This document shows positions 1 through 64,000 of a DNA stretch of 64,000 nucleotides, in pieces (positions within the stretch are counted from its first letter, which is position 1; every line of letters begins with the position of its first letter). Made by a program: the position numbers and the translations under genes. This DNA comes from Schmidtea nova (taxonomy: Eukaryota). The DNA is taken from NCBI GenBank assembly GCA_044892505.1, contig CM097882.1, positions 44,950,001-45,014,000 of the forward strand, written 5' to 3'. The notes beneath the pieces were generated by a model. That model worked only from the letters and a program-made list of their open reading frames with translations. It was not told the DNA's origin and did no database searches.

Positions 1-3000
1 TAAAGAAATATTTCCCAAAGACAAGCGTCGAAAATTTTCAGAGTTGGTTCGAAAAGGAATAACATATTGGGAAGCATTTATAAATGTCAACAATCTTTAT
101 CGGAAATAAATTCATAACATCTAAATTGAAGATAAGAATAACAAACTGACAATTAAAAATTACGAACATAGACCGCCTTGTGAAAGACATATAAGACACA
201 CACACACACACATATATATATAATCTACCTGGCTTAAGTTTAACAGCTTATTTTTAAAAATAATGCTCATTAAAATGAACTCTAAATTGCAAAATAAAGT
301 TTTATAGAATTGTACTTTATAGCGTTAATGTAATTTGTAATTTAAATTGAATAGAATAGTTAAAAATTAAACTTAAAACTAAAGATCTTTGGTAAAATTT
401 ATTACAAATGTTTAAGTTTTAATATCATTTTATTGCACAAGCGTGTGAAAATATTTAAAATTCTCAATCCGGTCCATTTTATTGAGAAAGTTACACGTGG
501 TTGCAAAGTGGGTGTCATGAGCTTACAATATGTAAAGAAATGTAAGTTTTATTGAATAAAATTGAAACCATCTAGAATGAATAATTGAAGCGACAAAGAA
601 CATATCCATGGCCAATGGTATTTCCCTGAAGATATTTTGTCAGATGACCACATTAAAGAACAGGTACTATAAATAAAACGGAACCGGGAAAAAATGTTAG
701 ACTTGGCCAATTTTTAGAATGTTATATGAGAATTCTGATCAAAGCCTACTACCAGTCACAGAATAGAAGATCGATGGAAGTAAATTTCAACTGAATGAAA
801 TTCATCAGTAAACCCTGACAAGATAAAACCTTTCAATTAATCCTATTGATATGAAGAGCTGAAAAATCATTGATACAATTTTAAGCATTAAATTATCATA
901 TCTGGAACTGGTTTAATTTACATAATTAGTTTTGTTAATAAATTTCTGATAAATTAAATATTTGTAATAAAACTGTCTAGTGTAATATTCTTTAAATAAA
1001 TCAAAATTATAAAAATGTCAAAANNNNNNNNNNNNNNNNNNNNNNNNNNNNNNNNNNNNNNNNNNNNNNNNNNNNNNNNNNNNNNNNNNNNNNNNNNNNN
1101 NNNNNNNNNNNNNNNNNNNNNNNNNNNNNNNNNNNNNNNNNNNNNNNNNNNNNNNNNNNNNTGAACTTTAGAATTATCTCTAGGCTATTAATTTTCAACA
1201 TAAATTCACACCAATTTATTCAATAAGTAATTCATATAGTTGTAAATTTGCGATATATTAAATATTAACCTAAACAAAGTTCAATCACCCCCTCATAGAT
1301 TTATTAATTTTATTGCACAAATTATTTCTAACAGATATATAAAATGAAAAAAAATAAATTAATAACCAGCTCAAATTACACCTTTGAATGAGTCAAAGAA
1401 AAATAGAGTTGAATAACATATATTTTAAATATAAAGTTACTAGAAAATTGATTTACATAAATATAAGTATTTATTTCAATGTAAATAATAATGATATAAT
1501 GCATAATTTGAAAATAGAAAAGAAAAATTATAAATCAGATATGTTTCATAGATATTACTCAAACAGAAAATCAAAATATTCATAGACCAATATAGGGAAA
1601 ATATCTTAGTTAAGACTGGATGGCCCCAAAAATGGGGTAACGTAACAAAAGAACAGGTTAGCTTCATGAATTTGTTCAAGTTGTGATGCAATTGACAGTT
1701 ACAATGTATGAGTATAATATCGTTAAAAATTTAAATATTTTTTAGAAAATAAAATGTTAAAAATACATCAAAATAAATTTGAATAACAACATAAAATATA
1801 TGTAAATTGGTTTGCATAGTTGTAACACTTTTTCGGACAATTACTGCATTTGCGGTCAAATTAGTTTTTGCAAGGATATTGAAAATTGTATTAATACTTC
1901 CATGTCTCAAATTCATACGAATTTTATTGTGAACTAAATATTAGTAGATGGTTCATGTCTCTAAATAATATCCATTGTTAGGAATTAGGCCAAATTGAAA
2001 ATCTAAAATTTATTTAATTCAAAAATCTGTCGTTCTTTTATGTAATAAAACAACTCGACGAATTTCTCAATAATAATACTTGCATCATCAATAATTTTCG
2101 TACATGTTTAAATTTTATTTAATATATATTTAAAAATTCACTAAATAGTATTATGTTGATAGTTGCCTGACAATTGGGCGCAACGACAACTGGGGTCACT
2201 AATAACTGGAACATCCTATTTCTTTTTGACATTTTTGAATTATTTATAGACCCAGTTGTCGTTGGTACCAATTGCTTATGGCCCTGATTGTCTTTAGGGT
2301 TGACATTAGGGTAAATCATGCAAAAAAAATTGCGATTCTTGTAGATATTTTATAAAAAGTAATTACTGTCCACAAAAGTGTTAATTTATAAAGTAAAATA
2401 TTCATGTTTTGTACTGTATTTTGTCCAAAATCAAAATTTTCAAAATCACTTTAAAATGACCAGACTACTGGAACTTGGAAAATCAATTTGTAACATAAAT
2501 TATACGAATTTTAATAATAAAATATAGAAACTACAAGCCTATTTAGATTTGATTTAACTTATGAAAATTTGATTATATCGATGTGATTTACACTTTTTAA
2601 TTTGTCGTCTCTGATCTCTATTTTTTACTTCAGAAATTTTCAATTTTTATTTATTTTAATTTTTTCAACACAAATCTTAGGCACAAGCTCTTTAAGCGTA
2701 TAATTCCCTGAAAATAAACATTTGAAAAAGTTTGTTATAACTAAAAACGATTTTGATCTAGTCACTCTGCAATATCACATCATTTGTTAATAATAATCTA
2801 CTATCATGGTTATATTATTTTTCTAAGGAAGAAGTCACCGCACGGGGCCTTGGCTCAATATCACATAACTTCATACATTAACCGCTATATCACTCTAGTA
2901 GAGTTATATTTCAAAAATGAGAAAGCTGTCTTTATATTCGAACTAATAAGAAAGCAATGATTGTAATAACGATTTCACTGGTCAATTTAGATTATCTGAC

Positions 3001-4100
3001 CTATCTTAGCAAACTACAGCATTAAGAAGTTCCGATTTTGAAACTTTTCAACTCTTATAACTTAGTTGATATTAGTTACAATTTTAGTAAGAAATATGAA
3101 TTGCGAAGAATTTTTTGAAAAAAATAATCTAAGGAAATTTATTTGAATGTCAAAATACTCTAAAGTAGGCCTGAACAACTAGCGGCTTATAAGTGGCATG
3201 CAGTTTGAAAAGACATTTTTACAGCTCTAAAAATTGAAATCGATTTCGATGAACTAAGCAAAATAACTAGAATTCAAATTAGTCATTAAATGGTTTTTTA
3301 TTGATATTTGAATTTGTACATTTATGAAGTACAAATAATCTTTTCCGACTCACTCTGCTTTAATAATTTTGAAATCAGCTATTGTAAGGTTTTTTGTTGC
3401 CAAGGCCTCCTTTAAAGGTTTATAATTCTAATTATGAACAAACAATTACTTGTACATTTAGTGAAGATTATTATAAACACGTTTTGATGCCCAAAAGTAG
3501 TAATCCAAATTCCAAATCAAATTGATCTAAATTTTATCCGTATAAAATTTGTTTCATTTTCGTCCGTTTATATTTAAAATATTCTATTTGTTAGAATCTT
3601 TTTAGAGCCACAAAACATTTCTCCAACGCCTCCCAACCATTCACAGGATGACGGACTACATGATCTAGTTACGAGATGAAAAAAAAATATTTAAAATCCC
3701 TAAAGCCCCCAAGTGGAGGGTGCTGCCCATTTTTGGAATCACTGTATTTAATAATAAAACTATTATGCTGTAGACTATTTAAAGTTATCGTTTTATATTG
3801 TATAATAATGTAATCAGTCTTACAATATTTGCTTATAGCATTATATATATATATATATATATATACCCCGGCCTACCAAATGTCTCCAGTCAGGCAGTTA
3901 TTTAGATATTGCAGTTTATAATGGACGTCTGCCATGCAAATATGAACAGTAATGAGGGTAAAGGGTACCAACACCTTCAACATGCTGCATGCGTAGTTGT
4001 ACACACGCACGCACTCACACAGATTAAGACTGCTCGCGCCAGACACACAACAGTGATAGCAGTGACTCATGTTAATGAAGGATTGTCATTTTCTTAGAAT

Positions 4101-4210
4101 ATGGCTACTCGGATAGAGCTTACAGACTTTTAGAAAGGCATTATTTACGGATGTTACCTTTGTGGAAAAAAGTCAGAGAGAAACTGCTGCATTGACTAGA
4201 GTTCTATAAG
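4101..4210 (+). mobile_element. Tc1-like transposase N-terminal remnant
   Basis: Translates as MATRIELTDF*KGIIYGCYLCGK / SQRETAALTRV across a stop and a frameshift, resembling the Tc1 paired-like HTH start (ELSDFERGMIVG...S.RETA). Confidence 0.45.
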
Positions 4211-7200
4211 GGCTGCAACCCGGTAGCATCCCGCGAGCACACCACTGTATATATATATAATCATTTTTCATTTTTCATTTTACATAAATATACATATATT
4301 TTGAGTAATAATGATAAAAAAGTAGTAATAAAAAGTAGTGAATCACTACTAGTGATAAGAAATAATACTTATTTCCCAATATATAATATAATTCCATAAA
4401 CAAATATCGGTCTTCCATGTACTTCAAATTATAAAAAACAGTCAACTATAACATGGTAACAAGTTTGAATGACAACATTGATAAAAAACTGAAACATTTC
4501 ATAATATAAAATTGATATCGAAAGTCATTTAATGATCTAATTGGCTATAGCATGTAAATTCAGTAAACATGACCTTAATGGCAAAATTTAATTGGGAAAA
4601 TATCACAATTTAATATTATAACAACTGCATAACATATCAGCAGATAAAGTAATTTGGAAAATGTCACTGGCAATCAATAATTTAATAACTTTGATATTAA
4701 TTACGAATTGAACCATTTTCACAAGCTAATTTGTACATAATAATTATAAGCTCACAGCCTCTAGTGTGAAACATGTTTTTATTGAATAACTCAAAATATT
4801 AAATAAAAATTACTCGAGATGGTTTCATATCCTGCAATAAAAGAGATTTGCGATTGTGAATGGAATTTTTGTAGTGAAATTCAATTAATTTATTGATAGA
4901 ACCGAATTTCTGAGCCCATATATAATAATTACCAACTTCATCTTGCAAAATTTTGAAATGCATTATTTCTCGATCTTGTCTACATAATTAAATATTCTAT
5001 AAATATTACTGACAATTCAGAATATCATTTATAAATCGCATGCCTGGAATAATTCTAAGCAATTTAAAATGACAGAAACTGGCAAAAATATATTCTATAT
5101 AAAACTATTAGAATTTCAGATAAATTTAGATAAATCGAATTGTAAGCTCAAACTGGCCAACTTGAATCATTAAAAATTTTGATTTTAATTATTTTAAAAT
5201 TGCGTTTCAATACAATAAAAGAAATTTTATTAGAAAAAAAATTGAAAAAAATTTCCAACATATTTTTACTTTTTTGAATTATTTCTTTCGTACAAATAGA
5301 ATTATTATAGTGGTAAAAGTCGGAAAAGTCGAATATGGAAGTAAAAAAAGTCGACAGATCATGAAAAATTAGCCGACTGCAAACCATAAAAAATAACCGA
5401 CATCCAACAAATACAAAAAAAATTGTCGATATAAATTCAAATAATTTCGGAGAAAAAGTTAATAAAATAACTAACTAACTTTGATAAAAAGTGATTATTA
5501 CTATTTATTACAATGTCATATGTGGTAATATTTTAAAAAGTAATTATAAAATAATATTGACATTTTGTCAAACATTTGCAGACTAATCGTAATTGGGTAC
5601 CATTTCACAAATAAATAAATAGCATGAAATTGTTACCCTTAGGTGACTATATCGAATGTATACTGTATTTGGAAGACATTTTATGGAAGAATTTTATGAT
5701 TTTCATATTTAAAGACTTGAAAGAATATTAAAGTAAAAGATTTTAAGTAAAAAGATTTTAAGTAAAAAGATTTTAATGTATTATTTAGATGTTAAAATTA
5801 TTTAAAAAGGTTTATAATTTTTTAAAATAATTAAGATCGTTTTAAGGGGATAAATATTTTCTTAAAAATTTTATAATAGCAAAAATTTTTTATTTATTTT
5901 TCTCTAAGATCTATAAAAAAAGTAATGAAAAATAATTTTGTCGACAGGCTCGATCACCTTTTAATTACTTTTTATTTAATGGTGATCGACTAAAAATCAC
6001 TTTGTATTTGATCTTATTGAAATCATTATCTTACGGCTTTTTCAAAATCCATCATGTCAAATTTTTAAAATAAAAACATCATTACTAAAATATTAATATA
6101 AATATGAAAAACTTTAAATATTAAACCATTTAAGTAAACTAAGTGAATATCTCTTGATGAGCAAAGAATATTGAAACTCAAAGTTATATCACGTTTATGC
6201 TTCATGACAAATTGTAAAATATCTATTAATATATTGATGGTTCGAGAGAAATAAGAATAAAATATAAATATTGATGGTAGCAAGCATGAATTTAAATAAT
6301 TATCCCTTTCGTACTGGAATAAAAGTGGTCGGGGAACCGGTGTAAATTACCCTAAATGGAAAAAATGAAAATTTTGGGATTAATGAAAACGAAAAAAAAA
6401 TTATATTATTTTTAAATGAGACGAGTACTATTTTTTGTAATATTTTATTTTGCTGGCAGGGTTCCTTCGGGCGGTAGCATGTCAAAGTAATGTCAGACGG
6501 CCGGATTCGAGCGGAAAGTACATACGTGTTTTACATGGTGTTTTATTTTTATATATATTATAGGGTACGCCACTTGCGATAAGGCTAACAATAATTGCTA
6601 TATAATCTTTTTTACAAAAAGATCAAATGTTAGTCTAAAATTCTATAGTACACGCATCTAGTAAACAATAAATAAAATGACAGCAGATATTTCGCAAATA
6701 TGGAACCAAATATTTGTTTCTTAAAATTCATATCAGTTTCCTATATATTTAATTTTAAATTAATTTAAAAAATTAACGAATAAATTATGAGAATAATTAA
6801 AAAAATAAATTTAATTTTCAGATTCAAATGGATGTAAAAAGTATTATAATAGATAAAATTTAAATATTGAAGTTATTAATTGGCTTGCCTGTAAAGAATA
6901 ATTGAAAATTGAAAATATAAAATATTTATTTAATGCGTGTAGATGAACATCCCCTATTCAATTGTTAACTCATGCTTGTTAGAATATCATCAAATATAAA
7001 AAGAAATAGTTTGAATAACATTGAAATTTGTGTTGTTTAAAATATAGATTTTTGAAATTATAGATGTTTTTAATTTAAGAAACCAAATAAATAATATGAC
7101 GACGATGATGGCCAATTTTATCAAGGCGCTGGAAAATTTCGAGATGGGAACCGATGTCGAAGATTTTATTAAAGAAGCAGAAAGATTTTTCGAATTAACG

Positions 7201-7857
7201 TCGATAGCTGAAGACTTGAAAATAAAATTTGCCAAATCTTTCTAATCAACGAATGCAATTAAGAATTATGAAAATTATATGGATAGACCGAGAGGAGCAT
7301 TCAAAAAGTCAATGAATCTGACGGCAGGCCTAAGTAAATCGGTAGAATTTAGACAAGATGATTCTGCGGATGATTTCTGTAAAAAAAATTGAGAAATTGT
7401 CAAAACGAATTCTGAAACATGAATTTAATGAAAAGGAGCTATAAAAATTTCACAAATTTAATGCAGAGGGAGACCAAGATTTGAGATTAAATGAATAAAA
7501 ATCAGTGGACGAAATGAAAAACAGAATTAAAAAACACGAAAAGATAATTAAAGAATTAAACCGAAACAGTGACTCGATGGCAGTTATGGAAACTGAAACA
7601 AAATAAGCACATATGGTGAAAAAAGCTTTAAATATTCCAACAAGACCAATGCCAGAAAAAATATAATGACATACCGAGAAAAAAAGAATCAGCGAATCAA
7701 AACAGGATCGAGAATATCCGAACTTGATCGTTGTATTAAAACAAAGATACAATAACAATCACTTGAAATATTTTTTTAAAAATATTTGTCGGAAAACTAT
7801 TGGTTTTAAAACAAGTAATAAAAAGTAAAGCTCTATGATATCAAGTGCAAAACCCAA

Positions 7858-7899
7858 ATAGCAGACTAGTTTCAAGCTTTTCGCTCTCATCAGTGCTAT
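7858..7899 (-). ncRNA. Minimal type I hammerhead ribozyme motif (Penelope/retrozyme type)
   Basis: Minus strand reads ATAGCA-CTGATGA-GAGC-gaaaa-GCTT-GAAA-CTAG-TC-TGCTAT: stem I ATAGCA/TGCTAT, intact catalytic core, stem II with a G-U pair, palindromic minimal stem III. Confidence 0.8.
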
Positions 7900-8206
7900 G
7901 CAGGAGACACAAAAATTGCTCTTCGAGCCAGGTAAGTATAAAACAAAGTTGAAATAACTTTATTAAATACTTTTTCTAGTACACCGAATATCTTGAGTTT
8001 ATCATACCGAATTACTCAATATCAGATTCGGCGAATTTTTTCCCCGGATTTTGGAATTGGGACCCATTTTTAAAATTCGCCGAATCCCGATTGCTCGATA
8101 TGAAATTCACTATTAAAATAAATATTCTTGATTACAACAAAAAATACAATTAGTTTTTCTATCACATCATAATTATCATTTTGTTACACCTTTGATATTT
8201 TTTCAA

Positions 8207-8364
8207 TATTAATATCAATAATTTTCATAAGACTATAGATCAAAACTTTTTTTTAACAAGTTCTCAATAACAAGTATACATACCTGATAAAGGCTGTGTC
8301 GAAATATTGTTTACTTGTTTAAAAAAAATTTCATCTATAGTCTTATGAAAATTATTGATATTAA
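8207..8364. mobile_element. Foldback MITE (family also at about 28650-28808 and 32436-32545)
   Basis: Terminal inverted repeats ATCAATAATTTTCATAAGACTATAGAT / ATCTATAGTCTTATGAAAATTATTGAT; related ends at the other two loci. Confidence 0.6.
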
Positions 8365-8681
8365 TAGTTTTTCTATCTGTTTGAAAATTTGGTAACTAAA
8401 AGTGACAACTTGACAAATCTTTAATGACCAAATTTGAAAAAAATTAAAACTTAGTAGATTCTGGTCTTTGGATTTTATGTTATTATGAAGAAAATTGTAT
8501 TGATATTTTAGGATTCTCAATTGTTTTAGTTCCAGCTTAATTTTTAAACTATTTCAAATATAAAATAAAAATTCGCGTATAAACTTCAAATTTTTTTTAA
8601 AAAGAATTAATAAATTAATAATTAATAATTAAATTAATAATTAATAAATTAAAGTTTTCTAAAATTAGTATGACCTTAGCT

Positions 8682-9480
8682 ATGGCGGCTAAAAGATCTA
8701 AAGTTTGGAATTATTTTACCGTGGAATCAACAATTAGTAATTCAAAACAAGCAAAAGTAAAATGTACTAAATGCATCACTAATTTGTTATACCCGGATCA
8801 TTCAACATTATCAATGGCTAAACATTTAAAGGTTAAACATTGAATTACTGTAATAAATGAAGAAACTGTAGATAATCTGAAATAAAAATCGCAAAACACA
8901 TCAATATTAGATTACAATATAACAGTAGCTAGTATTTTTATGGGAAAATATCTATCTGAAGTTAATACAAAATTAATTTCTGAACTATTACTAAATTTGA
9001 CTAAAAGAATTAAAGAACGATTAAACATAAATTTAAAGAAATTATTAAAATGTTTGAAAGACCCAAATAGTACTCCATATATAAATGTTTTGAATTTAGC
9101 TGGAAAAACAATGGATTTTTGGTTCAGATTAAAAAGTTGAAGATTCAAACAACGTTGTATCAAAATAAATTGAAGAATCAGAAACTTTATCCATTGAAAG
9201 AGTTGAATGAGATTTTTAGAAAAGTATTTGGAGGAACCAAAAGCAAAATGTGATTTTAATAAGTTGAAACAAAAATTTATTTTATTTAAAAATACAGGGA
9301 AAAAACAAATAATTTGCTAAAACTTTACGAGGCTCTTTTAAGTATTAAATTGACTTTAAAATCTACAGAAAGAATTTTCTTTGTATGGAAGCTTTTATAT
9401 AAAAATACGATTTCGTTTATCGGACAAATCACTCAATTTCTTGTTATTCGTAAAAGAATTTTATGTAAATAGCAAATTAA
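8682..9480 (+). mobile_element. Internally deleted hAT transposase remnant (BED finger and C-terminal dimerisation region)
   Basis: MAAKRSKVWNYFTVES...KCTKC...MAKHLKVKH BED zinc finger at 8682-8840; LKSTERIFS...RFRLSDKSLNFLLF hATC-like motif at about 9355-9460; contains stops. Confidence 0.7.
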
Positions 9481-9621
9481 ATTAAAAATTGTTTAATATT
9501 ACTTTTTTTAATATCACTAATTTCATAATTTGTATTATTTAAGTGTTATTTTTTTATATAAACTTATTTCAACTTTGTTTTCTACTTATTTGGCGCGAAG
9601 AGCAATTTTTACATCTCCTGC

Positions 9622-9663
9622 ATAGCACTGATGAGAGCCCAAAGCTCGAAACTAGTCTGCTAT
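9622..9663 (+). ncRNA. Minimal type I hammerhead ribozyme motif (Penelope/retrozyme type)
   Basis: ATAGCA-CTGATGA-GAGC-ccaaa-GCTC-GAAA-CTAG-TC^TGCTAT; predicted GUC cleavage after 9657. Confidence 0.85.
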
Positions 9664-12600
9664 TGAGGTTTTTCAAAGTATAGTAAATTAAATGGTAGAC
9701 CGAAAGTCACAATATTTATCAATGAGAATGACGTATGCTGTTTATTAGATACATGAGCAAAAATCCAAATGATTTATGAAAGTGTATTAGAAAAGAAAGA
9801 AAAGTTTAGTTTGGAACGATGTTATGTTAAATTGAGATATGCAAATGATTCACCAGTATCTATAGTAGGTAAAGTAAATATTAGTTCAAAAAGTGGAAAT
9901 AAGATACGAGAATAATTTAATTTATTGTGGCCAAAGAAATTTCACCAAAAGTAATTGGCGAAATATAATTCTAGAGAAAATTCGATATGATAATTAATAT
10001 GATAAGTTTTTCAGAGGAAGATACAAACATTGCATAAATGTAAAAGAAGTGAGCGAATCTAATCAGTGTAAAAGAGAGCAATGTCAGAGAATTATGCAGA
10101 AAATTTGAGATAATTTTTATGAAACAAAAATGGAATGTGAGTAGGACAAATTTATTAACGCATGAAACTTTAACATCAGGAAGCCCTATTGTGATAAATC
10201 CAAGGCGACAGTCAAATCAATTTAATTGGAAAGATTGATAAAAAATATAAGAGGTGGAAAAATACGGAATTATAAAAGAATATAAGTCTCCATGGAGCAC
10301 ACCTTTAGTGTGTGTAAAGTAAAAAGATAAAAACGATGTACGAATTTGTCTAGATTTTAGAGCGCTAAACAATGTCACAGAACGACCAATAATTCCAATA
10401 CAGAATACAAATGAACTATTGGATACATTGGGAGATGTAAAATATTTTTTGGAATATATTTATGGAATATACTTTTTATGGAATATATGCGTACTATTAA
10501 GTGAAGCTAGATGAATAACCAAGACTGAAGACAGCATTTTCTACGAAAAATACAATATTGCTTTAATCGTATTTCATTTGTGATAGTAACAACTCTCGCA
10601 ACTATTCAAAAATGAATGAACTTGATTGACAAATAGCGATTATGTATTTGGACGATATTCTTATATTTTCAAAAGAATTAAAACAACACTATATAGAAAA
10701 AGTTTTCAAGAAAGTAGAACAGGCGGTACTAAAAATTAGTCGATAAAATGTCAAAGTAAAATGAAGTAAAAGGAATAAAGTAAAAGAAATGAGAAATGAG
10801 AAAGAAGAATCAAACAAAAGAAATTAAACAGGAAATCAAAACAAAGGTGCAAAAGGAAAAGAAATTCCAAAATGGGAAAAAACAAAATAACAACAGTAAT
10901 CATATCTCGACAGCTTGTCAGAGATAACGGGAAGAAAAATAAAACAACCAGGAGCGGGAAAAGGAAAAAGCAAAAATTATCTAGACAGCTGTCATAGATA
11001 AAACGGGAATTGGGAGAAAAAACGAGATGTCCGTGAATTAAAATGAAAAAGGCAAAATTTATCTGAAGTGCAATAAAATTTGACGAGATATAAAAGGAAG
11101 AGACACAGCAGAAGCAGGCAGAAGTTTAGAGAGAATATTTTAGTCAGAATTTTAGAGAGCAGAATATTGTGAACCGAAGTGTGAAACAAAAGTTGCCAGA
11201 GAAGTTGTGAAACCGAATAATTGAATTAGAAGTTATGAGAGACAAAGCGGGAGAAGAATTAATTGAATTAGAAGTGAAGAGAACTATACAGAAACACTAA
11301 GCAAAACTTAAAAAGAAAATTTTAAAAAAATTGAGAAGAGACAGTGAAACAAAGAGATAAACAACAGGAGCTGATCCAGTTGATAATCGAGTGAAGTTCG
11401 GCGTAAATCCAAGTTAAACCAAGAAAACAACCAGCCAAATTGCCAATTGTTGTATCCATCAGTGGTGAGTGAGCCAAGACACTATACAAGTGAGCTGTTC
11501 TTCACGAAGTGTCGTAATAAGCTCGTATAATAGTCGAAAGAATTATGAATTGATTGTGATAGTTTGAATCGTGTAAATCAGTGTAATAATCAATAAAGTT
11601 TGTGTTATTGAAAGTGTTATTGGGGGTCAAGATATTTGGAGTCAGATATTTGATTGGTAACTTTTACCATTTCACCAACAACCCCAGAACCCAACAATAA
11701 TAATAATAAATTAAAATTATTATAATTTACTTTTAATAATTTATAACAACTAAAATGACGTTAATTTAGATATGAGTGAGACAAATAGACAGACAGTGGC
11801 ATTTAGATAGGGCCGGCTTAGATAAAGAGAAAATGGGACAATAGCTTGAGGCGCATTCGAAAACAGCGCCAAAATATTTTTAAAAATTTATTCTCTAGGA
11901 TAAAAAAGCAAATTTTTTGTTCAACTTTCTTTTCTTTTCATTACTCATTGATCAAAGCAAAGATAGAAAGAGATAGGTTATAATTTTTTTTTAAATAAAA
12001 TTTTTAAAGGCAAATCAGTGTTTAATATAATTAAATTATATATAAATATTTTTAATAATGACTTTAATTTTATATTTAATAATAAAATTTGTATTAAAAA
12101 TGAAATCGAAATTCTTATTAATTCTCATAAAAAGCAATAAACAATATAAAAAATAAATATAGTCAACGATAAAATATGAATTTTTAACAAACCAAAATTC
12201 AATCGTACATATTCAGATTTGTATTTTAAAATGTTTAATATTGAAATTTTAAAAAAATTCTAGTATTTGCGATTCAAAAAGAATAATATTAAAGCCTAAT
12301 ATTTAGAAATAGGAAGGCTACAGTTTGGAGGGCTTAGAAGTTTGAAGATTAATGCACTAAAAAGCTAAATGATATGCTCTATTCCTAACAACTCTTGATT
12401 ATAGACAAGCAATAGAGCCAGTTTCATTCGCAATTTTATAATTATTTTTTTCACAAAAATGATTTAATTTAATTTAAATTTGAAACTGAATTTTAGACGA
12501 CTTTTGTTTTCATAAAATTGTTTTAATATCCAATTTGATAATTTGTTATCAACAAAAATTAATTATTTCAAGATTGCACAAATATTTTTATAAAAAAAAN

Positions 12601-12828
12601 NNNNNNNNNNNNNNNNNNNNNNNNNNNNNNNNNNNNNNNNNNNNNNNNNNNNNNNNNNNNNNNNNNNNNNNNNNNNNNNNNNNNNNNNNNNNNNNNNNNN
12701 NNNNNNNNNNNNNNNNNNNNNNNNNNNNNNNNGTCATAGGCGCCCACACCGAAATCAGGAAATAGCACATACTCTCCAACTTTTAGAAAACCCAGGATTT
12801 TTAAATGTTTATAATATTAACATTTTAT

Positions 12829-12922
12829 TATATATTATGATATATATTATATATTATGATATATATTATATATTATGATATATATTATATATTATGATTA
12901 TATATATTATATATTATTATGT
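12829..12922. repeat. AT-rich minisatellite (TATATATTATGA-like units)
   Basis: Visible tandem repeats of atatattat / atatattatgat. Confidence 0.8.
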
Positions 12923-14607
12923 ATTAAATATAATTTTTGAAGACGATTTTGAAATTATTAATATTTGTGTAAGGAATATTTTAAAAGACCACATTATTTG
13001 AAACTTTTAACATTAATGCCTTTTTTGTTAGTCATCAATAATGAGTCTGTTGATTTTCCATGAGTTGATTAATTATCAATTTCAATACGATCTGTTGACA
13101 ATTCACAACTAAATATATATTATATCAGGAAAAGATTCTTAATATTTATTCCGTTAGAAAATAGGAATGATAAAACAATCTTCACTGATGCAATTTGGCG
13201 TGAATTTATAGTAAATGTTATAATTATTCTATGATGGCACTGAAAATTAGCAGCATAATGTTATTTCCACAAAACCATCAATATTTATTAATCACAGTGA
13301 ATTGAGAAAATTTCACATAAACCAATTTCATCGGATAATTTGAAATAGCACTTATTAAAAATTGTTTACATTTTTAACACTCATTGATTTAATTATTGAA
13401 ATAAAATGAAATTATTTTTAAGCAATACCAATCGACATAAATACACAGTATTTTTTATTCATTATAAAGTTGTCACGTATACACGAATAAAATATACAAG
13501 TCAACATATATATGAGGGAAGCTGGAAGATTCTAAAAATTTTTAAAGTTATTGGTTACAAAATATTGAAAATAAGAAATTAAAAATTTAGAAAATAATTT
13601 ATATTTAAAAGTTAAAATTGAAAAAATATTTCAGATTGAAAAATTTAAATAAAAAATGAAGATGGTAAATTTGTTATAATATCGTAACAAATTAAAACCA
13701 GTAAAGTTTTTTTTGATAATTGTGTTGAAATAAAATTTATGGACTTATTTAGCAATCAATTAATTGCCAATTTTCAAAGGATGAAAATCCTATTAATATA
13801 AAAGTAATAAAGTATGATTATGATAAATATTATGTATTCTTAGTTATTATAATGTATTTTAATGGTTTAAATATTATAATATTATGGTTTAAATTTTTAA
13901 ATATTATAGAATTATATATTAACAGAGTGATGACGGTATGCTCTGGTAAGCAAATAGCCTTAACTCCCACGTATTTTTAATATTATTTGTAATGTTCACA
14001 ATTCTTGTTGATAATTACCCCCTGTAGTCTGTACCCTCCCCCGTTCTTTTTGTTTTTCATTTTTGTACATTATATTATTACAATTCAAATTATAAATTTG
14101 AATTTGGCTTGCTATAGCAAATTGCTGTATGAAGCCAAATTACAAATTAATTAAAAATCAAAATGCCAAGGGAATTAGACAATTAAAGAAGATAGAAAAC
14201 AAATTACGATAATTTTATATTAAAACTGAAATTGTAAAAGAAAATTTAAATCAAATAAGACAAGATAAATTGTCAAGGAAAAAATTATTAAAAAGATAAA
14301 GAAAGAAATTACCAACAAATTGAAAATTCAGAAGCTAAAATAGTTGAAAAAACAAAAAAACGATTGAAAGAGAAGAAAATCCAAAGGGACTAATTATTTC
14401 GAATCAAGGCCAAAGAAAAGTCCAAGAAAATTTAGAAAACAACCCTAACAATACCAACAACCTTTCTGAAAAAAAATAGATTTTTATCCACCTGACTATA
14501 ACGATTCATGTTTATGTGAGTAGTTTTTAATTCTTTATAACTTAGCGTTGATTAAATAAATTTTTTTTAAATTTTATCATTATATTTGTGAATACAGTTA
14601 CTGCAAT

Positions 14608-14640
<33 letters not shown>

Positions 14641-15289
14641 CACCCCGGTTGGCCCTACACCAATTGGAGACTCTTTCGGGCCCTTACAAATTTCGAATTA
14701 CACAGCAATTTACAATAACAATTTACCATTTACAAATAACCATACATAATATTATTTAATAAATTATTGAAAATATTGCTATTGAATCCATTACTATGTT
14801 TCCTGTTTTATTTAACAGTAGTTTTCATTTTTAGCACTATAACCGCATGAAGTTATGACGCGAATAAGCGTTTCCCGTCACCAACTGTTGAAAATGACAA
14901 TCAACATCTCCCATCAATAATGTGTTAATATTCTATAATACTAAAAAAATATTTCTGAAATAAGAAAAAAAACCTTTAAAATAAGTATCGAGGTAACCAC
15001 TATCGACTATTTTATTAAATTTATCTTCAATAAAGTTTTATTTTCTGCAGTATATATAAAATTGATGATATATTTCTCCAGCTAACAACAACTTTAGTAG
15101 GACTTACCTTCCAACATTGCAATTTATGATTGGATTATCTTGTAAAACATATTCAGGAATCTGCATTTGAAGATAATTTTATTATTTAACGCATTTGTTG
15201 ACTAGCCAAATTCATGCGATGTAATACCCATACCCATCTATTTTTAGGTATTTTATGTATGAAAGTGCAATACTTTTTTGTGAGTATTG

Positions 15290-16500
15290 ACATGGTGCGC
15301 CAATAAATAGTGAGACTCATAGAAAGAAAGAAATGAACGCGCTTATATTTCGTATTTACAATAAGCAAGTCATTTAGAGTTTAGTTCTCAAAATAATTCA
15401 CATTTGCATCAACACATTTTTTCAGTGTGAAACCAGGTTTTGGAATGCGATTTTGAAAAAATCTTGAAACTTTTTGCCCATAAAATGTGTCACTGCATCT
15501 TTCAAATAATCTTTTGTGGCAAACTAGTGGCCTCATAGGGATTTCTTTAGGTGTTTTAACAAGTAGAATTCCGATGAGGCCAGATCCGGACTGTAGGGAG
15601 GAGAGGAATCACTTAAGTACCCAACTCTCAATTTTGTCCATTGAAATTGCACTTGTGTGAATGGGAACGTTATCATGTAAGTAATAGAGCCCGTACACCT
15701 TCTTTTCCTTCGGAGCTACATTGTTTCTTGCACAATTTTGGAGAAGTAGGAGCTGTTATTCGACCCTCACTTTCTGCAAAATCAGTCAGAATAATGCCAG
15801 TAGCATCTCAAAACACAGTCAAAATTGAGTGTTTTTCTATGACTTGTGGATGACCTTATCTTCTTAGAACAGACCTCTCAAGGCAGTTTACACTTTTCAG
15901 ATTCCCTTTCAGACTGTGGAACATGAAAGGGTGTAATAATATTATCCAAAAAATTCCTTCTAACATGGTTCAACATCTGAAGGTTCTCTTCGCAGCACCG
16001 CAGACATCAATTTTACATTTTAGCAGTTAAAAGGAGTTACGAAGCAACAGGATAATTTTCTTATTCTACTTTCACTGACTAATATATGAACGGTGCATTT
16101 ACTCACATTCAAGCGCATTGTTAGCTCTCTGGTTGTAATTTTCTTCTCACTCTGAACAATTTTTCTCAGGTCGTGCAATATTTTTTTTCGATTTCACAAG
16201 GCTTTCCTGACATTTCTTCGTCATAAACTGAGATTTTACCACTCTGGAAGTAATTGTACCAACGGTAAATTGTTGATTTTGATAAGCACTCATCACGATA
16301 AACAGAACTCAGCTCTGTATTGACTTCTCTACTCTTGCCTTTCATAAAAAGAAAATGAATGACACTGCGATATTGCATGCTTTCTATGCATTTTAAAATA
16401 AGTTCTAAAATTTCTTAATTAAGTAATAACTGATGAAAACAAATATCAGTATATTTACCTTCAGTGCTTATTTACTCACTACTTATTGGGCACAACACGT
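15290..16500 (-). mobile_element. Decayed mariner (DD34D-type) DNA transposon, about 1.2 kb
   Basis: Minus-strand MQYRSVIHFLFMKGK...SKSTIYRWY..F.SG..SVYDEEMSGKP (mariner HTH, 16166-16378); downstream LHDN.P.H and PPYSPDLASSEF catalytic motifs; imperfect TIRs (CCAATAAATAGTGAG near 15300, CTCACTACTTATTGG near 16475). Confidence 0.85.
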
Positions 16501-18051
16501 ATATAATGTCCTAAATGTGTTTGTTATTTTATATACACATTCTGGTGTACGATAATATTCATCCTTAGCAACAAATGCGTTAATGGATAACATCTAAATT
16601 TTTGTGATTATATAAAAATTTTAGTATTTTTTGAATACATCGAGAATTGTTTAATTCCAATAAAATTATTTGAACTATTATGCTCAACTTTAAGTTAAAA
16701 TTTGTAATATTAGAAAACTTCACTAATTATTTTCCCGAAAATGAACAGTAATGATATATAAAAAATATCGAGCATTTTTCATAAATTAAAATGATAAATT
16801 GAACTAAATATCAGATCTCATTTCTCTCAAGATTTTGAAAACCAGATTCTAAGTTATCTGTTTTAGCATAATAATTTCAAATTGAATAATTAACCCTTAG
16901 ATTTTAATAACCCATTTCTCGCTACAATTACTACTCGAAGATCACTTACTTAGGATCATTAATTGGCAACATTTGAAGTAATTCATATGTCATTGCAAAA
17001 TGGCACTACTAAGACCTCGGTTTGGTTGATTATGATCCTATTGTGTCTAGAAATCAATATATTTTTGGATATAATAATTTGAAAGTTTTTTAAAAGTTGC
17101 AATTTAAACTTTAGAAAGAAATTTGAAAACATTGAGAACTTATAAATTACATTAAAACTCATTTTAATAAATTTAAAAGTCTTCTGTTAGTGTTCAGAAA
17201 ATTGGAAAAATAGCTGGGTACCATCAGTGATCATATTTATGATAGACTTGGCTCTTATCAATAAAAAACAAAATAAAAGTTTGATAGGTTCATCGTGGAA
17301 TATAAATGTAATATAACAATAAATAGCATTAGTGAATTGAAAATAAATTGATGATAGCTAACTAGAAATTAAGTGAAATTTTAGTGACACCTTTACAATC
17401 GAAATTCTATTTTGATGTACACAAATTTTAATCGATTTTTTTGAAGTTCAAACAACAAAGCCAAATAAACATTGTACTAGTCATCTGTAAGAACTATGAG
17501 AAGATTAAGTTTAATTCTGTGCAATAAGAAATAAAATGCAGGATAATTATTGAAATTCACATTCACACACACATATATATATATATACTCTATATTAGCT
17601 TGGAGCAATTATTTTGTCTAAATACTTCATCGAAGCATCGGATAGACCATGCTGTATTTAAAGAATATTATAAGATAGTCAAACTTATTTAGTCTTTATT
17701 AACACTTAAATGAAACGATACTTTAAAAATTATATTTCTTGCATGCCAGTATTTACCTAGTTTGAACCAGCATAAAGTGGTATTCATGTCATCCATATAC
17801 GGTTTGAAGTTCCACGAATTACACGCGGTATGTAGTCAATTGACTGCGCACTAACTCAAAATTTACTTCACGCATTTTTTAAATGAAAAAAATTCGGAGT
17901 ATTGTCTAAAGACAACACGACGAATTTAAGGAAAAAGAATAAAGTTTATTATAAAGTAGATTATTATTGGATAATCATGGCTCAGGTTGTTTCTGGGCTC
18001 GATTAAGTGTCTTTGGGGTTTATCGTTTTCGAAAATTCTTTGAATTATTTT

Positions 18052-18516
18052 TGAATAATTTTGGAGATGGATGGCGAAGTATTTACTGAGATTATAAAAG
18101 TATTTAGTGTTACCGGAATCGAATGTGCAGAAATAATCGACATGGATTACACGTTTAGTTTAAACCATACATATGGTTTAATATTTCTCTACAAATAGCA
18201 TCCTGAATCTGTTCCTCCGAACGTCGTAGCTGATACTGGAACTTTAAATGATATTTTTGCACAGCAAGTTATAGCAAATGCCTGTGCTACTCAGGTATTG
18301 TTAAATATTCTTTTCAATCTTGGAGATGACATCAAACTTTTGAAAGGTCTTATTAGCAATTCTGCTTTATATGAGATAGATGATAAAAAATCACTTGGAC
18401 CTAAGGACGAGTATCATTTTATCGAATATATACCAGTTCAATCATCTTTGCAGCAGTTAGTATATTTCTCGAGGCTATTTCGTATCGATAAAAGGTTAAA
18501 AATAAAACAATTATAG
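18052..18516 (+). pseudogene. UCHL5: UCHL5/UCH37-like ubiquitin C-terminal hydrolase (peptidase C12) processed pseudogene
   Basis: One intron-less frame: *IILEMDGEVFTEIIKVF...YGLIFLYK*HP...IFAQQVIANACATQVLLNILFN...DEYHFIEYIP. Catalytic Cys (18283) and His motifs are present, stops fall at both conserved Trp positions (18052, 18196), and the middle is deleted. Confidence 0.8.
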
Positions 18517-20300
18517 AGTTTTAAAAATGGCAATCAATTTTTTCTCTTAAAATTAGCATACAGATAATAAATAACGAATTAAATTATTATTGAACGAAGA
18601 ATTAAGATAATTTTTCATAGTATTAGCGTTTATATAACAAAATTCAAAATCAACAGTTAAAATATATGGTTATTGTACCATTGGTATAGGCGTAGCCAAT
18701 ATGGGTTTATGAGGTTCATTGCTCCCACGCCCACGAGAACAGAGTCTAATGATACAAATGAACCAAGTCAGACAAAGTTCTTTCGATATCTAGTTTGAAA
18801 ATGTTGGTTAAGTGAAAAAAAACCAAAAACAAAACTTGAAAATCACCGTTAAAGTTTCCCTCCGTTCAATTTTAAAGAATGAAATTTTATAGCACCTTTA
18901 CTTAACTTCACTTTTTGAAGATTTAACAAACATACACACATAACCGAAGGAAATGATCTCTGTGTGGTAAAAGCATACTCAAAAATCTAAGTACAGACTT
19001 GACAGTAAGAATAATTGGGGTCGGTATATATTCATACTTGAAACGAAAGCCATGAACTTGGCAAATCCAGACAATGTACCTCACTACTGATAATAGAAAA
19101 ATCCAATTTGAAACAAATTACAAATCAAAACCAATGTGAATTTATATTGATAATATTTATAACAACGAATAGAATAATGACATTTGATATTAAAATTGCA
19201 TATTTTAGGAAAAATATCATGAATCTGTAAATTATGTGAAATTATTGTTTATGAATTTGTCTGAAAAAGTTTAGAGACATTTAAAAAGGAAATCAAAATC
19301 AAAAAAGATAGTTATTATTTCTATGGAAATTAAATGTTTATTTCAATTTGAAACAGTGTATCAAAAGCTTTTTAAAAATATTATCTTAAAAACGCTTCAG
19401 TTTATAACGATAAAGCAATTTAATTTGGAAGATGCGGAATATAAATGGCAGTGATTAATCATTGAATATACTCAATTAATAATGACACCGTTTCAACTGA
19501 GAACGGTTAAAATTATAAAATTATTTTTTAATTTAAATAAATTAATCTTAAAAATTCTATATTCTTTTTTTTTAAAAAAATATATATTTTTTAAGAATAT
19601 TTTTTAAATATTCCCATATTTATAAACAGTATTACTGAAAATGAAGTTCATAATCATCAATTGAAAGTGTTCTAAAACTCAAGTAAAGAACAGACGGTCA
19701 GACTTCTTCAAAGTATGTGGCGTTTCGCCCATGATATTTGAAAATTTTAACGAGTATAGAATAAATATCAATAGAAAAAAATAGTCAACAATCACATCAG
19801 TTAATTTACATAAATTGCAAAAATTGAAGTAAACAAACGCACTCAAAATTCTCACACTCACATATTCACAAACATCAATATGACTGGAAACAACGCTAAA
19901 TCCCATTAATTGACTATGCTCTGAAACTCGAATACAGAGAAGTATTTTCCAAGGTATGTGACATTTCTCCTATGACGTCTGAAAAAACGAGAACAGTACA
20001 AAGAGCAATACAAATCGCCAACAATCACACCAATTAATTCATAAACAAAACAATAATGAGCACAATCTCGTCATTAAATCGAAAAACTGATTTGACAATA
20101 ATTTTTTTTTATTTTGACATTTAAAACTATAAAAATTATCTATCATTCGTTGTTAATATATATGTTGATTTTTTTTTAAAATTGAAGAGCTAAATATTTT
20201 TGATTTATATGCAAGTTAAATATAATTAATTATATGATATCTTTTTAAAAATGAAATCAAAAATACACAAAAATTTCAAACTATTTTATAAAAGATTTTA

Positions 20301-21090
20301 GGATCATGTCCATTATCTGCCACCTAGGTAGCAGATAATACCCATAACATTGAATTTAAAATTATTTATTTATAGATCTATTTATTGATTAATTTGGAAT
20401 AAAAACTATGAAAACTTCCAGAATAGAGATGTTGCTTTCTGTGAGAAATAGGACAGTATCTAAGGTTATTGCCATTCTTCGTGCCAAAGAATTACTGAAA
20501 AGAGCAATGAAATGTTCTTGTTGTGGTGAGTTAATGGTAGAAAGAGAAAGAAAAGACAATATTGATGGTGTTTCTTGGGTTTGCTACAGCAAAGAATGCC
20601 CTAAAAAGAAAACCACAATAAGCATAAGAAATGGGTCTTTTTCTTAGATTTTCGTTTATCACTAGCTGATGTATGGACTTTGGTGTTAATGTGGACTGAG
20701 TCTGTTCAGGTTTGTGATGCCGCCCACAGGTATGAAATAAACAGGAAGTCTGTGAGTGCAGTATATGCAAAGCTTCGAGGGCTTGCATCGGAATATTTAC
20801 TTGCAGATCCTATAAGACTTGGTGGGCCTGGTATTGTCTGCCAGATTGATGAAAGCCTCTTTTGCCACAAACAAAAGCATAATAGGGGAAGTGCAGCTGA
20901 GACTCAAAGCTGAGTGTTTGGGATAGCTGATACCAGCACAACCCCAGCAAAATATTATGTGGAAGTGGTGCCTGATAGATCTGCGAACACTCTCTTGCCA
21001 CAAATTTCTAGAGTATGCCGCCCGGGAACAGTTATTTATAGTGATAAATGGGCAGCATACAAGAGAATAAATCAAAATTTGGAGACTAGT
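20301..21090 (+). mobile_element. Merlin / IS1595-ISXO2-like DDE transposase pseudogene with left end
   Basis: N-terminal CSCC...C..C zinc motif, then GGPGIVCQIDESLF...HNRG, VFG, VPDRSANTLLPQI...PGTVIYSDKWAAY. Frameshift near 20640, stop at 20911-20913, 3' truncated. Subterminal palindrome TTATCTGCCACCTAGGTAGCAGATAA at 20313-20338. Confidence 0.85.
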
Positions 21091-23590
21091 TTTGTGTTTG
21101 TTTTTCCCTCATTAATACCATGCAAGAATTTTGATCCGACACAAAATAAAACCTGCATATTCCCATAAAGTCACATCGAATATTACATATGTATCACTTT
21201 AATTAAATATATAAATAAATTTGATGCATTACAAACTAGGCAAATGAGAAAATCATATCCGTAACCACAATTTAAAATTGTAATGTTATCCCATTCTACT
21301 TATGATATAATGTTTTCAAAATCAATTATACATATAATTCTAAATAATTGAAACAACTTAATTTTTTGCACAATCATTATTTTTCATAAATTTCAAACTG
21401 AATTTGTTTTTAAAATGTCACTAAATTGTATTCTTTACATTAACTTTTCTTAGCATTTTCTGATTCATTTGTAAAATTTAAAAAATTTACTAAATATTAA
21501 TTTATGAAATTCTTAACTCTTACATAATATATTATCATAATACACCATTTCTAAATTCAATCTGCCATAAGCTGAAAACTATGTACACTGTCGGATGCAT
21601 ACACACATACTTAGAAGTGGCATGCAATATAGTCACAAACAACCCCAAAAACAGAAATTAGATACATCCATGTCTATACATACTCACCAAAATTACAAAT
21701 AAGCACAAGACTATTCCTATCAGCCCACAAAAATGTCACGCGAGTGACATAAATTGTCTGGTCATTGAAGATTCAACTTAGAAATGGTGTATCTCATAAC
21801 CAGAATGTATGATGATTCATTTATGCATCATTAATAACATCAATTAATAACTTATTATAAAAATGTTAAAATGCGTTTGTACAACAGCCCAAATATGAAT
21901 CATTTGACGCATTTAAAATTTTAGTTGTATTTCAAAATTTCGTTTTTAGTTTTTTTTCATTTAGTATTAGAACATTAGGGTGGCAAGGTGTAGAGCAAGT
22001 TTAGTGGTCAATTCTGATTAATGTTTAAAGATTTTATGAATCTCGCATACAGAAAGAAAATGTTTTAATGGTCAGATGGTGAAAATATTTTAAAATGTTT
22101 ATAGGATGTTAAAAAATTAAGAAAGTTAAAAATTGAATTTTCAATTTGAATTTGAATTTTTGTGACAATAAAAAGTTTTGAAATTAAATTAAATTTATAA
22201 ATATGCTTTTGATATTTTAAACAAGTATACTAAAAGACAAGAGTCCCTTAAAAAAGTAAAGAATTTTAACAGAAAGAAGCACTGAAAAAAACACTAAAAA
22301 CAGCTTTGGTTGATAAAGCGAAAATATGAATTATTTACAGGGCCATCTTGTCCACTAGGCATTATAAGGATTATGCCAAAGGTTAACGAATTCTTAGGGG
22401 CTTACAAAAAATAAGTATAAGAAAATAATGTTGTAGTGATCTAAAAATTGATTTTTATAACCGTCAATTATTGGTCTATCTATTAAAGCTCTTTTCAATC
22501 TGAGTTGCAATATTTACATAAGGATTCATAATTTTTTTTGGTTTATAAGTAATTTCGGTGGAATTTTGGTTTTGAATCTGACTTCACAACCCAACAAAAA
22601 ACAAAGTGTATTTTACAACAAACACAAATTATCAATAATTCATCGATAACTTTGATGTAATTTTGTTTATAATTGATTAGCAAAGTTGTCCAATAGTCAA
22701 CTTCTTTTAAGAATTATACTTTGGAGTAGTATCAAGTAATTTATTTCAATACTGTGGGACTTTTTTTTGATAACTACGGTTAATTTATTAAGTCTTTTTT
22801 ATTTTTGATGAAAGTAAACAATCCTCCCTTATTTTAAAATAACCTGTTTATTTAACTACTTCAATTAATTTAATTTGATGTATTTACTTTTTGATTTGTT
22901 TATGTTTAAATTGGTTAACCATAAAATTTTCTTTATCAATAAAATTATCTTTCCAGCTATGATTATTTTTCTTAATATCTACTAGTGCGACAATATTGAT
23001 AAAAATGAGGCAAATTTTGCTTTATCAAAATTAGAAAGTGATTGCGAGAACATCAAATTTATTATCCCCAAACCACCAAAAATGGTGTCAGAAGTGTGAT
23101 GATATCGTACCTTTCGTATCATTAGGTTGACGAAATACACCTAGTACAACAGGATCATTACTAACTCAATTACTTTTTGGTACAGCTGCATCTTTGCCAG
23201 GCCAACTTGTATTTTAGTAACAAAAAAAAAATAATAACATAAATATTAAAAATAACTTAATCTTTAAATAATATTTTTTCTGCAATCTTACAAGTATATT
23301 GGTATAATAGTGTAAGTTCTCGGTAAATTAACTATCCTAAATTCATAAATTTGAGCTTATCTGAGATTATTAAAATATGATAGGGCTTGCTAATAGAAAT
23401 TTATAATAGTAGCAGTTATAATAATGCTATTTAAGCTAAATCACAATTCGAACTACAATGAATGTTTTCTTAAAACGATGGAATGCATTAAGGGCCTACA
23501 ACCTACGGCCATGATTGTATAAGTGGCATTATTTTTGATTATCATTCTAAATATGGACTTATCGAAAATACCAATGTGATCTCTATAGAC

Positions 23591-25512
23591 CATAGGTTCT
23601 CAACTTGTTTCGGGCGCTAACCCGTTTTTATTAAAGCCAAGTGACCCGCAATCCTGACACAATCTAAAACAGCATTTTAATAAGGTAATGAAAAAGCAAA
23701 TAGATTTTTAGTATAACTTTATTTTATGTTTAATAAAAAATTTAATGTGGTGGTTGACAATGCATGTTATTAATCAGCCTCGAAATTCGCGGTTGGGTTT
23801 TTGTTAACGCCAACCTCATATCGTTCTCAATATTTAATTTATTTCTATCTTTCGTTTTTAAACGAAGAAGAGTTGAAAATCCACTCTCGCAGAAATATTT
23901 AGAAACCAATGGAACTAAAAGTCAAAAGGCAAGCATTGCCACATTTGGGTATGAATGATACATAACACAGCAGAATTGTGTGAGCAATTTTTCACTAAAC
24001 AAGTAACGTGCCGAGGAATTATTCCGCAAATCTAAGAATTCATCTTGTAATTCATCTGGAATGCTGAAAACATCAAGGGAAGCAGAGAATGGATTCCGTG
24101 TCAGTGCGGTTTCTTTTTCTTTCAGCTCAGTGAAGTAACGCTGGAGCTCGTTTTCAAGGGATTCGAAATGCCCGATAATCTCTTTTAAATTTTCATGTAT
24201 TTCACTTTTACTGGAATCATCTAATACACTGCAGAGTTTCTCAAACATGGCAATATTTCCAAGATTTATTTATCTTCGCCAGTTTTCAAGCTTGGATAAA
24301 AAGGCCCTGAGATTATCGTGAAATACGATAATATTAGTTTCCTTTCCCTGAAGTTTCAAGTTAAGTCTATTTTGTTGTTCTAATATATCTGCTAGATATG
24401 CTACTCTTTTCAACCAAGCTTTATTATTAAAGTATTCCAAAAGGTCATGTTTCACTTGCACTTCCAGGAAAAACTTGATATAATCTTTCAATTCAAAGAC
24501 TAGATTCACAACATTTCCTTTTGACAACCAGCATACTGCAGTGTAGAAAAGAAGGACTTCGTGATCAGAATCCATATCTTTGAATAATTCTTTAAACAGA
24601 CGGGTGTTAAGAGCTCCACATTTGATAAAATCTACGATTTTTATCAGCGAATCAAGTACCTCTTGCAGAAGAGTTGGAAGAGTCTTGCTGTCAAAGGCAT
24701 ACCGGTGAATCATACAGTGGATTCCCTTTGCTTGAGGAGCTAGCTCTTTTACTTTTTTCTGAAAACCCGATTTTGACCCAAGTATAGATGGTACATAATT
24801 TGTACAAACTCCAGAGACATTTTCCCACTTTAATACTCCACTCTCAAAAAACGTATTTATCTTCTCCATAATATCTTCGCTCTTTGTAATATTTTCAAGT
24901 CCACTACAAAATAGGAACTCCTCTTTGATATCATCTGAAGAAATATATTTCAAAGACAAGCAACTGAGAGCACGAGCTTATATCAGTTGATTCATCGACT
25001 TGGAAAGAAATGTTTGGCGAAACCTTGATTTCATTCAAAATCTGCTATTTGACGTCTGCTGAAATGTCTGATATACGCCGCTGAATAGTATTATCGGACA
25101 GATATTCGTCGCATCTTTGCTTCACTGGAATTCCCAAGAATTAATTTCACCATCTTCAATATGCAGGGTTTGATGAGTTTTTTCCCAATTGTGCGAGGTT
25201 TCTTTCGCTTGGCAATTTCCAATGCGACTTCGTATGATGCTTGCACCAGCGCTGTGCTTTCTTGCTGCAAAATTCAAGTTTGATCAAATCTCTGACGTTT
25301 GCAACTAGTTTCATATCGACGAAAGAACTCCAAATCCTTTTGAGTGTGTTCTGAATGCTTCGTCTCTGACGTTTCATTTTTTAAGGTTTCATAGACTCGT
25401 GACTAAGAACAACTTTGCATAATACACATTGTGGATTTTCTATTCCATTACTAATCAAATTAGTAAAGCCGAATTTGAGATATTCTTCTGAATATTTACG
25501 TTTCTTTTCCAT
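23591..25512 (-). mobile_element. hAT Charlie/SPIN-group (ZBED5/FAM200-like) transposase pseudogene
   Basis: Minus strand begins MEKKRKYSEEYLKFGF...PQCVLC at 25512; fragments with EEFLFC, HCMIHR, LLFYTAVCWLSKG, AYLADI, LNLKLQG, LTRNPF; end motif CATAGGTTCTCAAC at 23591; several stops and frameshifts. Confidence 0.9.
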
Positions 25513-26981
25513 TGCTAGGGAAAGAAAAATTTTACGCTACGTAAATAATAATGTTCCTGAAAACTAAACGAATGAAATATTGAAATTCTATGTAAAATGT
25601 TTGTTTAAGCCAATCCCACGTATGTATGTATGAAGTGTTTTTAAAAATGAAACAACTGCAAACGCACACGGCAACCGAATTTTCCGAACAACAAACCAAT
25701 ACTGAATAGGCTTGTAATGGCCAGAGTTTAGAGATAGTGAGTACTTAGTTTTGTAGAAATTTGAAGTTTGAAATTTGTAGGTTTTTAGCTATTTCATATC
25801 TAAGATAATATCAAAGTGAATAAAAATTTGTTTTTCTCAAACCAATACTGACTGATTATTGTGTACTTAATATTTTAAGAACAAAAGCTATGATGAGAAC
25901 ATCAATTGTTAATGTATTAAGGAAGCATGAGGTCATTGACGCTGATGAAATTGAAAAAAATTAAAATTTAATGTAATCATTAAATTCCCCCTGTATATAA
26001 ACAACAGAGATTTAAGAAGATAAATTGAGGTAATTTTAATAATTAGTCGACTAAATTGGATTCTGGGAATAATTTGATATATTCAGGATTATATGAGAGT
26101 TTTGATACTCACAAATCGTTATCGATTCCAATGTTAATTTAATATTCCCGATGTTTTCAAGGAAAATTACGTCAGTGATATTATTGTCATATTGAAGCCA
26201 GTGAAAAAGATTAGAGTCGAATTTCCGTTTTTACTTTACTTATTCATAATATCTAGGATCAACTTGATTTTACAAATAGAATTGTGTTACAATGATTGTA
26301 TGATTTCTGTTATTTTTCAATATGATATTTCTATTATTCTTCATAGTACAACTAAATCTCATCAACACAAAAATAAATTTAACGGAATTAGCGATACTTG
26401 TGTAGGATTAATATATTACGTAGACAGCGGAAGTTTATATCAATGGGCAACGAATTAATATTAAATTACTAATACCTCAGGTCATGTGAATTATTAATAT
26501 TCTTAAGAATATGAACGAAGAAATCATTTAATTATTAGTTTACAAAGTAGAAGTAATGATAAAATATAATGTTTCAGAAAAAGTTTCTTACGTGGATTAA
26601 AGCAGTGGAAACAAATAGAAAGATCGGATGTTCCTATTAAAATTTTATTTTTGTTTGTTTTAAAAAAATTTTGCCTAAAAATTCAAATAATTAAATAGCA
26701 CTAGGGCATTTATTACCGGTAAATAAATTTCTAAGTACCTGTAATTTCAGTAAATTATTTTTCACTTTTTAATGTATTATATAATAATATTTTAATAATT
26801 ATTATATATAATATTTATAATAATAATAATATTTCGTGTTTTTATTTTGTTTATGTTATACAGAAATGTCCAATGTTATTAAAAAATTAATTTTATTTAT
26901 AATATATTACACACGTGCATAAAAAATATTTCATTTTTTATTCTTCTTTTCTCCGATAATATTTTATATATTTACGAAACC

Positions 26982-27181
26982 ATGGAAAATTTTAAAGGGT
27001 GAAAAACAATATAAAATCTGTTTGGCATTACTTTAAATGCACAAAAGATAAGAATGCAGGTGTTTGTAATATAAACCAATGTGGAAAATTAATCAAATGT
27101 ATTGGAGGATATAGAAGCGCTTTATATGCTCACCTAAAACTGAAACATAACATGAATTTATTAAAAACGAGAACAGGCTAA
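26982..27181 (+). mobile_element. hAT-type BED zinc-finger remnant
   Basis: KSVWHYF...GVCNINQCGKLIKC...SALYAHLKLKH; candidate TAGGG left end near 26702. Confidence 0.6.
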
Positions 27182-28669
27182 ACCTCTTTCAAGTGAAGTA
27201 ACAATATATAAAGAAACTAAGCATATAAATAAGTCTTCGACATAACGAGATATTTTTATAATATAGCATTTTTTTATTATATCAAATATTTGATGAAAGC
27301 ATATCAAACATATCACATATAAATGAAAGCGTAAAACTCTAAAACTGGATAAATCGAATTTTGTTTACAAAATTATTTAAGATCTGAAATTATATATAAA
27401 TTTCATATTTGCTGATGCGATTGTATAAATAAAGGTTTTAATTATTATTTAATATATAAACAATAAAATTAGTAAATGTCTTCTCTAATTGACAATAATA
27501 ATTAATTAATGTTTATTCAGCAGCATTTTTAAAATTTCATTATTTATAATGATTCTACAAGTCTCAAAGTGAATTAATATCAAAAACTGTAAATACCAGA
27601 ATTTTCTAGGAAAATATTTATAAATATAACTACCAGCGTTAATTTAAATTATAAATAAAATATTTTGGGAGAAATATTTTTCTTATTCATAGATTTTGTG
27701 AATTGTCGAAATTTCAAACTTGATCCATTGCTAGAAGACCATATGAGAATAAAACGAAATTAAAAACAAAAAACGAAAACGATTTTAAAATTTATTAGAA
27801 AATCCTTTATAGATTTGGGAAAAATAAAAATATAATTCAAAAAAGTTGGTATTCAAATAAACTGATTTTTTTGAAATTGAATTCTTCAGATTAAATTTCA
27901 AACTTTAGAAATAATAATAAAAAAATGACAATGATTTAATAATATATAAACGCCAACTAATTATATTGTACATAAACGCGATTAATGAAGAAACTTTGAC
28001 TCTCTAATAGAGAGTTTTTTAAAAATCATATAGTCTATGATTTTTTAAATTTTTTTAAAAAAGGACGCTCTAATTACTTAAAATTATTAATAATAATTTT
28101 AAATTTTATTTAATATATCTCAAGAATAAATCTTAAATTGTTTTAATAATAAACATTAAATCAGAATTCGGGAGAAAGAAAATATCCAGAAAGAAGTGAA
28201 AAGTCAATTGGAAAGAATTTCACATTGGAGTGATCAGGATCTTTTTAAGATCGAAATATTTCATTTAAATAAACATTGCTTNNNNNNNNNNNNNNNNNNN
28301 NNNNNNNNNNNNNNNNNNNNNNNNNNNNNNNNNNNNNNNNNNNNNNNNNNNNNNNNNNNNNNNNNNNNNNNNNNNNNNNNNNNNNNNNNNNNNNNNNNNN
28401 NNNNNNNNNNNNNNNNNNNNNNNNNNNNNNNNNNNNNNNNNNNNNNNNNNNNNNNNNNNNNNNNNNNNNNNNNNNNNNNNNNNNNNNNNNNNNNNNNNNN
28501 NNNNNNNNNNNNNNNNNNNNNNNNNNNNNNNNNNNNNNNNNNNNNNNNNNNNNNNNNNNNNNNNNNNNNNNNNNNNNNNNNNNNNNNNNNNNNNNNNNNN
28601 NNNNNNNNNNNNNNNNNNNNNACCTTTGATCTTTTTTATTATTATTATCAATAATTCTCATAATGATGA

Positions 28670-28808
28670 CTATAGATCAAAATTTTTTTTTAAACAATAC
28701 CACAATATTTCGGCACAGCCTTTATCAAGTGTGTATTTCATACACACTTGATAAAGGCTGTGCCGAAATATTGTGGTATTGTTTAAAAAAAAATTTTTTG
28801 ATTTATAG
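28670..28808. repeat. Near-perfect ~140 bp foldback palindrome with a 3-nt loop
   Basis: Arms CTATAGATCAAAA...CGGCACAGCCTTTATCAAGTGTGTAT - TTC - ATACACACTTGATAAAGGCTGTGCCG...TTTGATTTATAG; the right arm runs into an N gap. Confidence 0.85.
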
Positions 28809-31800
28809 NNNNNNNNNNNNNNNNNNNNNNNNNNNNNNNNNNNNNNNNNNNNNNNNNNNNNNNNNNNNNNNNNNNNNNNNNNNNNNNNNNNNNNNNNNNN
28901 NNNNNNNNNNNNNNNNNNNNNNNNNNNNNNNNNNNNNNNNNNNNNNNNNNNNNNNNNNNNNNNNNNNNNNNNNNNNNNNNNNNNNNNNNNNNNNNNNNNN
29001 NNNNNNNNNNNNNNNNNNNNNNNNNNNNNNNNNNNNNNNNNNNNNNNNNNNNNNNNNNNNNNNNNNNNNNNNNNNNNNNNNNNNNNNNNNNNNNNNNNNN
29101 NNNNNNNNNNNNNNNNNNNNNNNNNNNNNNNNNNNNNNNNNATTGTATGATTGAGTATAATTTGTTACAATAAAGTAAAATGGTTTGTTATTTAATATTC
29201 AATGGTAGGGAAAAGTATAGAAGAGCCATAAAATGCATACATTAATTCAAGTACACAGTGAAAATGGGTAATCTGGACATTCAAAATTGTCCGGATTGTA
29301 TACAAAATTAGTGTCCGCATTATCCATATTAACTATGTATATTTTTTTTAAAAAGAAAACATTAAAATGTTTTTGATTTATATATATATATATATATATA
29401 CTCTGGCTTTTTGTGCTTTTGATATAATATAAATAATATAAATTGCTCAGAAATTAGTCAACTAATAAGTATTGAAATAAAACATCAATCAAATTAGTTA
29501 TATAGCAAATTTAGAATTATATTGAGATGCATTTCAATGTTTTTTTAAAAATATATATATTCCTGTAATATACACTATCAGGCGCTAAATAAATTCACTA
29601 AAAAGCGGATCATATTTATAGGTTTATTACTGATTACAAAATCACTGTAAGCTGAAATAAAATTTTATTAATCTCAGTAAAATTTATAAAAAATGTTTAT
29701 TTTAGGATTAAATAATTTTATTCTCAGTCTTACAAGTTAAACGTTTGGAATAGTTTTCCCAATATACGTGGCATTACACTTATTACAAATAACGTGTGAT
29801 ATGGAATAAAGAACTATTTTTTTCGAAAAACCATGNNNNNNNNNNNNNNNNNNNNNNNNNNNNNNNNNNNNNNNNNNNNNNNNNNNNNNNNNNNNNNNNN
29901 NNNNNNNNNNNNNNNNNNNNNNNNNNNNNNNNNNNNNNNNNNNNNNNNNNNNNNNNNNNNNNNNNNNNNNNNNNNNNNNNNNNNNNNNNNNNNNCTTATT
30001 TTATTTATTAATCAATCAATTGTTAAATTGTTAATTCAATCAATTAACTTGACATGCAGAAAACTGAATTTATAATTCAACTAACTTTTGATAAATGGAC
30101 TAACAATGAAACAGATAACCCTCAAATTGCACGATTGATTCCGTCTGTGTAAAGTCAAAGCTCAGAATTAGTGGCGAAAGATGGTGTAACTCAACGAGTA
30201 TGTGTAATTTTGGTTTCATCAGTGTGATATACATCCAGATTCAGAAATCTTTAATTTTTACATTATCAAAATTGATGAATCACTAAAAACCTTAGAAACA
30301 TTAAAACTAATCAAGAAAGCAATAAACGGTTTTGGTTTATATTTGAAATTTGTCATTTTTGCACTGATTCATTATAGTTTAGCGGTATAGTTGAATTATA
30401 GTGTAAAAATATATTGACCAAGGTGAAAGATTTTCGTATAGAATTCTCATTGTTCTTGATTGTCGCACTATGTTCAAAATCAAAACATTTTACAACTGAT
30501 GTTGAACCTTCATCCCCAATAAGAAGGTCAAGATTTTTATTTGTGTTTCACAATAAATGACTTTTCTTTTTCAATGGTTTGTAATTTTAGACATTTTTAT
30601 TTACACTTTATTGTAAAATCAATCAAATACCACGAATTTGAAAAGAAAATATTCATATATACCTTTTTCTAATCTCTAATGAAAATTTATTTTAGCTTTC
30701 TTCAAACATCCATGCATTTTAAGCACCGCGATCGAGGTGAATATTTACAAACTCTGTTAAAAGAAATAAATCATGTGAAAAATATGGACTTTTTTTCTTG
30801 GATTGTGTAACTTTAAAATCGTTTAAAAAGGATTTGGTGTACACAAAACTAAAAAAGATATAATCATCAGCAAAACCGCTAAATTGTAAAATAACCGAAT
30901 TTAAACGGCCAATTCAATCACCGGTCATTTTAATCAGTCTAATAGCTTTAGGTATATAATTTTCTCAAACTTTCTCGTGCTAGATTTTCAATTAAGTTAT
31001 CTTATTTGAAACTAAATTTAAATTTAATTGACACTAACTAATCAAGGGATGATTTAGTGAAATATTTTAAAACACTCGTTTCATTGGATTAAAATATTTT
31101 TTTTCTGTTACGATTTGTTATAGAATTTTACAATAACTGGGACATGAATAAACATTTAATAGCCGTCAAAGACTTTATTTGAAGTCAATAACAATTAATT
31201 TATTTCTTTTATTACAAACCAAACATTCATTTTTTAGATTTTTAAAATTTAAATAATCTCTAATTTAATGGACGTGGCCTGGAGTGTTATATGACATTTG
31301 TTATATGAAATTACGTGAAGCACTACTCCCCAATAAAAGTAATATTCATTAATTAGCATTAGAAAAAAGGATATTATGATTAAAATTGAAAAGTTACGTT
31401 CAAATGGAATTTGCATGTGAATATGCCGAAGAAAACACATGAATATTCAATTTCACACGGTAATGTAATTATATATTCACTATTACATAATAAAGTTGTT
31501 CATGTGAGAACAGTGTAATTTTTAAGCCGTGTAAAGAAAGGTTTGGGTATATAATTATTTCATTAGTAATTTAATATAATTTAAAAATTGCTTAGTCTTT
31601 TCCGCAGTGTTTATTAAAAACGGGAAATCAGATATCGTGTAGGTCTATTGAAGATTGAAATATTTCAGTGTATAAACGCTGCGGAAAGGGCTTATCAATT
31701 TTAAAATTATATAATTATATTTTAAAATATTCCTATACGTCTGAAACCCATTTTAAAATTATTAATATCCATAATTAATTGCACGTTTTTAATTATTTTA

Positions 31801-32798
31801 ATTTGAATATTTAATGGTGGAGTCTTTCAACTGACGATGATACATTTTTATCTGAATTCTCGTGCGCTAAAATCAATGATAACAAACAGCCAACAATGAC
31901 TTAATTAAAAATCACAAGACACAATTGTATTTCAATATTGTTTACATGATTTTATTAAGGGAAATGTCTATTCAAAGGATAACTGTCCATTTCAAACTTG
32001 TCAATTTCTAATCTGTTCATCCTCAACTATAATCGATCAAACTCTAAAATAACTCTAAAACACTATTGGTAATTTTGTTTATTCAATTTTGCTTTTAGCT
32101 ATTAGTATCGTCAATCATTGTGGTTGTCATCTGTAACTAGTTTATTCATATTTTGGTTTTTCGTTCCGCAGTTTGACAGGCCACTGTCAAATAAATAAAT
32201 TTTGTTTATACTCTTCAGATAAGTTGCTAGTGGTAAATAAATTTAAAATTAATTATTGTTTTTTTAGAAATTATGACCCTGGATATTATCATATTCATTT
32301 TTATTTGGTAATTTATTACGTTTCCACTCCATAAAATATTGATTTTCAGGTATTATAATTTTTTTATAAATTTTGTATATTTAGTATGATCTCAACATTA
32401 ATATTATTTTTATTATTATTATTATCAATATCAATATCAATAATTCCCATAATGGTAAGACTTTAGATCAAAATTTTTTTAATTAATATGTACTTATCTA
32501 AAGAAATTTTGATCTATTGTCTTACCATTATGGGAATTATTGACATTATTATTAAAGAAAGATCAAAGTTGAAACAAAAAGATAATTATGATAATATTAT
32601 TTATTATTTATTAATATTAATATTATAATTATATTATAATTATAATATAATTATAATATAATATAATATAATTTTAAAAATAAAAATAATAATAATAATT
32701 AAAATATTTATTATTGTATAATAGTTTATTAAAATTACTGTCATTTTAAATTTACAGAATTTTTTCTCATGGTTTAAAATTAAATTTACAATACTCAC

Positions 32799-33156
32799 TT
32801 TACAGAAAGACTAAATCCACTGCTAAGCAGTTCACTTCGTCGTAATATAAAGGCCCCATCAGGCTGTACAAACATACCTGTGATAGATTCCAGCAAGATT
32901 TCTTCGGCTCTTTGACGACTGCAATTGGGTAAGTACCAGGGATTCGGTAGCAATCGGATATAATTAAACGGAACCAGCCCAGATTTTTGTTTATACTCCG
33001 CTCGATACCAATTTGGATCAGATTCCATGTCAATTATCTAGAATTAAATTAGTAAAATTATTCAAGATTTAATTTTACATTTATAATAGCTTCCTTATTA
33101 AATCCTAAATCATCAGAATCTGTCGGAACAAAGTCATGAAGAGCAATTGCCTCCAT
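32799..33156 (-). CDS. GRB2: GRB2/Drk/Sem-5-like SH3-SH2 adaptor, first two coding exons (33156-33079, 33037-32799); later exons not located
   Basis: MEAIALHDFVPTDSDDLGFNKEAIIN | IIDMESDPNWYRAEYKQKSGLVPFNYIRLLPNPWY...AEEILL...DGAFILRRSE...FSLSVK aligns with GRB2 (MEAIAKYDF..., WYKAEL, FIPKNYI, DGAFLIRESE, FSLSVK). 41-nt GT-AG intron at 33038-33078; GTGAGT donor inside the Lys codon. Confidence 0.85.
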
Positions 33157-33554
33157 CTAAAATTCAAAGCAATAAAAGGTGATAACTTTTTGATTAACAT
33201 CAATTTAAATTATCAATAAAAATTTTCAAAAATGTTTAAATTAAATAAGGAAAAATGTTTGTTACTTTAAAGTAGTATAAAATTTTTAAAATAAGTATAA
33301 AATTTAAAAATTCATTGGCATGAATTGTAAAATCTTTAAAAATTGACTTGTTATAACAAATCTGGTAAACAATGAAATTATATTTATAAAAAATTTGATT
33401 TTTATTTGTTAAACAATCAAAAAATTTCGGTATTTTTTACATTAACATTAGTATAATAAAGCTTTCTTATTCAAAGTACATAAATTTAGTAACCAATTGC
33501 TTTTAATTCTATTTTATATGTTTTTAGTAAAACACGATATATTATATTATATTA

Positions 33555-34149
33555 CCGTATATACTCGTGTATAAGCCGAGAAATTTTGGGCAATTTTTTA
33601 AGCTAATTTTTTCCATTCGGCTTATATACGGGTAACAAAAACCAATATTTTTTGCCAGCCAAAAAAACATTAATTTTAATTTAAAAAATCATATTTAATT
33701 TAACACTCTTGTAAGATTAAAAAGTAAGATACCATTCCAATTTTTGTAAATTATAATATTGATTTTATACTAGTATTTATTGTTTGCAAAAAACTTTGGT
33801 GCAAACACTCGGTATTTCAAAATATTAAATTGTATTATTAAATTGTAATTATTAAAATGTGCATTAAATTATTATTGTTGAATTATTTACATATACTTCG
33901 AAATAAAAATTTTCCCAAAAAACAATTTTTTGTCTAACATGTTGCTCAATTGTGAATTTCTCAAATTGTGCACATGTCAAAAACAAGATTTTGTGATAAT
34001 TTAAATAATTCGTCAGATTTTAGCTATTTTTTTACCTCGGCTTATATACGGGTACTTGATTTTGGACAAAAAATTGACTATAAAAACTCACTTCGGCTTA
34101 TATACGGATCGGCTTATATACGGATCGGCTTATACACGAGTATATACGG
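33555..34149. mobile_element. Non-autonomous Tc1/mariner (pogo/Tigger-type) MITE
   Basis: Perfect TIRs CCGTATATACTCGTGTATAAGCCGA / TCGGCTTATACACGAGTATATACGG, TA on both flanks, internal TCGGCTTATATACGG repeats. Confidence 0.9.
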
Positions 34150-34181
34150 TATATTATTATTATCATTATTACATATTAGTG

Positions 34182-36390
34182 GGTTGTTGATCGTCAATAT
34201 GACCTTGAAGTTGCTATGTCTCACATCAACAACTCAACATACAAAACATTAGAATAACCATCTTGTTGCCCATCACAATGTAACGTTGGTAATGCAACAA
34301 ATGGGTGGGTATTTGCAATCAGTGAGCTTCGAAAATTCGAAGCTATGATTGACCGAATATCTCCTGGGTTCAAGGGCTGTCGATAGAAGGTTGATTGTCC
34401 ATTTCATCCCTTTCTTAACGATTTAACTACCTATATCTATTGAGAATTAGCGAAGTAAAGGTTTTATTGACTAAAATTTATTAATCTGTCTTAATTGATC
34501 TTTCCTTACCAATTGTTATTCATTTTTCACCAAGTGTTCTCATCATGAATTTCACAGTCAAACAACAAGTTAAATTAACACACAAATCAAGAATTTAATG
34601 TGATTACAAGGAAATTTAAACAAAAACTAATATACATCATAATGAAAATATTAACAACGAAAATCACTTTCTCATAGCAAAGTTAGTCAGAAGAGTCCGA
34701 TTAAATTAATTTCAGGTCGAAAATTTTGGTGGACTCCTTTTGCAATTGACTTGATAAGCTTGATATTTTCATATAAAGTTATCGGTTAGACAATTATGAA
34801 TGGTACAACTAAACTTCAAATAGAAAAAGTTAAACATAAATATACTGGATAAGATCGTCATCATAGGGCATGACTTTTTAAACCTCCCATACCGATGAAG
34901 CAACAACACACAACAAAAAAAATAAAATTAATAAAATTAAAAAATCCTCACATGATAAGGTGGTGTCCGGACGTTAAAACTAGTTTGTAGTGTCCCTTTC
35001 AGTGGAATTCTTCTTTGATAAATCTTTTGAACTTTCTTCTGAACCAGAACTATCTCGGAAAGACAAATCTTCTTTGGAAATTTTCTAACAAAAGCTCGAA
35101 TCTCTCAAAATGATTTTTTCGTAACTTAAAAGAATTTTCAAAGTTTTTCTTCAAATTCTCAGAAAATAAAATAAAAAGAATTTTCCACGGACTCTTCGCC
35201 ATTCTAATAAAATAAAATAAAATTTCCGCAAATTATGACACAAATTTTGCCTCCTGCCATTTTGATGGTGGTATATATACAACTCTCTGCATATTATTTT
35301 CATTGAGGTATTAAAACAAATTGTTCTACAAGGAGTTTCTAATTTTCTCGAAATTAATTTCAACAATTTTCCGCAAAATCAAATTAATATTTTTACATAA
35401 AATGTTCATAAAACTTTAAATAATTTATTTTTAATCCAAAATTTTACTTTTGAATTAATGTTTATTTTAATTTTATTTAATTTGTTGTATTTTTGACCAA
35501 ATTGTTTTCTTTTATATTTTTACGAAGTTTTAAGATAAAATCGCAATTTTTCTTCTGAAAACATGCTAAATTTCCATAACCGAGGTTTTATATCATGAAT
35601 GCGTTCTCCATGTGCATATTCGATGTGTTTTCTGTCTATTCGAGCTTTTTAAACGTGCTTCTTTTAACCAATTTTGGTTTTACTTGATGTTTGGGTTTAA
35701 GGACTTGTAAATTAAAACCTTGCGCGTTCTTTATTGGTTAATGTGCTTTTGTCCACTTTATTTTTTAGGCGTGTTTTCATTTAACCACTTTGTTTTTAAT
35801 TCATGTTTTGGTTAAATTAGGATCTTGCGTGCTCTCTACTTGTTGTGTTACCGTTTCATTTAAACAATATTTTGTTTTCGCCCAACAATATATATAAAAG
35901 CCTAATCACTGTATGTGTCTGTAACGCTGATCACATAAGACATTCTACTTACTATAGTAAGTAGATTAAAATTGAAATTTATTAAAATTTATTAAAATAA
36001 ATTTATTAAGTTGATTTATTATCAGCGTTACAGACACATACATACAGTAACAAGGCTTTAAGTATTCAAACTATTTACCCGTGCTAGCACGGGATAAACC
36101 TAGTTTTATAAATAAATAGCAAGGATAGTAATAATAATAATGATAGGTTGTTGATCGTCAATATGACGTTGACGTTACTATGGCTCCCATCAACAACTCA
36201 ACACATAAAACATTAGATTAACTACCTTGTTGCCCGTCACATTGTAACGTTGGTAATGCAACAAATGGGTGGGTATTCGCAATCAGTGAGCGTCGAAAAT
36301 TCAAAACTATGATTGACCGAATATCTCCTGGGTTCAAGTGCTACCAATAGAAGGTTTAATGCCCATTTTGTCCCTTCCTCAATGATTTAT
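34182..36390 (+). repeat. Diverged ~240 bp direct duplication (34182-34425 and 36146-36390)
   Basis: Shared blocks such as GTAACGTTGGTAATGCAACAAATGGGTGGGTAT and TATGATTGACCGAATATCTCCTGGGTTCAAG. Confidence 0.85.
35908..36047. mobile_element. Small MITE-like inverted repeat
   Basis: CTGTATGTGTCTGTAACGCTGAT ... ATCAGCGTTACAGACACATAC around an AT-rich core. Confidence 0.5.
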
Positions 36391-37978
36391 CTATAAGCAT
36401 TCAACAAAATTTTATCGGCTTTTCAACATAAATAATCTATGTAACTTTAAATTTATTATTACATCCAAATAAATCATTCCGAGCATCAAAAACACTAACA
36501 AAACATTAAATTTTACTAATTTATGTTAATTATTAATTAAATGCATTCTTAAATAAAATTTTAATTTACATTTGAAATAAAATAAAATAAAAACTTTAAT
36601 TTTTAATTTACGAAAATGATTTTATTTCTACCTTAGGTTTTTCCCATTTTTATATCTTTAAATAATTTTCCTGATTTAAATTTCCATAAATTTCCCTTTG
36701 TTTAAAATTTATTTCAACGTTGAAGAAATTTAAATGATGCTCCGATTCTCTAAGCATTGAATTTGGAAAGTTTGTTTATTGACAAAACAAGTATATTCAT
36801 TAATTAAAATTGATAAATTGAAATTAATTATTCCATAGCGTCTGAATGCGGAAGCTGGGATCAATTGTTACAAATCAATTTTACTATACAATGTCAATTC
36901 CAAGCTGCCAACAGAGTTATCGAATTAAAGCATCAGTTATTGATTTCTATCGGAATACATTCAAATGAATTGCCCAAATATTATTCCAATATCCTCCCAA
37001 TTCAATACGGGAATTCAAAAAAAATATCTTTTCACTTCTCAACGACAAAAACTATAAAGGTTAGAGCCTTGAGAATACAAGTGAACGGGACTATTAATAA
37101 TGGTCGACAAACAATTTTTATTCTCTTTACAATAAAAATAAACATTGGCTGTGATTCTTGATTTTTTATGAAATGTTAAATTACTTTATAATAAAGGCTA
37201 AAAGTTAGTTATCGATTTTTACTTTAGCTGACATTTTTGTATAAAAAAAAATAACGTTGTTGTTTTTTGTGGTTGTTAGTCCTCATTTTACCGGAAGTTT
37301 TAGACTGATTTTATAATATAAAAATAAATACTAAAATAAATATGATATTGTATTTTGGTTGAGTGAAATGGATAGTTTAATAGTATAAGAGTGAATGAAA
37401 CTTTTGCATGGTCTTGCTGGAGGTATACCTTTTTATGTATGATGTGGGAACAATGACTGCGAGTTTGTGAGTTTATATACTTTTGTGTGTTGAGATGAAT
37501 ACGCTATTGTTATGATTTTGTGATTGCATGTTGAATAGATTGTTGGGTGAAATAGGTAATGATGGATGTAAATGCTTGAGTAAATTCTGGAAGTATGATG
37601 CAGACACATGTTATCAAATGAGTTTTGGGTGTGTATTTTATGGGTGTTTGATGCAGTTGGGTACTATTGAGTGAAACGATTTAGCGTGTGTTGATGTTAG
37701 AATGAATTTTTGTATTATATTATATATGGATGGTACTAATGAATGAAATGGATGTTGTGATTTGCAAATATGGATGTGTTATGATTTTGTGATATCGTGA
37801 GGGGTATTTTACAAAATAATATTTATTTATATATAGAATATTTTCAGTATTAAAATAATAATAATAATTTTATAATACTTTCTACAAATTTTAAATTTAT
37901 AATTTTATAAAATTTACATAATAATATAATTTTTATAATACGAAAAAAAAATTTGGATTTTAATTTTTTATAATTTAA

Positions 37979-37980
<2 letters not shown>

Positions 37981-38052
<72 letters not shown>
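37981..38052. repeat. (AT)n microsatellite
   Basis: About 36 AT units. Confidence 0.95.
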
Positions 38053-38054
<2 letters not shown>

Positions 38055-41000
38055 GATAATCATTTTAACTGTAAATTTTTCTACAAAAGTTCAAATTTAG
38101 AATTTTATAAAATATAAAAATTTCTAATATAATAATAAAATTTTTGATTTTTACATTTTAATATAATAATAGAAAATTTTAATTTATAATTTTACATTCC
38201 AACATAAGTTTTAATTTATTATTTTACATTTTAGGAAAATCTCGATTTATAATTTTTATACATTGATTTTTACATAATATAATATCTATAAAAGTATATT
38301 TTTATCTTTATAGCAAAATTTGAAATTCCATAAAATTTATACAATAATAAAATTTTTATTCACAAATTTCGTAATCTAAATAGTTCAATCTAAAAAACTT
38401 TATATTTTAAATTATTTACAAAAATAAATTATAAATTTTTACAAAACTAATTTCCATATATGGGTTTCTAAAAATAATGTACATAAAAATTCAAGCCGGT
38501 TCTTTTCGCGACTCTAATATTAAAAAATTCTTTTTGCAATTCTTAGAAGTCTTCATCAATGAGGTACACGATTTCGAGTAAAAATTCAACGATCTATTAT
38601 CGATGTTTAATCTGTAAGCATTATTCAATATACCATTTTACTACTCTTTGAGTGGTCATTTACAAGTTTTTATACGTTTCATTTTTTTCCGATCGACTTT
38701 GCGAATTCTTTCATAGTAAAGTGAAGATGACGTTTATTGAGCGAAGTCGATTGACGAAAGGAATGTCTATTTCTGATTCATTTTTATTATGTTCACATTT
38801 TTATGTAGTTGTAAGAGCTATGTGATTTAATATAAATAAAAATAACTACAATATTATAAATAATATATTCATTTGCGTCTATGAATACCATATCGCATTT
38901 CAAAAAAATGTAATAGGTTTCTAGACTTTAATTACTTTGAACAGACCTTGCGCTTGGTCAAACCACTACTCCTCATATAGCCAAGTATGAGATGAAGCGA
39001 GATAGGATGTGTGCGCCTACTTCGATGAAAATATGGATCAGAACACTGAAAGGATTCTAGCAAACTAATGATCAACCAAAGCGAATAATTATGGTACAAC
39101 GACTAGGTGGACCATCATCAGACGTATGAAAATAGTTTTAATAAAAAAAATTATAAATGTGTATAGGATAAATAAATGAATATCAATATAAACATGTTAG
39201 GTTGTGAGAAAATATGATCAAAGTAAAAATTTAAAACTTGAATAGAAAAATTATAATAATCATTACATATTTTACCATAAGATAACACTTTATCAAACAT
39301 TGAATAAAAGGAAAAAACAAATCAGAATACCAACGGCAGGGTAACATGGCATGATTTGCTAGCCTGCATAACATAAAATTCATGGTTCTTACATATTCAA
39401 ATAGTTTCTCCGCTTGGTTGGAATACGATTTCTAGAAATTTTTCGAGGGGTTCGCCTTCCGAGAATTTTCTCAAACGATTTTAAGCAAATTTATCTCTTT
39501 AAAATTTCACTGCTAAAAACGTTTCAAAATTTTAAGCACCAAAATTTCAGAAATTCTGCAAATTCGGAACTTCAGAACTGAAACCAGAATTTTGATGGCG
39601 GCATTTATACTTTCTCAAAAATCCCATTTTCGCTGAGACATCAAAACAAATTGTTCTGGAAGGAACTATCTGACTCTTGTTGGGCCAGCCAAATCGAGCA
39701 GCATCTGAAAATAATATACAATCAATAAAATAAATTGACAACAGAATAACAACAAAATAAATTACCAACACCAAAGCGTAATAAAATAGGCGGCAACATC
39801 TAAAAGAAATAGAGTATTAATAAAAACAACAAAAATCTTCATAACTCACTCATGCGAAGCAGATAAAATCGGAATATGACAGCGCGTGGGCGGATGTCAC
39901 CGAAGAGCTAAAACAAAATCAAATAAAAATTAAATCATACAAAAATAAACTTACCGCATGATTAACCAAATAAATCGGTGAGTTAAGTTAGGCAGCAAAA
40001 AGCCGACAACATGAAAAAATGAATCAAACATACACACATACTCGATGCTGATTGGCTAACCAACAACACCGGCTGAGTATAAATACTGAAGGCAAATCAG
40101 TATTCATTCAATCATTGTGAAGTCATTTTTTACTGAAGTGTAACTTGCAGTTGAGCACTGAGAACATTGTAAATCCAACTTGAAGGAAAAATAAAAGGTA
40201 ATTTGGAGTTATGTTTTGATGTATTTAAACCCTCATAATTATGTAAAAATCCATAAGGTTTTCCGGAGGCCTAACAGCCTGACGGATTCTTTGGCCTCTC
40301 AGCGCAACACACCTTATCGGTTGTGAGGTGCTGATGCGGCGGGACCATAAGTTTACTAAATACTTGATGGGGGAAAGGGGGATGCACATAGGGTATCGAG
40401 TAAGACCTAACGATCATGAACTAAATCAAGGTAGAGACGATCTAGTACCAACGCTATACATCACGATGATAGGGTATCGAGTGACAGTTGATGGTCATAA
40501 ATCAAATCAAGGTAAAGCTCATTTCGCAAGGGAGGATATATGCATGAGGTATCTTGACGAGGGGGTGTACCTTCAAGGAGTGCTAGTACATCAAAAGTCG
40601 ATGAGAATCGAGATAGGCAAAGCGTAACATCGCGGTCAAAAGACATTAGTACCAAGGGGCAGTAGTGAACCGAATGAGTTGCTAATATATACATATAACC
40701 CGCTAAGGGCATGAAAAGTCAGACCCGATAGTAGATAAAATTAGTGTGTTTCTCAACCAGGTAGTTGACTAAGGGATTACTAAACTTTCCCCGTGACGCG
40801 AACCTTGATAGTTGCTGATGATGATCTGTAAACGAACCATGTTGAATGAATGAAAATGATCGATGAGAGATTAAATGTAACGTAAAATATGATTGTAAAT
40901 AACAAGCCAAAATGAGCGTAGCTAAAACCGACTGAAATTGCGGAGTGAATCAACTCACCAAGTAAAGTCACCACCTACATGAACATCGCGACCAATGGTC

Positions 41001-41130
41001 TAGTAAATTATATACTAGCTACTAAGGCCTACGGCTAATAGAACGATAAACCAAGTAGGTTGATCGACATAAATATCGATGGTCGATGATAGAGTCTGTC
41101 AGTTAACCTAAAATTCCATTTCAGAGTGAC

Positions 41131-41766
41131 ATGATGAAAACAGAATGTCTCATGAAGGAGCCGGTAGGACCCCTAACCGTCAAATTAGAGGAGTACATTC
41201 TCCGGAGGAAACGACGCATCCGCTCCGTCATCACACCAAAAATACCTACCGAAATCCAAGGAGAGAAGGAGGCCCCACGCCAAATTTTCAACTCCGCACG
41301 TAGACACCTGCGTCGATGGACAAGGACCCATATGAGCACAGCGGCAAGTATTCCCGCCTGTGCATTCCAACTACAGCTGAGGTGGGAAGGCGATGTCGAT
41401 TGGACGCCCTCCCCGAACCCCACCAAGGATGGATACGAAAGATGGTTCTATCAATTTGTAGATGAAACACAACAACCCCGCTGGGTACTAAGCACCGGAA
41501 TGATGACCGGGCAGGCATTCGGCCAACTCGGGTATTTGCTGCTAGACAGGCCTCGGTGTGGTGACACTGGGGAAGTCTTAGTTTACCCGAGCGCCCCAGG
41601 CAGTGTTTCCGTGGATCAACCCCCCGAGCCCAAAGACCTTCGCCTCTGGGAGGTGTTCATTTATCAAAACAAACTGAGTTGGAATCCGGCCCCCGAACTA
41701 TACCATGAAACAGGGATTCGCCGAGACGAGAACCCGGCCGATCAAGAGTTAAGACCATACAATTGA
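41131..41766 (+). CDS. LTR-region ORF A, 211 aa, unknown function (basic RRKRRIR motif)
   Basis: Long GC-balanced ORF with an ATG start; TTTCAG acceptor ends 6 nt upstream; ATTAAA/AATAAA and a GT-rich tract downstream. Confidence 0.6.
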   Translation: MMKTECLMKEPVGPLTVKLEEYILRRKRRIRSVITPKIPTEIQGEKEAPRQIFNSARRHLRRWTRTHMSTAASIPACAFQLQLRWEGDVDWTPSPNPTKDGYERWFYQFVDETQQPRWVLSTGMMTGQAFGQLGYLLLDRPRCGDTGEVLVYPSAPGSVSVDQPPEPKDLRLWEVFIYQNKLSWNPAPELYHETGIRRDENPADQELRPYN

Positions 41767-41943
41767 TCACGAGGACGACACCCCAATGAACGAACACCTG
41801 TTGTAAATTAAAAATATATGTATCCATTTAAAAGGGTTTTGTTTTGGTTTTGGATGCATGTGGAATGAGTAAGGATAAGGGTGCAGTTGTTTAACAATAA
41901 AATGGTGACTGAGAAACCAAACGATACATACATACCCTAGTTA

Positions 41944-42525
41944 ATGATACATTACTCAGATATGGACGAAAATCCCAATCGAAATTACAAGCAAGAGGCA
42001 CGCGAACATAGAGCACGATCTCGTGTCCTCGAGAGTCGCTTGAGACAGCTGAATGAGGAGTACCAGCGGATTAAGGCAACATGGTTTAATCCTGAGAGGG
42101 TTAAAGCCATCTTACAAGCCCGATACAGAGCGGAGCGAACGATCGATGAACAAGCGAGAGAGGTCGCAGCCCTGAAATTAGAGTTGGCCAATTATTTAAA
42201 GGTGTCGACCCAAGATTTCATCGCTGAGCAATTGCGTCCAGTGATTAGAGCGAGTACCTTCAACAAATGGTTAAACTCGACATCAGCAACGACGAGTACG
42301 CAAACCGACAAAGAGATAATCGTAACCACGGCAACCGAGATGACCACAACCATACCACGAGGGTCGCAGAGGACAAAACGAAGGAATCGCTTGGGAGCGA
42401 AAAAGCGTAGGGAGAGGCGAGCATACGCAGATCGTCTCGGAATAGAAGTAGACTTGCTCAGTGGCCTATCTGAACAAGAACTACTAAATGTAATTAGACC
42501 CTCTGTATTGTTAAACTATAAATAA
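41944..42525 (+). CDS. LTR-region ORF B, 193 aa, coiled-coil with basic C-terminal region, unknown function
   Basis: Heptad-like N-half (LESRLRQLNEEYQRI..VAALKLELANYL), Thr-rich linker, KRRNRLGAKKRRERR; CCCTAG acceptor 3 nt before the ATG; AATAAA next to the stop. Confidence 0.6.
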   Translation: MIHYSDMDENPNRNYKQEAREHRARSRVLESRLRQLNEEYQRIKATWFNPERVKAILQARYRAERTIDEQAREVAALKLELANYLKVSTQDFIAEQLRPVIRASTFNKWLNSTSATTSTQTDKEIIVTTATEMTTTIPRGSQRTKRRNRLGAKKRRERRAYADRLGIEVDLLSGLSEQELLNVIRPSVLLNYK

Positions 42526-42917
42526 ATGTATAAAACGAATGATTTGACTTGTCTTGTTTGTTTGTAGAATGTCTGAGAATTGAATGTGACTAAAACCCGG
42601 ATTCATGAAAAACTGCAGATGCGCTAAGATTAAATTACCCTAGGACAATAGCAAAGAGCATAAGTGGGACCGAAAGAAATCCACAAACACCTTCTATCGG
42701 TAGTGGTGGACCCGTGAATAAACAAGGGAATAGTAGCCGCAAGGTTGCTCACCTGCCTTGTCATTTCACAACGTTGACACAGTACCAACATGATGAGTAG
42801 TTAGGGATACATCATGGGTGTCAGCGGGGGGGATGTTTTTATGTTGGCGAGATCACCCTAACATATAAAATCATAAGGATCTCAGTTGTCAATCTATCCA
42901 ACACACCAGCATAAATT

Positions 42918-42935
42918 TGGGGGCTCAGCCGGGAT
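42918..42935 (+). promoter_or_regulatory. Primer-binding site, tRNA-Pro type
   Basis: TGGGGGCTCAGCCGGGAT matches the canonical tRNA-Pro PBS TGGGGGCTCGTCCGGGAT at 16 of 18 positions. Confidence 0.8.
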
Positions 42936-43471
42936 TAAATCGATCTTTGTGGGAAAAAGTGAATTCGATATCTGCAGACAGTTTAGAGCGCCTGAACCGG
43001 GATGAATTGAATTTAGCGAGGAAAAGTAATGTTAATGATAACAGAGGGTTTGAGGGTCCTGAAGCAAGAATGAATCGGGTTGGAAAATAATAAATAAAAG
43101 TATGGGTGTAAAAGAATGAGATTGATGAACGTGAAGAAAGTATGCATGAGAATGAAAGTATGAATGATAATGGAATGGAAGTATGAGGATGAATGAAGTA
43201 TGATGAATAGTATGTGGAATAACAGTATGAAGAGTGATGAAAAGTATGCATGACGTAAGGTAAAAGTATGCTGAAAAGCGTGTATGAAAATGGTATGAGT
43301 GTGAGCAACTAACAATGATCATGTCGGGGCGACATTCAAGAACACGGGGGGATACGCAAGTAACGACGAAAAACAGAACAACAGAAAGCGAACAGTAGGG
43401 CTACCATAGAATAAGAATGATAAATAATAAATAAAAATCGATAACAAAATTAATGAGAATTCATTCAGGGG

Positions 43472-43930
43472 ATGGAGAACAAAATAAAAGAAATGCAAAC
43501 GTTTTTCGAAACAAACAATGAAACAGTGGAGACAATAACGAGAAAGTTAAAACGACTCGAAGTAGGAGAATATCATGAGCCGACAAACAACACAGAAAGA
43601 GCGGAAATGATGATGAGCATAAGTGAGAATAAGATAACAGTGGATACAGCAACACGATATCAGTGGTATAGAGAAAGATTAAACAACCCTGAGATGAATA
43701 TCGAGTGCCACAGGCTAGAACAACAGTTAACAACAAAACACGATGAGTGGATAAGAATAACAACAGAACATACGAGACAATATCTGACGTGTTACATCTG
43801 TGAAATGAACAAAATACAGATAATGTTGTTGCCATGTGGGCATTTTCGATTCTGTAATGAATGTAAAATAAATGAACGATGTCCTATGTGCAACCTTCCC
43901 GTATCCGAGAAAATAACAGTGTACTTGTAA
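43472..43930 (+). CDS. IAP-type C-terminal RING finger (C3HC4) protein without BIR domains, 152 aa
   Basis: CYICEMNKIQIMLLPCGHFRFCNECKINERCPMCNLPVSEKITVYL-stop has the spacing and extreme C-terminal position of IAP/MDM2-type RINGs; coiled-coil N-half. Confidence 0.8.
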   Translation: MENKIKEMQTFFETNNETVETITRKLKRLEVGEYHEPTNNTERAEMMMSISENKITVDTATRYQWYRERLNNPEMNIECHRLEQQLTTKHDEWIRITTEHTRQYLTCYICEMNKIQIMLLPCGHFRFCNECKINERCPMCNLPVSEKITVYL

Positions 43931-44981
43931 TAGAAATAAAGTTTTGAACAAGTGCAGTTGTTATTGAAATTATGAGGGTTTAATAATGATTTGGTAAAAA
44001 TGACCTAAGTAATTATGAGCTACTTACGAGTAGTCCGTTAAGCACCCATTTGGGGGAACCAACTGATCAACTTACCCGAGATGTGTAGAAAGGGGCCAAT
44101 CGCGGATATTGGAAAGCTCTTGTGATGTGACTGATCACCACATCGTGCATCAGTGGACCAATGCGATCTTTTTATATATTTTGGTTGGGGTGAAAGGTAG
44201 GGATAACTCAATGAGGTTTAGGCGCGTGCAGAAAAACTATAAAAATAGGATGTTAGAACTGATCAGTAAAGAGAGAGAGAAAGCAATGAAATGAGTAAGA
44301 TGAATAACGAAACGTGGTATATGATGAAAGGCACGTAATCAGCTCGCATAAGGTAAAATCAAGTAGAAAGGTTGACGAATCAATAATAGAATAAAGGGGT
44401 ATAACAGATGAACCGAGTAAATGGAAAACTCGAGGTTAAAGGAAATCCTTGAAAGAAAGGAAATGATAAAAGGGGTCCTAGAGAGAAAGGATTTGCCCAT
44501 AGTTCTTGAAAGATAGAACTTAACGAAACGCGACAATAGATTCTCCGAAGAAGCATAAGTGACCACTGGGAGGAACATCCCGAAGCAACACATGCAACCA
44601 CTGAGAGATGATATTTCGAGTTTTCGTTCGTGAGCATAGGTCTCATAGTGAGCATAGGTCTCGTCATAAAAATAACATCCTAGTGAGCATAGGTCTCGTC
44701 ATAAAACACAACATCATAGTGAGCATAGTTCTCGTCCGTAAATATAAATCTCGTAGTGAGCAGAGTTCTCATTAATAAACACAAGACCAGCGAACATAGT
44801 CCTCATCAGTGAGCGTAGTTCTCATCAACAAACATAGTCACCACAGTGAGCTTAGTTCTCATCAGGAAACATAATTCCTGTAGTCACCATCAGTGAGCAT
44901 AGTTCTCATCGGGGAACATAGTCCCCGGAGCAAAGAGTTTCCATCAGTAAGCAAAACCCTCATAACAACCATGTTTTGCCA

Positions 44982-45304
44982 GTGAGCATAGTTCTCGTCA
45001 GTGAGCATAGTTCTCGTCAGTGAGCATAGTTCTCGTCAGTGAGCATAGTTCTCGTCAGTGAGCATAGTTCTCGTCAGTGAGCATAGTTCTCGTCAGTGAG
45101 CATAGTTCTCGTCAGTGAGCATAGTTCTCGTCAGTGAGCATAGTTCTCGTCAGTGAGCATAGTTCTCGTCAGTGAGCATAGTTCTCGTCAGTGAGCATAG
45201 TTCTCGTCAGGGAGCATAGTTCTCGTCATTGAGCATAGTTTTCGTCATTGAACATAGTTCTCGTTAGTGAGCATAGTTCTCAGCGGTGAGCATAGTTCTC
45301 GTTC
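44982..45304 (+). repeat. 19-bp tandem array (GTGAGCATAGTTCTCGTCA): 12 perfect and 5 diverged copies, with degenerate spaced copies at about 44627-44930
   Basis: Counted directly from the sequence. Confidence 0.95.
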
Positions 45305-45627
45305 GAAATAAAATATTGAGTAAAAGCCCACGAGAAAGACGACGAAGTGAGGCAGATGAGGACCAAATTAAGCACAAAACTATCCGGATAGTGAAGAGCA
45401 ATAAGCGATAATGGAGATGAATAAATGATAATGAGGATAAATGATGAATAGTGAAAATGAATAGCGAATAATGAGGAATAAGGGTTGAAAGAAACCGAGG
45501 TAATAATGAGAGAGTTGAAGGTGCGCACCTGGGTATTGATAAATGCGAGTAAAGCTGATTATGTGGCCTAATGATGTTAAAGTATGCATACAGAGGAGTA
45601 GTAAAGTAAAGTGAGTAAGTGAAGGGT

Positions 45628-46090
45628 GCTGACTGGAAAACCCAGCAGACCATGAGATTCGAGGGGAATAAAATGAAACCGGTTTGGTAAGACAGGTAAA
45701 GTGGTAAAGACGCTAGCTGGAAAACCCAGCAGGTCAATAATAACGAGTAAGAAAGATAGAGGGAATAAAAGTGAGTAATAACAAAGTAGTGAAATTGAGG
45801 ACGCTGACTGGAAGACCCAGCAGGTCAAAAGTGATGATCATCGGAGTAAAGAGCAGTTAAAAGTCGATAGTAAAGAGATAAATGGAGAGTAAAAAGAGCG
45901 CTGACTGGAAAAAACCCAGCAGGCTAATGAAACGACAATTGAGGTCAAGAATAATGAAGCAGAAGTAAAAGGTGAGATTAAGAGCGCTGACTGGAAAACC
46001 CAGCAGGTTAATGAGATAATGAGTGATGTTGAGAGTAATAAAGTCGAGATAAAAGGTGAGATTAAAGGTGCTGACTGGAAAACCCAGCAG
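45628..46090 (+). repeat. Six spaced copies of a 21-nt stem-loop motif GCTGACTGGAAAACCCAGCAG
   Basis: Starts at 45628, 45712, 45803, 45900, 45986, 46070; period 84-97 nt; purine-rich, partly divergent spacers. Confidence 0.9.
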
Positions 46091-46967
46091 GCCAACGAGA
46101 GATGTCAGTTGAATCAAAGGTGAGTAGAGATGAGAATTGAAATGAAGTAGTAAACGCAGTGTGAATAGGAAATAAAGCGAATAGTGGAGAAACAGAGTAG
46201 TCGACAGATAAGGGGAAATTTGAACTCAGAGCCAGAGAAGCCTGAGAAAAATAAAGGGAATAATAAGAGCGCTGAGCGACAAAGTAATTGGGGAACTGGG
46301 GAAAAGTAATTGGTGTATTTGATAAAGAATAGATAATTGATACGACTGCATAGATAATTTAAATAGACTTAAAATCAAGGGAAATGGGAAAAATGGGGAT
46401 CTTCATGAATTATGACTACACCCGTGAGAGGGACGAGAAACACGATAATGGGGACGTATCGTGTAAGTGATTATTTGTTTTAAGGAAACAAATCAATCAA
46501 GCAATTCAAAGCAATCTAGCAGTCAGAGCAATCAAAGGAAACAAATCAAAGAAGAAGCAAAGCAAAAGCGGAGTAGAAAATCAGTTGAGAATATAAGAAG
46601 TTGAGGAATAGACAAAATTGAGGGACGAGAAACAAGATCAGGTATAATACCAATCTTAACGGAAGCAGAAAGAAAAGCAGCAAAAAGGACAAGAACAGGT
46701 AACAAACCTAAGCAACAAAAGAACAAACAAGTAGAGATCAGCGACAATTCGAGTAATAAAGAGAATCAAGAAGAAACCCCAGAGGATCCAGAAGTACGAA
46801 ACGAAGTAGAAACGATAGACAGTGAACTAGTCAGGGAAAACAGAACAAGAAGCGAATCAAGAGATAACGAAACAGAGAGTAGTGAAGAAGAAGAGTCGAA
46901 TTCAGAAACAAGTGGTGAACTAGAAGCAAAGAAAACTAGTACAGTATTCCAAGACAGTGGAATCGGG

Positions 46968-49900
46968 ATGAGTGATCACAGAGAGGATCTAAGAGAAAAA
47001 TTCAAGGGCGAACCATTCAATGGAGACGCCAGTAGATTGGATACGTTTCTGAAGGAATTTGGCATATTTGTGGATATATGCGGATGGAGTGCAGAAACGT
47101 TGGCAAATCGAATCCCGCTATACTTGAAAGATAGCGCATTGGATCTGTATATCGAAAAGAGATCGGGAAGTAATCCACCCAGAACGTGGGAAGCGATCAA
47201 GGAGTTCTTCCAACAGACGTTTGGGATAAACAAAGTGCTGAATGAAGCATTCGATGAGTTTTCAGCAAGAAAACAAAGGAGAAACGAGTCAAATGCGGTG
47301 TACGCAAGTGAATTAAGAAAGTTGGCGAAACTGGCGTTCAACAGAGGAAGCCCAGTAGACGAAGAATTGATGACAGCGTTATTCGTACGAGGTCTCAGGA
47401 GACCTGACATCAGAACACAAGTGGGATGCAAAGGATGTAAAACAGTAGATGAAGCGTTGGAAGCAGCCAACCTATTCGAATTGCATATGGCAATGAACGA
47501 CATGAGAATTACGGCGGTAATGGGAAAAACGACAGAAGATGAAGAACAAGGAAAAAGAAATATGAATCAAAGTATTCCCCATTCGCAGAGATTGTTCAAA
47601 GAACCGCCAGCGAGGAAAAATAACGGATATATCACAGTAAACACGAATGGAGGAAATAGTTACAATGACAGGCAGAATAGGCAATGTCAGACGTGTGGGA
47701 AAAGCGGACATTGGCAACAAGATTGTTTTCAGAATGTAGCCTGCAAACTGTGTGGACAAAAAGGTCACTCAGAAAATCGATGTTATGGGAAAACGTGTTA
47801 CACATGTGGAAAAACCGGACACATGTCAAGAGACTGTAATCAACAGAGAAGTTGGTCAAACAGTGGAAATAGACCGAATTACGGGAATCGACCAAGCTAT
47901 GGGAATCAGGGTCAACAACGGAATAACCCAAACAGCAGTGCAAATGAAGCCAGTATGAAAGAAGCCAAGTTGAGACAGGAGGTATCCAGATTACACGAGA
48001 TAATCGAAAGCATGGCAAAAGGAAGCCAGCAAGCTGCTCAACCAAAGATAAACATGATCCAGTTAATAGAAGCTGAGGCCGAAAGGGAAAATAGAGAAAG
48101 TCAACAGAAACATAATCAAGAATGGGCTAGAGTACGACGAGAAGAAGAACAAGTCAGGCAACAACGATTACAACAGTTAAAAAAGGGAAATCCAAGGATC
48201 AACATGATGCGAGCAATGATGGAAGAGAAGCAGCAAGATGAGTCAGACGGGTTAGAAGTTAAAGAGAAAAGAAATGAAGAGCAGGAACAAGAAGAAGTGA
48301 ATCAGGAAGTAGAAACTGCAGAACAGAATAAAAAAGATGAAGAAGGGGAAAAAGAAACGGAAACAGAAAAAGAAACAGAAAAAGAAGCGAATCAAGAAGA
48401 GGAAGTAAGAATCAAACAAAAGGGAATGATAGTGATCATGCCGAATGATCATTGGTTTCGATTCAAATATGATGTAAAAGAAGAAGTGGGAAGATTGTTC
48501 AATAAAGTAAATAAGATGATTCCGGGAGTGACAAAACTGCCCAGAGAAGCATTCCTACAAACAGAGGATTTACCGGAAGTAAAGTTGAAGATGACTGATA
48601 TATGGGAAGATATGGGAGTAACAGAGACGAAAATGAACGTGATGATCATCAGAGAGGTGGAACCGGAGAAAATCCCACCACCAGTGAAACATCAAACCCG
48701 GATCAGTCGAATATTCAAGGGAAAAATAAGACGAAGACGGTTGGAAGAAATAGACGAATTGGAGAAAAGAATGGGAAAAGCTGAAATAACGAGAAACGAA
48801 AATGAACTAATACAGGAAGTTAGCAAAAACGAAACGAGACCAACCGCACATATTGGGATGCTGAGACACCCAAGACAGGAGTTGTCAGATGAAGAAGACG
48901 ACAGCGAAGTTAGCAATCTGGCAGGAGACATGCTAAAGGAACCGGAAAACGAGGACAAAAAGATGGAAGTAGTCGAGACAATAGAAACGATGTCAGTAAA
49001 GGAAGACGAAATTCAGAAGTTGATGGATAATGCGTTAGAAGTAATCCATAACGAGGAGTATATCGACAAGAAACGATACCGAAAGTTCATACGAGCAGTA
49101 TGGCAAATGAAGTATAAAGAGTGGTTACAAGAAAGAGAAGTGAGAGTAATACAGGAGTTCATAGAAAAGTTATTGAAAGAACCACTCAACGAATACGTAA
49201 TACAAATATGGATAAACGAGTGTTCACCGAGAATCTGGATAAGGAACCCAATGACGGATGGAATTTACAGATGGGTTGAGGACAGATTGGGAAGCTCGTA
49301 CAAAGACAAATTCATATATTCGGAAAACGGATTGGTGAGAAAAGGAACGCATATGATAGACACAGGCATCTGGCCAGGAGAAATAACGACGTTATCTATA
49401 TGCAACACCAAAAAGGAAGAGAATCTACAAGGAATCGTCAAAGAAGCGAATACGTGTTATGAGATGAGAATAAAACCTCAGTTGGTAGAGGCAAAGGAAA
49501 GAATCTCGGCAGAGAACTTGAATACGATGATAGAACAGATCATCCAACAAATCAAGAAACATCGAAAGGAATTGACGAAAAGCGAGTATGAGAATTTGAA
49601 ACAGTGTATCGAGAACATACGAGATACCAGTCAAACGAGACACTCAAATTTCAAAACGGATAGGTTAATCGCCAAGATGGGGAAAGAAATGTTTAAACGA
49701 GGAGAGGTATCAGATCTGAAGATTACCGTGAGATTGCCGAACGAAGAGATAAAACAAATTGAGGTAATACCAGATAGTAAAGTGGGAGAAATAGTAGATG
49801 TCATCAATGAGACGATATTACAACGAGAACGGGAAGAAGAATTCGAGGATGACATTGCGATAAAATACAAAGAACACCTACTGAATGAACGTGACGAAAG

Positions 49901-50645
49901 ACGAGCGTATAAAATCGGCATATGGGATAATTATCAGACAATAAATGTCATCAGAATGGATGATGTGCCGAGGGTAACACCAAGAGATGAGGAAAGGAAA
50001 AAGAAACGACAAGAGGACGTTATGCGTAAGTTGAGGCAAATAGTAGAAATCTATCGGAACTGGCAGATGAAGCCAGAATGGGAGACAATATTAGGAGAAG
50101 TGGATCTTAACAGACGACGATTGACGCCAGTAGAGAAACAATGGGATAACAAAGAGAAATGTTGGAAAGTGAAAAGAGGCGTGTATGAAGAAGATCCGGA
50201 AGGAGAAGACAGATACGAAACGAATACGAAACGGATATGTATGGTAACAAGGAGAATATTACCAACGGACTTAGACGGACCAGAAACTGCAGTAATATGG
50301 GCAGAATTGGAGAAACAGAAAACGAGTGAATTGATCGAGCTGTTGAGAGGAAATACTCGAGGAAAAAGACAAACAATAAAAGGCTTAGCAGGTTTTATAA
50401 TCTCAAATGGAGAAGACATAACGAACTTGAGAAAAGTAGCTAAAGCGATAGCAGAATACAAGAGAGTTAATGAGTGGTGTCCAGAGCAACTAGACGATGT
50501 AATAAAAAAGTGGAGAAACAAAGAGTTTGCGGAGGAAACGCCACAGAAAATACATTTGAGGATAATGTATCCGAATCAGAGAAAAGAAGAATTTTGGGTG
50601 ATGCTAACAGAAAAAGTGAAAAGTGTTAAAGAGAAACTGATGTAG
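46968..50645 (+). CDS. gag: Gag-containing polyprotein segment 1 (capsid-like domain, 3 CCHC zinc knuckles, acidic/coiled regions, ubiquitin-like domains)
   Basis: PFNGD...FLKEF...W....A..IPLYLKDSALD capsid-like N-terminus; three CX2CX4HX4C knuckles at 47685-47837; ends at a TAG that is in frame with the next ORF. Confidence 0.9.
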   Translation: MSDHREDLREKFKGEPFNGDASRLDTFLKEFGIFVDICGWSAETLANRIPLYLKDSALDLYIEKRSGSNPPRTWEAIKEFFQQTFGINKVLNEAFDEFSARKQRRNESNAVYASELRKLAKLAFNRGSPVDEELMTALFVRGLRRPDIRTQVGCKGCKTVDEALEAANLFELHMAMNDMRITAVMGKTTEDEEQGKRNMNQSIPHSQRLFKEPPARKNNGYITVNTNGGNSYNDRQNRQCQTCGKSGHWQQDCFQNVACKLCGQKGHSENRCYGKTCYTCGKTGHMSRDCNQQRSWSNSGNRPNYGNRPSYGNQGQQRNNPNSSANEASMKEAKLRQEVSRLHEIIESMAKGSQQAAQPKINMIQLIEAEAERENRESQQKHNQEWARVRREEEQVRQQRLQQLKKGNPRINMMRAMMEEKQQDESDGLEVKEKRNEEQEQEEVNQEVETAEQNKKDEEGEKETETEKETEKEANQEEEVRIKQKGMIVIMPNDHWFRFKYDVKEEVGRLFNKVNKMIPGVTKLPREAFLQTEDLPEVKLKMTDIWEDMGVTETKMNVMIIREVEPEKIPPPVKHQTRISRIFKGKIRRRRLEEIDELEKRMGKAEITRNENELIQEVSKNETRPTAHIGMLRHPRQELSDEEDDSEVSNLAGDMLKEPENEDKKMEVVETIETMSVKEDEIQKLMDNALEVIHNEEYIDKKRYRKFIRAVWQMKYKEWLQEREVRVIQEFIEKLLKEPLNEYVIQIWINECSPRIWIRNPMTDGIYRWVEDRLGSSYKDKFIYSENGLVRKGTHMIDTGIWPGEITTLSICNTKKEENLQGIVKEANTCYEMRIKPQLVEAKERISAENLNTMIEQIIQQIKKHRKELTKSEYENLKQCIENIRDTSQTRHSNFKTDRLIAKMGKEMFKRGEVSDLKITVRLPNEEIKQIEVIPDSKVGEIVDVINETILQREREEEFEDDIAIKYKEHLLNERDERRAYKIGIWDNYQTINVIRMDDVPRVTPRDEERKKKRQEDVMRKLRQIVEIYRNWQMKPEWETILGEVDLNRRRLTPVEKQWDNKEKCWKVKRGVYEEDPEGEDRYETNTKRICMVTRRILPTDLDGPETAVIWAELEKQKTSELIELLRGNTRGKRQTIKGLAGFIISNGEDITNLRKVAKAIAEYKRVNEWCPEQLDDVIKKWRNKEFAEETPQKIHLRIMYPNQRKEEFWVMLTEKVKSVKEKLM

Positions 50646-52445
50646 GAACTACCATTCCACCTGCAACATCAAGGACGATCGTTGGATAATAATTTAGAAA
50701 TCTGGCTGACACCAGTACAATTGGATTTAATGAATACGCTAACAGTGGCACAGATAGTGGGTCAACCACTAAAGTTTAAAGAGGAAAAGAAAGCGAAAGG
50801 AAGCATGAGTACACCAAGTCCGATGAAGTCAACAATGACCCCAGGAACAAGTTCAGGACAAGCAAGGACAACACCAATAAAAACGAGAGAGAGAACACCG
50901 CCAGAAGCGTATGACGTCGATGAGATACTAACAGACAGTGACGAAGCGATAGAAGAATTAACGAAACTGACTCAAAAACCAACGGCGAACATTTTTGACA
51001 GAATAATAGAGATGCCAATAACGTCACCAGCAGAAATCGACGATCAAGGAGTGGAACAGGAGGTAGTCATAGAAATGGTAAACGATTCGGAAGATGAACA
51101 AGAACAACCACAGTTTACTCAAGAAATGGAAAGATCGTTAGAACAACGAGCAAACGAAGGAAGAGATGTTACAGAGGAAACAGGAAGAGCAACGAGATTC
51201 GTAGAAACCGGAACTGGAATGGAAAAACGACCAAGAGGGAGACCAAAGATAGATCCAGCAACAGCAATTCCAAAGACAAGAGAAGAAAGGAGACAAGAGC
51301 AATGGGAGATTTGCTTGAAGAAACTAGACAAAATCGCAGAAATCAGAGGAAAAGAGGAGAATCAAGTCTGCCAAGGAGAAGAATGGCTCACCAAAACGAT
51401 AATGGATGTATTAGCGATAATTGACCCAGAATTAAAGAATCTGTGGCGGATAAACGAACCCAGTACAAAGGCAAGGATGCTACACAACGCGATAGCACCG
51501 ATTATGCCAGAATTAATTAAAGCGAAAACAAAATCGAATCATCTAGATTGGCAAGGAACCACGATGTTGATAAAAAGGCTACTTAATGGAGCAGAAACAG
51601 ACAGCAAATATCTAGTGGCAATCTCGTATACGATATACAATTTGTTAACGCTAAGCCGAGGAAGTCCGAAGTCAAGTCCGATGGGAAGACATATTAAAAA
51701 TACGGCGATGATTATCGAGAAAGAAATTGAACCATATATCCTCAGGAAAGGAGGATGGGAAAAGTTCATAAAAGAGAACCAGACAAAAGAAGGTTCAAAC
51801 GTGATGAGAAAGAAACTCGAAGGAGTATTGAGGGAAATGGAGAATAGACAAACGATGCAAGGAAACGGAAGATCGACGTTGAATCTAAACTCGATAATCA
51901 TGATGATGCTAGTATGGTTGTTAAGCACAGAGGGTGTAACAACGTTCGAAGTATTTGATTGTGATCAAATGAAGTTAGGAGAAAAGTACTCATTGAGAGG
52001 TACGGAGCAATGCAAAGATGCAACTCCAGTAGAGTTGAGAGAGATCAAAAAGGAACAATGGTACCACGTATATCAAGAAGCAGAACTAATAAAGACAATG
52101 GTGAATGAATGCAAGGTACAGAAGACGAGATTCGCATTCTATTGTGGGAGAGGACATTATTCAGCAATTGTCATGCCAGGAACGGAAAGAGAACCAATCG
52201 TGTTGCAAGGGGAAGACTGCGAAGCATTATTTAAACATGGAGAAGTAACAACGAGAGATAAAATCAAGATAAGAGGAAAGCCAGGAATGATGTTACAGCA
52301 GACGTATTATGTAGCAGGACGAATTACGGGAGGAGAAGGGTATTGTCAAGGAGAAACCTACCCAATATTTGGAGTTACCTGCAACCAACTTAGTGGTAAT
52401 GGATACGTACATAGTCGAACTGAAAAGCTACGAAGCATTCTTTGA
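50646..52445 (+). CDS. Polyprotein segment 2: Bcl-2-like domain, signal peptide and N-terminal part of a chuvirus-type glycoprotein
   Basis: Open in the gag frame directly after the TAG. BH2-like IEPYILRKGGWEKFIK at 51726-51773; hydrophobic SIIMMMLVWLLSTEG at about 51891-51935; then FEVFDC..C..CKVQKTRFAFYCG. Confidence 0.8.
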   Translation, partial: ELPFHLQHQGRSLDNNLEIWLTPVQLDLMNTLTVAQIVGQPLKFKEEKKAKGSMSTPSPMKSTMTPGTSSGQARTTPIKTRERTPPEAYDVDEILTDSDEAIEELTKLTQKPTANIFDRIIEMPITSPAEIDDQGVEQEVVIEMVNDSEDEQEQPQFTQEMERSLEQRANEGRDVTEETGRATRFVETGTGMEKRPRGRPKIDPATAIPKTREERRQEQWEICLKKLDKIAEIRGKEENQVCQGEEWLTKTIMDVLAIIDPELKNLWRINEPSTKARMLHNAIAPIMPELIKAKTKSNHLDWQGTTMLIKRLLNGAETDSKYLVAISYTIYNLLTLSRGSPKSSPMGRHIKNTAMIIEKEIEPYILRKGGWEKFIKENQTKEGSNVMRKKLEGVLREMENRQTMQGNGRSTLNLNSIIMMMLVWLLSTEGVTTFEVFDCDQMKLGEKYSLRGTEQCKDATPVELREIKKEQWYHVYQEAELIKTMVNECKVQKTRFAFYCGRGHYSAIVMPGTEREPIVLQGEDCEALFKHGEVTTRDKIKIRGKPGMMLQQTYYVAGRITGGEGYCQGETYPIFGVTCNQLSGNGYVHSRTEKLRSIL

Positions 52446-55400
52446 ACCAACAACAGGAGAAATGAAAACGTTATCCATGTGTAAGATTGACAGAAGCATG
52501 TGTCAAACGGGAATGTCAACATTGGTATACAAACCAAAAGTGAACGAGTGTCAATTACAACTGCTACAAGGAGCAAAGTTCGACGAAATTCAAGGAAAAA
52601 CTTTCCAAGAAGAGGACGATGATGACAAAGCTAGAGCAAAACATCTCAAGGAAGCTTTAGAAAATAAAAGACAATTGAGACCGGATCATAGAGAGAAACG
52701 GATAGAAATGAGAACCACACCAACAGTGTTGATAACCACAAATCAGGATGTGGGCATGAGATTCATAAAAGGGAAAGCCACCCTTAAGTGCAGTACAACA
52801 GTATACGAAACAAACTACCCAGGAATATACGTGTCAAAGCAAGAATTGCCGAATGCGAAACCCAAGATCGACACAATGGATATCAAGCTACACTTGTATG
52901 TGAATAATAAAATGGATTTCTTATTCCATAGAGGACAAGCCTCATTGCAAAAAGTGTACTATGATCTGATAAACAACGATTGTATACTGAACCGGGAAAT
53001 ATTGAAGACAAAGTTGGCCGTAGCAATTACGAATCCAGATAGCGCGATGCCATTATTACCACTAAGAGAAGGACATTTCGGAAGAGTGGTCGGAGAAGCA
53101 ATGTATGTATACATTTGCGAAAAGACACACGCATCGCTAGCAGCAACAACGCAGTTGAAACCTGGACAATGTACAAACGAGTTAGAAGTCCATTATAAAG
53201 GAAAAGTACGATACGTTCAACCGGTGACGAGAATCATCAATCCACCAGGGTTTGAACCAAATCCATTCAACTGTAGTAACGCGTACGGACCGCTTTATCA
53301 GAAGCCAGATGGCAAATGGGTCATGTTCCCAGGAAGAACTGAAGTATTAGCACCAAGAGAATTTGAGCTAATGCAGTTGTCAAAGGATAGACAGTTCAGT
53401 GACGTAGATGTCTCAAACAACGGAATCTATAGTCCAAAAGATCTGGAAGCAGCAAGACAGAATATACTATTCCCGGCAAGAAGAGAAGCATTACTGTCAA
53501 ATATCGTAACGATAACGGGAGGAACGAATTATCGAGAAGGACCGAATTACGAACTGCTGTTGTCACCGGCACATTTCAAGAAAGCCACAGAAAATATGAT
53601 GAAGGCAATGTGGGGAAGATTCCTGATATTCGGACAAATGATGGCTGGAATACTGGGAGTGATATTAATAATACAAATCGTCAGAGTAATACTAACGCAA
53701 ATGTTAGCGTGTTTCGATATCTACAAGAGAGAGAAGAAAGTGAATTGGAAAATGGTAGTAGGGTTTTTACCATTCCTTGCGAAAACGATGGTGTTACACG
53801 GACATTCAAAAGATATACATCGAATAAAAAGATTGTTGAAGATACTTGCAAAAATGAAAGGAACAAACGAAGATGTCGGAAGGAAATTCAAAAAGATAAT
53901 GCAAGACGAGCAAGCAAGACGACAACTGAAGAAGGAAAGGAAAGGATTATGGGAAAGAGTGAGAGGATATCGAACACAAGATGATTCAAGTAATGATGAC
54001 GATGATGATGACGATCGAGGAGGACAAGCGAATATAAACCAGATTCCCCAGTATGCCGAAAAGAGTGCAGTTGAGAATTGGAGATACAGTGCTCCACCCC
54101 AGTCGATGTATAACAAACCGATATACAAAGCGAAGCCGAATATGATGCAGATGATGCCGATGACAAGTATATACCCGATAATTCCAGAAGGATGCAAAGT
54201 AAAACGAGGTAAAAGCGTAGACTCGTTGGAAGACACGCACACGATAGCAGTTATGTCCACAAATATGGGACCGATTTTAACAACAACCATAGAAATAAAC
54301 AGAAAAGAAATCGAAGCAATGATCGATACAGGCGCGAATATTTCGGCAATCGACATTAATTATATACCAGAGAAAAATCAAGGAGAAATCGAGAAGACGA
54401 ATGTACATGTAATCGCGTGCAGTCAAGAGACAGTAGAAGTAGCCGGAAGATGGTTTGTAAAAATTAAGCATCGAGGTGCAGAGATCAACACGTACATCGC
54501 TGTAATACCATCGCTGAGTGTACCATGTATTATTGGAACTGACCTGATGCCAGACCTGTTCAAGGAAATCGTAATTGATCTAGGAGCAATGAAGCTAAAA
54601 GACAGAACAGGAAAAATCTGCAGAATGAAAGTTAAAGTGGCAAGTGCGGAACAAATAGTAGTGCCAGCGAGGCACGAATTGATGTGCTACGTCAAGATCG
54701 ATTCGACAATAAAAGGAGATATGGTATTCGAACCAAGTAAGAAGTTCGAAGCAAAGAAAGAATTACCAATGGCAAGAGAATTGGTCACGATAAACCAAGA
54801 AGGAGAAATACCGATCAATCTGGTGAACTTCGACGAAGAGGACAAGATAATATACGAGAATGAGAGATTGGGTAAATTGACACCCATGTCCGAAATCGAA
54901 ATACCAGACAAGAACGAGAAAAGCAAAGACGAATTACCATGGACAATCGACAGTGTGTTGTTAGACGAACGACAAAAAGAACAGTTACAGAAACTGTTGA
55001 TGGAATATAAAGATATATTCGCAGCATCAGATCTGGATTTAGGAACATGTGACGTAACATTGCACACGATACCGTTGACGGACGAAACGCCAATCGCATT
55101 ACGACCATACAAACTGGCAGAAGCTCAAAAAGCAGTGGCAGAAGAAGAAGTACAAAAGATGTTAGATGCAGAGGTCATCGAACCTAGTTGCTCACCCTGG
55201 CAATTCCCAGTGGTGATGGTGAAAAAGAAGGATGGAACTCAGAGATTCTGTATCGATTACAGACGATTGAACGCAGTTACAAAAAGAGATACGTACCCAC
55301 TGCCAGACATAAACGAAATGTTGTTGACGCTACAAGGAGCAGCCTATTTCACGTCACTGGATTTAAAGAGCGGATATTGGCAGATCAAAATGAAAGACGA

Positions 55401-58400
55401 AGATAAAGAGAAGACAGCATTTACAATCGGACGAGATCTGTACCAATTCAAGAAAATGCCGTTTGGGTTAACAAACGCGCCAGCATCATTCCAGAGATGC
55501 ATGAATTTCGTAACACATGGCATAAAACAATGCATGGTGTACATCGACGATCTATTGATCTACTCCGCAACATTCGAGGATCACTTACAAGACATCAGAA
55601 ATGTGTTCGTGAAATTGAGACAGTGGAAACTGAAATTAAAGCCGTCAAAGTGCGATTGGGCAAAAGAAAAAGTGACATTCTTAGGTCACATTGTATCGGC
55701 AAAAGGAAAAGAACCAGATCCAAGGAATATCGAGAAAGTTAAAGAATGTCCACCACCCAAGACAGTGACTCAAATACAAGAATTTTTGGGATTGTGTGGA
55801 TATTATCGAAAGTTTATCAAGGACTACGCAGGAATATCAAAGCCAATGCAAGAATTGGTAAGACAAGATGTGTCGTTTGTATGGGGAGGAGAACAGCAAG
55901 CAGCATTTGAAACATTACGAGATAAGCTGATTACAGCACCAATACTGGTCCATCCAGATTTTAAGAAGCCATTTCTGTTGGCAACAGATGCAAGTGGATA
56001 CGCAGCAGGAGCAGTACTAGGCCAATTTGATGAAGAAGGCAAAGAGAGAGTAATCGGATATTATAGTCGAACGTTCAGGAAACATGAAAAGAATTACTCA
56101 GTCACGGAAAGAGAAGCCTATGCGATAATATTGGCAATCAAGCATTTCAAGTACCTATTGTGGGGTCATGAAATATATATCACGACGGATCATCAACCAT
56201 TGGTATGGTTAGGCCAACATAAAGAATCATCAAGTAGATTGATGCGTTGGGCGATGCAGTTGCAAGAATACTCGCCATTCATAAAGTTTAAGGCAGGAAA
56301 AGCAAATGCAAACGCAGATTGCATGTCAAGGTTTACATTTCCAGAATTGGTGAACCTAAATGCTCTAAAAATATGTGCATTAATAGCGGAAGATTTGGAT
56401 TTCAGCGAACTAAGGAAAGATCAACTCGAAGATGAGGAGTTGGGATTGATCAGCAAGTATCTGAAAGAAAGGGAAATGGAAATATTCGGCAAGAACCAAA
56501 CGTTGTGCGAACATATGCAGAAATATCAACATAGATATGTGATGGAAAAAGGATGGTTATTGATACAAGATGGAGAACGAAGATTAATGTGCTTACCTGC
56601 GAATAGACGAAAGGAAATCATGACTCAATATCACGACGGAAAATTAGGCGGACATATGTCAGCGAAAAAGACAATCGGGAGATTGAGACAAAAGTATTTT
56701 TGGCCAACCATGGAAGATGATGTGAAAGAATGGATAAAGAACTGCTTAACCTGTGCGACAAGAAAGAACGTCGGAACAAAGTGGAAAACACCACTAAAAC
56801 CTATGCCAATACCTGCAGAACCTATGGCGACGATAGCAATGGATGTAGTTGGACCATTGCCGGAAAGTTTAAAAGGAAATCAGTATATATTAGTAGTCAC
56901 GGACTATCTAACAAAGTTCCCAGAAGCATTCGCAATGCCAGATCAAAAAGCAAAAACAGTCGCGAGAATATTGGTGGAAGAAATATGCTGCAGATACGGA
57001 ACACCCAAGAAAATCCTAACGGATCAAGGAACAAATTTCATGAGTGAAATATTAGACGAAGTTACGAATTACTTCCGAATTGCGAAACTACGAACATCCC
57101 CATACCATCCACAAACGAACGGTCAAACAGAAAGATTCAATGGGACATTAATACGCATGTTGTCGAATTACGTCAGTAAACATCAGACTGACTGGGATGA
57201 ATATATAAACCTGTGTTTAATGGCATACAGAATGTCAATACATGCGGCAACAAAGCTAAGTCCATTTCAACTGATGTACGGAAGAGATTGCAACTTACCG
57301 ATCGATTTAGAATACCAACCACCATTATCACAGTACATGGAGGTTGACGATTACGTTACAAAGTTCAAAGAAAGAATGCAAGAAATCTGGAAAACAGCGG
57401 AACTGAACATCAAGTTCTATCAAGAGAGTTACAAGGATCTACATGATCAGAAAAAGAATGTGAAAGCACATGATTTAAAAGTTGGAGATTGGGTGATAAT
57501 TGAGACACCAGAGATAATACCCGGTACGGTCAAGAAACTCCAACGACCAGGCAAAGGGCCATATGAAATAACAACAGTAAATGAAAATAATGTGCGAGTA
57601 CGATTGGTGAACAATCCATTGGTAAGACCAATATACGTGAATGCATGTCGATGCAGGAAAATACCAAAGACAGCAACTGTATTACCGGAAAAACGGGTGA
57701 TGACAAGATCACAGACGGCGAGAATCAGTATGTTGCGAGTACAACAAAAGCCGCAAACAAGTCTAGAAGACAACCGAAGGGAGATAATAGACATCAAAGA
57801 ACTGGCAAAGAAAACCAGAGAAATTATACCAGAATGGAAATGGTGGTTCGATTTCAATATACTGTCAGAAGTTCGAAAGAATGTAATGGAGTATGCGAAG
57901 GATAGAACAGCGCATCCAATAACAAGAACGTTACTAGAAGAAATCCCTCAAACATTGAACCTACAGGATAAAGACGGTAACACCGCGTTGCACAATGCAA
58001 TCAAGCACGGTGGAAACGAGAAAGTGAAAGAGATTGTGGAGATGATACTTGAAGGTGGAGGAGAAATTGACAAAGTGAATTGGGAAGGAATCACTCCACT
58101 TATGATGATGACGATTCATGGAAGAAACGACGAGATAATCAAGTTATTCGGAAACACCAGATCGAATTGGATGGCAAAAGATAAAGAAGGACGAACATTC
58201 CTGAATCATGCAATTGATAGAGCGAATCACCGAATACTAAAGTATATTACGGAAAATGCCACGTGGGAAATCGATGAACTAACTAGAGGATCGATCATGA
58301 AACAAGCAATCGGGGTAAAGAACAGTAAAACCTGGAGAATACTGCTAAAGTGGAAACGACCAGAAGGAGATTCGTGGGTCGTAAATTGTAATGAAGTATT

Positions 58401-61400
58401 CACAAGGGGAGAAAATGCGTTACTGAAACATTTACTAGAGGTAACATACGATCCAAAAACACTTGCAGTGTTAATAGCGAGAGATACGCTACGGGTTAGC
58501 GAGAACCCAAGAGAATACAAGCTGGAAGACAGAAAGAAAGAATTATTCGGATTAATCAAGAGATGGTGTGATAAACAATGGAATCCGGATATGAGCTTCG
58601 AACATTTCTATGACATCCAAAAGCAGCACAAAGAAATAAGCAAGAGATATAAAGAGCTGGTGGAAGCATTGAAATATGGACAGTTCTTCAGACAAGCAGT
58701 GTATCAAGACCAACGAATGAAACAGATGCAAACGCGAATAAGAAGCAAAGCAGTGTTGTTCAATGCAAAAGCGGAATATCAAGAGAGATTAGACGCAATA
58801 GTAGCGAAAGCGCAAGAAAGATTATCGGAGTTCAAAGAGAATAAAAACTCATTGGAGATACTAGGAGCAATTACAGAGAAAGTACACAGATACGCACAAG
58901 GAGATTATAACGAGAGTGACATAGAAACGATCAAAAATCAAATGCCAGTGGCATTCCTATTATCAAAGGATGGGAGATTGCCGATACACTGGGCATTACG
59001 TCGAAAGAAAGAAAACGAAGTGCTGGAAATAACGAAAGCGATGGTCAAGTGCGAAGCAGACATGAATACGGTTGACGATAACGGAGATACAATCATGATA
59101 ATCGCAGCAAGAAAGAAGACGAAGTTGAAAGTGCTAAATGAATTATACGAAGCAGGAGCAAAAATCGAAGGGAAAAATGGAAAGAATAATTCCATCATAG
59201 ATATCGCAATACAGTGGAACAACTTCGAGATGATCAAGTTCATAAAGTCCATCAAGAGACATGAGGACATAGAATACCTGGCAAATAACGTAAAGAATTT
59301 CAGTCTAACAGTAATGATACACGACGTAGAGAAAACAAGAGCATTACTAACATGGGTGAATCCGATCACCAAGGAACCAGTGTTCAAGATCAATGACCAT
59401 ATGGAACAGAATCAGAATTGGTGTATCAGAAGCGCGTTATTAAGACACAAAAAGCCAGAGATAGTAGAAGAATTCTTGAAGAGAAGAGATTTGAAATTTA
59501 CGAACAACTCAAAGGAACAGGAACGAATAGGAAGATGGAAAGACTTGTTCAGAAAATATGTGAATGAATGGACAAATGCCAAGGAAACAATCAAGCAAAG
59601 TAGACTAAAAGACATAGAACCATCCAAGGATATGGAAATACGTGAATTCGAGTCTAGCACACTCGCGGTTCAAGCGTATGAAAGATTGATTGAAGAAATT
59701 AATGTCGAGGACGACATTTTCAAAGGACCAGGGGGTGGTTACAGAGACTTCGACGACAAAAGTAACAACGAAAAGAACAACGAAGATAACGACAACAAAA
59801 GAACGGAGAATAATGAAAAAGAAAGACAAGAAGAACCGAAGCCAACGAGAAATGACAAGAAAGGAGAAGCCGAAGAACGAGAAAACAACGGAACAAAAGA
59901 CGAACATGCGAACTATGGAAAACGAACAGGAAGTCTACTTTTGAGACCGGAAATGTTGTGTATTGCGATATTGATAACAATCATCGGACAAGGCGAAGCC
60001 AAGAAACAATACGTCACGCTGGAAATAATCAGAGGAAACGAAGTATACGAAAGAATATGCTGGAAAGAAAACCTGAAGAAAAACGATACGCTGAAATGTA
60101 TATTGTCAGACTTGAAGCGAGACGTCATCCAAATCAAAGGATTGGAGAAAGAAAAGTCATACATAATATGCGCAATAAAGCAGAGAGGAGAACCAAAAGC
60201 ACCTCAAGTAACTGCATGTCAATTATACAAAGCAACAGAAGCGCTGAATATACAGAAATGGATTGGAAAAAGAAGCGAAGAGACAACGAGAAGAACAGAA
60301 GTGGAATCGGAAAAAGGGAAGAATCAAACGGAAGCAGAAGAGGGAATCAGAAACCGAACAGAGAAAGAAAGAATAACCAAAAATCCAGCGGGCAAATTAA
60401 CATTCCAACCAGAATTGATATGTGTAGCATTAATATTAATCCTCATTAAGAGAATCATGGAGGACATAGATATCAGCGTGATGACGTTAGTAAATATCCA
60501 AGATCAACGAACAACGAACGGAAGATGTTGGGGACGAAACAATGAGGTAATTGGAATCAGCGAAACAAGAGAAAGTCGAGAGGCAGAGACAAATGAGGAA
60601 ATCGAGATAACTGAAATGGAAACAGAGAAAACATGTGAACTATGCCTCATGGAAAAAGCAGCAAACGGAAACAGACCAGGAACAAGCGAGTGTAAAGTGT
60701 TCCAAGCAAAGGAGATAATTGAGTTCCCAAAAAGAAAGAAACAAGATCAAGAAACGATTGCGAATGAAGTAGTAACAGTAGAGATAAAAAACATTGGTCG
60801 GAGAACAATTGGGATGTGTTGGAGAAAATACATCGGAGTACCGACCAACAACATAATACCGCAATGCAGAACGAGAGAACGAGGAATCCCGTTTCAACTA
60901 AATGGATTCGAAGTCGGACAAGCATATGAAATTTGTGTAATCCGAAGAATAAGAGAAATAATACAAAGAAGCCTGGAGTGCAAACTGTACAAGACGCCAG
61001 AGCAAATTAACGGAACAAGAACGATTGAAATGGGAGGAAGTCGACAGAGGAAAAGAAAGTCAAAAAGAACCACGACAACAAACAGTCAAGGAACTCAACA
61101 GGCAACAACAGAAAGGACGACAATAGAAAACGAACCGGAATCAACAACGCTGATAATATGGAAGATCCATAAAAAGGTCCTAGAAATCTGTTGGACACTA
61201 ATGCCGAACAGTATGGGAAAGTCCCCACGAAACTGTCAAAAGACATCAAATGATAAAGGAGAAATAATCGAGGTAGAAATGAGGAAGTTGAAAACAAACG
61301 CAGAATACGAAGTGTGTGCAATCGAAGAAGTGGATGCACAAGGAAATCCACAAGAAAGGTGCGAAACCTATTACACGCCGATAAAGAGGAGAATCAAAAA

Positions 61401-61866
61401 GTTAGAATTCCGAGAATTGAGTCAGAAGAGAGAACAAAACGAGAAGGAAGAAACAATACCAAATCAACAAGAAAAATGGGAACCAGAGAAAGTGATCGAA
61501 GAAGTCAGACGGAGACAACAACAATACGAACAATGGGAAGCAGAATGGAAAGGTCAATATGGCGTGATGATAAACCAAAGTGAAACTCCGAAGATGAGCA
61601 TTGGGAAAACAATAATGGGATTAATCAGCATGGGAGTATTCATAGGGTGTATACCACTGATAACGATCATGATAGTATGTTGGAGATATGGCATGAGAAA
61701 TAAGACCATAGCAGTAAAATGGCCGGACGTAAAGGTCACGAATTACAACATAAAACTACCAAAAGAAGTACGAGAAGAACTGAAAAGACGATCAAAACAC
61801 GAAGAGATGTGGGTACAGATCGAGGACGAGGAACTGTTCGAAGGAAAACCAGTGATAGTTGTATAG
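52369..61866 (+). CDS. pol: Polyprotein segment 3 (3165 aa): rest of glycoprotein with TM, protease, RT, RNase H, integrase, ankyrin repeats, 4 FN3-like repeats, TM
   Basis: DTGA at 54325; YIDD at 55540; TDAS RNase H near 55985; HHCC finger 56629-56757; D-D-E motifs MDVVGP, TDQGTNF, GQTERFN; DKDGNTALHNA ankyrin near 57970; TM segments at about 53614-53715 and 61612-61683. Confidence 0.95.
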   Translation: MELPATNLVVMDTYIVELKSYEAFFEPTTGEMKTLSMCKIDRSMCQTGMSTLVYKPKVNECQLQLLQGAKFDEIQGKTFQEEDDDDKARAKHLKEALENKRQLRPDHREKRIEMRTTPTVLITTNQDVGMRFIKGKATLKCSTTVYETNYPGIYVSKQELPNAKPKIDTMDIKLHLYVNNKMDFLFHRGQASLQKVYYDLINNDCILNREILKTKLAVAITNPDSAMPLLPLREGHFGRVVGEAMYVYICEKTHASLAATTQLKPGQCTNELEVHYKGKVRYVQPVTRIINPPGFEPNPFNCSNAYGPLYQKPDGKWVMFPGRTEVLAPREFELMQLSKDRQFSDVDVSNNGIYSPKDLEAARQNILFPARREALLSNIVTITGGTNYREGPNYELLLSPAHFKKATENMMKAMWGRFLIFGQMMAGILGVILIIQIVRVILTQMLACFDIYKREKKVNWKMVVGFLPFLAKTMVLHGHSKDIHRIKRLLKILAKMKGTNEDVGRKFKKIMQDEQARRQLKKERKGLWERVRGYRTQDDSSNDDDDDDDRGGQANINQIPQYAEKSAVENWRYSAPPQSMYNKPIYKAKPNMMQMMPMTSIYPIIPEGCKVKRGKSVDSLEDTHTIAVMSTNMGPILTTTIEINRKEIEAMIDTGANISAIDINYIPEKNQGEIEKTNVHVIACSQETVEVAGRWFVKIKHRGAEINTYIAVIPSLSVPCIIGTDLMPDLFKEIVIDLGAMKLKDRTGKICRMKVKVASAEQIVVPARHELMCYVKIDSTIKGDMVFEPSKKFEAKKELPMARELVTINQEGEIPINLVNFDEEDKIIYENERLGKLTPMSEIEIPDKNEKSKDELPWTIDSVLLDERQKEQLQKLLMEYKDIFAASDLDLGTCDVTLHTIPLTDETPIALRPYKLAEAQKAVAEEEVQKMLDAEVIEPSCSPWQFPVVMVKKKDGTQRFCIDYRRLNAVTKRDTYPLPDINEMLLTLQGAAYFTSLDLKSGYWQIKMKDEDKEKTAFTIGRDLYQFKKMPFGLTNAPASFQRCMNFVTHGIKQCMVYIDDLLIYSATFEDHLQDIRNVFVKLRQWKLKLKPSKCDWAKEKVTFLGHIVSAKGKEPDPRNIEKVKECPPPKTVTQIQEFLGLCGYYRKFIKDYAGISKPMQELVRQDVSFVWGGEQQAAFETLRDKLITAPILVHPDFKKPFLLATDASGYAAGAVLGQFDEEGKERVIGYYSRTFRKHEKNYSVTEREAYAIILAIKHFKYLLWGHEIYITTDHQPLVWLGQHKESSSRLMRWAMQLQEYSPFIKFKAGKANANADCMSRFTFPELVNLNALKICALIAEDLDFSELRKDQLEDEELGLISKYLKEREMEIFGKNQTLCEHMQKYQHRYVMEKGWLLIQDGERRLMCLPANRRKEIMTQYHDGKLGGHMSAKKTIGRLRQKYFWPTMEDDVKEWIKNCLTCATRKNVGTKWKTPLKPMPIPAEPMATIAMDVVGPLPESLKGNQYILVVTDYLTKFPEAFAMPDQKAKTVARILVEEICCRYGTPKKILTDQGTNFMSEILDEVTNYFRIAKLRTSPYHPQTNGQTERFNGTLIRMLSNYVSKHQTDWDEYINLCLMAYRMSIHAATKLSPFQLMYGRDCNLPIDLEYQPPLSQYMEVDDYVTKFKERMQEIWKTAELNIKFYQESYKDLHDQKKNVKAHDLKVGDWVIIETPEIIPGTVKKLQRPGKGPYEITTVNENNVRVRLVNNPLVRPIYVNACRCRKIPKTATVLPEKRVMTRSQTARISMLRVQQKPQTSLEDNRREIIDIKELAKKTREIIPEWKWWFDFNILSEVRKNVMEYAKDRTAHPITRTLLEEIPQTLNLQDKDGNTALHNAIKHGGNEKVKEIVEMILEGGGEIDKVNWEGITPLMMMTIHGRNDEIIKLFGNTRSNWMAKDKEGRTFLNHAIDRANHRILKYITENATWEIDELTRGSIMKQAIGVKNSKTWRILLKWKRPEGDSWVVNCNEVFTRGENALLKHLLEVTYDPKTLAVLIARDTLRVSENPREYKLEDRKKELFGLIKRWCDKQWNPDMSFEHFYDIQKQHKEISKRYKELVEALKYGQFFRQAVYQDQRMKQMQTRIRSKAVLFNAKAEYQERLDAIVAKAQERLSEFKENKNSLEILGAITEKVHRYAQGDYNESDIETIKNQMPVAFLLSKDGRLPIHWALRRKKENEVLEITKAMVKCEADMNTVDDNGDTIMIIAARKKTKLKVLNELYEAGAKIEGKNGKNNSIIDIAIQWNNFEMIKFIKSIKRHEDIEYLANNVKNFSLTVMIHDVEKTRALLTWVNPITKEPVFKINDHMEQNQNWCIRSALLRHKKPEIVEEFLKRRDLKFTNNSKEQERIGRWKDLFRKYVNEWTNAKETIKQSRLKDIEPSKDMEIREFESSTLAVQAYERLIEEINVEDDIFKGPGGGYRDFDDKSNNEKNNEDNDNKRTENNEKERQEEPKPTRNDKKGEAEERENNGTKDEHANYGKRTGSLLLRPEMLCIAILITIIGQGEAKKQYVTLEIIRGNEVYERICWKENLKKNDTLKCILSDLKRDVIQIKGLEKEKSYIICAIKQRGEPKAPQVTACQLYKATEALNIQKWIGKRSEETTRRTEVESEKGKNQTEAEEGIRNRTEKERITKNPAGKLTFQPELICVALILILIKRIMEDIDISVMTLVNIQDQRTTNGRCWGRNNEVIGISETRESREAETNEEIEITEMETEKTCELCLMEKAANGNRPGTSECKVFQAKEIIEFPKRKKQDQETIANEVVTVEIKNIGRRTIGMCWRKYIGVPTNNIIPQCRTRERGIPFQLNGFEVGQAYEICVIRRIREIIQRSLECKLYKTPEQINGTRTIEMGGSRQRKRKSKRTTTTNSQGTQQATTERTTIENEPESTTLIIWKIHKKVLEICWTLMPNSMGKSPRNCQKTSNDKGEIIEVEMRKLKTNAEYEVCAIEEVDAQGNPQERCETYYTPIKRRIKKLEFRELSQKREQNEKEETIPNQQEKWEPEKVIEEVRRRQQQYEQWEAEWKGQYGVMINQSETPKMSIGKTIMGLISMGVFIGCIPLITIMIVCWRYGMRNKTIAVKWPDVKVTNYNIKLPKEVREELKRRSKHEEMWVQIEDEELFEGKPVIVV

Positions 61867-61989
61867 AGGGTGGAATATGAGTGTAAATAGTAGTGTAAAA
61901 ACCAATGCATAACCGTATACGTATGGGTATAAATATTATAAAACAGAAAAACAGAAAAAGAGAATGATGTATATAATCTAGAAAAAACG

Positions 61990-62340
61990 ATGAACCAAGA
62001 AAATATCGAGATGTCAATGATGACAAGATGGAAAGTGCAATGTGACCTGCTAGCCAGAACAGTAAATGAATTACAGAGCCAGTTGACGGCCAAAACGCAA
62101 TTATTAACCGAGAGTTATAACTGTAATTTCGAAGCAATGAACAAAATCGAGATCCAACAAATACAGATAAACGAATTACAGAACGAGAACCGAACATTAA
62201 ATGAAGTGAACAACTGGCAAGCAGAGGAAATTGATCGATTAACGAGACATGAAGAGGAGGAGATACCGGATAGTTGGACGAGCTGGATTGTAAATGAAAT
62301 AGACGTGTATCCAGAGCCAGATTCAACTGAGGATGTATAG
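61990..62340 (+). CDS. 3' accessory ORF, 116 aa, coiled-coil with acidic Trp-containing tail, unknown function
   Basis: ATG-started ORF in the element's A-rich codon style; heptad pattern; CTAG acceptor 8 nt upstream; AATAAA at 62373. Confidence 0.65.
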   Translation: MNQENIEMSMMTRWKVQCDLLARTVNELQSQLTAKTQLLTESYNCNFEAMNKIEIQQIQINELQNENRTLNEVNNWQAEEIDRLTRHEEEEIPDSWTSWIVNEIDVYPEPDSTEDV

Positions 62341-62429
62341 TGAATAAGCGGAAAACTGTGTAAATACGTGTAAATAAAGAACCAGAAAAATCAAAAATAT
62401 GGGGAAATTGATGTAAATATTGTTGTAGA

Positions 62430-63842
62430 ATGAGAGCAGAAAGCGAAGCAGATTACCAAACCATCGAGATTCTAAGAAGAGAAAATCGACAGTGGGGAGT
62501 AAATGTGACGTGTGTAAAGTGTAAAAATCTACTGTTAAAACCGAGGCAAACGGAATGTGGATGCAGGATGTGAACCAAGTGTATATTGCAAATAATCAGT
62601 GAAAGTGAGACAAGAAAGTGTCCAGAGTGTGACGATAAACTACTGATCAACGAGACAAAACCAGATAAAGCAATACAAAAGGAGATCTGGAAGATAAAAA
62701 CAGAGTGTATAAACCAACCATGCGAATGGAAAGAACAAATAATCGAGCTAAGACAACATCTGGAGAAATGTGAAAACAAGAAAGCGATATGTGAAAAGTG
62801 TCAACAGACGATAACCATCAAGCAGTCGAAAAAGCACAAGGATGAGTGCAAAGCAGAGATAATAGAGTGTCAATACTGCGAACAAAGAGAGACGAGAGAA
62901 GTAATTGAAACAGAACATCTCAACGTAGCAGAAGAGAAAGTGTGTGGAAAATTCAGAGGAATTTGTCCAAGTAATTGCGGAGCCGGAGAAGAAGTGATGT
63001 TGAGAGAACATTGGGAACAATGCGAATCAAGACCAAGGAAGTGCGTATGGAGTAAACAAGGATGTTTAGTAAAGAAAACGAGCAAAGACATGAAAGAGCA
63101 TTTAGAAACAGAGACAGTACAACACGCAGAGATACTAACAGAAAATTTAAACGGAATGGAACAAACCATACAGAAGCTGGGAAAAGAAATCGAATCTCAG
63201 AGGATAATGACCGAGTTATTACTGGAAACGAGAGAACAATTCGAGCTCACCAGAGAAAAAATGATGGAGAAAATCAAAGTCATAGAGACATTGGTAAAAG
63301 AAGTAAACGTGCGACATCAAATGTGGATACGAGATACAGAGGATATCGAGAGTTTACCTGTTGCGCCATATGTATGGAAAATCAAGAACTTCAACGAAAA
63401 GTTCACAACAGCAAAAGCAGGAAGTCAAGTATTGGTAACAAGTCCACCATTTTATCTGTGGAAAAATGGATACAAAGTTCGAATGAGAATTTATCCAAAT
63501 GGAGATGGATCAGGAAAGGAAACGCATGTGTCATTATTCTTTGCGTTGTGTAAAGGGGGTTACGACGACATATTAGAATGGCCGCTAGAGACAAAGGCGA
63601 TAATGAGAGTGAAAAACTCGAGAGAAACGATTGTGAGAATATTCAAAATTGATGGTAAGCACGAAGCTTACAAAAGACCAACCACAGAATGTTCATTAGC
63701 GACTGGAGAACCAAAATTCATACCACACCAAACAATGTGGGAGATGTTGTACGACGACAACTTATATGTAGAGTTGGAGATCGAAAAGAAAACAAGTACA
63801 ACAGTGATGAACACGAAGTCAACGAAAGGATGGTTGGAGTAG
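62430..63842 (+). CDS. TRAF-family protein (RING - TRAF zinc fingers - coiled coil - MATH) with an in-frame TGA at 62571-62573
   Basis: From ATG 62430: CVKCKNLLLKPRQTECGCRM*TKC...CPEC RING, CxNxxCxW...LxxHLxxC zinc fingers, and MATH motifs YVWKIKNF, SPPFY..KNGYKVRMRIYPNGDGSGKETHVSLFF..KG.YD.IL.WP. Confidence 0.9.
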
Positions 63843-63931
63843 TCAGAGTGAACGACCCTGTAAATAAAGTGTAAAAATCGACGACAACAATAAACATATA
63901 GTATAACAAGTGTAAATTTGTAAATTACAGA

Positions 63932-64000
63932 ATGGAAAACGTAAACGAACATGTAATCGAAGATGAAACGAGAAACGAGATGTCAAACGAACAAGAAGCA
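63932..64000 (+). CDS. Further accessory ORF, truncated by the window end
   Basis: MENVNEHVIEDETRNEMSNEQEA..., open to the end, preceded by a TTACAG acceptor like the other accessory ORFs. Confidence 0.5.
   Translation, partial: MENVNEHVIEDETRNEMSNEQEA

What the first reader, a model, noticed from the sequence alone, without database searches (positions are those of the whole stretch)
40383..64000. Giant virus-like Gypsy retroelement carrying a coordinated apoptosis/NF-kB/ubiquitin toolkit plus an envelope
One element of over 23 kb encodes an IAP-type RING, two ubiquitin-like domains, a Bcl-2 fold, ankyrin repeats, a full-architecture TRAF, an FN3 membrane protein and a class III-type fusogen around a standard Gypsy core. 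Bcl-2, IAP, ankyrin and TRAF-pathway modulators are the host-control functions typical of large DNA viruses (pox-, herpes-, baculoviruses), not of Metaviridae. The set suggests an infectious retroelement that manipulates cell death and innate signalling (inference). I recall planarian Burro elements being described as ~30 kb Gypsy elements with BCL2-like, MATH and ankyrin domains, so the family may be known. The fusogen, the FN3 protein and the expression layout are the parts I do not recall being described. Only four visible lesions over about 18 kb of coding sequence suggest a recent insertion.
Basis: partly seen in the sequence, partly recalled or inferred. Interest (0 to 1): 0.92.

Follow-up and report, generated by a model that had tools for sequence, protein, structure and literature searches.

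The report
Burro-type giant planarian Gypsy retroelement copy
This is a real but broken and truncated copy of a giant Ty3/Gypsy endogenous retrovirus-like element of the already published planarian 'Burro' kind, so most of what looked new, including the envelope gene between gag and pol, is already in print.

Summary
The object is real. From about 40.2 kb to the window end the DNA switches from 27% GC host sequence to a 40% GC, purine-rich + strand. It carries one reading frame of about 4,960 codons, broken twice. The frame reads Gag with three CCHC knuckles, an accessory region, a Monjiviricetes-type fusion glycoprotein, PR, RT, RNase H, IN, two ankyrin clusters and a cysteine-rich membrane-anchored tail. 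Small ORFs flank it: two orphans and an IAP-type RING upstream; a coiled coil and a TRAF (RING, zf-TRAF, MATH; one stop) downstream. Tools confirmed the Gypsy core, fusogen, ankyrins, RING and TRAF. They did not confirm the ubiquitin-like domains or the Bcl-2 fold, and gave only weak hints for FN3. The 5' boundary, LTRs and insertion age cannot be tested, because only one end lies in the window and no other copy could be retrieved. The literature settles novelty. Burro/GYPSM1 elements of Schmidtea mediterranea were described with gag, MATH/TRAF, SUMO-like, BCL2-like, in-frame env, pol, BIR, ankyrin, accessory ORFs and tandem repeats (PMC6431247). GAG-ENV-POL flatworm elements with class III env appear in PMC13524379. 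What may remain undescribed: the FN3-like tail, TRAF as a separate 3' ORF, and a six-hairpin array in the leader. Interest is low to moderate.

The parts
39600..40382 (+). It is already A-rich (AT skew 0.24, GC 0.36), unlike the host. It contains an inverted CCAAT, a TATAAATA at 40078 and an AATAAA at 40190. It may be element or LTR sequence, or the tail of a neighbouring copy.
40369..40382 (+). 14-nt purine run directly before the TG at 40383. It looks like a polypurine tract, which normally precedes a 3' LTR.
   Evidence: sequence read directly
40383..41130 (+). Non-coding 5' block. The LTR end and PBS were not identified.
41131..41766 (+). Upstream ORF u1: 211 aa, Pro/Arg-rich, GC 0.53 unlike the rest of the element, no family match.
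41944..42525 (+). Upstream ORF u2: 193 aa, coiled-coil-like with a basic stretch, no family match.
43472..43930 (+). Intact 152-aa ORF with a coiled-coil-like N part and an IAP-type C3HC4 RING at the extreme C terminus (domain 43784-43912). It has no BIR.
44090..44270 (+). Core-promoter-like module read by eye: two CCAAT boxes, TATAAAAATA at 44238 and TCAGT about 25 nt downstream.
   Evidence: not statistically tested
44646..45321 (+). Tandem array: 17 near-identical 19-nt units flanked by degenerate 35-37-nt variants.
45625..46095 (+). Six spaced copies (spacing about 84-99 nt) of a conserved 10-bp hairpin with compensatory changes in its three outer pairs. They lie in the leader before gag.
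46968..61866 (+). Giant polyprotein gene of about 4,960 codons: gag, accessory region, env, PR, RT, RH, IN, ankyrin, membrane tail. It is broken by one in-frame stop and one frameshift.
47685..47840 (+). Three CCHC zinc knuckles (nucleocapsid).
48048..48400 (+). Highly charged Glu/Lys/Gln-rich stretch (53-65% E/K/Q/R), likely coiled coil or disordered. It may correspond to the 'Smc' motif noted for GYPSM1.
   Evidence: PMC6431247
48411..48670 (+). Candidate ubiquitin-like (beta-grasp) stretch 1, seen by eye only.
   Evidence: no database support
49704..49964 (+). Candidate ubiquitin-like stretch 2, seen by eye only; 23% identical to stretch 1.
   Evidence: no database support
51297..51776 (+). 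All-helical region directly before env, ending in a Gly-Gly-Trp motif. It sits where Burro has its BCL2-like domain. The fold is not verified.
   Evidence: PMC6431247
51888..53715 (+). env: Met-rich hydrophobic signal or anchor stretch, then a fusion-glycoprotein ectodomain (PF24664, profile 4-164 and 242-575), then a TM anchor at 53638-53694.
54286..54555 (+). Retroviral-type aspartyl protease.
55219..56271 (+). Reverse transcriptase (55219-55695) and RNase H (55882-56271).
56596..57165 (+). Integrase: H2C2 zinc-binding domain and catalytic core. Similarity to the Ty3 polyprotein continues to about 57609.
57847..59247 (+). Two ankyrin-repeat clusters (57847-58290 and 58972-59247) in frame after integrase.
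59953..61866 (+). C-terminal membrane tail. A Met-initiated signal-like stretch (59953-59985) is followed by four Cys-containing beta modules of about 95 aa (59992-61419). A second signal-like stretch lies after module 1. Then come a TM (61597-61689), a 58-aa tail and the stop. FN3/Ig-like is not proven.
61990..62340 (+). Downstream 116-aa coiled-coil ORF with no family match.
62430..63842 (+). TRAF gene with its own ATG: RING (62511-62631), TRAF zinc finger (62925-63089), coiled coil, MATH/TRAF-C (63357-63770). It is broken by one in-frame stop.

Best explanation
WHAT IT IS
A 5'-proximal copy, at least 23.6 kb and cut by the window end, of a Burro-type giant Ty3/Gypsy endogenous retrovirus-like element. 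It sits in AT-rich DNA, probably that of a dugesiid planarian.

SHOWN
- One gene of about 4,960 codons strings together Gag and nucleocapsid, an accessory region, a Monjiviricetes-type fusion glycoprotein with its own hydrophobic leader and TM anchor, PR, RT, RNase H, IN, two ankyrin clusters and a cysteine-rich tail with a C-terminal TM.
- Separate small ORFs encode an IAP-type RING E3 domain upstream and a TRAF (RING, zf-TRAF, coiled coil, MATH) downstream.
- This copy carries three breaks, so it cannot express the full set as it stands.

INFERRED: REPLICATION AND EXPRESSION
- The family replicates like any Ty3/Gypsy element, with Gag particles, PR processing, reverse transcription and integration.
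- The two ectodomains each begin with a Met-initiated signal-like stretch and end in a TM. They could be threaded into the ER from within the polyprotein while Gag, Pol and ankyrin stay cytosolic, as in a flavivirus-like topology. Alternatively they could be translated from subgenomic or spliced RNAs starting at those Mets.

INFERRED: ACCESSORY FUNCTIONS
- The RING, the TRAF, the ankyrin clusters and the putative Ubl and Bcl-2-like parts would act on host ubiquitination, TRAF signalling and cell death, keeping producing cells alive or quiet.
- The 19-nt tandem array and the six-hairpin array in the leader are candidate cis elements, for example protein-binding sites or RNA packaging and dimerisation signals.
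For: - Composition: the block differs from host DNA, and apart from the first upstream ORF its genes share one composition, the small ORFs included.
- Gypsy core: Pfam and Ty3 structure matches (E 9e-118).
- One frame: G (C-terminal two thirds), PR, RT, RH, IN, ankyrin and the tail share one uninterrupted frame of more than 3,100 codons.
- Fusogen: PF24664 at E 3e-53 and 1e-16, collinear, with a TM after it.
- RING: the best ten PDB hits are all IAP RINGs.
- TRAF: matches to TRAF1/2/3/5 MATH and to the TRAF6 RING and zinc fingers.
- Tail: four alignable Cys modules between signal-like and TM stretches.
- Hairpin array: 98% of cells paired, with three pairs showing compensatory changes.
- Agreement with published Burro (PMC6431247): ORF1 of 4,873-5,140 aa, three CCHC knuckles in S. 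mediterranea, env in frame between a BCL2-like region and PR with hits to mononegavirus glycoproteins, and ankyrin.
- The same paper also lists MATH_TRAF, which can be inside ORF1 or a separate ORF, further accessory ORFs and tandem repeats.
- BURRO1 is transcribed and held down by SMEDWI-2 piRNAs (PMC8532177).
Against: - No nucleotide or protein comparison with any named Burro record was possible. The protein databases and contig collections returned no close relative.
- Features reported for Burro1/GYPSM1 were not found here: BIR; dUTPase between PR and RT; MATH inside ORF1.
- The Ubl and Bcl-2-like domains were not detectable with my tools.
- The host species was not identified.
- LTRs, PBS and target-site duplication were not seen. 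Whether the upstream ORFs lie in an LTR, between LTR and gag, or outside the element is open.
- The topology and expression model is pure inference.
Confidence: 0.82

Rival explanations
1. It is an independent, so far undescribed lineage of giant env-carrying Gypsy elements, from a planarian or another flatworm. It resembles Burro only in general architecture and acquired its TRAF, RING and membrane tail separately.
For: - The layout differs from the two published layouts. Here MATH/TRAF is a separate ORF 3' of pol, whereas it is inside ORF1 in Burro1 and upstream of ORF1 in the Dugesia (Girardia) tigrina element.
- No BIR and no dUTPase were detected.
- The tail has no relative among 1.84 billion representative proteins.
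Against: - The shared combination is too specific for convergence: three CCHC knuckles, an ORF1 of about 5,000 codons, a mononegavirus-type env in frame between a helical region and PR, ankyrin after IN, TRAF/MATH, RING, and tandem repeats.
- Burro-2, -3 and -4 exist, and I could not read their layouts.
Confidence: 0.12
2. It is an ordinary Gypsy element that happens to lie next to host genes (RING, TRAF, membrane protein), or it is a chimeric assembly. On this reading the 'toolkit' is not part of the element.
For: - The second LTR is not in the window, so containment of the flanking small ORFs (u1, u2, RING, coiled coil, TRAF) within paired LTRs is untested.
- u1 has a deviant GC of 0.53.
- Giant repeats are a known assembly problem in planarians (PMC11410931).
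Against: - The ankyrin clusters, the membrane tail, env and the accessory region are in the same reading frame as Gag and Pol.
- The RING and TRAF ORFs share the element's strand, its purine skew and its 36-40% GC. The host is at 27% GC with no skew.
- No introns are visible.
- No N gap lies inside 39.6-64 kb.
- The same domain set is published for Burro.
Confidence: 0.04
3. One reading: this is a currently infectious retrovirus-like agent that actively controls apoptosis and NF-kB signalling, and this copy is a very recent insertion.
For: - A near full-length fusogen with leader and TM.
- Long open frames with only three breaks in about 17 kb of coding sequence.
- BURRO1 is described as abundant and active and is transcribed in differentiated tissues (PMC8532177).
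- The provirus hypothesis has been voiced in PMC6431247.
Against: - This copy has breaks in the polyprotein gene, one of them in the env part, and in TRAF.
- Its age cannot be estimated without the second LTR.
- There is no evidence here or in the papers read for particles, cell-to-cell transfer or any effect on cell death.
- The Bcl-2 and Ubl assignments are unverified in this copy.
Confidence: 0.15

Closest known systems
Burro elements (Burro-1 to -4; Burro1 = GYPSM1) of Schmidtea mediterranea and the Burro-like element of Dugesia (Girardia) tigrina (Jurka 2007; Grohme et al. 2018; Arkhipova & Yushenova 2019, PMC6431247)
   Same: - Giant Gypsy element with an internal region above 20 kb.
- One polyprotein of about 5,000 aa.
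- Gag with three CCHC knuckles.
- A charged coiled-coil ('Smc') stretch.
- env with mononegavirus-glycoprotein similarity, in frame between a helical (BCL2-like) region and PR.
- PR-RT-RH-IN, with ankyrin repeats after IN.
- MATH/TRAF and RING-type ubiquitin-ligase motifs.
- Accessory ORFs and tandem repeats.
   Different: - TRAF is a separate ORF 3' of the polyprotein. It is inside ORF1 in Burro1 and in an upstream ORF in D. tigrina.
- No BIR and no dUTPase were detected.
- An IAP-type RING stands alone in a small upstream ORF.
- A cysteine-rich FN3-like membrane tail ends the polyprotein. The text I could read does not mention one.
- Sequence identity to the named families was not testable.
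GAG-ENV-POL 'errantivirus'-type Ty3/gypsy elements with HSV gB-type class III ENV in Nematoda, Bryozoa and Platyhelminthes (PMC13524379)
   Same: - env lies between gag and pol in a flatworm Gypsy element.
- The fusogen is of a viral, non-retroviral type.
   Different: - Those elements were screened with LTRs no more than 14 kb apart and with separate ORFs.
- Here env is fused in frame and the element is at least 23.6 kb with many extra domains.
- The class III fold was not shown for this copy. The only support is a Pfam PF24664 match; there is no PDB sequence hit to gB, G or GP64.
Drosophila gypsy and other insect errantiviruses
   Same: - A Ty3/Gypsy core plus a captured viral fusogen.
- Repeated sequence motifs in the leader upstream of gag. 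From my own knowledge, gypsy carries an array of Su(Hw) binding sites there.
   Different: - Their env is an F-type (baculovirus F-like) protein.
- It lies 3' of pol and is made from a spliced RNA.
- They have no host-signalling domains and are about 7 kb long.
Cellular TRAF and IAP proteins, and their captured homologues in large DNA viruses
   Same: - TRAF: RING, TRAF zinc fingers, coiled coil and MATH, with E about 1e-26 to TRAF1/2/3/5.
- RING ORF: its best PDB matches are cIAP and XIAP RINGs.
   Different: - They are carried by a retroelement.
- The RING protein lacks BIR, so it is not an IAP.
- The TRAF gene of this copy holds a stop.

Membership tests
Ty3/Gypsy (Metaviridae) LTR retroelement | Pol domain order PR-RT-RNase H-IN, with Ty3-like RT and IN | tested here: met
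   Pfam RVP, RVT_1, RT_RNaseH, Integrase_H2C2 and rve occur in that order. Ty3 Gag-Pol 7q5b matches at E 9e-118 over 838 residues.
Ty3/Gypsy (Metaviridae) LTR retroelement | Gag with nucleocapsid zinc knuckles upstream of Pol | tested here: met
   Three CCHC knuckles by Pfam zf-CCHC and retroviral NC PDB hits. The capsid (Retrotrans_gag) part was not detected by Pfam at E up to 1.
Ty3/Gypsy (Metaviridae) LTR retroelement | Paired LTRs, PBS, PPT and target-site duplication | not testable with these tools
   The element runs off the window. There is no internal or upstream repeat of the 5' block. No tRNA gene in the window could be used to derive a PBS. Only a purine run before the TG at 40383 was seen.
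Burro / GYPSM1 giant planarian Gypsy elements | Internal region far above normal size, with a single polyprotein of about 4,900-5,100 aa | tested here: met
   At least 23.6 kb of element. The polyprotein gene is about 4,960 codons with two breaks. Published values are 4,873 and 5,140 aa.
Burro / GYPSM1 giant planarian Gypsy elements | env in frame between gag and pol, similar to mononegavirus fusion glycoproteins | tested here: met
   PF24664 Monjiviricetes_fusion at E 3e-53 and 1e-16, located before PR in the polyprotein gene.
Burro / GYPSM1 giant planarian Gypsy elements | MATH_TRAF_C domain | tested here: met
   MATH_2 at E 1e-26 and TRAF PDB hits. Here it is a separate 3' ORF, a position not described in the text I read.
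Burro / GYPSM1 giant planarian Gypsy elements | Ankyrin repeats | tested here: met
   Ank_2 at E 1e-18; two clusters after IN.
Burro / GYPSM1 giant planarian Gypsy elements | Ubi2/SUMO-like and BCL2-like domains between gag and env | tested here: inconclusive
   Candidate stretches lie at the expected positions. There is no Pfam or PDB hit. The AF2 model is poor, and no Bcl-2 protein is among the 50 Foldseek matches listed. The published assignments came from HHpred, which I do not have.
Burro / GYPSM1 giant planarian Gypsy elements | BIR domain, and a dUTPase between PR and RT | tested here: not met
   No BIR or dUTPase match at Pfam E up to 10 in the relevant pieces. Only an IAP-type RING was found. 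These features were reported for Burro1/GYPSM1 and need not hold for every Burro family.
Burro / GYPSM1 giant planarian Gypsy elements | Sequence relatedness to deposited Burro-1 to -4; dugesiid planarian host | not testable with these tools
   No Burro sequence is reachable. All protein and contig searches came back empty or returned only generic Gypsy pol at 46% identity or less.
Class III viral fusion proteins (rhabdovirus G / herpesvirus gB / GP64) | Class III fold: internal bipartite fusion loops, central helix, five-domain ectodomain | not tested
   Only Pfam family membership (PF24664) is established. PDB phmmer finds no G, gB or GP64. The ectodomain is split by a frameshift, so I did not model it. 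Class III is inferred from what PMC13524379 says of chuvirus-like and flatworm element ENV.
TRAF family | RING, TRAF zinc fingers, coiled coil and C-terminal MATH | tested here: met
   One in-frame stop interrupts the gene.
IAP family | At least one BIR domain (a C-terminal RING is optional) | tested here: not met
   The RING matches IAP RINGs. No BIR was found in the ORF or in the pieces of the element scanned. The ORF is IAP-RING-like, not an IAP.
Fibronectin type III domain proteins | Seven-stranded beta sandwich recognisable by profile or fold | tested here: inconclusive
   No Pfam fn3 hit at E up to 10 and no PDB profile hit. The 4-sequence AF2 model has pLDDT 49. The Foldseek top list is rich in FN3 domains, but the best E is 0.18 and TM is below 0.5.

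The most novel reading that the evidence does not exclude
The C-terminal, cysteine-rich, FN3/Ig-like type I membrane module fused after Pol-ankyrin may be a second surface glycoprotein of the element that has not been described, for example an attachment or adhesion partner for the G-type fusogen. Together with the Met-initiated internal signal stretches, Burro-type elements would then make two ER-threaded ectodomains from one retroelement polyprotein, or from dedicated subgenomic RNAs. No Metaviridae member is known to be organised this way. The six-hairpin leader array would be a family-specific RNA signal.
Probability: 0.2. Interest if true: 0.6.

Novelty: already known. Interest (0 to 1): 0.3.

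Why it matters
Burro-type elements are the largest known LTR retroelements. They are the clearest case of a retrotransposon that has gathered host-control genes and a viral fusogen, and they shape planarian genomes and their assembly.

This copy adds no new kind of system. It does give a concrete, coordinate-level anatomy:
- the leader repeats and hairpins;
- the internal signal and TM stretches that bracket two ectodomains;
- a stand-alone IAP-type RING;
- a complete TRAF as a 3' ORF.

If the FN3-like tail and the hairpin array prove conserved across copies, they would be worthwhile additions to the published description. They would also sharpen the question of how a polyprotein of about 5,000 aa with two membrane-inserted segments is expressed.

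Tried and rejected
SEARCHES FOR OTHER COPIES OR RELATIVES (ALL EMPTY OR GENERIC)
- BLASTN and TBLASTX of the element against the first 40 kb of the window, and against itself.
- The search for homologous proteins on TRAF, on the polyprotein tail and on the Bcl-2-like region.
- The look-up of encoding contigs on the TRAF and RING ORFs.
- phmmer of the tail against 1.84 billion representatives.
- Viral contigs searched with the G part.
- Metagenome contigs searched with RT-RH gave 37 ordinary Gypsy loci at 46% identity or less. None has G, ankyrin, TRAF, RING or the tail.

DOMAIN TESTS THAT LED NOWHERE
- Pfam at E up to 10 on all unexplained pieces.
- PDB phmmer on the Bcl-2-like and Ubl-like stretches.
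- PDB profile searches with small alignments of internal paralogues.
- Two AlphaFold models without real alignments (pLDDT 52.6 and 49.4), followed by Foldseek.

OTHER NEGATIVE OR UNAVAILABLE RESULTS
- Rfam and tRNA scans were negative.
- The bacterial promoter and terminator scan is irrelevant here.
- Grohme et al. 2018 is not held.
- No supplements with probes or PBS tables are held.

CONSIDERED AND REJECTED
- Programmed read-through or frameshifting for the two polyprotein breaks. They do not sit at a gag-pol type junction, and published intact ORF1s are continuous.
- Host-gene adjacency and nested insertion. There is a single RT/IN, one frame and uniform composition.

- One note names the domain in which a stop lies. 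The places of breaks can be inferred from these. I noticed this afterwards, deleted nothing and do not repeat the places here.

HUMAN-SKIN METAGENOME CONTIG
Locus L001 comes from a human-skin metagenome. It encodes an ordinary Gypsy gag-pol and I do not take it for human. It took part only in one batch tblastn and was not pursued.

Full report
1. WHAT IS IN THE SEQUENCE

The first 40 kb of the window are AT-rich (GC 0.27, no strand skew) and hold five N runs, which I left alone.

Between about 39.6 and 40.25 kb the composition changes. From there to base 64000 the + strand has GC near 0.40 and is strongly purine-rich. The RING ORF, gag, env, pol, the ankyrin region, the tail, the coiled-coil ORF and TRAF share these values (GC 0.36-0.42, AT skew 0.29-0.47, GC skew 0.15-0.27). 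The first upstream ORF is the exception, with GC 0.53.

Nothing in the first 40 kb resembles the element at DNA or protein level. The element has no long internal repeat that could be a second LTR. It runs off the window.

2. ANATOMY ON THE + STRAND

In 5' to 3' order:
- A non-coding block with a short direct repeat.
- Two orphan ORFs of 211 and 193 aa.
- An intact 152-aa ORF whose C-terminal 45 residues are a RING.
- A promoter-like module (two CCAAT, TATAAAAATA, TCAGT), read by eye only.
- A tandem array of 17 near-identical 19-nt units with degenerate flanks.
- Six spaced copies of a conserved hairpin.
- The giant gene from the gag ATG at 46968 to the stop at 61866.
- A 116-aa coiled-coil ORF.
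- A TRAF gene that starts with its own ATG at 62430 and ends 158 nt before the window end.

The giant gene contains, in order:
- Gag with three CCHC knuckles.
- A very charged stretch.
- About 1,100 codons without database matches.
- A Met-rich hydrophobic stretch.
- A fusion-glycoprotein ectodomain and a strong TM.
- PR, RT, RNase H and IN.
- Two ankyrin clusters.
- A tail of about 640 residues that starts with a Met-initiated signal-like stretch, holds four alignable modules with four cysteines each, and ends with a TM and a 58-residue tail.

3. STATE OF THE GENES

The polyprotein gene has one in-frame stop and one frameshift, the latter in its env part. The TRAF gene has one in-frame stop. 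The RING ORF, the two upstream ORFs and the coiled-coil ORF are open from ATG to stop.

With a single copy and no reads I cannot say whether any of them is an assembly error.

The stretch from the C-terminal two thirds of the fusogen through PR, RT, RH, IN, ankyrin and the tail is one uninterrupted frame of more than 3,100 codons. This excludes the idea that these parts are unrelated neighbours.

Confirmed:
- Gypsy core: Ty3 polyprotein, E 9e-118.
- Fusogen: PF24664 Monjiviricetes_fusion at 3e-53 and 1e-16, collinear over profile positions 4-164 and 242-575 of 653.
- Ankyrin.
- IAP-type RING: zf-C3HC4_3 at 3e-9. The ten best solved structures are all cIAP1, cIAP2, ML-IAP or XIAP RINGs.
- TRAF with full architecture: MATH matches TRAF5/2/1/3 at about 1e-26. 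The zinc fingers match TRAF6 residues 45-145 at 4e-9. The first RING half and an ATG lie upstream in frame.

Not confirmed:
- Ubiquitin-like domains. Two to three beta-grasp-like stretches can be read by eye, and two of them are 23% identical. There is no hit in Pfam or PDB.
- Bcl-2 fold. The helical region just before env is predicted as 8-11 helices at pLDDT 52.6. No Bcl-2 protein is among the 50 Foldseek matches listed, and there is no sequence hit.
- FN3. Pfam and the PDB profile search are negative. The model has pLDDT 49. Most of the Foldseek list consists of FN3 domains, but E is 0.18 or higher.

Also absent:
- BIR, at Pfam E up to 1 in the pieces scanned.
- dUTPase, at Pfam E up to 10.

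'Class III' was not tested structurally. PDB sequence search finds no G, gB or GP64, and I did not model an ectodomain that is split by a frameshift.

5. BOUNDARIES

That looks like a polypurine-tract/LTR junction, which is the signature of a 3' LTR rather than a 5' LTR. Element-like composition begins some 150-750 nt earlier.

Two TATA-containing promoter-like sites exist, near 40.08 kb and, with the better architecture, near 44.24 kb. If the latter is the LTR promoter, the LTR would be about 4 kb long and would contain the two orphan ORFs and the RING ORF in its U3. That would fit the published total and internal lengths of Burro. This is conjecture: no PBS was identified and there is no second LTR to compare.

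So whether the flanking ORFs lie inside paired LTRs cannot be decided from the window. Composition and strand argue that they belong to the element.

6. RELATIVES

Every attempt to fetch another copy or a close relative failed:
- Three word-indexed protein searches.
- An exhaustive phmmer of the tail against 1.84 billion representatives, with zero hits.
- Two exact look-ups.
- Viral contigs.
- Metagenome contigs, which gave 37 ordinary Gypsy loci at 46% RT identity or less, without any of the extra genes.

The collections at hand evidently hold no close relative of this element.

7. WHAT IS KNOWN

Arkhipova & Yushenova 2019 (PMC6431247, section 7) summarise Jurka 2007 and Grohme et al. 2018 and add their own HHpred work:
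- Burro elements of Schmidtea mediterranea have internal regions up to 25 kb and occur in thousands of copies.
- Burro1 (= GYPSM1) has a 4,873-aa ORF1 with Gag, three CCHC knuckles, 'AIR1' and 'Smc' motifs, MATH_TRAF_C, a Ubi2/SUMO-like domain and a BCL2-like domain.
[quoted passage not shown] - In the Dugesia tigrina relative, MATH_TRAF is an upstream accessory ORF.
- The authors already propose integrated proviruses that tinker with apoptosis and ubiquitination.

Other papers:
- PMC13524379 describes GAG-ENV-POL Gypsy elements with gB-type class III ENV in Platyhelminthes, Nematoda and Bryozoa. Its LTR screen (LTRs no more than 14 kb apart) would have missed Burro-sized elements.
- PMC8532177 shows BURRO1 RNA in intestine and its control by SMEDWI-2.

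The window's element matches this description in size, polyprotein length, knuckle number, position and type of env, ankyrin, TRAF/MATH, RING, accessory ORFs and tandem repeats. I therefore file it as a Burro-type element.

It differs from the two layouts described in words:
- TRAF is a separate ORF 3' of pol.
- No BIR or dUTPase was found.
- The RING stands alone.

It is more likely another Burro family (Burro-2, -3 or -4, whose layouts I could not read) than Burro1 itself.

8. HOW IT PROBABLY WORKS

Shown: the coding capacity listed above.

Established for the superfamily: Gag assembles particles, PR cuts the polyprotein, RT/RH copy the RNA and IN inserts the DNA.

Inferred for the membrane parts:
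- Both ectodomains are bracketed by a short Met-initiated hydrophobic stretch and a TM.
- Either they are threaded into the ER from within the polyprotein, with Gag, Pol and ankyrin left on the cytosolic face, or they are made from subgenomic or spliced RNAs that start at those Mets.
- A short pyrimidine run plus AG lies just before the tail's Met. None is obvious before env.
- The second signal-like stretch after the first tail module fits a duplicated [signal-module] unit better than a polytopic protein.

Inferred for the accessory parts:
- The RING ORF is a ubiquitin-ligase module.
- TRAF is an adaptor or ligase of TNF-receptor/Toll-type signalling.
- The ankyrin clusters are protein-binding scaffolds.
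- Together with the putative Ubl and Bcl-2-like parts, they would bias ubiquitination, signalling and survival of the producing cell. None of this has been tested anywhere, as far as I could read.

9. SIDE FINDING

The leader between the 19-nt array and gag holds six copies of a hairpin: a 10-bp stem with two bulges and a purine-rich loop. Folding gives -10.5 to -12.7 kcal/mol, with z from -2.3 to -4.6 for the five copies folded. Five copies match the core at two mismatches or fewer against 0.02 expected by chance, and the sixth appears in the alignment.

In the alignment 98% of cells are paired. The three outer pairs change on both sides (GC/AU, GC/AU/GU, CG/UA/UG), against 12-45% pairing when the partners are slid. 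Six paralogous repeats are few and related, so this is suggestive only. It is a candidate RNA signal or protein-binding site.

10. VERDICT

The family and its most striking features (toolkit plus in-frame envelope) are already published.

Possible residual novelty:
- The FN3-like membrane tail.
- The stand-alone IAP-type RING and the 3' TRAF ORF.
- The internal signal stretches.
- The leader hairpins.

Each of these needs comparison with other copies before it counts. Interest 0.3.

11. RULES AND SLIPS

Queries ended at breaks.
- I declare this as a slip and have deleted nothing.
- Short motifs recalled from memory during reasoning were not used in any tool.
- L001 stems from a human-skin metagenome, is not taken for human, and was not pursued.

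Noticed in passing
window 45625-46095: Six spaced copies of a conserved hairpin lie in the leader before gag. It has a 10-bp stem and a purine-rich loop, and its three outer pairs show compensatory changes. Five copies match the core at two mismatches or fewer, against 0.02 expected by chance.
   Followed up: partly
window 44646-45321: A tandem array of 17 nearly identical 19-nt units is flanked by older, degenerate 35-37-nt variants of the same motif. Its position is reminiscent of the binding-site arrays in the leaders of insect gypsy elements (own knowledge).
   Followed up: no
window 44090-44270: A promoter-like module (two CCAAT boxes, TATAAAAATA, TCAGT about 25 nt downstream) lies between the RING ORF and the tandem array. 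An AATAAA follows the RING ORF stop directly at 43935. Read by eye only; AATAAA is frequent in this A-rich strand.
   Followed up: partly
The 780 nt upstream are already A-rich and GC-richer than the host. This suggests either a longer LTR or the remnant of a neighbouring copy sharing an LTR.
   Followed up: partly
window 41131-41766: The first upstream ORF (211 aa, Pro/Arg-rich) has GC 0.53 and no GC skew, unlike every other part of the element (GC 0.36-0.46). It has no family match, and its origin is unexplained.
   Followed up: no
window 59929-59985 and 60391-60447: Two similar hydrophobic signal-like stretches occur in the tail, the first starting with Met, each followed by a Cys-containing module. 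This looks like a duplicated [signal + module] unit.
   Followed up: partly
window 43113-43196: A short purine-rich degenerate repeat (units of 18-23 nt) lies between the second upstream ORF and the RING ORF.
   Followed up: no
window 1024-1161, 12600-12732, 28282-28621, 28809-29141, 29836-29994: Five N runs lie in the host part of the window. They were left as they are, and none is inside the element.
   Followed up: no
window 24270-24959 (- strand): The only long ORF in the host part (229 aa, in a local GC bump of 0.34) has no Pfam match.
   Followed up: partly
L001 and L002 (metagenome contigs): These are the closest RT relatives found, at 45-46% identity. They are ordinary gag-pol Gypsy elements without env or extra domains. 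L001 comes from a human-skin metagenome; I do not take it for human and did not pursue it.
   Followed up: partly

Follow-up and report, generated by a model that had tools for sequence, protein, structure and literature searches.

Env-bearing retrotransposons have been described with one envelope glycoprotein. In planarians, Burro and GYPSM1 are giant Gypsy LTR elements, and the available text on them already reports an env located between gag and protease (PMC6431247). Flatworm errantiviruses have the gene order GAG-ENV-POL, with an Env that is classed as HSV/gB type in the passages at hand (PMC13524379). The polyprotein of the planarian nidovirus PSCNV contains ankyrins and matrix-type modules that are cut by signal peptidase, and in the accessible part of the report its authors suggest a role in shedding or transmission (PMC6211748). 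We describe here a retroelement in a stretch of 64,000 nucleotides from Schmidtea nova (contig CM097882.1; the whole stretch is termed the window) that encodes a second putative membrane protein, here called the cassette, at the end of its polyprotein. All features discussed lie on the plus strand. The element class and its gB-type Env are known already, while the cassette is unnamed in the texts searched, a set that does not cover Grohme 2018. The text of PMC6431247 names, in the parts available, no FN3 domain or C-terminal membrane protein ("fibronectin" has 0 occurrences), and its figure 2A may annotate the region. "Fibronectin" also has 0 occurrences in the main text of PMC13524379, whose available passages treat Gag, Pol and Env and leave a second membrane protein unmentioned. 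Among the papers listed by our literature search, none dealt with FN3 in elements of this kind; Grohme 2018 (figures, supplements) and the Repbase entry may annotate the region. PSCNV differs in that it is an RNA virus with FN2 and not FN3 (PMC6211748, in the part at hand), and we claim no homology to it.

Boundaries and class of the element

The 5' LTR of 3234 bp (39678-42911) is 100% identical to a 3' LTR located past the window end (L013:1888-5121), and the element is flanked by a 4-bp target duplication, CTCT. Identical LTRs and target duplication thus define a 29,444-bp element, measured from LTR to LTR, that was recently inserted. Just 3' of the 5' LTR lies a candidate primer-binding site (42912-42940), which we take to resemble that for tRNA-Pro. 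The long 5' leader contains a RING-finger ORF (43457-43930; PF13920, E 3e-9) and tandem arrays (44646-46092) with 17 copies of a 19-mer plus 35- and 84-bp units.

Judged by its sequence, this is a Burro-type Gypsy retroelement. It shares with Burro/GYPSM1, as the available text describes them, a size of ~30 kb (here slightly below the >30 kb of a review), long LTRs, a ~5,000-aa polyprotein with an in-frame env between gag and protease, ankyrins and TRAF/MATH (PMC6431247). The single polyprotein of ~4,900-5,100 aa is found in sibling copies: of 150 scored matches, 27 belong to frames of 5,076-5,114 aa. The copy examined here is itself broken, as its Gag frame is closed by a stop and the reading frame shifts within env. 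A related family, termed family 2, has frames of 5,140 aa, the length that the text at hand gives for one Burro-like ORF1 (PMC6431247). The Gag-containing frame with CCHC knuckles (46605-50645) is stop-terminated in this copy and belongs to open frames of ~5,086 aa in siblings. Env (51873-53727) consists of a signal-like segment, a Monjiviricetes-type fusion glycoprotein (PF24664, E 3.7e-52 and 1.3e-15), placed upstream of the protease and in frame, and a membrane helix at ~53620-53721. It is split over two frames in this copy: its first half stands, like Gag, in frames further upstream, and its second half begins a 3183-aa frame (52315-61866) that continues through protease, RT, RNase H and integrase (54286-57174) and ankyrin repeats (57946-59247), the latter two blocks assigned by Pfam, and ends with the cassette. 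The original prediction had seen the cassette protein in the usual env position, but the real fusogen sits earlier in the same polyprotein. Gene order and an HSV/gB-type Env are shared with the errantiviruses, and by eye the Env resembles that of Smed_errantivirus_5/6 in the passages available (PMC13524379).

Pfam also identifies a TRAF-like ORF with zf-TRAF and MATH domains (62574-63842), which differs from Burro in being a downstream accessory ORF. For BIR, Bcl-2-like and ubiquitin-like cargo no Pfam match was obtained in the 8 window proteins scanned, while RING was found; BIR is present in an env-less derivative family of the element. Coiled-coil accessory ORFs lie on either side of the TRAF gene (61990-62340 and L013:70-1092) and have look-alikes in family 2 and in the derivative. 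A third small predicted membrane protein with a signal, coiled coil, helix and basic tail is encoded by its own ORF before the 3' LTR (L013:1167-1691), and the derivative retains a similar ORF (L050:3345-4052).

Anatomy of the cassette

The cassette comprises the C-terminal 650 residues: a signal-like segment, four Cys-containing units of ~83 aa, a stalk, a membrane helix and a 60-aa tail. The internal signal-peptide-like segment, SP1 (59920-60000), has a basic n-region, 12 apolar residues and a small-residue c-region, with cleavage after it predicted by eye; it begins near 59920 and not at 59947, where the cassette had been thought to start. Unit 1 (U1, 60001-60246) has four Cys. It is followed by H2 (60400-60453), a paralogue of SP1 with 11 apolar residues and a conserved Cys, and then a conserved dibasic pair. 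In none of the families does unit 2 (U2, 60472-60720) have the second canonical Cys, and unit 3 (U3, 60760-61005) is the unit with a modelled six-stranded FN3-like sandwich, in which the C-C' loop is the most variable stretch. A linker, polybasic and then Thr-rich (61006-61134), leads to unit 4 (U4, 61135-61386), the sole unit with a Trp near the FN3 strand-B position. The charged stalk (61387-61608) carries an NQS sequon common to the four-unit cassettes of families 1-3. The membrane helix, already recognized in the original prediction, is placed at 61609-61683, and the tail follows at 61684-61866.

All 6 of the 6 unit pairs exceed their shuffles, with 0-33 of 2000 shuffles reaching the real score; the weakest pairs are U1-U4 (16/2000) and U2-U4 (33/2000). 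The relatedness of SP1 and H2 is likewise clear, with 0 of 5000 shuffles reaching the score. The four units are thus found where they had been proposed, the hydrophobic segments before units 1 and 2 are indeed related, and a duplicated module of signal plus unit is backed by these tests. The Cys motif suggested for all units fits U3 and U4, but U2 is without its second Cys and Tyr, and U1 has YIIC.

Fold of the units

Canonical FN3 domains have a Trp in strand B and a Leu-x-Pro...Tyr corner. Among these hallmarks, the Trp occurs in U4 only, Leu/Phe and Tyr occur in U1, U3 and U4, and the Pro is absent. None of 8 units reached the Pfam cut-off for PF00041 (best E 0.13, in one unit), a PDB sequence search returned only a weak Tie2 FN3 (E 0.54) and a chitinase (E 5.8), and a viral fold library gave no match at E 0.001. 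A profile of the 8 units against 1.84 billion proteins obtained 54 matches at E 0.001 or better, and fn3 was present in 25 of the 26 scanned. Bacterial FN3 repeats with the same Cys-Trp spacing top this search; no single domain of theirs scores above 22 bits, and they were set aside as donors and are used here as fold evidence.

A single-sequence fold of the ectodomain was unusable (pLDDT 35). Given an alignment of 27 rows built from units of the element itself, AlphaFold2 models U3 as six strands with pLDDT mostly 75-84; U2 and H2 stay below 60, and U4 has no confident fold. When the U3 model was compared with 48,161 solved chains, the best 50 were all FN3-bearing, as assigned by title or known architecture, with Z 6.5-7.6 and none at 8 or above, a range (Z <8) for which the tool warns of common arrangements. 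The rmsd is mostly ~3 Å over 64-79 residues, at 3-18% identity to solved FN3s. Foldseek also lists FN3 proteins for the model, none of them at E 0.001.

Matches to single FN3 scaffolds start near residue 14, by residue numbering presumably after strand A. Since the alignment runs from strand B on, strand A seems to be missing from the modelled U3. Ahead of this unit, a short conserved strand (model residues 113-115) is not docked. In U1 the predicted cut would leave no room for strand A, while U4 may have one. Bacterial FN3 matches place the Cys-Trp at the end of strand C. If the Cys-Trp strand is strand C, one Cys pair would link C to C' and the other F to G, giving two predicted strand-pair disulfides per unit. 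The model thus supports an FN3-type beta-sandwich for U3, and the fold of U1, U2 and U4 would follow by homology. With Cys-Trp on strand C and strand A apparently absent, the units apparently are FN3-like, trimmed domains that fall below the Pfam cut-off. The modelled strands B-C-C'-E-F-G, the E-F Leu...Tyr pattern and a tandem array before a membrane helix are shared with FN3-domain proteins (PF00041; fibronectin, Tie2, NCAM, cytokine receptors); the apparently missing A strand and the two predicted hairpin disulfides distinguish the units from canonical FN3. Thus, the FN3 fold of the original prediction finds support in the U3 model and the profile matches, although not as a complete canonical domain. 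Its view that the protein is not fusogen-like holds as well, with no fusion-protein family in Pfam for the cassette and an FN3-like fold for U3.

Membrane topology

The n-h-c pattern of SP1 is present in all families, and the 11-residue apolar run of H2 is like that of signal segments. Rough insertion energies, estimated from an insertion scale with our own weighting, are +0.4 to +5.8 for H2 and -0.1 to -1.9 for the final helices. In family 3 (~5,650 aa) the cassette is doubled, its later copy having three units, and such a double cassette calls for an even number of membrane crossings in each. If H2 crossed the membrane, the second cassette of family 3 would be inverted, and the invariant Cys pairs and the shared sequon, which are located after H2, would be cytosolic. 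Taken together, these points lead us to regard one lumenal ectodomain as quite probable, with H2 probably being a signal-peptide relic that does not span the membrane. Hydropathy and duplication parity agree in this type I pattern of signal, one helix and tail, so that the topology, left unresolved in the original prediction, now leans to one side. The conserved Cys of H2 and the unpaired Cys of U2 may pair.

Alternatively, H2 could be a true stop-transfer helix with only U1 in the lumen, or H2 and the dibasic pair could form a processing site that frees U1 from a U2-U4 membrane protein. The dibasic pair, present after H2 in all aligned cassettes, fits both, the family-1 H2 is borderline hydrophobic (+0.4), and signal plus unit 1 stands alone in the derivative. 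However, a crossing H2 runs into the family-3 inversion and the cytosolic Cys pairs and sequon, and the second cassette's H2, at +5.8, is much too polar. These points weigh against the crossing but not against the processing site; together, the two versions seem improbable to us.

Families and selection

When 23 units of the three families are aligned, no variation is seen in four columns, namely the Cys-Trp and the last two Cys. Family 2 keeps the full order signal-U1-H2-U2-U3-U4-stalk-helix-tail; cassette parts are 27-53% identical to family 1, compared with 96% for RT, and the tail is as conserved between these families as unit 4 (53%). The double signal...helix cassette of family 3 occurs in 4 of the 4 fetched loci with a long frame reaching the end, and a fifth locus stops after the first helix. 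One family-3 copy (L037:7224-9901) ends after its first cassette and is followed by a family-4-like gag, with second-cassette matches ~19 kb further on, an arrangement that suggests a nested insertion. Relatives of the cassette were found in none of the length classes searched in a set of 5.8 billion proteins (30-276, 1144-3265 and 1750-5571 aa). The search for a host FN3 donor, proposed in the original prediction, found no close one among 50 of the 92 host fn3 places (best 9 bits, Cys pattern in none).

Family 4 (3,393-3,401 aa), which is Env-bearing and by eye resembles Smed_errantivirus_1 as far as the passages at hand describe it (PMC13524379), continues straight after the integrase with a signal and an ectodomain of unrelated sequence, then a helix and a short tail. 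Distinct lineages thus have a second predicted membrane protein at this position. A profile probability of 0.3% speaks against kinship between the family-4 ectodomain and the units. This ectodomain has ~320 aa, looks beta-rich and is of no known family (L043:3763-4953, L046:3342-4535); the ORF after it resembles a DEDD exonuclease by eye, with no Pfam match.

The units are under purifying selection, with a dN/dS of 0.15 (codon bootstrap 0.10-0.21) in 19 family-1 copies. In the same copies dN/dS is 0.13 for the tail, 0.37 for the stalk and 0.03 for RT, and 14 of the 15 canonical unit Cys are invariant, the remaining one differing in 1 of 19. Among 27 copies, predicted strand stretches have values of 0.05-0.16, compared with 0.36 for the C-C' loop and 0.26 for the F-G loop; the U3 C-C' loop reaches 1.9 (interval 0.65-13.6), a stretch picked post hoc and not significant. 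Every value was counted between pairs of related copies that had been selected for their long frames, which makes the intervals too narrow.

The env-less derivative

A complete 25-kb derivative (L048:4350 to L050:9348; LTRs 99.96% identical) is without Gag core, Env, RT, RNase H, integrase and everything from U2 to the tail, and keeps protease, ankyrins, TRAF and BIR-RING. In 14 further stretches of 6-7 kb from this family, env, RT and U2-to-tail were matched in none, and one unit was found in 11. Thus, most of the cassette sorts with the particle genes and not with the host modulators. In the 11 in-frame copies dN/dS is 0.08 for the ankyrins and 0.42 for the single unit, the interval of the latter (0.20-1.06) fitting neither extreme cleanly; its third Cys survives in 3 of 11. 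The idea that the derivative lost its signal peptide was a one-copy impression, as 8 of 11 copies have an unbroken signal h-region; a Lys breaks SP1 in 3 of 11. Signal plus unit 1 therefore persists despite the loss of the rest of the cassette. The derivative is non-autonomous and abundant, with 1295 BIR candidates in the genome.

Role of the cassette protein

Our best explanation, to which we assign a probability of about 0.45, is that host signal peptidase would free the cassette, which as a type I membrane glycoprotein would then act with the particle, likely in attachment. The polyprotein would thread from the cytosol (Gag) to the lumen (Env), back to the cytosol (protease, RT, RNase H, integrase, ankyrins), again to the lumen (units and stalk, with H2 staying lumenal) and finally to the cytosol (tail). 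After the cut, SP1 would be left as a membrane anchor on the ankyrin region. On the particles of the element, the released protein would accompany the gB-type Env and serve as an accessory attachment protein for cells. Herpesvirus gB is a class III fusogen with separate receptor-binding glycoproteins such as gD. The comparison is one of working principle, a class III fusogen plus a second beta-sandwich glycoprotein; there is no homology, gB and gD are encoded by separate genes and not in one polyprotein, and the partnership here is putative. In several viruses, a class III fusogen acts on its own.

Between the receptor-binding protein and the decoy receptor that the original prediction had named as candidates, the genes missing from the env-less derivative tip the balance towards a role tied to the particle. 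However, a helper-dependent element can lose anything supplied in trans, so that this loss does not single out attachment, and a purely particle role leaves the signal and unit 1 kept in frame in 11 copies unexplained. The latter observation would fit if the protein, in the same topology, stood on the surface of the producing cell or was shed and there imitated a host FN3 receptor or acted as its decoy, adding to the host modulators among the cargo (TRAF, ankyrin, RING and BIR). The quantity of such host-modulator cargo, cytokine and adhesion receptors among the fold matches of U3, the conserved tail (dN/dS 0.13) and a polybasic linker that could permit shedding are all compatible with it. Yet in the derivative the cytosolic modulators are under strong constraint, while the anchor and three of the units are gone and the remaining unit is relaxed, and the 50 host loci include no close FN3. 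A decoy is the chief rival to attachment, though rather unlikely in our view.

Co-loss with Env would equally be explained if the protein blocked re-entry of related particles or if its tail aided assembly or budding, both without binding to target cells, and a tail as conserved between families as unit 4 suits the latter. We give these functions little weight, because they do not explain why ectodomain units, and the entire cassette too, were duplicated repeatedly, nor the variable U3 loop with the statistical limits given above. It is highly improbable that the cassette matters mainly via SP1 anchoring the ankyrin region to the ER, with the lumenal part as a passenger. The derivative does retain ankyrins together with SP1, but a Lys breaks SP1 in three copies with conserved ankyrins, and purifying selection on the units largely refutes the idea for autonomous families.

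Building on the attachment reading, we tentatively propose a wider scheme, which is possible and carries less confidence: planarian Gypsy elements would have a two-glycoprotein envelope made from one polyprotein, with a gB-type fusogen and a separate FN3-fold attachment protein. The slot behind the integrase would be swappable, filled independently with different ectodomains in each lineage and tuned by domain duplication, and the FN3 units lacking strand A would be a distinct disulfide-braced variant. If true, a selected and repeatedly duplicated second surface protein would bear on cell-to-cell movement and tissue preference of Burro elements, and the ectodomain offers a small expressible handle for finding its cell-surface partner. 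As a separate observation, Pol lies C-terminal to the Env membrane helix (53620-59920) and thus could be packaged as the cytoplasmic tail of Env once the Env signal cuts off Gag.

What the first reader, a model, noticed from the sequence alone, without database searches (positions are those of the whole stretch)
62430..63842. Complete retroelement-borne TRAF whose RING has TGA exactly at a zinc-ligand Cys and Cys in place of His
The ORF track starts at 62586, but the frame opens at ATG 62430 and encodes CxxC...CGCRM*TKC...CPEC. The TGA (62571-62573) sits at the fifth ligand position. The likeliest cause is a TGC/TGT-to-TGA mutation in this copy; selenocysteine or readthrough, or a deliberate RING-less dominant-negative TRAF, are alternatives. 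A full-length TRAF on a retroelement would directly rewire TNFR/TLR signalling.
Basis: partly seen in the sequence, partly recalled or inferred. Interest (0 to 1): 0.7.

Follow-up and report, generated by a model that had tools for sequence, protein, structure and literature searches.

The report
Dead TRAF copy in giant retroelement
The odd stop codon is found in only this one copy of a giant flatworm-type jumping gene and is most likely a plain inactivating mutation; the other copies carry an intact, conserved cell-signalling gene (TRAF) whose flagged cysteine is shared with the host's own TRAF genes, so the stop itself is ordinary.

Summary
In detail: ATG 62430 opens a RING–zinc-finger–MATH TRAF frame with an in-frame TGA at 62571-73, on the fifth RING ligand column, and Cys where TRAF6 has His. 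Neither is special. The stop occurs in 1 of 30 fetched copies and 1 of 83 exact-context matches in the genome; this copy also has a private stop and frameshift in its polyprotein. No SECIS or readthrough structure was found. Cys-for-His is present in 14 of 15 host RING-TRAF loci (0 His). The gene lies inside a 29,444-bp Burro-type Ty3/gypsy element (identical 3,234-bp LTRs, 4-bp target duplication, env between gag and pol), about 2 kb before the 3' LTR. The family's TRAF is under purifying selection (dN/dS 0.09; RING 0.05), has a splice-acceptor-like site at its ATG, and its MATH groups with the MATH-only insert of a second element family (98/96), suggesting one old capture from the host. TRAF/MATH cargo of Burro elements is published; the full-length 3' accessory form is a variant that this scan already reported on other copies in this genome. 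'TNFR/TLR rewiring' is unsupported. Verdict: ordinary dead allele of a mildly interesting known cargo.

The parts
39678..42911 (+). 5' LTR, 3,234 bp, TG...CA, holds two ORFs (ATG 41131, 211 aa; ATG 41962, 187 aa); its 3' twin lies beyond the window at L031:3888-7121
   Evidence: 100% identical to the 3' LTR, 4-bp target-site duplication
42918..42935 (+). likely primer-binding site, 6 nt after the LTR; resemblance to a tRNA-Pro site is recalled, not tested
   Evidence: sequence
43472..43930 (+). accessory ORF, 152 aa, C-terminal C3HC4-type RING
   Evidence: Pfam zf-C3HC4_3 E 3e-9; start
44647..45359 (+). 19-nt tandem repeat array in the 5' leader
46605..61866 (+). gag-env-PR-RT-RH-IN-ankyrin polyprotein region (about 5,090 codons), broken in this copy by a stop at 50643-50645 and a frameshift in the env part (frames overlap at 52315-52445)
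   Evidence: 0 of 29 other copies share either break, 25 of 29 are open over the 2.5 kb tested
61990..62340 (+). accessory ORF, 116 aa, no family tested
62426..62428 (+). splice-acceptor-like TAG just before the TRAF ATG
   Evidence: YAG at -4..-2 in 28 of 30 copies; use not shown
62430..63842 (+). full-length TRAF accessory gene (RING, zinc fingers, likely coiled coil, MATH), broken in this copy
   Evidence: 28 of 30 copies fully open
62571..62573 (+). private in-frame TGA on the fifth RING ligand column
   Evidence: 1 of 30; 1 of 83
63863..63868 (+). AATAAA poly(A)-signal-like word about 20 nt after the TRAF stop
   Evidence: AATAAA within 45 nt of the stop in 30 of 30 copies; use not shown
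63932..64000 (+). start of a 386-aa charged, coil-like accessory ORF that runs past the window end (to L031:3092); a 174-aa ORF (L031:3167-3691) and the 3' LTR (L031:3888-7121) follow
   Evidence: no Pfam hit for either ORF

Best explanation
The TGA is present only in this one copy of a Burro-type giant retroelement and is most likely a plain nonsense mutation that would leave a 47-residue stub, while the family's intact TRAF, conserved across copies and likely captured once from the host, is predicted to act as a survival-signalling adaptor in the cells that carry the element. Shown: the stop is private; the copy has two more private breaks; the gene is internal to the element; purifying selection on all domains; Cys-for-His is the host state. 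Inferred: the breaks came with the last copying round or a defective parent moved by helper copies (LTRs still identical); the gene is expressed from its own spliced, polyadenylated message; the protein works through stress-kinase/anti-death signalling like host planarian TRAFs (about 0.5 for this last step).
For: Stop in 1 of 30 loci, 28 of 30 open, L020 has a different private stop; 1 of 83 exact-context matches genome-wide. Polyprotein stop and frameshift in 0 of 29 other copies. Pairwise dN/dS among 29 other copies 0.090; RING 0.053, zinc fingers 0.117, coil 0.068, MATH 0.094; private changes are closer to neutral (81 nonsyn + 2 stops vs 66 syn) than shared ones (40 vs 92). Host RING-TRAF loci: Cys 14 of 15, Ile 1, His 0; three outside hits with a RING (P0005, P0007, P0010) have His. 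MATH tree: element TRAF + second-family polyprotein MATH + P0006 one clade, 98/96. MATH/TRAF cargo, ankyrins, env between gag and pol described for Burro (PMC6431247, section 7 read whole). Host TRAF-like genes needed for cell survival (PMC7586133, passages); Burro1 carries an anti-apoptotic RING-BIR module (second-hand, PMC13465017 passages).
Against: Three breaks in about 16.7 kb of coding DNA is high against 0.74 expected from the other copies (P about 0.04), and 0 LTR differences is low against 4 expected (P 0.017): an assembly error at one or more sites cannot be excluded. Element branches in the trees are long and A-rich, and the host sister group is weakly supported (92/71; unresolved in the full-length tree). 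No function of the element TRAF was tested; the RING has Lys where TRAF6 has Ile at the E2-contact column and the MATH serine triad is changed (the roles of those residues are recalled).
Confidence: 0.85

Rival explanations
1. The TGA is a base-calling or assembly error and this copy's TRAF is open in the animal.
For: Identical LTRs (0 of 3,234) imply almost no time for mutation after insertion, yet the copy has three breaks.
Against: The frameshift is not in a long homopolymer (run 1-2); other copies also carry scattered private stops (L020, L045, L054, L057). Either way the stop has no special biology.
Confidence: 0.1
2. The TGA is read as selenocysteine or by programmed readthrough.
For: TGA falls on a zinc-ligand column, the position where a selenocysteine swap would be chemically plausible (general knowledge).
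Against: Recoding signals are kept across copies; this codon is in 1 of 83. No Rfam match at E<=5 in the 10 kb holding the gene and its 3' region. The 96-nt 3' spacer folds no better than shuffles (z 0.63) and the 127 nt after the stop neither (z 0.16).
Confidence: 0.01
3. The stop makes a RING-less dominant-negative TRAF by restart at a later ATG (next in-frame Met is residue 190) and this is kept on purpose.
For: A product from Met190 would keep the coil and MATH parts; TRAF1 naturally lacks a RING (PMC7586133); a second element family carries MATH without RING.
Against: Single copy; the RING is the most constrained part in the family; the copy has other ruinous breaks; no sign of spread. 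Incidental restart is possible but would not be selected.
Confidence: 0.03

Closest known systems
Burro1/GYPSM1 and Burro-2 to -4 giant gypsy-like LTR elements of Schmidtea mediterranea (as described in PMC6431247, section 7 read whole; Jurka 2007 and Grohme 2018 not seen)
   Same: About 30 kb, long LTRs, gag with CCHC knuckles, fusion glycoprotein in frame between gag and pol, ankyrin repeats, tandem repeats, MATH/TRAF cargo.
   Different: In Burro1 a MATH_TRAF_C domain is inside the polyprotein; here the polyprotein lacks it at that place and a full RING-zinc-finger-MATH TRAF is a separate 3' gene. BIR and BCL2 motifs were not found by Pfam (no HHpred-type test). The second family in G000 (L097/L098) has the Burro1-like layout.
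Burro-like element of Dugesia tigrina (PMC6431247)
   Same: Polyprotein of about 5,100 residues without MATH; MATH_TRAF_C in a separate accessory ORF.
   Different: That ORF is described as upstream, and RING/zinc fingers are not mentioned; here it is downstream of pol and full-length.
Planarian host TRAF-like genes, e.g. Smed-TRAF-2A/B (PMC7586133, PMC8807557, passages)
   Same: RING, zinc fingers, MATH; host loci in G000 share the Cys-for-His RING and about 27-33% identity.
   Different: Element-borne, multi-copy, A-rich coding strand; separate clade in the MATH tree; function untested.
Vertebrate TRAF2/3/5/6 (solved structures)
   Same: MATH best matches TRAF5/2/1/3 (E 1e-26 to 1e-24); RING and first zinc finger align to TRAF6 with one gap.
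   Different: All-Cys ligand set in intact copies instead of a His at ligand 4; serine triad of the TRAF2 groove changed.

Membership tests
Burro-type giant Ty3/gypsy element | about 30 kb with long LTRs and a target-site duplication | tested here: met
   29,444 bp, LTRs 3,234 bp, TG...CA, 4-bp duplication
Burro-type giant Ty3/gypsy element | gag, fusion glycoprotein, PR-RT-RH-IN in one frame, env between gag and pol | tested here: met
   Pfam order; 25 of 29 other copies open across the 2.5 kb that holds both breaks
Burro-type giant Ty3/gypsy element | ankyrin repeats and MATH/TRAF cargo | tested here: met
Burro-type giant Ty3/gypsy element | BIR and BCL2-like motifs | tested here: inconclusive
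   no Pfam hit; no profile-profile search run
Burro-type giant Ty3/gypsy element | RT clade shared with the published Burro1-4; dugesiid host | not tested
   no reference Burro sequence in hand; host inferred from anatomy and the TRAF expansion only
TRAF (RING-zinc finger-coil-MATH) | C-terminal TRAF-type MATH | tested here: met
   PF21355 E 4e-25; TRAF5/2 E 1e-26 to 1e-25
TRAF (RING-zinc finger-coil-MATH) | N-terminal RING and TRAF zinc fingers | tested here: met
   RING and finger ligand columns kept in 30 of 30 copies except the stop column, 29 of 30; broken in this copy
TRAF (RING-zinc finger-coil-MATH) | coiled coil and trimer; E3 or adaptor activity | not tested
   no predictor, fold or assay run
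C3HC4 RING | His at ligand 4 | tested here: not met
   Cys in 30 of 30 element copies and 14 of 15 host loci
Selenoprotein | TGA kept across copies | tested here: not met
   1 of 83
Selenoprotein | SECIS in the 3' region | tested here: not met
   no Rfam hit at E<=5; spacer z 0.63; SECISearch itself not available
Programmed stop readthrough | conserved stop with downstream structure | tested here: not met
   private stop; z 0.16

The most novel reading that the evidence does not exclude
Burro elements captured one full-length host TRAF long ago and still keep it under strong selection in two forms, a separately expressed RING-intact gene and a MATH-only piece of the polyprotein, using it to keep their host cells alive or to damp the host's RNA-sensing stress pathway; part of the reported planarian 'TRAF expansion' would then be element cargo.
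Probability: 0.45. Interest if true: 0.55.

Novelty: new variant of a known kind. Interest (0 to 1): 0.22.

Why it matters
The flagged stop does not matter: it is one dead allele. What remains is that a young, high-copy retroelement keeps a whole TRAF under purifying selection. If it is expressed and protects cells, it joins the Burro1 anti-death module as a second host-derived survival tool, and it warns that planarian TRAF counts and RNAi targets mix host genes with element cargo. The all-Cys RING looks like the normal TRAF form in this host, which I did not find described, but that is a small point.

Tried and rejected
Selenocysteine and readthrough: rejected. Element-specific RING variant: rejected. 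Gene outside the element: rejected. Programmed stop or frameshift in gag/env: rejected, both private. Expression: no RNA holder listed, so nothing is claimed. Contigs of four runs of one study could not confirm or exclude the stop allele: the other letter had full depth in X1-X3 and 1,987 of 2,002 in X4, but contigs drop rare variants. Searches of G000 for Rel-homology and TNFR_c6 domains were blank, with controls blank too, so they show nothing. The full-length tree did not resolve the host sister of the element TRAF (22 rows, many long branches). The homologue search gave only 7 hits at 23-31% identity. LTR dating worked for 8 of 10 copies tried; for L012 and L002 the fetched 5' stretch held no LTR. 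Host status of the TRAF loci was checked on 1.5-kb flanks for most and on 10-kb stretches for L065, L066, L072, L073: of 20 stretches only L073/L110 (257-bp LTR-end piece about 1 kb away) and L108 (RT-integrase next to the truncated L066 gene) touch element sequence. Grohme 2018 and Lee 2026 were not held, so their figures and supplements, which may show a full-length Burro TRAF, were not seen; the search listed nothing relevant. No structure or complex was predicted.

Full report
Observation. The frame opens at ATG 62430 and ends at TAG 63840-63842; codon 48 (62571-62573) is TGA. Read with X at that break it is a TRAF: weak TRAF3_RING, zf-TRAF, and MATH at E 1e-26, with best solved matches TRAF5, 2, 1 and 3 for MATH and TRAF6 for the RING. 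The TRAF6 alignment places the stop on the fifth ligand column and Cys45 on the His column.

The element. Composition changes at about 40 kb from 13-34% GC to about 40% GC with strong A skew. With the neighbouring stretch of G000, the element runs from 39678 to 69121 in window-extended coordinates, 29,444 bp, with two 3,234-bp LTRs that are 100% identical, TG...CA ends and a 4-bp target duplication. Inside are a RING ORF, a 19-nt repeat array, a region of about 5,090 codons with gag, a Monjiviricetes-type fusion glycoprotein, PR, RT, RNase H, integrase and ankyrins, and four 3' accessory ORFs, of which TRAF is the second. This matches the published description of planarian Burro elements, including env in frame between gag and pol and MATH/TRAF cargo (PMC6431247, section 7 read whole). 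The host is therefore likely a dugesiid planarian; this is inferred from anatomy, and no tree with published Burro sequences was made.

The stop is private. A DNA search scored 40 of 643 candidates, all full length at 95-100% identity; 30 came back as loci. The window copy is the only one with a stop at codon 48; 28 of 30 are open end to end and L020 has another private stop. An exact 20-base pattern with the stop matches once in the genome, against 83 matches when that base is left free; copies with other differences in those 20 bases are not counted. The same copy has a stop at 50643-50645 and a frameshift in the env part; none of 29 other copies shares either, and 25 of 29 are open over the 2.5 kb tested. 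There is no Rfam match at E up to 5 in the 10 kb holding the gene and its 3' region, and neither the 3' spacer nor the sequence after the stop folds better than shuffles (z 0.63 and 0.16). Selenocysteine and readthrough are rejected.

One oddity remains. Eight other copies (of 10 tried) have LTR pairs 99.6-99.97% identical, so the family is young; the window copy has no LTR difference (4 expected, P 0.017) yet three breaks (0.74 expected, P 0.04). The simplest reading is that the breaks came with the copying step or from a defective parent moved by helper copies; an assembly error is the alternative. Contigs of four public runs could not decide it. Either way the stop has no special biology.

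Cys for His is the host state. Family searches of G000 gave many TRAF loci outside the element (33 of 153 matches came back as loci, plus chosen extra stretches). Of 15 distinct loci with a RING (identical duplicates L068, L069 dropped), 14 have Cys at ligand 4, one has Ile, none has His; the unnamed metagenome protein P0006 also has Cys, while the three other hits with an alignable RING (P0005, P0007, P0010) have His. These loci do not match the element's internal DNA, apart from an LTR-end fragment near L073 and an RT-integrase remnant beside the truncated L066 (flanks were short for most). So the variant was most likely inherited with the captured gene. Searches listed no paper describing it, judged from listings and from passages of two papers.

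The family's TRAF is maintained. Mean pairwise dN/dS is 0.090 among the 29 other copies; by part, over all 30, RING 0.053, zinc fingers 0.117, coil 0.068, MATH 0.094. All 34 Cys/His columns are kept in at least 29 of 30 copies. Private changes are nearer neutral than shared ones, as expected if selection acts on replicating lineages and single copies decay. A YAG lies just before the ATG in 28 of 30 copies and AATAAA follows the stop in 30 of 30; all seven accessory ORFs examined have a YAG 1-7 nt before their ATG (no chance control run). This suggests separate spliced messages; it is untested here.

Origin. A second element family in G000 (L097/L098; 60% identical over the long pol-containing alignment) has MATH alone inside its polyprotein, at a place where the window's polyprotein has none, as in Burro1. 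In a MATH tree of 36 rows the two element forms and P0006 make one clade (98/96; 96 in the quick tree), and P0006 joins the element TRAF in the full-length tree too (98/96). That fits one old capture, later kept whole in one family and cut to MATH in another. Long, A-rich branches and a weak host sister group (92/71) limit this.

Function. Host planarian TRAF-like genes are needed for cell survival (PMC7586133, passages; PMC8807557, passages), and Burro1 is reported to protect stem cells through a RING-BIR module (second-hand from PMC13465017, passages; the original was not held). A survival-adaptor role for the intact element TRAF is the most likely one, but untested.

Prior notes and verdict. 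The scan had already reported this cargo, the Cys-for-His point and the acceptor pattern on other copies in this genome; I reached them before that look-up and count the notes as no extra support. The flagged feature is an ordinary dead allele. The full-length 3' TRAF is a new variant of a cargo already in print. Interest 0.22.

Noticed in passing
window 39678-42911 vs L113-L132: LTRs differ far more between copies (71-96% to the window LTR, often in mosaic blocks) than the internal region does (about 96%), while each copy's own two LTRs are 99.6-100% alike: several LTR types ride on one internal sequence.
   Followed up: partly
window 41131, 41962, 43472, 61990, 62430, 63932 and L031:3167: All seven accessory ORFs have a YAG 1-7 nt before the ATG, several followed by AATAAA: operon-like or alternatively spliced cassette; already noted by the scan on other copies.
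   Followed up: partly
G000:C2 about 405-455 Mb (most of L067-L096): A dense cluster of host TRAF/MATH genes, some in tandem at 4-5 kb spacing and split into RING and MATH frames: likely the host's own expansion by tandem duplication, separate from the element.
   Followed up: partly
L097:3794-10000 and L098:1-7911: Second Burro-like family with a 4,706-codon open polyprotein that holds MATH without RING.
   Followed up: partly
window 58900-61866 (polyprotein tail): After the ankyrins, the tail has repeated hydrophobic segments and repeated Cys-bearing blocks that look like secreted or membrane modules; no Pfam hit.
   Followed up: no
window 43472-43930: Stand-alone 152-aa ORF with a C-terminal RING (zf-C3HC4_3) but no BIR hit; may relate to the Burro1 RING-BIR module.
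   Followed up: no
L108 / L066: A host TRAF cut short inside MATH lies next to an RT-integrase remnant on the other strand, likely an insertion into the gene.
   Followed up: no
L033:2331-2861: A frame with WD40-like repeats about 15 kb past the element, likely a host exon; label from the look of the sequence only.
   Followed up: no
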